Source: Chiloscyllium plagiosum
Taxonomy: Eukaryota
Assembly: GCF_004010195.1 (NCBI RefSeq)
Contig: NC_057752.1
Coordinates: 11,874,191 to 11,906,591 of the forward strand
DNA: 32,401 bases
Reading direction: 5' to 3'
Below the pieces are notes generated by a model. The model was not told the DNA's origin. It saw only the letters and a list, made by a program, of their open reading frames with translations, and made no database searches. Within the stretch, counting starts at the first letter, position 1. The number at the start of each line of letters is the position of its first letter. This document shows positions 1-32,401 of the stretch, in pieces. The position numbers were made by a program, and so were the translations under genes.

Positions 1-71
<71 letters not shown>

Positions 72-510
72 CCTTCTCTCTCTCTCTCTCTCTCGCCCTC
101 CCTTCTCTCTCTCTCTCTCTCTCGCCCTCCCTTCTCTCTCTCTCTCTCTCTCGCCCTCCCTTCTCTCTCTCTCTCTCTCTCGCCCTCCCTTCTCTCTCTC
201 TCTCTCTCTCGCCCTCCCTTCTCTCTCTCTCTCTCTCTCGCCCTCCCTTCTCTCTCTCTCTCTCTCTCGCCCTCCCTTCTCTCTCTCTCTCTCTCTCGCC
301 CTCCCTTCTCTCTCTCTCTCTCTCTCGCCCTCCCTTCTCTCTCTCTCTCTCTCTCGCCCTCCCTTCTCTCTCTCTCTCTCTCTCGCCCTCCCTTCTCTCT
401 CTCTCTCTCTCTCGCCCTCCCTTCTCTCTCTCTCTCTCTCTCGCCCTCCCTTCTCTCTCTCTCTCTCTCTCGCCCTCCCTTCTCTCTCTCTCTCTCTCTC
501 GCCCTCCCTT
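1..510. repeat. (CT)n microsatellite (1-64) followed by a perfect 29-bp minisatellite, ~16 copies (GCCCTCCCTT + CT run)
   Basis: The single G of the unit recurs at 66, 95, 124 ... 501 with exact 29-bp spacing. Confidence 0.98.
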
Positions 511-629
511 CTTCCTTCCTTCTTCGTCCTCCCCAGTCTCATTCTTCTTCTCCTCTCCTCTTGCCATTCTGGTCACTACACTCTCGGACGAATGTGATCA
601 CACTCGACAGGGAGCAGAGGAGAGTCACC

Positions 630-940
630 AGCATGTTGTGTGGGATGAACAGTCTCAGTTGTGACAGGAGACTGGATAGGCTGGGCTCGTTTTTCCTAGA
701 GCCGAGGAGGCTCAGTTGGGGGAGGATCTGATTGAGATACACACAATTATGAGGACCATAGATCATAAGAACCTTTTCCCCGTGGCAGACATGTCTAAGA
801 CCAGCGAACACAAGTTTAAGGTGAGGAGTAAGTGGTTTGGAGCGCAAACAATTTGTAGCACCAAGTACAAGTAAGAGATTTATTTAGATTGGTGTTTGTT
901 GGTTGGCGTAGACGTAGTAGGCCAAAGGGCCTATTTCTAC
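630..940 (+). mobile_element. CR1/HER1-type LINE, degraded 3' fragment
   Basis: Remnant ORF2 C-terminus (LDRLG-FFLE-RRL, IMR, KT-HKFKVR) and 3' tail GGCCAAAGGGCCTATTTC like other CR1 tails in this window. Confidence 0.75.
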
Positions 941-984
941 TTTTTTTTTAAAAAAACTGGAAAGTCATGCACCCATGACACTTA

Positions 985-1140
985 CCCCATCCAACATTCC
1001 CAGAACAGGCATTTCAATATAGAGTAAAGCTTCCTCCACACTGTCCCCAAACAGTCCCAGGACAGACAGTATGGGGTTAATTGCAGAGTAAAGCACCCTC
1101 TACTCTTTTTTTTAAACTGACAGTATAGCTCTCTACTCTT
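985..1140. repeat. Degenerate ~64-bp tandem repeat (AGAGTAAAGC-CCCTC-AC motif), resembling a common shark interspersed/tandem repeat
   Basis: AGAGTAAAGC at 1021 and 1085, with a weaker third copy near 1120-1138. Confidence 0.5.
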
Positions 1141-1557
1141 TATAAAATGGAAAGTCACAAATAACAGTTGAACAGCTCCTGCTGGGGTACTATTGAAATA
1201 AAGCACAAATTAACAGTTGAATGGAACAGAAACTTATTAATTGAAATAACGGTTTCTGGAGTGATGATGCACAAAGCTCGTAACCATGAAAGAGGGACAA
1301 ACAGTCAAGATCGATTAGCCTGCTTAGCCCGCTGTCTGGACCTATTGATGGCCATGTTGTTCAGGCCGAAGAGCAGAACCATAAGAAGACTTGTCTGCTC
1401 CTCCCCTTGCAGAGTGACCGTAGATCAGGAGTGTGGGACAGAAATGCAATCAAAATTTAAGGAGCAGCCTCTTCATAGAAACTAAAAAGGGGCTGCACAT
1501 GAAATTATTTGATGTATGTATGAAAAACTGCATGTGGCAGAGGACGTGGTGAACTTA

Positions 1558-1680
1558 GTGTCAAGATTAGAGTGGTGCTGGAAAAGTACAGCAGGTCAGG
1601 CAGCATCCGAACAGCGGGAAAGTCGATATTTCGGGCAAAAGCCCTCTCCAGCATCTGCAGTACCCACTTCTGCTGACCTA
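1558..1680. mobile_element. Short Penelope-like (PLE) terminal-repeat derivative with 9-bp target-site duplication
   Basis: Matches in reverse the PLE end at 25600-25732; flanked by GTGAACTTA at 1549-1557 and 1681-1689. Confidence 0.75.
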
Positions 1681-2880
1681 GTGAACTTACTCAATTTACG
1701 ATTGCAAGGGACTGCCATGTGCAACACTCTCCATCCCAGATTCTCAATGGACAAGGGGAGGACTGCTTTGTTGAGGGCCCCCCGATGGGAATCTCCATCA
1801 CGACGGGGCAAAAAATCGTGGCAAGTGGGCCTATTTCTATGCAGTATGATTCTGTCTCTTATTCCAGTATGATCTCTCCCAGTTCTTTGTACATCTTGTT
1901 TCACAGCCCACTTTCCACATCCTTGCCAATTTCGTTTAAGGTTTTAAGGTGACATAAGCAGGAACAGTGCATATGCTGGGCAATGCGTAAAAACCTGGAA
2001 AGTGCATAATGATGAACGTGGAGCTTTTTATGGGCTAATTCTTATTGAATTTTGTTAATTGCATATAAATTCAGCAATCCTGCTTACAGTACCAATGCAT
2101 TGTATGAATTTAAAGCAAAAATAAAATCACCCACCTGTGGTCTCAGATTACTAATCAGTGAATCTTAATGATCACATTTGATTTGCTTGAAATCAGAAAC
2201 CTGAGGATGGGAAACCTCTGAAGAGGGGAAATGGAGGATGTGACCTGTTGCTTCAACACATGGCAATTAATACTGTTCTCCTCTGCTTTCCTCTCTCTTG
2301 ACATTGTTCAAGACCTTATTCCCCACCTTCCCCATATGCCCAGATTCCAGCAACCCCTCAGTGTCCTAAATGAGTCCTTCAGTCCTATTGGACACTCAAA
2401 ATCTCTCACGTTTTGCTGCCCTTTCTGAAATCCTGCACTCTCCTATTGTTACACATGACCTCCTTAATTCTCTATACCATCCCCTCTACTTCAAGCTACT
2501 ACCAGTGCTTCAAAACCTTGAAAGTTCTCTTCTAATGCCACTAAGTTCCAGGTTCCTGTCACTCTGTAACCTTGGGCCTGTCTCAGTGCTGCTGTACCCC
2601 TAACCTCCTCCCAGTCCCTGGAAGCTGACTTCAGTGCAGCCATAGGTAATAGCATCTCATCCCATTACTCCTGAATGCCAGGGCCAAGCCCACTGTTGGT
2701 GGCCGATGGTAATGCCACGAAGTTTAACACTTCTGTCCTTCTGAGATATTTGACAGGAGATGATTGCTTGTATGTAAGAGATGTAGCCTTGATGAGGACT
2801 GTTTACACATGAAATAATAGTGGTTATCTAGATCAGGTGTTTTTTCTGCTAACTTTTTATGTCTGATTTATTTTCTGTAG

Positions 2881-2952
2881 AGCTTTTGAACCTGGAAAAG
2901 AAGTTAGCAGAATACAAGTGTGATACCAACAAGGCTATTCGGCTAAAGTTAG
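2881..2952 (+). CDS. HAT1: HAT1-family histone acetyltransferase, exon 2 equivalent (72 nt): xLLNLEKKLAEYKCDTNKAIRLKL(V)
   Basis: ttttctgtag| acceptor and |gtatgt donor; EKKLAEYKC-TN-AI-LKLV is the HAT1 N-terminal signature; phase 1 at both ends. Confidence 0.93.
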
Positions 2953-3335
2953 GTATGTGCTTCAAGCACAGAATCTTTTTATGACTTGCACACTGCTCCC
3001 CTTTATACATCAGACAGCGAAGGAGAAATGGGGGTGGAGGGGTTGGTGTGGAGATGGGCGAGAAAGGAAGTCATGTTGTGGCCAATTGGTTACTGAAGTT
3101 GGTGGAAATGTTGCAGTGATGTTGCAAAATAGCTTATTACATTCAGCGATGAACCAGTGTATAATCCTCCTCTTTGGGGGTAGAACATTACTTTTCTGAA
3201 ATAACTCCTAGGGGAGTATGATTTCTCTACTTATTGAGCTGTTAATGTAACTATTGGGTGCTAACGAAATTGGTTCTGCTGTTTCTTTCTCTGAAATCAG
3301 AGAGTCAGCATGATGTGTTTTTTCCATATTACTAG

Positions 3336-3411
3336 TTCGCTTCGTTGAAGACCTGGAAGATGAGACCATGAGCTTCAGTCCATTATACAGTCACCAAGTG
3401 TTTGGAGATGA
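3336..3411 (+). CDS. HAT1: HAT1-family exon 3 (76 nt): (V)RFVEDLEDETMSFSPLYSHQVFGD(E)
   Basis: actag| acceptor and |gtatgt donor; frame continuous with exon 2; P-Y-HQ-FGD motif. Confidence 0.95.
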
Positions 3412-3589
3412 GTATGTGATTTGTTACATTGGAACTTGTTGATAGGGCTGTCATTACCTATGCAATATGTTGCAAGCTTTCATAATTGCTTTTGGTTTTT
3501 GTTTTCATGCTGTGTTCTTGAATTGGCTGTTTTTGGTTACCATGTGCTCTCGTCTGGTTCTGGTCTGCCTGATTTAGCATAGCATCAGT

Positions 3590-3967
3590 TATGGCTCAAT
3601 CAGTAGCACTTATTCTTCATGAGTTAAAAGGTACATAGTTAAATATAAAGACCTAAGCATACAATCCGGGCTGATATCCCCAGAGCAGTATTGGCGGCAT
3701 GCTACATTGCATGTATAAGATACCCCATCTATAATTGTTTATATAAAATATTCCATGGCACTGCTTCAAGGAAAAGTATTGGTGTTCACACTAATATTCT
3801 AGTAAATATTTATCCCTCAGCCCAAGATTTGACTCATTACTTTTAGTGGGATCTTGTGAGAATGAATTTGCTACAATGTTGACTTCAAAAGTACTTAAGT
3901 GGCTGTAAAATGTATTAGGAAGTCCTGAGGACATGAAAGATGTAATATAAACACAGGTCTTTCTTTA
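3590..3967 (+). mobile_element. Deu-domain SINE (SacSINE1-like), degraded
   Basis: tRNA-like head GGCTCAATCAGTAGCAC, central CCATGGCACT...AATATTTATCCCTCA, tail CTTCAAAAGTACTT...GGCTGTAAA...TCTTTCTTT; related copies at 7.8, 8.9, 16.5 and 27.3 kb. Confidence 0.65.
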
Positions 3968-3994
3968 GCATTTTTGTCTGCCATGCTTGTGACT

Positions 3995-4718
3995 TAGAGT
4001 CATAGAAATGTGCAGCACAGAAACAGACCTTTCGGTCCAACTTGTCCATGCCGACCAGATATCTCAACCCAATCTAGTCCCACTTGTCAGCACTACCTCA
4101 TATCCCTCCAAACCTTTCCTGTTCGTATACCCATCCAGATGCCTTTTAAATGTTGCAATTGTACTGGCCCCTACCACTTCCTCTAGCAGCTCATTCCATA
4201 TACACACCACCCTCTCCGTGAAAAGTTTGCCCCTTTGGTTCCTTATATATCTTTCTCCTCTCACCCTAAATCTATGCCCTCTAGTTCTGGACTCCCCCAC
4301 CCCAGGGAAATGACTTTGTCTATTTATCCTATACATGCCCCTCATTATTTTATAAACCTCCATAAGGTCACCCCTCAGCCTCTGACGTTCCAGGGAAAAC
4401 AGCCCCAGCCTATTCAACCTCTCCCTATAACTCAAATCCTCCAACCCTGGCAACATCCTTATAAATCTTTTCTGAACCCTTTTATGTTTCACAACATCCT
4501 TCCAATAGGAGGGAGACCAGAATTGCATGCAATATTCCAACAGTGGCCTAACCAATGTCCTGTACAAATGCAACATGACCTCCCAACTCCAATTCTCAAT
4601 ACTCTGACCAATAAAGGAAACCCTCCACCACCACCCTCTGTCTTCTATCTTCGAGCCAGTTCTGTATCCAAATGGCTAGTTCTCCCTGTATTCCATGAGA
4701 TCTAACCTTGCCAACCAG
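3995..4718 (-). mobile_element. CR1/HER1 LINE 3' portion with open ORF2 C-terminus (4064-4576) and internal deletion
   Basis: LYRTLVRPLLEYCMQFWSP...LGLFSLERQRLRGDLMEVYKIMRG...TRGHRF...WNEL is the CR1 ORF2 C-terminus; short-repeat tail near 3995-4010; jumps to upstream RT sequence at ~4620. Confidence 0.92.
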
Positions 4719-5132
4719 TTTTAACCATAATTTTGATTAGTGCAGTTAGCACTGGATCTGTTTCTCTCCAAGGCTCACAGTTGAGAACAAACTAATGTAC
4801 ATTTTTAGTTCTTTTTTCATAAACCAGAAAGGTGGTTTGCTTGCTGGAATTCAACATCTCTGGACAGGTAGAGCGAGAGGATACATAGAACATGCTGGAT
4901 GTCGTAGGAAATCTATTCAGAGGTTGAAATACCAAGAATTCCCTGCAACTGTATTCACGTCTGACTAAAACTACATCTGTCCATGAAACCCACTTCAATC
5001 ATTTGTGAAGGTTTCACACGCCTCATTTTATCAAGTGAACAGTGTTGCTCTTGTTTAGAATGCAGTTATAGATTGCTATTCCAAGAGGTTTGCATACCAA
5101 GTATTTATTTAATTGTTTACTTTCCTGCCTTA

Positions 5133-5645
5133 ACTGCAGTATTGCCCAATTTTGGGCTCCGCACTAGCAAGAATGGGAAGATTTTCGAAGAGATGAAACG
5201 TAGATTTATGAGAATAGTTCCAGAGTTCAGGAATTTTAATTATCTCGATAGATTGGAGAGGCTGGGACTGTTCTCCTTGGAGAAGAGAAGGCTGAGAGGA
5301 AATTTGATAACGATGCTGAAAATCATGAGGCACCTGGACATTGGTGGAACAATCACAAACCAGAGGGCCCAGATTTAAGGTAGTTAGCAAAAGAAACAAT
5401 AGCAACATGACATCGAGATCTAGCATGTGCTGCCTATGTGTGTGGTGGAGGCAGTTTCAATCAAGGTTTTTCAAAAAGAATTGGGTATTTGTCTGAAGTG
5501 AAAAAATTTTGCAGGGCTACGGGGAAAATGTCAGGGGCGGGGTGGGATCAGCTGAGTTGCTGTCGCAGAGAATGGTTACAGACATGATTGGCTGAATAGC
5601 TGTCTTCTGTGCTGTAACCATTCTCTGATATTTGATCCTTCTGAT
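5133..5645 (+). mobile_element. CR1 LINE 3' fragment
   Basis: RRFMRIVPEFRNFNYLDRLERLGLFSLEKRRLRGNLITMLKIMR, then 3' UTR ending CTGTGCTGTAACCATTCT. Confidence 0.88.
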
Positions 5646-5654
5646 TTGAGTTCC

Positions 5655-6550
5655 ACATCATCATTAAGTCTGCCTATTTTCTATCTTGGTGACATTACCT
5701 GATATTTGACTCTGTTTGAGCTCATCTGCTAAAAGCCTCATTCATGCCTTTGTTACTTCTAGATTAGGCTATTCTAACACACTCCTGGCTGGTCATCCAC
5801 ATTCTAACCTCTGTAAACTTGAAGCCCTTTCTTGACTTGCACTAAGTCCCATTCCCCATCACCTCTCTGCTCGCTGACCCATGTTGGCTTCCTTTCAATC
5901 AGTGTCTTAATTTAAAAATTCTCAGCGAGCTTTGAGAAGATTTGTAGCTCAAGTTGAGGTTCTGGATGTAGATTTGCTTGCTGAGCTGGGAGATTCATTT
6001 CCCGATATTTGAGTAACATCTTCATTGGGCCTCGGGAGAAACAGTGTGCGTGGTTCCTGCTTTCTATTTATGTGTTTGGGTTGGTGATGTCATTTCCTGT
6101 TTTTCTCAGTGGGTAGTAGATGGAGTCTAACTCAATGTGTTTGTTCTTAGAGTTGTAGGAATTCTCGTGTGTCTGTTTGGCATCTCATCCTTGTTTCCAA
6201 ATTTCTCTATGGCCTCGCCCTTCCATATATCTCTCATCTCCTAAACATAGCACTTAATATCTGTGCTCACCTAGTTCTGGCCTCTTGAGCACCCGAAGTG
6301 ATTTTAGTTGTTTCACCACTTGAGAGTGTGCTTTCAGTAGCCCTAACCTGCTGAAATCTCTTTCTCTACTCCGTGTCTCTCTACATCTATCCATTCAGAC
6401 ACACCTTAGAACTGACCTCTTTGACCAAACCTTTGTTTCTCAGCCCTAATATCTCTCATTTCTCTAGCTGTCATTTCATCTTATTTTGTCTCTGAAGTGC
6501 CTTGAGATGTTGATATTTTAAACATGTTAGTTAAGTATCTATTGTTGCTT
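5655..6550 (+). mobile_element. L2-clade LINE 3' fragment, interrupted by a PLE at 5925-6182
   Basis: Remnant LIHAFVTSRLGYSNTLLAG, PITSLLADP-WLP, FKIL|ILVSKFLYGLA; similar to the copy at 13.5-14.4 kb. Confidence 0.75.
5925..6182 (-). mobile_element. Penelope-like element 3' remnant (GIY-YIG C-terminal region plus terminal repeat)
   Basis: Minus strand reads ...REFL...NKHIELDSIYYPLRK, followed by a decayed hammerhead-like core; TCTCA duplicated at 5920-5924 and 6183-6187. Confidence 0.7.
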
Positions 6551-7759
6551 TATCCCACTCCTAGAAGTATGATACACCTGTTCCCAGGTACCTTATTGTA
6601 AGGTATTTGTAAATGATGAAATTATACACCAGAAAGGCCTTGTAATCCTTTCCCCCTCTATCCTGGAATGGTTTGATAAATGGCTTCAGGGTTTCTGCCT
6701 CCCCAGGTGTATGTTCCATGTGTTGATCACTCTGTGTAAGAATTTTCTAATAGTAATAAAATCATCTTACTTTAGAGAGACTCTGTCATTCTTTTGTCTG
6801 AATTTCAATTTAATATGATGTAATATTACAGACACATTCTTTCCTTAATCACCTTATGTTCTTTATGTGGTCATCTCCTGAGTCTGTGGTTGTTCCCTTT
6901 TATTTTGAATCTGAGCAACAAACTAGCCTCTCTTCCATCTACTGAAACCTCCCAATGTCCATTGATGTGCTCTTGATGAATATCAGTACCACACACAGGT
7001 CTCCTCCTTAGTGTCTTAGCACTTTAACAGAAGCACAGTCTGTCCAGGGGATTTACTTGTTTTGAAGTTTTTAGCTTTCCTGCATACCAAAATCATTCAT
7101 TGTTTCTTGGATTTGCCGAGCATTGCTCTTACTGCTAAAATGTAATCTGTCTCTGTGTCCCTTTCTAATTTTATGCTGCTCATCTAATTTACCTGGTCTC
7201 AGGTGGAACTTTGTACCCTTGTGAGAGCCTAGGACTGTGGTGCTGACTAATTGCATTGAGCTATCTTTGTTTAAAATGCTCTTGGCTCTTATTGGAGACT
7301 GACACTTTTGTGATTTTGAAATTGGATGATGTTTTCGAACTTCATGTCCACCCCAAATTTCCAAAAAGATCCTGGAGCAATCCTGGTGTCTTTTGATCAA
7401 AACCAAGTTGGTTGAATGGATGTTTCTTCTGTCCTTTCATATCCTAGTAGTTGACTCTGTTTGTTTTAAACCCTGCCTCCATATCATCTTGTTTTCACTG
7501 CAAAGCAGTCCTATTCTCTCAACTCTGTGTGAAAACATTTCTTCTGACATCCCCCTTCTTCCACTGGTAATCCTCAGTCTGTGCTTCCTCTGTCACCTAT
7601 TCACTAACTCATGGAAACAATGTTGCATTTGCATTCCCCTCCAAAGAAGTCTTTGTCTTTTACCCCTGGTGTGATTGTAGGAAATTGTTACTGTCCCTTT
7701 TCCATATTTTGATGTTTTCTATAATGGGCTGCTGAGGACAGTACACAGTACTTTGTGTT

Positions 7760-7970
7760 AAATGTGGGCAAAATATTGGCCAGAATACCGAAATAGCTCA
7801 CTACTCTTTGTCATATCGTGCCACTGATGTTTGTTATTCATCTGAGCTAGCAATGTAGGCTGTTCAGTTCAATGTTTGCAAAATGGTATTCCTTTAGTAA
7901 TGTGTTCAGGTGACAGCCGAGATTATGGGCTTCAACCCATAGCCTGATGAAGGTACTATCAACTGAGTCA
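7760..7970 (-). mobile_element. Deu-domain SINE, 5' half, degraded
   Basis: Reverse-complement similarity to the 3.6 and 16.5 kb copies (AATATTGGCCAG, GTGCCA, AACTGAGTCA head). Confidence 0.5.
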
Positions 7971-8499
7971 AGATGGAACATTCCTCCAAGATCCTATCTT
8001 TTCTGAAGGGAACAGAGCCCACGGTTTCCAGTTCTTCCTCATTGCACAATCTATTTGACAGTCAGCCAGCCCCATGGAACTTCACTACATTGTGTACGGC
8101 ACTTTGCAATCAAGGTGTGGTCTGACCAGTGCATTGTACTTATAATTATGTCTTTGATTGATTTGCACTCAACTATATGATACACGTGTAGAATACAAGC
8201 TCTTTGAGAGATCACTTAGAGTATACAGCCCAAGAACAAGCCATTCGACTCATTCAGAGGAATGGGGTGTGATGCCAGAGTTTATGTGACACATTTAACA
8301 CTGGAACTCCTTGCAATACTGCCTACAGGTGTATCAGATATTGCAGGTAAATGCATTCATTTTTACAGGAGAGCATTCTATTCAAAGAGATGGGTTTGAA
8401 TGTTTTCAGTGGAATACTTTATATTAAATTTAATATGCAATAGATATAAATGGTTTGACAATCTTTTGATTTTTGAAGTTTCGTATCACTTCGTTTAGA

Positions 8500-8595
8500 T
8501 AATTTCTCTCAACAGGGCGATTAGAAAATATCACACACCTCTGGAATAGGTAGGACTTGAGCCCAGACCTCCTGGCTTGGAGGAGGTCTGGGCTC
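8500..8595 (-). mobile_element. tRNA-derived SINE fragment carrying a 15-bp inverted duplication
   Basis: Minus strand GGGCTCAAGTCCTACCTATTCCAGAGGTGTGTG is B-box-like; related sequence at ~28230-28310. Confidence 0.5.
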
Positions 8596-8839
8596 CTTTC
8601 CTTCATTTTGTACCATGTAAATGTGGTGATATCAACTAATTGCTGAGTAAACCTTGCTGTTTTGTTGCATTATTTAAAGAGCTTATTAGTAAGCCCCATG
8701 TTAGCAGAAGTTCTTCCAGTGCAAGCAGTTCTCTCATACAGCTCGTTTACGCTGAGGCTTAGCAGCATTTGCGCAAAAGTTTTCTACAAAGCAGCGAGCG
8801 CGACTCTTCCATTTGCCAAGAAATATCAGCGCAGTAAGA

Positions 8840-9000
8840 ACAGGTGATCCCATTATTACAACATTGCTGTCTATGGGATCTTGCAGTGCGCAAATTGGCT
8901 GCCGTGTTTCCTGTGGAACAATTGTGACTATGCCTAAGAAGTATTTCATTGGCTGGAAAGCACTTTGAGGTGTCCTGCAATTACAGGCAAGTGTATAAGT
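8840..9000 (+). mobile_element. Deu-domain SINE 3' portion
   Basis: GGGATCTTGCAGTGCGCAAATTGGCTGCCGTGTTTCCT...CATTGGCTGGAAAGCACTTTG matches 16690-16800. Confidence 0.7.
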
Positions 9001-9211
9001 TATTTGGAAGGGCTGCTCAGTTGATAGCAGTGTTTCCACTGAGGCAGCTCTAATATAAATGAGGCATCAGACATGCCCACTGTGTTACTAAACATCAAGT
9101 AAATGTGCTCATTTGAGTTTATAAATGGCCCTGCATTAAAAGTAAAGAGAAAATAAGTCTAACTTCTACAAATACTCTATCAACATGTGGTTATTTCTGC
9201 TTTGCCTGCAG

Positions 9212-9332
9212 AGAATCAGTATTTGGCTACAAGGACCTTGAAATCCAATTGTACTACAGTACCTGCAGCCTCACTACATTCTTCAATATCAAATACTCCA
9301 GCAAAGTTGTAGAAAAATATGACAACGTAGAG
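9212..9332 (+). CDS. HAT1: HAT1-family exon 4 (121 nt): ESVFGYKDLEIQLYYSTCSLTTFFNIKYSSKVVEKYDNVE
   Basis: tttgcctgcag| acceptor and |gtaggc donor; FGYK-L-I-LYY motif; phase fits exons 3 and 5. Confidence 0.95.
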
Positions 9333-10359
9333 GTAGGCTATTGAAATGTTGCTTGACTTCACAAGGTTTTAACTAGCCTAAGCAGTGCTCTGATTATGCA
9401 CTGTGTCATAGTACTGCAGTCTGTTCAGACCAGTGAGGTTCTGCAATGCACTATTCACTGGTTGCATCTGGTTTGTGGTTGCTTTATAGGTAACCTTGGT
9501 GCCCCTGAGTTAGGGAGTTGTAAATTTCACAAGGTTTTTGGTCTTGATCAATCCCAGATGTGAATGTCCCATTTGATTAAGATAAACCTTTCTTTTCTCC
9601 TCACCTCTCCCTTGGTTATGTGACCCACTGGTTCTCTGTTTGAGCTCCTACATAGGAGCTGTCAACCAGATGAGGTAGGGCTGCTGATGCCTGTGCAACA
9701 GCAAAAATCTTTCAAGGGAGCAGAAGTTGACTTCACTGCTTTGACCTCAAGAGGTACCTGAAATGACATCTTGCAAGCTTGGAGTATTAGGACCGACAGC
9801 CTTCCATTCTGTAATTGTGGGCTTGAGTCAAACACCTGGCAGTCATTTCATCCAAAGGAAGGATGATGAAATAATGATGCACCGCATTTAAAAAAAACTT
9901 TAGAAAAGCCATTTCATTGATGATGTTACTTAAACTAAGTGTTATTTTGTAAGTTTGTTTATAGCACAATGAGGAATTTGCTTTGCAGTCATTTAATAAA
10001 TCCTGTAAGGCCTTTCCTGGTGAAAACGGGGAAATAATGTGTTTTCTAGCTAAATATTTTCACAAATTGACAGGTTAGAGTACCTCCTCTGAGGTGTTGC
10101 TGTTCATGCCATGTATTGATTTAAAAAAAAAACAGGGAAATGACAGCATTGCCAAGCAGAATTATAGAGACAGACAGCTGTCTGGGGATCTGCTTCTCAG
10201 CTGCCATAAAATTGCTTCTGTCTTTTGACCTGTGGAATCCATAAGAGATTGCACAATGTGGCAAGAAAAGAATATGAGAGGGAGGGAACAGAAAAAAGAA
10301 ACTGCTTCCAATGTGCTTAAAGCTCTATAGTTTACTGTAAACAATTTGTTCCTATCTAG

Positions 10360-10539
10360 GTTGATAATGTTGAAAGTAAAATGTTAGAATTTATCCCAGC
10401 TGGTTACTGCATCAACCTTGATGAGTTTATTGTGCAGCTGGAAAAGGACGCTTCCTTCAGACCATTTGGATTTCTCATTCACTCGTATACCGTGTATGAT
10501 GAGAAGGAGGGACTGGAGTTAAACTATGAGATTTACAAG
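10360..10539 (+). CDS. HAT1: HAT1-family exon 5 (180 nt): VDNVESKMLEFIPAGYCINLDEFIVQLEKDASFRPFGFLIHSYTVYDEKEGLELNYEIYK
   Basis: cctatctag| acceptor and |gtgagt donor; LEK--F-PFG-L-H-Y motif; overlaps ORF 10381-10584. Confidence 0.95.
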
Positions 10540-10986
10540 GTGAGTGAAAAAAAAAACACACTGGTGTGCTTTTCTAATGGCTAATAAGCCTGAATATTTT
10601 CTTGGCTGTTTGGATGCGTCATTTGGTACAGATATTTGTCATTGACAACTCTTCACTGAAGATTCATGCTGGCTTTCACTGTCTGCTAGCTTTTACTGAG
10701 GCAGTGATTTGATTATCTGATTCTGCTGTGCACCTCTAGTGGCGTTTTTTTTGTCAGAGTCTAATTAATGGATTTCTACAATATTTGTATAGTTAGAGTT
10801 GGCTCCAGTGCTGCCACAGATCTGGTACAATTTAAATCAGTGATTTCACCTTTACTGCATTCATGACATAGCAACTGAAATCTGTCGATTAACTAAAATA
10901 TCCAATGGATTAATAACTGCTTTTTTTTTCACCGTAGTTCTCTTGTGAATTGTCCAAAGGAATGCTAAATCAAAGTGATACTTGGT

Positions 10987-11640
10987 CAGAGAGTCATACA
11001 GCACGAAAACAGACCCTTGGTCCAACCAGTCCGTGCTGACCATAATCCCAAACTCAACTCCTCTTGCCTGCTGCGCTTGGCCTGTAGTCCCTCCAAACAT
11101 TTCTTATTCATGTACTTCTCTAAATGTCTTTAAAACATTGTCACTGTACCTGCATCCACCACTTCCCGTAGAAATTCATTCCATATACAAACCACTCTCT
11201 GTAAAAGAAGTTTGCCCCGGTGTCTTTTTAAAATCTTTTTCCTGTCATCTTAAAAATACGCCTCCTAGTCATGAAATCCCACACCCAAGGGAAAATTACC
11301 TGCCATTCACCTTAACTCCACCCTTCATGATTTCATAAACCTCTGTGTCAGTCACCCCTCGACCTCCTCCACTCCAGTGAAAGAGGTTCCAGCCTCTCCC
11401 TACAGCTCAAACACTCCATTCCTGGCAACATTCCAGTAAATTTCTTGTGAAACCTTCCTATAACAGGAAGACCAGAACTGTGCACACTACTCCAGAAGAG
11501 GCCTCATCAATATCCTGTACAACTTCAATACGTTGTCCCAACTCCTACACTCAAAGATTTGAGTGTGAAGGCAAGCATGCTAAATGCTTTCTTAACCGTC
11601 CTTTCTACCTGTGATGGACATTTCAAAGAATCATTTACCT
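10987..11640 (-). mobile_element. CR1/HER1 LINE 3' fragment
   Basis: Co-linear with the 3995-4620 and 21080-21660 copies (AGACCAGAACTGTGCACACTACTCCAGAAGAGGCCTCA). Confidence 0.88.
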
Positions 11641-12779
11641 CTTCTCAAAGAACAGTGGCCTAAACTCTCCTTTTGTTAAATCCTTCCCAAGTGATGCCCT
11701 AATCCCATGGACTGGCACCATTCAGGCGATTTGCAAATATACATTTTAAAACTCAGATCATCTGACTGAGAGCATGGGGGAGGGATTAGCTGAAAAAGAT
11801 GCCCTTTATCTGATGTAATCAGGGATCTAGGAGAGAAATTAATCTCTCTAATTAGGTCAGATCAGATTTGGTTTACTTGTGAACAGATCTAGGGAGTGCA
11901 TTATCTAGGGAGTGCAACCCACAACCATCAAGATACCTCTTCCAGCCATTAAAGACAGAGTTAGATCAGAGCTCCAGGATAGTTTTCTGATACAGTTTAA
12001 TTCCACTATAGTTTTAAGTGGCATTTCAATGTATCTAAATCAGTACCTGAACTTTGCTTAAAAACAGTAAAATTATTCCTTAATAACAAGTTGCAAAGCC
12101 TATTTAATATTACATTTCTTGTACAGCTGAGCAATGAATAACTGAGTTTTGAATATATCCAAGTGATTTCAGTTGATCTATTTAACCAGTTCCTCGTGTT
12201 CACCATTGATGCTTTTGTCCTCAGTATAATCTTTACTTTCTCCCACCCTGGCAATTTGCCCAGGTATAGCCCCATTTTCATTCCCTCAAAGTTAGGGAAT
12301 GGAACTACATACGCCATAACTGGTATGGTGATCTATCACCGAACACTACCCTGAGGAGCTCCTGCAGAGAGGTCCTGGAGGTGAAATGATTGACCTCCAA
12401 CAATCACAACCATCTTCTTTTGTGCTCGGACTCCAATCAGCAGAGACCTTCTTCTCTCTTCCCCCCACCGATTCCTACTGACTCTAGTTTTGCTCGGGCT
12501 GTTGTCTGCCAAACTCTTGCCAAATGTCCCCTTAATATTGAAGGCTGTCCCCCTCGCCTCAACTCTGCAGTTCATATCTTTTGACCACATTTAGACCAAA
12601 GCCATAATGAGGCCAGGAGCTGAGTCTCACTGGCAGAAACCAAATTGAGAGTCAGGAAGCGGGTTATTGCTGAATAAGTGTCCCTTGATAGAACTGTTGA
12701 TGACACCACCCATCTTTTGATTAATGGGAGTAGACATGTCCTGAACCTGTAAAAATATGACCTTGCTTCTTTCTGCTCT

Positions 12780-12943
12780 AAATGCCATATTTAGGCATTT
12801 ATACAGACACATGAACAGACAGAAAACAGAGATACAGACCATGTGCAGGCAGATGGGATTAGTTTGGAATGGCATCATGGTTGGCACAGAAATGGTGGGC
12901 CGAAGGGCCTGTTTGTGTGCTGTATTATTCTCTTCTGTTCTAT
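12780..12943 (+). mobile_element. CR1 LINE extreme 3' end
   Basis: FRHLYRHMNR, then GGTGGGCCGAAGGGCCTGTTTGTGTGCTGTA tail. Confidence 0.75.
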
Positions 12944-13121
12944 CCACACCAAACTATGGGACTTTTGGAAATGTTTGGAAACCAAAATTTCTTTTCTGGC
13001 CTCGGTGGTAACAGATAATGTTAACACTTCTCTCTTCTCAGGGACTGTACTCTTCCACTTCATAATTGTTGTTGTATTCACCTCCACCCCAACCCACAAC
13101 CACCAAAATAAAAATCAACAA

Positions 13122-13310
13122 CAACATAAGAAATAGGAGCATGAAGTAGACCGTTTAGTTGCTGAAGCCTGCCCCTCGATTCATTACAATCACGGCTGTG
13201 CTTTTACTTCAGCCTTACTTTCCTACTTGCTTCCCATATCCCTTGATTCCCAGGGAAGCCAAAGATCAATCAACCTTTGTCTTTAATCTACTTCACAGAT
13301 AGAGCTTTAG
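13122..13310 (-). mobile_element. CR1 3' UTR fragment
   Basis: AACATAAGAAATAGGAGC...CCCATATCCCTTGATTCC, typical reverse-complemented CR1 tail; similar to 14988-15150 and 20680-20770. Confidence 0.6.
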
Positions 13311-13449
13311 GTTATAAGGAGCGATTCTACCTCAAGCCTCCCCTGCTTCACCAGAATCCTGAACTTGTTGCCGACCCCATGTATCAGATCCCCCTGCCCG
13401 CCCCAAATAAATTAAGAATCTGTCCTGCTACAGGATGGCTCTGATCATA

Positions 13450-14460
13450 GTCATATCACATCTTATGTTCTGGAAACTTTGGACCCACCCTCATCCTGGT
13501 CCTACCTGTCTGCAGTCTTTGCAGTTGACCACATCATTCTCTGAGCATTCACTGTTGCCTTAGCTAGACGGGATTACACTCCTATGGTTCCACTCTCATC
13601 TGTGTCATTGTATCCTGTAAGCCCCCTGTAATGGCTTCCTTTCTTGTTCCTACATCATTGTCTCTAAAGTTTATCAATGATCTGTCATTGTCTCCCTCCT
13701 CTTTCTCATCCAAAATGCTGCCATTTGGTGGTATGATTTTAAAGGAGGATTGATGACACTCAGCTTGACCTTAACATTTTTCTCAGTTCCTCCATTGTCA
13801 CTAACTTATTAGACTCATCATTCAACATTCAGTAGTTGATGAGTAGATATTTCCTCCAGTTAAATATTGAAGTCATTATAATCTTGCCATCAATTTCGCC
13901 ATCATTATCTCACCCATTTTTTTCTTCTGCCTCAGCTTGTCTGCTGCTGAAAACTTCATTGATGCCATCATTAACTTTAGATTCCATTTCTTTCTATTAC
14001 ATTCATGGTGGGCCTCTCACCTTGCATCATCCTGTAAACCCATTTTCCCATAACGAATCCTGTTCCCATATCACCCCTGCGCTTGCTGATCTACACTGGC
14101 TCCCAGTTTGGCCCTGCCATTTAAAAACTTCTCATTTTTTAAAAATCACTTCATGGGCTCGTCCTCTTGCTATCTCTGTAACTTCTTCCAACTCCATAAC
14201 ATCAGATTTCTGCATGCATCTGACTCTTGTCTCTTGAACAGACTTGGTTTCCAAACTCCCCTCCATTAGTGCTGGCCTTCAGCTGTCTCAACATTAGCTT
14301 ATCACATTTCCTTCCTAAACCCCTCTGCCTCTCTACATGATTGAGACATTTCTTAAAATCTACCTTTTGAGCAAACATTAAGGCACTTATCCTAACATTT
14401 TTTGGTTTAGTGTCAAAGCTTTTGTTTAGTAACTGTTGCTATGACATGCCTTGAGTAATT
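13450..14460 (+). mobile_element. L2-clade LINE fragment
   Basis: HITPALADLHWLPV in ORF 13836-14237; upstream LLWFHS and DDTQL remnants; 3' UTR similar to 6180-6550. Confidence 0.78.
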
Positions 14461-14987
14461 TAGAGCATTACAGATAGTTTATAAATACAGCCTATTCTTG
14501 TAGACTGATGGGGGCAATAATGTGTTGGCTGAGATTTGTCAGATTTGTAGATAGGGCAGACTTGAGCATTTTTCCACATTGCTGGGTAGATGCCAGTGTT
14601 GCAGCTGTACTGAAACAGTTTGGCTAAACGTGCAGCCAAAGTCTTCAGTACCACAAATGGGATGTTGAGGTCTGGAGCCTTTCCTGTGTCCAGTGCTAAC
14701 AGCCATTTGTTATCCAATAGCATCTGTGATAATGTGGACCTCAGAAAATAGCCAAGATGGACTATTATCCATTCTACTCTTCTGGCTGAAGATTGTTGCA
14801 CATGCTTCAGGCTTATCTTTTGCACTAATGCGCTGTGCTCCCCATCATTAAGATTGGGAATATTTATGGAGCTGCCTCTCGTTCGTTAAACTGCTCACCA
14901 CCATAACTGCATGTGGTAGGCCTACAGAGCTTAGCGATGGGGTTGTTTTGCTTTGTCTATCACTTGCTGCTTATGCTGTTTGGCGTT

Positions 14988-15537
14988 TCATAGTAAGAGA
15001 AGCAGGATTTGGCCTGTCGAGCCCGCTCTGCCATTCATTAATATCATGGCTGATCTATCCATCACCTCAGCTCCTCCTACCTGCATTATCCCTATGACCC
15101 TTAATTCCCTGACCATGGAAAAATCCATCCAACTGTGTGTTGAATATATTTAATGACGTTGCCTGTACTGCTTCCTTGGGCAGAGAATTCCATAGATTCA
15201 CTACTCTCCAGGAAAAGCAGTTCCTCCTCATCTATGTCCTAAACATACTCTCCCTAATCTTGAGGCCGTGTCCCCTCGTCCCAGTCTCACCCACCAGTGA
15301 AAACAGCTTGCCTGCCTCTATCTTATCTATCCCTTCCATAATTTTATGTTTCTATAAGATCCCCTCTCATTCTTCTAAATTGTAGTTAGTTCAATCCCAG
15401 GCAGCTCAACCTCTCCTCATAGGGTAACCCCCTCATGTCGGGAATAAACCTGGTGAATCTACTCTGCATCACCTCCAAAGCCAATACATCCTTCCTCGAG
15501 TACGGAGACCAGAATTACGCAGAATAGTGCAGGTGCA
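14988..15537 (-). mobile_element. CR1 LINE 3' fragment nested in the older LINE
   Basis: GGAGACCAGAATTACGCAGAATAGTGCAGGTG (reverse of HLHYSA*FWSP) through the 3' UTR; host LINE sequence resumes on both sides. Confidence 0.85.
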
Positions 15538-16429
15538 GCATGCAAGTAGTCTTGTGATGTTGTAGCTTTACCAGGTTGACACCTTTCTTAGGTATGCCTG
15601 GTGCTGCTCTGGCATGCTCTCCTGCACTCTCCATTGAATCGGGTTTGATCCTCTGGCTTGATGGTAATGGTTGAGTGGGGTAGTGTGCTGGGCCATGAAG
15701 TTACAGATTGTGCTGGAATACAGTTCTGCTGTTGCTGGCCCACTGTGCCTCATTCTTGAGTGTAGGTCGGTTCTATGTCTGTCCGATTTAGTACAATGAT
15801 CGTGCAACACAACACCGTGCAACACCGTCCCCTTTGTGAGGACGAGACTTTGACTCCACAAGAACTGTGTTGTGGTTACTTTACTGATATTGTCAAGGAC
15901 GGATGCAGCTGTGGCTGGCAAATTGGTCAGGATGAGGTCAAATATGTTTTTCCTCCTTGGTTCCTTCACCAGCTGCCGCAGACCCAGTCTCACAGCAGTG
16001 TTCTTTAGGATGCAACCAGTTCAATCAGTAGCGGTGCTACCAAGCCAGTGTTGGTGATGTACATTGAAGTCCCCCAGCCAGATACATTCTGTGCTTCTTC
16101 CAAATGTTGTTCAACAGGGAGGCATATAGCTGAGGGAGGGTGGTAGTTAGTATTCTGCAGGAGATTTCCTTGCTTGTGTTTAACCTGCTGTTGTGACACC
16201 TTGTGGGCTGAAGTCAGTGGTGAGGATTCCTAAGGCCAATCCCTCCTGACTGTATACCACCAAACTGCTACCTCTGGGTCTATCATGTCCAGCTGCACAG
16301 CACAGCATACTGGTGGCAGTGTCTGGGTCGTGACAATGTGAGATACAGTTCTGAGTAGGACTTTGTCAGGCTGTTGCTCATCAAGTCTGTGAGACAGCTG
16401 TCCTGTTTGTCAATCAGAGGATCATTAAC

Positions 16430-16840
16430 TCAAGCCTCAATCAACTCTAGAGATTACAATACAAAATCCAGAGTGATGCTCCATTTTAGTATTAAAGAAT
16501 GCAACACTGTCAGAGGTGGTATCTTTTGGATGAAATGTTAAATTGAGACCTTACTTGTCCTTTCACATGAGCGCATAAGATTCCAAGGCATTGTTGAAAA
16601 GAGCAGGGCAGATGTCCCTGGTGTCGTCATCAATATTTGGTGTTCAATAAAAATTACAAGCAGATTATTTGATCATTATCACATTGTTTTTTTTGGGAGC
16701 TTGCTGTGCGCAAATTTGCTGCTGTGTTTTCTACATTAAGTTGATGACTACACTGAAAGAAGTATGCCATTGGTTTTAAAACACTTTGGGCTCTCAAGCG
16801 ATCCTGGAAGGGGATAGAGAAATGCAAATTCTTCCTTTAT
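16430..16840 (+). mobile_element. Deu-domain SINE
   Basis: CACTGTCAGAGGTGGTATCTTTTGGATGAAATGTTAAA...GCTTGCTGTGCGCAAATTTGCTGCT...AATGCAAATTCTTCCTTT. Confidence 0.75.
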
Positions 16841-16849
16841 GTAAATGAA

Positions 16850-17040
16850 AGCTGCCATAGTCTCTGAGGACCATAGGCTGCTCTCTCATTTGACAGAGAC
16901 AGCTGGTGCTGAGTTTAACCTGAGGGTCACCATGCCTCAAGCAAGGGGCCAGGTTCAGAAAGCAGGGTGATCTCAGCCAGTACAGAAATTGAACCCACAC
17001 TGTTAGTGTCACTCTGCAGTCCACACCAGCTGTCCAAGTG
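16850..17040 (-). mobile_element. tRNA-derived SINE (family not named with confidence)
   Basis: Minus strand has B-box-like GGGTTCAATTTC followed by GGCTGAG...GGTGACCCTCAGGTTAAAC. Confidence 0.55.
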
Positions 17041-17667
17041 AAAAAAAACTGCTGCTTGGCTAATCTGAGAGAGTTGCTCTATCCCTATCAACTTTGGCAG
17101 TAGAACCCCTGATGTTCGTGAGGTGGGTGGGGAGAGGGGGCGATGCTTTGGAAGGTTCATTCTGAATGTGTGCACTCAAAATAACTGAATCTAAAAAAGA
17201 GTAACTTGCAGGCACATGGTGTATGTGCTTTTATTTTCACCTTTCCAACGGCTGAGTAGGTCACTTCAGAACAGGTCAGACAAGTGCAGGACTGGGATTA
17301 CAACATACTAGACTCTGTAAAGGCAAAAGGTTACCTTTCTTCTAGGGCATTAGTCCACACAATAATGTGACCGCTTTGTCACTTGCTGGTACCAGCTTTG
17401 GAAAAAAAAGACAGTTGTAATTCTCAAACTGCCATTGTTGGAGTTGAACTAAAGTTCTTGGGATTATTAGTACTGTAATTAGTATCCAAGTGATTCTCAA
17501 ATTCTTTTTGTTGAAGAGCCCCTTTTCAAGTGACTTAGTAATCATGAGCATCTCTATTCAAATATTAATACTGTAAACTCTATGCTTGTGTTCATCAGTA
17601 TTCTGTTAAAAGGATTTGCATGAAGTTTTCTGGGGTTGACTGATACAATGAGTATTCATGTGATTCT

Positions 17668-17977
17668 GTTTATTTGTTCATGGGATATTGGTGTTATTGC
17701 CTATCTCTAATGGTCTTGGAGAAGGTGAGTAAGTTGCCTTGAACTACTGATGTGAGGGAGGGAATTCCAAGATTTTGACTCAGTGACAGTGAAAGAATGA
17801 CTGCATATTCCCAAGTCAGAATGGTGAGTGGCTTGAAGAACTGGTAGGTTGTGATGTTGCCATGTGTCTGCTATCCTTGTCCTTCTAAATGGCAGAGGTC
17901 ACAGGTTTGAAAGGTGCTGTTGGAAGAGCCTTGTTAAGATACTGCTGTGCATCTTTGTTGGTACACAGTGCTGCCAT
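17668..17977 (-). mobile_element. 3' end of the same LINE family as 26120-26810
   Basis: Co-linear similarity with 26120-26350 (GAGGTCACAGGTTTGAAAGG...CCTTG...GCTG-GCAT...CACAGTGCTGCC). Confidence 0.55.
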
Positions 17978-18004
17978 GAAGAGAGTGAATCATTTGAGGG
18001 TGGT

Positions 18005-18215
18005 CAAACTGTCGAGTTCTCTACCACAGGAGGCTGTGGAACCAAATCATTGAATGTACTTAGGAAAGAAGTAGATGTCTACAGACTAAAGGTGTCAAGG
18101 AGTATGCGGAGAGAGTGGGAGTATGGCAAAGAGCTTTAGCTATGTTTGTGTTGGAATAGCGGAAGTATGCTTTGTGGGCTGAATGGTCACTTGGTTCTAT
18201 TTTCTGTTTCTGTTT
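18005..18215 (+). mobile_element. CR1 LINE 3' end
   Basis: SLPQEAV-KSLNVLRKEVD...GVKEY remnant and GGGCTGAATGG tail with TTTCTG repeats. Confidence 0.65.
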
Positions 18216-18427
18216 CTGTGCTGATATTGTGCATTAAAGCCTTCTTTTCATCCTCCGAGGATAGTGGGGAAAAGCTGCCTCTCTCCGGTCATTTATCTTC
18301 ACCTTGTGGAGTCTGGAATTTGAGCTTCCTTCTTGCAGTTGTCTGTTTATAGTTAACCCTAAGCTCAAACTTATTTTTTATGTGCCATTGATGTCGCAAA
18401 ACTTTGATTTTGTACAAGCACATACAT

Positions 18428-18615
18428 AAAATACAACAAATGCTGGAAACATTGAGCAGGTCTGGCAGTACCTGTGGAGACAGAAATAGAGTTAAAGTTT
18501 TCTTCTGCTCCTACCCCCACCCCCTATGCACTTTCTGTGTCTCTATTTCACTGAAGCTTTTCTTTCATCCTACTATATACACCATTACAAAACTGGTTAC
18601 TCTTCACCTATCTTA
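18428..18615. mobile_element. Probable Penelope-like terminal-repeat remnant
   Basis: AAATGCTGGAAACATTGAGCAGGTCTGGCAGTACC resembles GTGCTGGAAAAGTACAGCAGGTCAGGCAGCATCC at 1574-1608. Confidence 0.5.
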
Positions 18616-19893
18616 GGACCAGTTTCGAATCATCATTTCTTTGGATTGGTCCTCATTTTAGCACCTTTATTTTAGCTCCAAGTGAAAGCACGTTTTCAGC
18701 TTCTTACAAGGGTACTGTCTCCACTCCTCAGTTTCTTTCTTTGCTTATGGTTTCCCACTGTACCCTCATGTGGTACCGTACTCGATGTTTGAAAGATTTC
18801 CTTGCAGCTTAATGCATTTGGCCTGTCCACTGTTTTTCAGTGATTTACATTATTCTAGAATTACATGGGAGATTATTCTGATTTTAAGGTCAATGTGAAG
18901 TCAGCTGTTTTCACACAATGTATCGGACTGTTAAAGTGTGTTCCAAAGCTTTTTATGACTTGTAGGGAAAACACTGTGCCCTATGTGGTGAATCACTTGC
19001 CTGGAAGGCCATAAGTCTATCTATGGTGCATGCTGAGCGTGTTGATCTGAGAACAGGTAGTGCCAATGCTCCTATGATGCATATAGTAAGACAAAGGAAT
19101 GGCATTCCAGGCAGCCTTCCCTCAAAAAGAAATGACCAGTTGGATTTAGTGCTGGAGAGTCTAACTTTCTGTACCAGCAGGCTCAAGTCAGTGCCACTGC
19201 CTTTCTAGGCAACCTGGTCCATGTTTTCACCTCCGTCTGTGTAAAGGAGTTCAACTTCCATCATCTAAGTTTCAGACTGTGCCTCTTATGCATGTCCATC
19301 TGCATAAACTGTATCCTCACAATGTCCTTTGTGATCTTGAATTCTCAGAATCTCTCCTCTCTCACATGAGCGTTCCCAGTTTCTGCAGCCTCTCTCCATA
19401 ACCCAGTGGTTTGTATCAGTTCAATTTTCTTGTTCTTCACTGTCCCCTTCTCAGCCTTGGTATCTTCCTCATGATATGAAGTCCAAAGCTGTAGTAGGTA
19501 CTGTCAGCTCTGTACAAAACAATCACTCCCTAAGGTTTGTGCTTGGTCTGCCTGGTTATAGACTCTGCACTCTCGACTGTTACTATACTTTGTACTGATG
19601 ACATTGAGCTCTTATCCACCAGTATCCCAGATCCCTCTTTCATATCCTATAGAATCAACTTTCATTGTCACTGTTTTCAAACATTTTCAATCTCAGGACT
19701 CCTCCACAAAGAGTAAACTGTGTTGTTTGCAAATTAAAAAGCTTCGTAATCTACCACAAACCTAAATGATCAGTCTCAGCATAAGTTTTTCATGGAAAAT
19801 CTCAGTATTTTAGGATATGTTGATTATTCAGTTTGGAGCATTTATTGGTTGAATTGTGTCGCAGTTCATTAGTGATAATTCTCTTTCATGCAG

Positions 19894-20015
19894 ACTGATA
19901 TTAGCTGTCCAGGATTTCGAGAATACCACGAGAGACTGCAGACCTTCCTCATCTGGTTCATTGAAACAGCAAGCTTCATTGATGTCGATGATGATAAATG
20001 GCAATTCTTCCTGGT
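19894..20015 (+). CDS. HAT1: HAT1-family exon 6 (122 nt): TDISCPGFREYHERLQTFLIWFIETASFIDVDDDKWQFFL(V)
   Basis: ctttcatgcag| acceptor and |gtaagt donor; HERLQ-F--WFIE-ASFID-DD--W is diagnostic for HAT1. Confidence 0.97.
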
Positions 20016-20348
20016 GTAAGTGTATATTAGATGCATTGCCTGGACCATTTGTAACAGAGCTTGTATTACCTACTGTCTATATCTAAAGTTATAATGTGAA
20101 TGATATGCTTAGTTACAGCCAGGGGCATCCTGGTGACTTGAGGCATTTGTTGGTGAAGCAAATATGAGGTGCAATATAACATCCAACTGCCACCAATTGT
20201 AATCTATTACACTTCTACAGAGAGCATGGTGATTATAGACTGTCACTGTACTGAGAGAAATTACAGATTCAGTTGGATCTTCAGTTGGATGGGAGGAATC
20301 GAGAAGTAATTATAATTTTCAATTCTTTATCATTTTTGTGTTATGCAG

Positions 20349-20453
20349 ATTTGAGAAATATCTTGAAGATGGCTCGCCACGCTTTGCAACAGTGGGATAT
20401 ATGACTGTATACAATTTCTATGCATATCCTGACAAAATGAGACCACGAATAGG
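20349..20453 (+). CDS. HAT1: HAT1-family exon 7 (105 nt): FEKYLEDGSPRFATVGYMTVYNFYAYPDKMRPRI(G)
   Basis: ttatgcag| acceptor and |gtaggt donor; GYMTVYN-Y-YP---RPR motif. Confidence 0.96.
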
Positions 20454-20529
20454 GTAGGTAACCAGCAAAATCACAAACCGAAACGTTCCAGTCCAAAATG
20501 AATGCTGTCCAACTGCAAATTGCAATGAG

Positions 20530-21066
20530 AAATTGTAGGATTGTTAGAGTATGGGAGGAGGCCATATGGCCCATCTGCACCAGTTCTCCGAATAAGCTGT
20601 TCATCTAGTGTGATTCTTAGTGGGCATCTCCTTGTAACCTTACACATTCCCCTTTTTGGATAATATTTCAGTTCCATCAGACATAGGAACAAAAGTAGGC
20701 CGTGCAGCCCATTGAGTTCAGTGATTTAATGAGGTCATGGTTCATGTGATGATCCTCTACTCCCTGTGGCCTTAGACTCTCCCACAGGGGGATGCAACCT
20801 TTCCGCATTTACCCTGTCAAGTCCCTGAAAAATCTTGCATGTTTCAAAAAGGTCTTCCCTCATTCTCAAACTCCAATGAGTACAGGTCCAATCTCCTCGA
20901 GCTCTCCTCATAAGATAGTCCTTCCATTCCTGTTATCAGCCTTGTGAACCTTCTCTGGACTGCCTCAAATACCAGTCTATGCCAGATAGAAAATTTGTCA
21001 GATGTTATTTTTCCTTCGTGAAACCATGCTGACTCTGCTTGATCATATTATACATTTCCAAATGCT
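20530..21066 (-). mobile_element. CR1 3' fragments; the piece ending at 21066 continues at 24017-24310
   Basis: CR1 tails at ~20530 and ~20680, ORF2 remnants, and GAAACCATGCTGACT (reverse of SQHGF). Confidence 0.7.
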
Positions 21067-21074
21067 GTGTCATC

Positions 21075-23300
21075 CTGGGTCATTATCCCTCCACATCTTT
21101 CCTATTTATGCACTTATCCAAATGTCTCTTAAACAGGGTAGTTGTACCCACATCCACCACTTCCCCAGGAGGTTCATTCCACACGTGAACTACCCTCTGT
21201 GAAAAATTTACCCCTCATGTCTTTCCTAAATCTCTTTCCTCTCACCATAAAAATGCACCCCTTAGTCTTAAAATCCCCCATCCTAGGGAAAAGACAACTA
21301 ACATTAGCTTCATCTATACTCATTATTTTATAAACTTCTATCAGGTTGTCTCTCAACTTCCTACGCTCCAGTGAAAAAAGTCCCAGTCTATCCTGCTTTT
21401 ATAACTCAAAGCTTCCATACCTGGCAATATCTTTGTCAATCTCATCTGAACCCTCTCCAGTTTAATAATATCCTTCCTATAACTGGGTGACCAGAACTGG
21501 ACACAGTATTCCAGAAGAGGCCTCACCAATGTCCTGTACAACCTCAACATGACTTCCCAACTCCTATGCTCAAAGGACTGAGCAATGACGGCAAGTGTGC
21601 AAACGCCGCCTTAACCACCCTGTCTACTCGTGATGCAAGCTTCAAAGAATTATTTACCTGAACCCCTGGGTTATTTGTTTGTTGTACCAAAATCCAATAT
21701 CTCTCATTTTTCAGCCCATTGACCCATTTGATCAAGTTCCCTTTGTACTCTTAAAAAAACTGTCTTCGCTGTCTGGTATGCCACTAATTTTGGTGTCATC
21801 CACAAACTTACTAACCATGCCTTCTGTATTCACATCCAAGTCATTTATATAAAATGACAAACAAAAGAGGTCCCAGAACTGATCCCTGTGGAACACTGCT
21901 GGTGACAGGCCTGCAGTTCGAAAAACAACCCCCCTCCAAAATGCCATCTCCTGCCGTTAAGCCAATTATGTATCCAGTTGGCAAGCTCACCCTGCACCCT
22001 GTGTGACCTAACCTTACTAATTAGTTCACAATGCAGAATCCTCTCAAAGGCTTTACTAAAGTCCAAGTAAACAGTGACTACTGCTCTGCCCACACCATCC
22101 AAACCTTTAAGACAATGGTAGCCCCAGTCAATGTTTAGAAAATTAAAATCCCACATTATCACAACCTTCTTATGCTAGCATATTTCTGAGATCTCCCCAA
22201 CATATTTGTTTCTCAATTTCCGTCTGACTATTGGGGGCCTACAGTACAATCCCGTCAAGGTGATATTTTTTCCTTTCTTATTTCGAAATTCTACCCATAT
22301 GTTTTGGCTGAATGATTTTTCAGACATTTCTTCTTTAGTTACAGCAAAGTATTCTTTAATCAAAAGTGCCACTCCCATTCCTTGCCTCCTTTCCTATAGC
22401 ATTTGAAACCCAGCACAGTCCTGTCCAAATCTCAGCCAAGTAATAGCGATGATGTCCCAATCCCATTTTCCTAAACATGCCCTGAGTTCATCAGCCTTAT
22501 CTGTAAGACCTCTCGTATTGAAATAAGTGCAATTTGGTTCTTCAGAGTTACTATGTGCACTGATCCTCTGTGCTAAGATATTGGTCCCCTTCCAGTCAGG
22601 TTAAACCCATCGTTTTTGAACAGATCTTGTCTATCCCAAAAGACATTCCAATTGTCCAAAAACCTGAGTGCCTGAACAATACACTTTTTTATCCTTTATT
22701 TCCTTTTATCCTTTTGTTCCTTCCTTCATTTGAGGTTCGCATTTGGAGTAAACCTACGATTACTACTTTTAATGTTCTATTTTTTAAAATCTTCTACCTA
22801 ACCTCTTAAATTCACTCTGTAAAGCTTTAATCTTTCCCATAAAACATCATCCCTAGCAAAGTGGGCAATAACTTCTGGCTTCTCAATCTCACCTTTAACA
22901 ATATGCTTGAAATACTTAAAGGCATCCTTAATCCTAGCACTGAAGCCACTCTAAATTTACACTCTGTCACGATCTCCTGTCTATGCGTCTGACAGGAGAG
23001 TACCCTATAATAATAATTCCATTAAATTTTGTCAAATGCTCCTTACGTGAATCATTCCTCATGTCCAATAACTGCCCCTTCTATTTTCCTCAGAGCTACT
23101 ATCCACTTCAATATTCCCAAAGACTGAATATCTATTTGATAGAGAAATAGCCAGCAGAAACTTTTGAACTATCCTCTTATCTTTTCTGATGGTCACCCAT
23201 CTATCTGACTGACCCAGTTGTGTTATCATTTCTCTAAATCTACGAGCAATCTCGCTCTATACTACTTATATGCTCTTAATAATATTAAGCCTAAGAAAAA
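21075..23300 (-). mobile_element. Near full-span but internally deleted CR1/HER1 LINE (endonuclease, RT, C-terminus, upstream ORF1/5' remnants)
   Basis: GVALLIKE...IWVEFRNKKG...LYCRPP; MWDFNFLNIDW; VYLDFSKAFE; YINDLD...SKFVDDTKI; LYRTLVRPLLEYCVQFWSP; many frameshifts; 5' boundary uncertain. Confidence 0.88.
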
Positions 23301-24016
23301 CCTTCAATAACACCTTTGTAGAATAAACTACTTTTCATTACCAACAGAGTGTAATGATAAAATGCAAGAAAAACACAAATCTTAAATAAAATCAACCACT
23401 TAGCTGATTAATTAAACTAAAATGACTCCACTTCAATAAATTTCTCAAAAGAAAGAAATTTTCTCCCAAACCAACCACACGTAAGACTCGCCAAAACGAA
23501 AGCAGTCATGAAAACAATAAGCAGTGCTTAAAAAAAAAATGCTCTTGCAATGTTTTAAAACAAAAACTCCCTTTAAAATGTGTATAATTTTTTTAACCTT
23601 TAATTTAGAATGGAAAAAAAAATTCAGCTGTTCGCTGAAGGCCTTCGAAAAGCTCTTTTTTAAAAAAAGTTCAATTAAAAGCAAAATCACAAATTCTTGC
23701 AATGTAAAAAAAAACCCTTTAATGCATGTAGTCTTTTTTAAACTTTTAAATTTAGGACAAAAAGAAACTTCCATTCATTGTAGGCCCATAAAGAGTTTGT
23801 GAGTTTGTTTTAAAAAAAAAAAGTCTGTTTGGAGAGAAGAAAAAGTGCATTTTTTTGTTTGGTTTTTTTTCAAACGTCAGTGAAACAAAATGAATAGAAA
23901 TCTTATTAGTAAACTATAATAACAATAATAAATCTTCTAAGCCTGCAATCCCAGGAGCAGTTGCAAGATCCATGCTGCGCCCAGCTTATGTCTTGTATGT
24001 AATGTATACTGCCATT

Positions 24017-24310
24017 ATGCTATTACATCCTTTATAATAGACTTCAACATTTTCCTAATAACACAGATGTTAAGCTAACTGGCCCATTGTTACCTTTTCA
24101 TTTGTCTCCATCCTCTTTTTAAATAAGGGTGTTACATTAGCAGTTTTCCAAACTTGGGGGACTTTTTACAGAATCTAAGGATTCTTGGAAGATTACTACC
24201 AATGTGTTCACTTCCTTTAATATCCTAGGGTGCATCCCATCAGGTATAGGGGACTTATCAACCTTTAACCTCATTAGTTTCGTGCTAACTTTTTTTCTCT
24301 AGTGATAGTT
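24017..24310 (-). mobile_element. CR1 ORF2 pre-RT fragment (continuation of 20680-21066)
   Basis: CAGATGTTAAGCTAACTGGCC (reverse of -PVSLTSV); TGCATCCCATCAGG (reverse of PDGMH). Confidence 0.75.
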
Positions 24311-24544
24311 ATTCTCAAATGAAAGTACCTCCTCCACTCTTGAGCAGCATGTTCTGCAGTTAATTAATTGGTGCCTGAGGTAAAAAAAAATCCCAAAACT
24401 ACAACAGTAAATCTCATTTGAGTCAGATGGCAGTGTGCTAATGCCACTTACAATGGATTAAGTTCCTTTACAACTATTTATATATGTTTATTGAAAAAAT
24501 ATCCTGTGATCCTGCTCAGTGTAAAAGTTTGTCTAAAACGGCTG

Positions 24545-24925
24545 AGCCTAAGGATGAAGTATTGGCATGAGTGAATAAGAGCTTGGTAGAAAGGCTAGGT
24601 TTTGAAGACAGCAAAGTGGAGATGCAGAATGGATTTGTGAGGGAATTCTAGGATGTAGTGTTTATTTAACTGAAGATCTGGCTGTCGTTCAGTGGGATGG
24701 AGATGCACAGGGAGGTGGAGAGTTTGAGGCAGCAGGACAGGACAGTTCCATAGGAGGTCACAGAGGGAGCAGGCAGTGCTCCCTTTGGAGGAAGAGGATG
24801 TTTGAGGCAATGTCAAAGGCTGTAGAGAAGTAAAGATGGAAAATGAGCAATGTTATTTACAGCAGAAAAGATGCATATGGACTTGACAGAAACACTTTGA
24901 AGAACTTTGGAGAGGTAAGAGAGGC
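24545..24925 (-). mobile_element. Old L2-like fragment
   Basis: Purine-rich sequence reverse-complementary in character to the L2 3' regions at 6.2-6.5 and 14.1-14.4 kb. Confidence 0.4.
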
Positions 24926-24927
24926 TA

Positions 24928-25160
24928 AACAGGCTTGGTGGTTAGCACTGTTGCCTCACGGCACTAGAGATCCAGGTTCAATTCCAGTCTTGGGTGACCA
25001 TCTGTGTGGAGTTTGCACATTCTCCCCATGTCTACATGGGTTTCTTCCCAGTGCTCTCAATTCCTCCCATAGTCCATAGATGTGCAGGCTAGGTGGGTTA
25101 GCTATGGGGAATATGGGCTTACAGTTAGAACATAACCTTGGTCTGGGTGTGATGCCCTTC
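24928..25160 (+). mobile_element. HE1-type V-SINE, older and 3'-truncated
   Basis: GTGGTTAGCACTGTTGCCTCAC...GGTTCAATTCC...TGTGTGGAGTTTGCACATTCTCCCC, as in 29435-29754. Confidence 0.88.
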
Positions 25161-25732
25161 CGCATCTCCTCCACTTGCTGCTCCTCTGACCTTGAGACTC
25201 ACCCCTCCAATGGAAAGGGAACAGCATCCCCCTGGTCCTCACCTTCCACCCCACCAATCTCTACATACATCACATCATCTTCCACCACCTGCAAACAGAC
25301 ATGCAGGTCATGGGCCTCCTCCATCGCCTAACCCTTACCATGCCTGGAGGAAAAATGCCTCATTCCAGCTTGGGAGCCTGCAACCACAGGGGATGAAAGT
25401 GGATTTCACCAGTTTCTTCATTTCCCCCCCCCCCGCCCCTCCCATCCCAGTCCCAAGCCTCCAACTTGGCACCACTCTCATAGCTGTCTGACTCCCTTTC
25501 TCTTTCTGTTCCTTTCCTTTCCTCCCGCACCTTCATTTACCTATCATATTCCCAGCTACGTCCCCCAACTCCCCTCCCATTTATCTCTCAGCCCACAAGC
25601 CTCATTCCTGATGAAGGACTTACGCCCGAAGTGTTGACTCTCCTCCTTCTCAGATCCTGCCTGACCCGGTGTACTTTTCCAGCACCACACTCTCGACTCT
25701 GCTCTCCAGCATCTGCGGTCCTCACTTTCTCC
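25161..25732 (+). mobile_element. Penelope-like element 3' remnant (GIY-YIG endonuclease C-terminus plus terminal repeat)
   Basis: PLVLTFHPTNL and LEEKCLI/QLGSLQPQGMKVDFTSF remnants; terminal repeat with CTGATGA core ending CTCCAGCATCTGCGGTCCTCACTTTCTCC. Confidence 0.8.
25608..25638 (+). ncRNA. Degenerate hammerhead-ribozyme core within the PLE terminal repeat (probably inactive)
   Basis: CUGAUGA-A-GGAC-UUAC-GCCC-GAAG-UGUU: first conserved box intact, stem II has one mismatch, GAAA is GAAG. Confidence 0.6.
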
Positions 25733-25907
25733 GAAAGGAAAATGAATGCAAGATGGAATTACTGTGTGACAGGAAGGGGAGGAGACAGGTTTAAAATAGA
25801 AGGTTCAGGTCAAGTGGAGCAGCCAAAAGAGGCACTGACTGATAAAATTCTGTTTTTTGCATTTCGGTTGGTTTCTATTGATTTGAGTTTTTTTTTAATT
25901 TTCAAAG

Positions 25908-26014
25908 CCAAATGCTGGTGCTGCCCCCATTCCAAGGTGAAGGACATGGTGCACAGCTGTTGGAGACAGTCCAGAAGTTTTACACAAGGGACCCTGCTGT
26001 ACTGGACATTACTG
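25908..26014 (+). CDS. HAT1: HAT1-family exon 8 (107 nt): QMLVLPPFQGEGHGAQLLETVQKFYTRDPAVLDIT(A)
   Basis: T-tract + ttcaaag| acceptor and |gttagt donor; GNAT motif A Q-x-x-G-x-G (acetyl-CoA binding) intact. Confidence 0.97.
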
Positions 26015-26119
26015 GTTAGTGCCTTCATTGAAACCTGTTCAGCAGCCTTTTTTTTTTGAAAGCAAAATGAAGTGTACGGTGTTGAGGATATTCAAATTTA
26101 GACCACTTGAAAATATCAT

Positions 26120-26810
26120 GTTCAGAGGACTCCTTGCCCTTTTTCTTGCACAAAAAACATGTTAGCTGGAATTTCTAGCCTCACATAGCCATGGAGGCAT
26201 GGTATGAGGAAGTGGGTTTGAAGACTTGTTGTGAACCATCTGCTCTTGCTGATCAGCCTTTGTAAGCAGTGTTCTTGGCCAGAATCAGTTGCTGTAGTTT
26301 GTGCCAAGCCTTGGTGGGTTGCTGCAGTATATGGTTATACACTGCTGCTGCTCTACATTGGCAATGGATAGAGTAAATTATTAAGGTGGTGAATGTGTCA
26401 ATCAAGCGGGCTGCTTTGTCCTGGATGGTGTCAAGCTTCTTGAGTGTTATTGGAGCTGAACTCATCCAGGCAAGTGGGGAATATTCCATCACACTCCTGA
26501 TTTGTGTCTTGGACAGGCTTTAGGGAGTCAGGAGAGAAGTTACTCTGCGGGATTCCTAGCATCAGACCTACTGTTGTAGGCACAGCATTTATATAGCTCA
26601 TCTACTTCAGTTTCTGGTCAATAGTAACTCCCAGGATGTGGATAGTGGAGGATTCAGAGATGGCAATGTCATTGAAGGTCAAGGGGGGAATGCTTAGATT
26701 CTTTCTTGTTGGAGATCATTGCCTGGTATTTGTGTAGTACTGATGTCATTTGGCATTTATCAAGCTTCAAGGTTATTAAGGTTTTGCTGCATGTGGGCAT
26801 GGATTACCTC
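26120..26810 (-). mobile_element. 3' part of a CR1/Jockey-group LINE (probably the same family as 12340-16390)
   Basis: ORF 26253-26492 MEYSPLAWMSSAPITLKKLDTIQDKAARLI; upstream HILGVTIDQKLK remnant. Confidence 0.8.
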
Positions 26811-27027
26811 ATTGAATATTTTGGGAAACTGTACACTGCAATCATGATTTGCTAATGTAGCAGCAAGTATAGAGACATTCAGTTGTTTTAAACAACAAAT
26901 GGTACATAATCCTGGGCAAGGAATTCTGCAGTGGAATTTGTTGGGTTGAATGACCTATCATTTAAGCTTGCAGTAATTTCTGTTCAAAATCCTGCATTTT
27001 TTAAGGGCGTTTGTTTTGGAATTTCAG

Positions 27028-27179
27028 CTGAAGAGCCATCCGAGGATTTTGTGAAATTACGAGATTTTATTCTCGCCAAACTGTGCCAGGATCTCCAAGC
27101 CTTTGCACCTGAAAAACTCAAGAAAGGATTCAGTGCTGAAATGATAGAAGAGGCCCGACGAACCTGGAAGATAAATAAG
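27028..27179 (+). CDS. HAT1: HAT1-family exon 9 (152 nt): (A)EEPSEDFVKLRDFILAKLCQDLQAFAPEKLKKGFSAEMIEEARRTWKINK
   Basis: atttcag| acceptor and |gtaatg donor; E-PS--F-KLRD motif; lies within ORF 26931-27299. Confidence 0.96.
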
Positions 27180-27234
27180 GTAATGGTTGTCTGGAACGTT
27201 TTACAGACTGCATTCTGGACTTCAGGCTCCATCA

Positions 27235-27555
27235 GACGTACTGAATCACACACCTTCATGGCCTGTGTGGGCTCTAATGTAGTCACCTACACACTTTGAG
27301 GTGCTATCTTTCAGATGAGAGGTTAACCTGAGACCTCATCTGCCCCTCACGTGGGTGCTTTAAAAAAAAATTGCACAGTCCTATTTGGAAGAAGACCAGG
27401 GAGGCCTTCCCAGTGACCTTACCGATATTTCAAAAAGCCACAAAAATAGATTCCCTGCATTACAACAGTAACTGCATATCAGAAAGTACTTCATGACAGT
27501 AAAGCATTTAGAGATCTCCAAACAATGTGAAGGACACTAGTCTTATCTTTCTTTT
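27235..27555 (+). mobile_element. Deu-domain SINE with internal deletion
   Basis: GAGGTGCTATCTTTCAGATGAGAGGTTAACCTGAG...CTATTTGGAAGAAG...CATTACAACAGT...AAAGTACTTCAT. Confidence 0.65.
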
Positions 27556-27697
27556 AACAGTTCCATAAACACCCGTTTCAGCCCTTGTGCTCCCCTTTCC
27601 TACACATCCAACTTTCTATCCAGCTATGTTTCCTCTTGTATAATATGCTGTAGTATTCCTCTTGTAAGACATCTTTTTGACAGTATTCTGAGAATCC

Positions 27698-27998
27698 ACA
27701 TAGAACATAGAACAGTACAGCACAGAACAGGCCCTTCATCCCATGGTGTTGTGCCGACCACTGATCCTCAAGTATGCACCCTCAAATTTCTGTGACCATA
27801 TGCATGTCCAGGAGTCTCTTAAATGTCCCCAATGACCCTGCCTCCATAACTGCTGCTGGCAACACATTCCATGCTCTCACAACTCTCTGTGCAAAGAACC
27901 CTCCTCTGACATCCCCTCTATTCTTTCCTCCAACCAGCTTAAGACTATGACCCCTCGTGTTAGTCATTTCTGCCCTGGGAAATAGTCTCTGGCTATCA
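27698..27998 (-). mobile_element. CR1 LINE 3' end, relatively young
   Basis: ORF 27782-28027 LFPRAEMTNTRGHSLKL...FFAQRVVRAWNVLP...FKRLLD; (ACATAGA)2 tail. Confidence 0.9.
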
Positions 27999-29136
27999 TG
28001 CTTTACATCTGCTGATGTCTTTGTCAATATCCTTGAGAGAACCTGAGGGACAAGGCAAGCTTGAAGAGCCAGCTGATGTTTTCAGAGTCATGTTTGTGTA
28101 TGACAACAAAATCTTAAGAGTATAGATACAAGGAGTCCAGTCTGAACATAATCCGTTACTTCTTTGGTTAAATATGGCATAACTTTAAGATATCTGCATT
28201 GAGTGGCAGCCTTCGTGTCCTGTGCATGTTTTAGATGTTTTCTAATCAGTTTGTTTAGAGCTGTTATTAATCGCCTCTGGAGCAGGTGGGATATTCCTAC
28301 TGCCCCACAAGAGCCCACTCTGATGCATGGTTTATTGTTTCACGAAAGCTGCTATTCCAATTTAGCTGGTTAATTTGCTATAAAGCTGACCTGTCAGTTA
28401 CACCCTCAGCCATGTTGTTCCTCTATGTTAGTTAGAACGTGACTCGAGCAAAAATTATTTTCAACAGACCATTGAGCCACATTGTAGGAAATCGAGGTGG
28501 ATTCAGGGAACACAGAAACCTTTGCAACATTATCTTCAGCCTTCAACAAATACAAAAGAAATATCACAATCGACAAATGAGACTCTACTGTGCTTTTGTT
28601 GACCTGAAAAAGGCTTTTGACAGATAGAGGCCCTGTCGAAATTCTTAGCCAGACTTGACTGTTCTTGTCAAGACACAGCAGTTTCACGATGGAATGATAG
28701 CCAGATCACTGACTGATTGCACTGATTCTTCTGAGGTGACATGGTATGAGGTACAGTCCCTGTATCCTTCAGGATGTTCTTTACTGCCATGCTTTCTGGA
28801 TCATTTCATGGGAATGTTGATGAAGTGTCCATCCCACCCAGAACAGACAGCCTTCTGACATAACTGAAATCTTCAACTAAGGTATGAGAGATGATGACTG
28901 GAGAATTGCTGTATGCTGGTGACTGTACCTTCATGTCTCACTGAGAGTATGACCTTCGAAGGAGCATGGGCTGTTTTTCAAAAGAAGCTGATGACTATGG
29001 GCTTATCATCAACTTAAGGAATTCTGCTTCCCACCAACTATCGATGATGACAGTCCTGAAGGCTGTAGCTGACTTCACCTATCTCAGAAGCGCAATTCCC
29101 AGAAATGTGAGCCTTGACAGGGAGTTGGTAAATAGA

Positions 29137-29272
29137 CATGATTTGGAGGAGCTGGTGTTGAACTCGGGTAGACAATAATCACACACCACCAGGTTATAGT
29201 CCCAGCAGGTTTATTTGGAGGCACTAGTTTTCGAAGCTAGTTGTGGTGTTGTCTGACTTTTAACTTTGTCAA
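29137..29272. mobile_element. Short fold-back PLE-type element with 11-bp target-site duplication
   Basis: TGGTAAATAGA at 29126-29136 and 29273-29283; internal quasi-palindrome ACTAGTTTTCGAAGCTAGT. Confidence 0.72.
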
Positions 29273-29434
29273 TGGTAAATAGAATTACACAAGACATTGT
29301 GGATGAAACACAGCATCCGACTTGCATAAAACTTGCATAATACTGAGCCTTCTGTATGTCTGCGACATGGCCTTCAACTCTGGATATATTAAGCAGTTGT
29401 ACAGGTTCTACATGAGATGCATTCAGAACATCAT

Positions 29435-29754
29435 GGGCGGCACGGTGGCACAGTGGTTAGCACTGCTGCCTCACAGTGCCAGAGACCCGGGTTCAATTCC
29501 CGCCTCAGGCGACCGACTGTGTGGAGTTTGCACATTCTCCCCGTGTCTGCGTGGGTTTCCTCCGGGTGCTCCGGTTTCCTCCCACACTCCAAAAATGTGC
29601 AGGTTAGGTGAATTGGCCACGTTAAATTGCCTGTAGTGTTAGGTGCAGGGGTAAATGTAGGAGAATGGGTCTGGGTGGGTGCGCTTCGGCGGGTCGGTGT
29701 GGACTTGTTGGGCCGAAGGGCCTGTTTCCACACTGTAAGTAATCTAATCTAATC
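29435..29754 (+). mobile_element. Full-length young HE1-type V-SINE
   Basis: Pol III A box TGGCACAGTGG, B box GGTTCAATTCC, CR1-like tail GGGCCGAAGGGCCTGTTTCCACACTGTA, (TAATC)n end; TSD ATCATGGG at 29430-29437 and 29752-29759. Confidence 0.95.
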
Positions 29755-29871
29755 ATGGGTATCTCACGATAGGAAAAAGTGCCCAACACTGATGTACTTC
29801 CAAGAGAGGAAACATCTGGAATTAAACAGTCACCATTATCAGAGACTAGGTCAGATGAAGTAGATATGCAC

Positions 29872-30083
29872 TGGGCAACTGTCTGCGTGGAGTTTGCACA
29901 TTCTCCCCGTGTCTGCGTGGGTTTCCTCCGGGTGCTTTGGTTTTCTCCCACAGTCCAAAAGATCTGCAGGTTAGGTAAATTGCCCATAGTGTTAGGTGTA
30001 GGGGAATGGGTTGCTCTTCGGAGGGTCGGTGTGGACTTGTTGGGCTGAAGGGCCTTTTTCCACACTGTAGGGAATCTATCTAA
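29872..30083 (+). mobile_element. 5'-truncated HE1-type SINE
   Basis: Matches 29507-29750 with a small internal deletion. Confidence 0.9.
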
Positions 30084-30748
30084 GCTAATAATCCCAAAGG
30101 TGGTCATCGCTTAAACTTAGACTGCCTGTGAGGTAGGCCAAAATGAAGGTTCAAAGACTCTTCAAAGGTGAATCTCAGGGAATGTGATATGTCTGTCACT
30201 GAATGGGAGAAAAGTGCACAAGAAAGAACCACCTGGGGAGTGAGCTTAAGTAGCAGCCTTGCTTCCTTCAAACAGTGAGCTATATAGGCAGCTAAGTACA
30301 AAAGATTAGACATTGCCACCAGTATCAGGCTGTTCATCTGTGCCCACACACTGGAAAGCTGGGATAGTCTGCATTCAGCCTCCACAGTTAGAATAGAACG
30401 CACAGCAGGTTGTAGACCAATTATACACAGTTTGATAGGTGAAAATCTGGTAGATGGAATATAATGTGGGAAAATGTAAAATTCACTTTTGCAGAATGAC
30501 TGCAGAAGGATCTCTGTTCCAGTGCATACGTCACACAGGTAAAGAATGTAATAAAGCAGGCTAATGGAGTACTGTCTTTTATTACGAGAGGAGTTGAACA
30601 TGAAAGTTAGGAGATTCTGTGCTTCTGTTATTCAGAACATTGGTGAGACCACATCATGAATATTCTGTGCAGTTTTGGTCTCCTTATTTAAGGAAGGATG
30701 TAAATGCAGGCAATTCAGAGGAGGATTACTAGATTAATACTTGGAATA

Positions 30749-31077
30749 GATTAGATTTTTAGATTTTTTGAATTAGATTACCTACAGTGTGGAAACAGGC
30801 CCTTCGGCCCAACAAGTCCACACCGACCCGCCGAAGCGTAACCCACCCAGACCCATTCTCCTACATTTACCCCTTACCTAACACTACGGGCAATTTAGCA
30901 TGGCCAATTCACCTAACCTGCACATTTATGGATTTTGGGAGGAAACCGGAGCACCCGGAGGAAACCCACGCAGTCACGGGGAGAATGTGCAAACTCCACA
31001 CAGTCAGTCGCCTGAGGCGGGAATTGAACCCGGGTCTCTGGCGCTGTGAGGCTGCAGTGCTAACCACCGTGCCGCCC
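30749..31077 (-). mobile_element. Full-length young HE1-type V-SINE, antisense
   Basis: Near-identical reverse complement of 29435-29754, with a short deletion in the A-box region. Confidence 0.95.
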
Positions 31078-31084
31078 AGAATAC

Positions 31085-31625
31085 TTGAGTCTTAGATGCC
31101 ATCTTGACCCTTAAGAAGTACTATCAATGCTGTGAGAGATTCACATTTTCGGCATCAGCTGGGAAGGACAGGCGTTCGAACGTCAGCATCCTTGAAGTAG
31201 CCAGTAACGCCAGTATCGTGGCCATGAACATCTTAAAACCAACTCCACTGCACTGGCCACATATGCTTAGGATGCGTTAGTTCCAATGATCAAAGCGAAT
31301 CTTCTTTCACCCAGCTCAAGGAAGGTACTCAATTGAGAAGAAGACAAAGGAGGTGTTTCAAAGACTCCTTGGAGCCTTCCCACTAGAATTGCAATATAGA
31401 CATCAATGCCTAGGAAATCTTCGTTTCCGAGAAACTGACTGGGAAACCCTCTATAAGAGGACTCAATTCTTTGAGGACACCCGTTGGTAAGAGGAAGTAT
31501 GGAAAAGGAATGCCAGCAGTCTCAAGGCCAAGGACCACTTCCACCTCCCACAAGCACCTATCAGTGTGTGGTCAGATGCAGCCCCAAGATTGGGCTCATC
31601 GGTCACACAAAGACCCACCGAACCC
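31085..31625 (+). mobile_element. Second RTE-clade LINE 3' fragment
   Basis: GISW-DRRSNVSILE, RQRRCFKDSL, NCNIDINA, and C-terminal C--CG...IGLIGH remnants. Confidence 0.75.
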
Positions 31626-31977
31626 ATTACCAGCGACACAGAATTTCCTAGGTAGTCAATCATACAATGGAATCAGGAAAACTTGGCCAAACTAGACATT
31701 TTTTTCATGCAGTTCAGAAGAGTAAGGGTGACTTGATTATGAATACAAAATCCTGAACGGTCTTGACATGGTGAATGTGAAAAGAGTATTTCCTCTTGTG
31801 GATAAGACCAGAACTAGGGGTGCCGTTTTTACACTAGGGTTGTCCTTTTAGGATGCAGATCAGGATAATGTTTTTTTTGAGAATTGTGCAGCGTTGGTAC
31901 CTTCTGCCTCACAAGATGATCAAAATGAAGCCAGTGGATATTTTAAAAAATTGGACAAAAGAAGCATGAGTGGGTGG

Positions 31978-32161
31978 CTCGCTCTCTCTCCCCCTCCGGG
32001 CGCGTGCTCTCTCTCTCCGCGTGCTCTCTCTCTCTCTCCGCGTACTCTCTCTCTCTCTCTCCCCCCCCACGCTCTCTCCGGGCGCGCTCTCTCTCTCTCT
32101 CCGGGCGCGCGCTCTCTCTCTCTCTCCGGGCGCGCGCTCTCTCTCTCTCTCTCCGGGCGCA

Positions 32162-32196
<35 letters not shown>

Positions 32197-32401
32197 GGCG
32201 CGCTCTCTCTCTCTCTCTCCGGGCGCGCTCTCTCTCTCTCTCTCCGGGCGCGCTCTCTCTCTCTCTCTCCGGGCGCGCTCTCTCTCTCTCTCTCCGGGCG
32301 CGCTCTCTCTCTCTCTCTCCGGGCGCGCTCTCTCTCTCTCTCTCCGGGCGCGCTCTCTCTCTCTCTCTCCGGGCGCGCTCTCTCTCTCTCTCTCCGGGCG
32401 C
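31978..32401. repeat. CpG-rich 25-bp minisatellite (CCGGGCGCG + CT run), running off the window end
   Basis: GGG starts at 32196, 32221, 32246 ... 32396 with exact 25-bp spacing; more variable units at 31978-32195. Confidence 0.98.

Follow-up and report, generated by a model that had tools for sequence, protein, structure and literature searches.

Introduction

The form of HAT1 found in human and other bony vertebrates is described by three structures (PDB 2P0W, 6VO5 and 9MJG) and by the families PF10394 and PF21183, and its catalytic acids are given as E187, E276 and D277 (human numbering) in PMC4964394. By appearance, HAT1 is a textbook single-copy orthologue. In jawed vertebrates, hidden paralogy through differential loss of ohnologues has been described for Nodal (PMC12344233), and section 7 of PMC10115646 reports 68 ohnologues differentially retained between the cartilaginous and bony lineages. 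Both cases involve whole-genome-duplication copies kept differently by the two lineages, the same process that we propose here for HAT1. HAT1 differs from them in that its loss looks fully reciprocal, in being an apparent 1:1 housekeeping gene and in that the shark copy would be X-linked. Since the process as such is familiar and the shark protein already carries an annotation, HAT1 would be a good new case and not a new kind of system.

The chondrichthyan gene is annotated plainly as HAT1, a name that is silent on its separation from METAP1D, its long branch and its probable status as an ohnologue. In the literature on HAT1 combined with cartilaginous paralogs, elasmobranchs or the shark X chromosome we found nothing on this locus, and "HAT1" has no match in the available supplements of PMC10620051, PMC11406177, PMC12318234 and PMC10115646, in which genes are perhaps unnamed.

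Results

Structure of the gene

The window, a 32,401-nucleotide stretch of Chiloscyllium plagiosum DNA, carries eight exons of a HAT1 gene, each with an AG acceptor and a GT donor. Residue numbers refer to P0006, the 407-residue HAT1 of Chiloscyllium punctatum and C. plagiosum (members XP_043537992.1, XP_072423083.1 and GCC20086.1), while catalytic and substrate-binding residues and the substituted sites E54, S239 and D277 carry human numbering.

2881..2952, plus strand: HAT1 coding exon, probably gene exon 2, P0006 residues 4-26 (AG/GT sites, open frame, tblastn against P0006 and bird HAT1)
3336..3411, plus strand: HAT1 coding exon, Hat1_N domain, with residues 43 (human 54) and 51 (human 62) (splice sites, frame)
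9212..9332, plus strand: HAT1 coding exon, Hat1_N domain, with conserved residue 53 (human E64, H4 recognition) (E=1.6e-10)
10360..10539, plus strand: HAT1 coding exon of 60 residues, the most divergent, with 26-30 of 60 identical to bony HAT1
19894..20015, plus strand: HAT1 coding exon with catalytic E187 (human numbering) and W199
20349..20453, plus strand: HAT1 coding exon, the sixth in the window, with 25 of 35 residues identical to bird and mammal
25908..26014, plus strand: HAT1 coding exon with the conserved GNAT acetyl-CoA-binding loop (QxxGxG)
27028..27179, plus strand: HAT1 coding exon, the last in the window, encoding catalytic E276, Glu in place of D277, P278 and the beginning of HAT1_C (E=1.2e-15)

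The exons, of 72, 76, 121, 180, 122, 105, 107 and 152 nt, splice to 935 nt with a single stop-free frame of 311 amino acids, the remaining two frames containing 16 and 30 stops; the initial annotation, which had joined eight canonically spliced exons in one open frame, was correct on this point. The product is identical to P0006 residues 4-314 at 311 of 311 positions, and this identical protein record is the basis of the spliced form. We did not find the gene's first exon, which the offset puts at about 7 coding nt; P0006 residues 315-407 have no match anywhere in the window, and the window has no Rfam match. A pseudogene or retrocopy, as the initial annotation also held, is ruled out by the open frame, the seven introns and the 83-100% conservation across chondrichthyans, as expected of a maintained gene. 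The intron positions appear to be common to vertebrates: in an indirect test on 116 non-chondrichthyan models, 24 of 41 indel ends lie within 2 residues of a window intron, where about 13% would be expected.

Domains and catalytic residues

The protein has the Hat1_N, GNAT and HAT1_C layout of HAT1, with PF10394 at 165 bits, PF21183 at 85 bits and weak GNAT matches, and it aligns with the human HAT1 structure 2P0W in a gap-free, colinear match over 321 residues (E=1.2e-140). E64, E187, W199, Y225, E276, P278 and the QxxGxG loop (human numbering) are retained in all 14 chondrichthyan rows, and with them the acetyl-CoA loop and the H4-binding set (QxxGxG, P278, E64 and residue 199). The third catalytic acid, D277, is Glu in 14/14 chondrichthyan rows and Asp in 22/22 bony, 4/4 cyclostome and 11/12 outgroup rows; the side chain is still acidic. 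At a further H4-binding or acetyl-CoA-loop site, Y282, chondrichthyans have Phe, as do cyclostomes and all 12 outgroup rows.

We count 21 fixed differences between chondrichthyan and bony HAT1. Among them are D277E, E54L (residue 43, Leu in chondrichthyans and Glu in other vertebrates) and S239G, in which the junction codon after exon 20349..20453 encodes a chondrichthyan Gly in place of Ser239; these three sites are invariant in the 22 bony and 4 cyclostome rows. Over the whole set, cyclostomes side with bony vertebrates at 12 sites, with sharks at 6 and with neither at 3. Shark HAT1 most probably keeps the ability to acetylate new H4 at K5 and K12 from acetyl-CoA, and it may differ measurably from human HAT1 in rate or substrate range.

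Divergence from bony-vertebrate HAT1

The window protein belongs to the same gene as other chondrichthyan HAT1 models, with 100% identity over 311 residues to P0006, 98% to Stegostoma (XP_048379257.1) and 83% (83.0%) to Callorhinchus (XP_042200221.1). Over the same 311 residues it is 60.5% identical to mammalian, 64.3% to coelacanth, 66.2% to bird and 60.1% to lamprey HAT1; the 60-66% range for bony vertebrates agrees with the roughly 60-65% to human HAT1 first estimated by hand alignment. More broadly, HAT1 identity is 56-63% between sharks and bony vertebrates, 59-65% between lamprey and bony vertebrates and 69-90% among bony vertebrates. Although the shark copy shares domains, key residues and intron positions with bony HAT1, it differs in this low identity, in lying off the METAP1D chromosome and in the 21 fixed differences.

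The initial annotation had also singled out a block, termed exon 7, with about 10 of 35 residues changed. The count holds against bird and mammal, and the block is the window's sixth exon. Part of this divergence arose on the bony side, since several of the 10 differences have the same state in lamprey and hagfish. Cyclostome HAT1 (Petromyzon, Lampetra, Eptatretus and Myxine), 60% identical to the shark copy, shares P203, A218 and I227 with it. Generally fast evolution of sharks can be dismissed: against the bird query, METAP1D of sharks shows 85-89% identity, similar to the 88% of coelacanth and more than most teleosts reach.

Copy number and genomic position

Only one type of chondrichthyan HAT1, from 16 named species and 83-100% identical to the window protein, occurs among the best 120 of 689 homologues. 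No bony-type HAT1 from a chondrichthyan is present among these 120 matches from protein collections, although they reach down to 486 bits and a complete HAT1 of the bony type scores 490-590 bits. Shark copies that are unannotated, partial (<223 aa) or low in rank would escape such a count. Eight matches at 58-62% identity have no species label, and all eight fall in bony clades in a quick tree of 56 rows; of the four that we looked up, three sit in clusters that also include named lungfish or teleost proteins and one is a singleton without a species label. The "-like" model of the whale shark is the C-terminal half of the same HAT1 gene, on the same 12.2-Mb sequence. Shark METAP1D, readily found in 14 named species, indicates that the METAP1D region is annotated in sharks. 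The window gene appears, from these sequences, to be the sole HAT1 of sharks, rays and chimaeras, and the second shark paralogue first suggested for this locus is absent from the best 120 matches. Among the listed proteins we found no species with both copies, so that the duplication node escapes direct observation.

HAT1 and METAP1D lie on separate sequences in all 10 chondrichthyan comparisons, one of which involves an unplaced scaffold; the respective sequences measure, for example, 20.1 and 289.5 Mb, 19.6 and 108.4 Mb, and 8.7 and 91.0 Mb. In bony vertebrates the two genes share one sequence in 9 of 15 comparisons, often with adjacent locus tags, and the six exceptions comprise four teleosts, one case of adjacent tags but merged records, and one of short scaffolds. 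In these 10 comparisons chondrichthyan HAT1 is not where an orthologue would be expected, beside METAP1D on the HOXD chromosome. The initial annotation had envisaged a second copy, an ohnologue or duplicate possibly on a chromosome paralogous to the SLC25A12-HAT1-METAP1D-DLX1/2 block. This view is partly supported: the gene is off the METAP1D chromosome and probably an ohnologue, but it is the only type found among the listed chondrichthyan proteins.

Phylogeny and branch lengths

In matched 20-taxon trees, the branch separating chondrichthyans from bony vertebrates measures 0.77 for HAT1 and 0.077 for METAP1D, the only control gene, with five labels (bird, snake, shrew, wombat and tuna) standing for different species in the two trees. 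The distance between chimaera and elasmobranchs is alike for both genes (0.25 for HAT1 and 0.23 for METAP1D), and the ratio of between-group to within-group distance is 3.4 for HAT1 and 1.2 for METAP1D. Measured against this one control, HAT1 lacks the short chondrichthyan-bony branch expected of an orthologue. In a more careful tree of 29 rows both stems are long, 0.48 for chondrichthyans and 0.16 for bony vertebrates.

In the best tree of these 29 rows the chondrichthyan and bony copies are sisters and cyclostome HAT1 branches outside them (97/92); the chondrichthyan copy does not fall outside gnathostome HAT1 as had been predicted, although a clade of bony and cyclostome HAT1 excluding the shark copy is not rejected (AU p=0.126). 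A clade of shark and cyclostome HAT1 is rejected (AU p=0.023). With a single copy per species, the gene tree equals the species tree and fits orthology and reciprocal loss alike.

Possible location on the X chromosome

Chondrichthyan HAT1 is carried on small sequences. Those of Pristis (16,413,646 bp) and Mobula hypostoma (73,079,903 bp) fit the ends of the elasmobranch X size ranges, 16.4 and 73.0 Mb, given in bioRxiv 2025.02.26.637739, and the 5.3-Mb sequence of Callorhinchus is near in size to a scaffold of 6.1 Mb that is homologous to the X in a different chimaera (PMC12952989). Other chromosome-like lengths fall outside the quoted 16.4-28.8 Mb X range (Heterodontus 37.8, Rhincodon 12.2, Amblyraja 8.7 and Chiloscyllium 36.0 Mb), as does Rhinoraja at 11.5 Mb, a genus that may lie beyond the scope of the quoted range; X sizes of 28.4 and 46 Mb and an incomplete whale-shark X are reported elsewhere. 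RefSeq accession order proved unreliable as a chromosome clue and was dropped. The size matches suggest that shark HAT1 is probably X-linked.

HOXC, DHH and ACVR1B are assigned to CLGB beta2 in the supplement of PMC10972751 and are X-linked in elasmobranchs (PMC12318234); the same supplement assigns METAP1D to CLGB alpha2 in gar, chicken, frog and bamboo shark (chr7). The elasmobranch X corresponds to the HOXC (beta2) segment, whose alpha2 sister bears METAP1D.

Discussion

We consider it fairly likely that chondrichthyan HAT1 is a 2R ohnologue, a hidden paralogue of bony HAT1 left by reciprocal loss, and that shark HAT1 is probably not the true counterpart of the human gene. In this scenario the jawed-vertebrate allotetraploidy (2R) would have produced an alpha2 HAT1, beside METAP1D-DLX1/2 on the HOXD chromosome, and a beta2 HAT1 on the small HOXC chromosome. 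Both copies would have diverged while they coexisted; the beta2 copy would then have been lost in bony vertebrates and the alpha2 copy in cartilaginous fishes, prior to the chimaera-shark split, leaving the latter with a single, presumably functional type-B histone acetyltransferase. As the beta2 chromosome became the elasmobranch X, HAT1 would probably be X-linked in sharks and rays. The intact gene, the single chondrichthyan type, the position apart from METAP1D, the long branch and the retained domains and residues are observations; the origin at 2R, the two losses and the enzyme activity are inferred, as is, from sequence sizes, the X/beta2 location. The split in the best tree is later than the departure of cyclostomes (97/92), as 2R requires, with the alternative at p=0.126. 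Beta segments are reported to evolve faster (PMC10115646). Only about 50 My separate the alpha-beta split (~508 Ma) from crown gnathostomes (~456 Ma), too short an interval for the tenfold HAT1 branch unless evolution was additionally accelerated.

That shortfall favours an unlikely account in which shark HAT1 is the true orthologue of bony HAT1, moved off the HOXD chromosome by a DNA-level translocation in the chondrichthyan stem, introns kept, and then subject to an evolutionary burst. Extra time since 2R alone cannot account for the branch length, the chondrichthyan stem is three times the bony one, the gene is single copy everywhere with a gene tree equal to the species tree, and at NCBI the complete models bear the plain name HAT1, with no "-like". 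Yet the bony stem by itself is double the length of the entire METAP1D branch between the two crowns, and bony HAT1, which did not move, also acquired fixed changes. Chondrichthyan chromosomes are, moreover, reported to be very stable (PMC11406177), and if the X size match is right, a random move must have landed on the one small sister paralogon.

The failure to reject a bony-cyclostome clade, a shark-bony identity no higher than that of lamprey and bony vertebrates, and the several HAT1-carrying sequences outside the quoted X range would all suit an ohnologue from a different CLGB paralogon (1R-level, HOXA/HOXB side) or one on another microchromosome, not X-linked. We regard this origin as improbable, since the best tree unites the shark and bony copies (97/92) and two sizes fit the X to three figures, the fused 73-Mb X1 of the devil ray and the 16.4-Mb X of the sawfish. 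It is more doubtful still, indeed very improbable, that sharks keep this gene as a second HAT1 alongside an ordinary one beside METAP1D. Ohnologue retention is higher in chondrichthyans than in bony fishes (PMC10115646) and the copy count covers the best 120 of 689 protein matches, but no chondrichthyan bony-type protein appears down to 486 bits, the METAP1D region is annotated in sharks, and the sole "-like" model is half of the same gene.

If HAT1 copies were indeed reciprocally kept after 2R, trees and dates that treat the gene as 1:1 would inflate the distance between sharks and bony vertebrates roughly tenfold on this one branch, and HAT1 would be a clean marker of the alpha2 and beta2 subgenomes, one where the beta copy, as a rule the one lost, has prevailed. 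A housekeeping chromatin enzyme would also join the genes of the elasmobranch X, on which dosage compensation is incomplete (PMC12318234). Tentatively, and with considerable doubt, we extend the ohnologue reading to a shark and ray H4 acetylation carried out by a beta2 enzyme that bony vertebrates lost, with clade-wide changes in and around the active site (D277E, S239G and E54L), and encoded within the differentiated region of what is the oldest vertebrate X known; given the incomplete compensation, males would then express less of this essential chromatin-assembly enzyme than females. The shark and human enzymes form a natural pair for probing the role of D277.

Structure and product of the HAT1 gene

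The eight HAT1 exons at 2881..27179 of the window (72/76/121/180/122/105/107/152 nt) all have AG/GT ends and splice into a single stop-free frame of 311 aa, which confirms the exon places, canonical splice ends and open frame given in the initial annotation. Individual exons match the Pfam profiles Hat1_N, GNAT and HAT1_C. The predicted product is identical at 311/311 residues to the HAT1 record shared by Chiloscyllium punctatum and C. plagiosum (P0006, 407 aa; XP_043537992.1, XP_072423083.1, GCC20086.1), of which it spans residues 4–314. The start exon was not located in the window, and the last 93 residues of P0006 are without a match anywhere in it. Identity is 83–99% to other chondrichthyan records and 60–66% to bony HAT1, the latter close to the ~60–65% first estimated. 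The count of 10 differing residues in a 35-residue block ascribed to exon 7 was also reproduced; several of the shark residues there are common to lamprey and hagfish, so part of this difference arose on the bony side.

A single chondrichthyan HAT1 type

We searched protein collections with zebra-shark HAT1 and obtained 689 matches, the best 120 of which (down to 486 bits) were listed. Among these 120 are four chondrichthyan clusters, all of this single type and naming at least 16 species (ten sharks, five batoids and Callorhinchus), with 15 of the 26 members listed for the largest cluster. The remaining rows of the best 120 are bony vertebrates or cyclostomes at 53–65% identity, and none is an ordinary, bony-type chondrichthyan HAT1. 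Eight rows at 58–62%, a possible hiding place for such a protein, all fall inside bony clades in the tree; four were looked up, of which three cluster with lungfish or teleost proteins and one is a singleton. The only "-like" shark model found, whale-shark P0153, is the C-terminal half of the same gene, and shares one 12.2-Mb sequence with the N-terminal half model. The second shark HAT1 originally proposed is therefore not borne out: judged from protein collections, which could miss a short, unannotated or decayed copy, this type appears to be the sole chondrichthyan HAT1.

Depth of the shark–bony split

The shark–bony HAT1 split is, on sequence comparison, abnormally deep. Identity is 56–63% between sharks and bony vertebrates, 69–90% within bony vertebrates and 59–65% between lamprey and bony vertebrates. 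In matched 20-taxon trees, the chondrichthyan–bony crown-to-crown branch is 0.77 for HAT1 versus 0.077 for the control gene METAP1D, and the chimaera–elasmobranch distance is similar in both (0.25 and 0.23, respectively). With outgroups included, all distant and long-branched (those named are insect, rotifer and copepod; no amphioxus or tunicate was identified among them), the chondrichthyan stem is 0.48 and the bony stem 0.16. The two clades unite at 97/92 with cyclostomes outside; an AU test rejects a shark+cyclostome clade (p=0.023) and does not reject a bony+cyclostome clade (p=0.126).

Genomic position

In bony vertebrates, HAT1 adjoins METAP1D and DLX1/2 (PMC2891724, PMC2685005). A 654-aa bird model, P0028, fuses HAT1 to METAP1D, probably through read-through annotation of two adjoining genes. 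Using its METAP1D part as the query, we listed cluster members and compared, per species, the sizes of the sequences carrying each gene. The two genes lie on different sequences in 10/10 chondrichthyan comparisons (10 of 16 species were comparable), one being uninformative with HAT1 on an unplaced 175-kb scaffold; the other HAT1 carriers measure 8.7–73 Mb and METAP1D carriers 76–289 Mb. The gene is thus displaced from its usual locus, as initially thought possible, and does not occupy the ordinary position between SLC25A12 and METAP1D. Both genes share a sequence in 9/15 bony comparisons, including coelacanth, lungfish, caecilian, bichir, tailed frog and bowfin. The six exceptions are four teleosts (Osmerus, Knipowitschia, Brienomyrus and Arapaima), one eel whose records are merged although its locus tags are adjacent, and a paddlefish in which both scaffolds are short. 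The teleost cases would fit a reciprocal loss that followed the teleost duplication, a pattern described for zebrafish metap1d (PMC2891724).

Judging from the sizes of the carrying sequences, shark and ray HAT1 is probably X-linked. Published X sizes are 45.0–73.0 Mb for the two myliobatiform X pairs and 16.4–28.8 Mb for other species, the devil-ray X1 being described as a fusion of the ancestral X with an autosome (10.1101/2025.02.26.637739). In Mobula hypostoma HAT1 sits on a sequence of 73,079,903 bp, and in Pristis pectinata on one of 16,413,646 bp; the carriers in Stegostoma (19.6 Mb), Scyliorhinus canicula (20.1 Mb) and Hemiscyllium (23.6 Mb) lie within the 16.4–28.8 Mb range. Counting against X linkage, five genera fall outside it: Heterodontus (37.8 Mb), Chiloscyllium (36.0 Mb, the longest of three records), Rhincodon (12.2 Mb), Rhinoraja (11.5 Mb) and Amblyraja (8.7 Mb). 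X sizes vary, however: other reports put the X at 28.4 Mb (PMC11406177) or 46 Mb (10.64898/2026.05.02.722412) and describe that of the whale shark as incomplete (PMC10620051). The elasmobranch X holds HOXC, DHH, ACVR1B, GLI1 and WNT1 (PMC12318234). In a published paralogon table, METAP1D belongs to CLGB alpha2, bamboo shark chr7 included, and HOXC, DHH and ACVR1B belong to its 2R sister segment, CLGB beta2 (PMC10972751 supplement).

Proposed history

In the history that we consider most likely, the 2R union of the alpha and beta genomes brought HAT1-alpha2 and HAT1-beta2 together in one genome. Both would have diverged while coexisting, beta more so, in line with the faster evolution of beta segments (PMC10115646), before bony vertebrates retained alpha2 and cartilaginous fishes beta2. 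These genomes split ~508 Ma, ahead of crown gnathostomes at ~456 Ma (PMC10972751); because fifty million years alone are insufficient for a tenfold branch, post-duplication acceleration must be assumed. Shared intron positions (24/41 indel ends, ~13% expected) exclude retroposition and are compatible with a DNA-level move. The idea of an ohnologue on another chromosome survives in part: the gene is ohnologue-like and displaced, but is apparently the sole copy rather than a second one.

Both the single copy and the tree would suit an accelerated, translocated orthologue of bony HAT1; the long bony stem and a landing on the sister paralogon are hard to reconcile with it, and we consider it unlikely. 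Origin as an ohnologue from some other paralogon, permitted by the AU test and by the size mismatches with the X range, seems quite improbable, and a true second copy in sharks, judged from protein collections, very improbable.

The protein itself is already annotated, and differential ohnologue loss leading to hidden paralogy is a known kind of process (PMC10115646). We found no mention of HAT1 in this context in the literature covered, which included few subscription papers, or in the searchable supplements of PMC10620051, PMC11406177, PMC12318234 and PMC10115646; the gene may already stand in other published tables, either of X-conserved genes or of ohnologues with differential retention.

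Enzyme features

The alignment between the shark protein and human HAT1 (2P0W; E=1.2e-140) is gap-free, and the shark protein retains the acetyl-CoA loop and E64, E187, W199, Y225, E276 and P278, whose roles are described in PMC4964394 and PMC12899889. Human numbers are P0006 plus 11, an offset that reproduces the published residues. This sole HAT1 very likely does the standard job of acetylating new H4 at K5/K12. All 14 of 14 chondrichthyan rows carry E54L, S239G and D277E (P0006 43, 228 and 266). The 22 bony and 4 cyclostome rows show no variation at these sites, and outgroup rows mostly have the same residues as they do. Position 277 is a member of the catalytic trio. The three substitutions are candidates for an altered H4-binding or catalytic pocket.

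Repeats at the locus

Repeats in the window (strand where assigned)
1-512: CT-rich tandem array, 29-nt unit x17.7
31982-32401: CT-rich tandem array, ~25-nt unit x17.9
29447-29748 and 30772-31073: short interspersed repeat, two 300-bp copies, inverted, ~1 kb apart, 94.7% identical
21845-22174, minus strand: decayed intronic LINE-like element, weak reverse-transcriptase match (PF00078, E=5e-5)
near 4013-4599, 10999-11640 and 21086-21659: pieces related to the LINE-like element, dispersed copies 71-76% identical

Simple repeats bound the window at both ends, with the first and last HAT1 exons outside it or not located; the sawfish gene has a short model of 367 aa, and the whale-shark gene is broken into two models. 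Assembly of this locus may therefore be difficult. The 300-bp pair sits in the intron following the last HAT1 exon seen and presumably resembles a tRNA-derived shark SINE.
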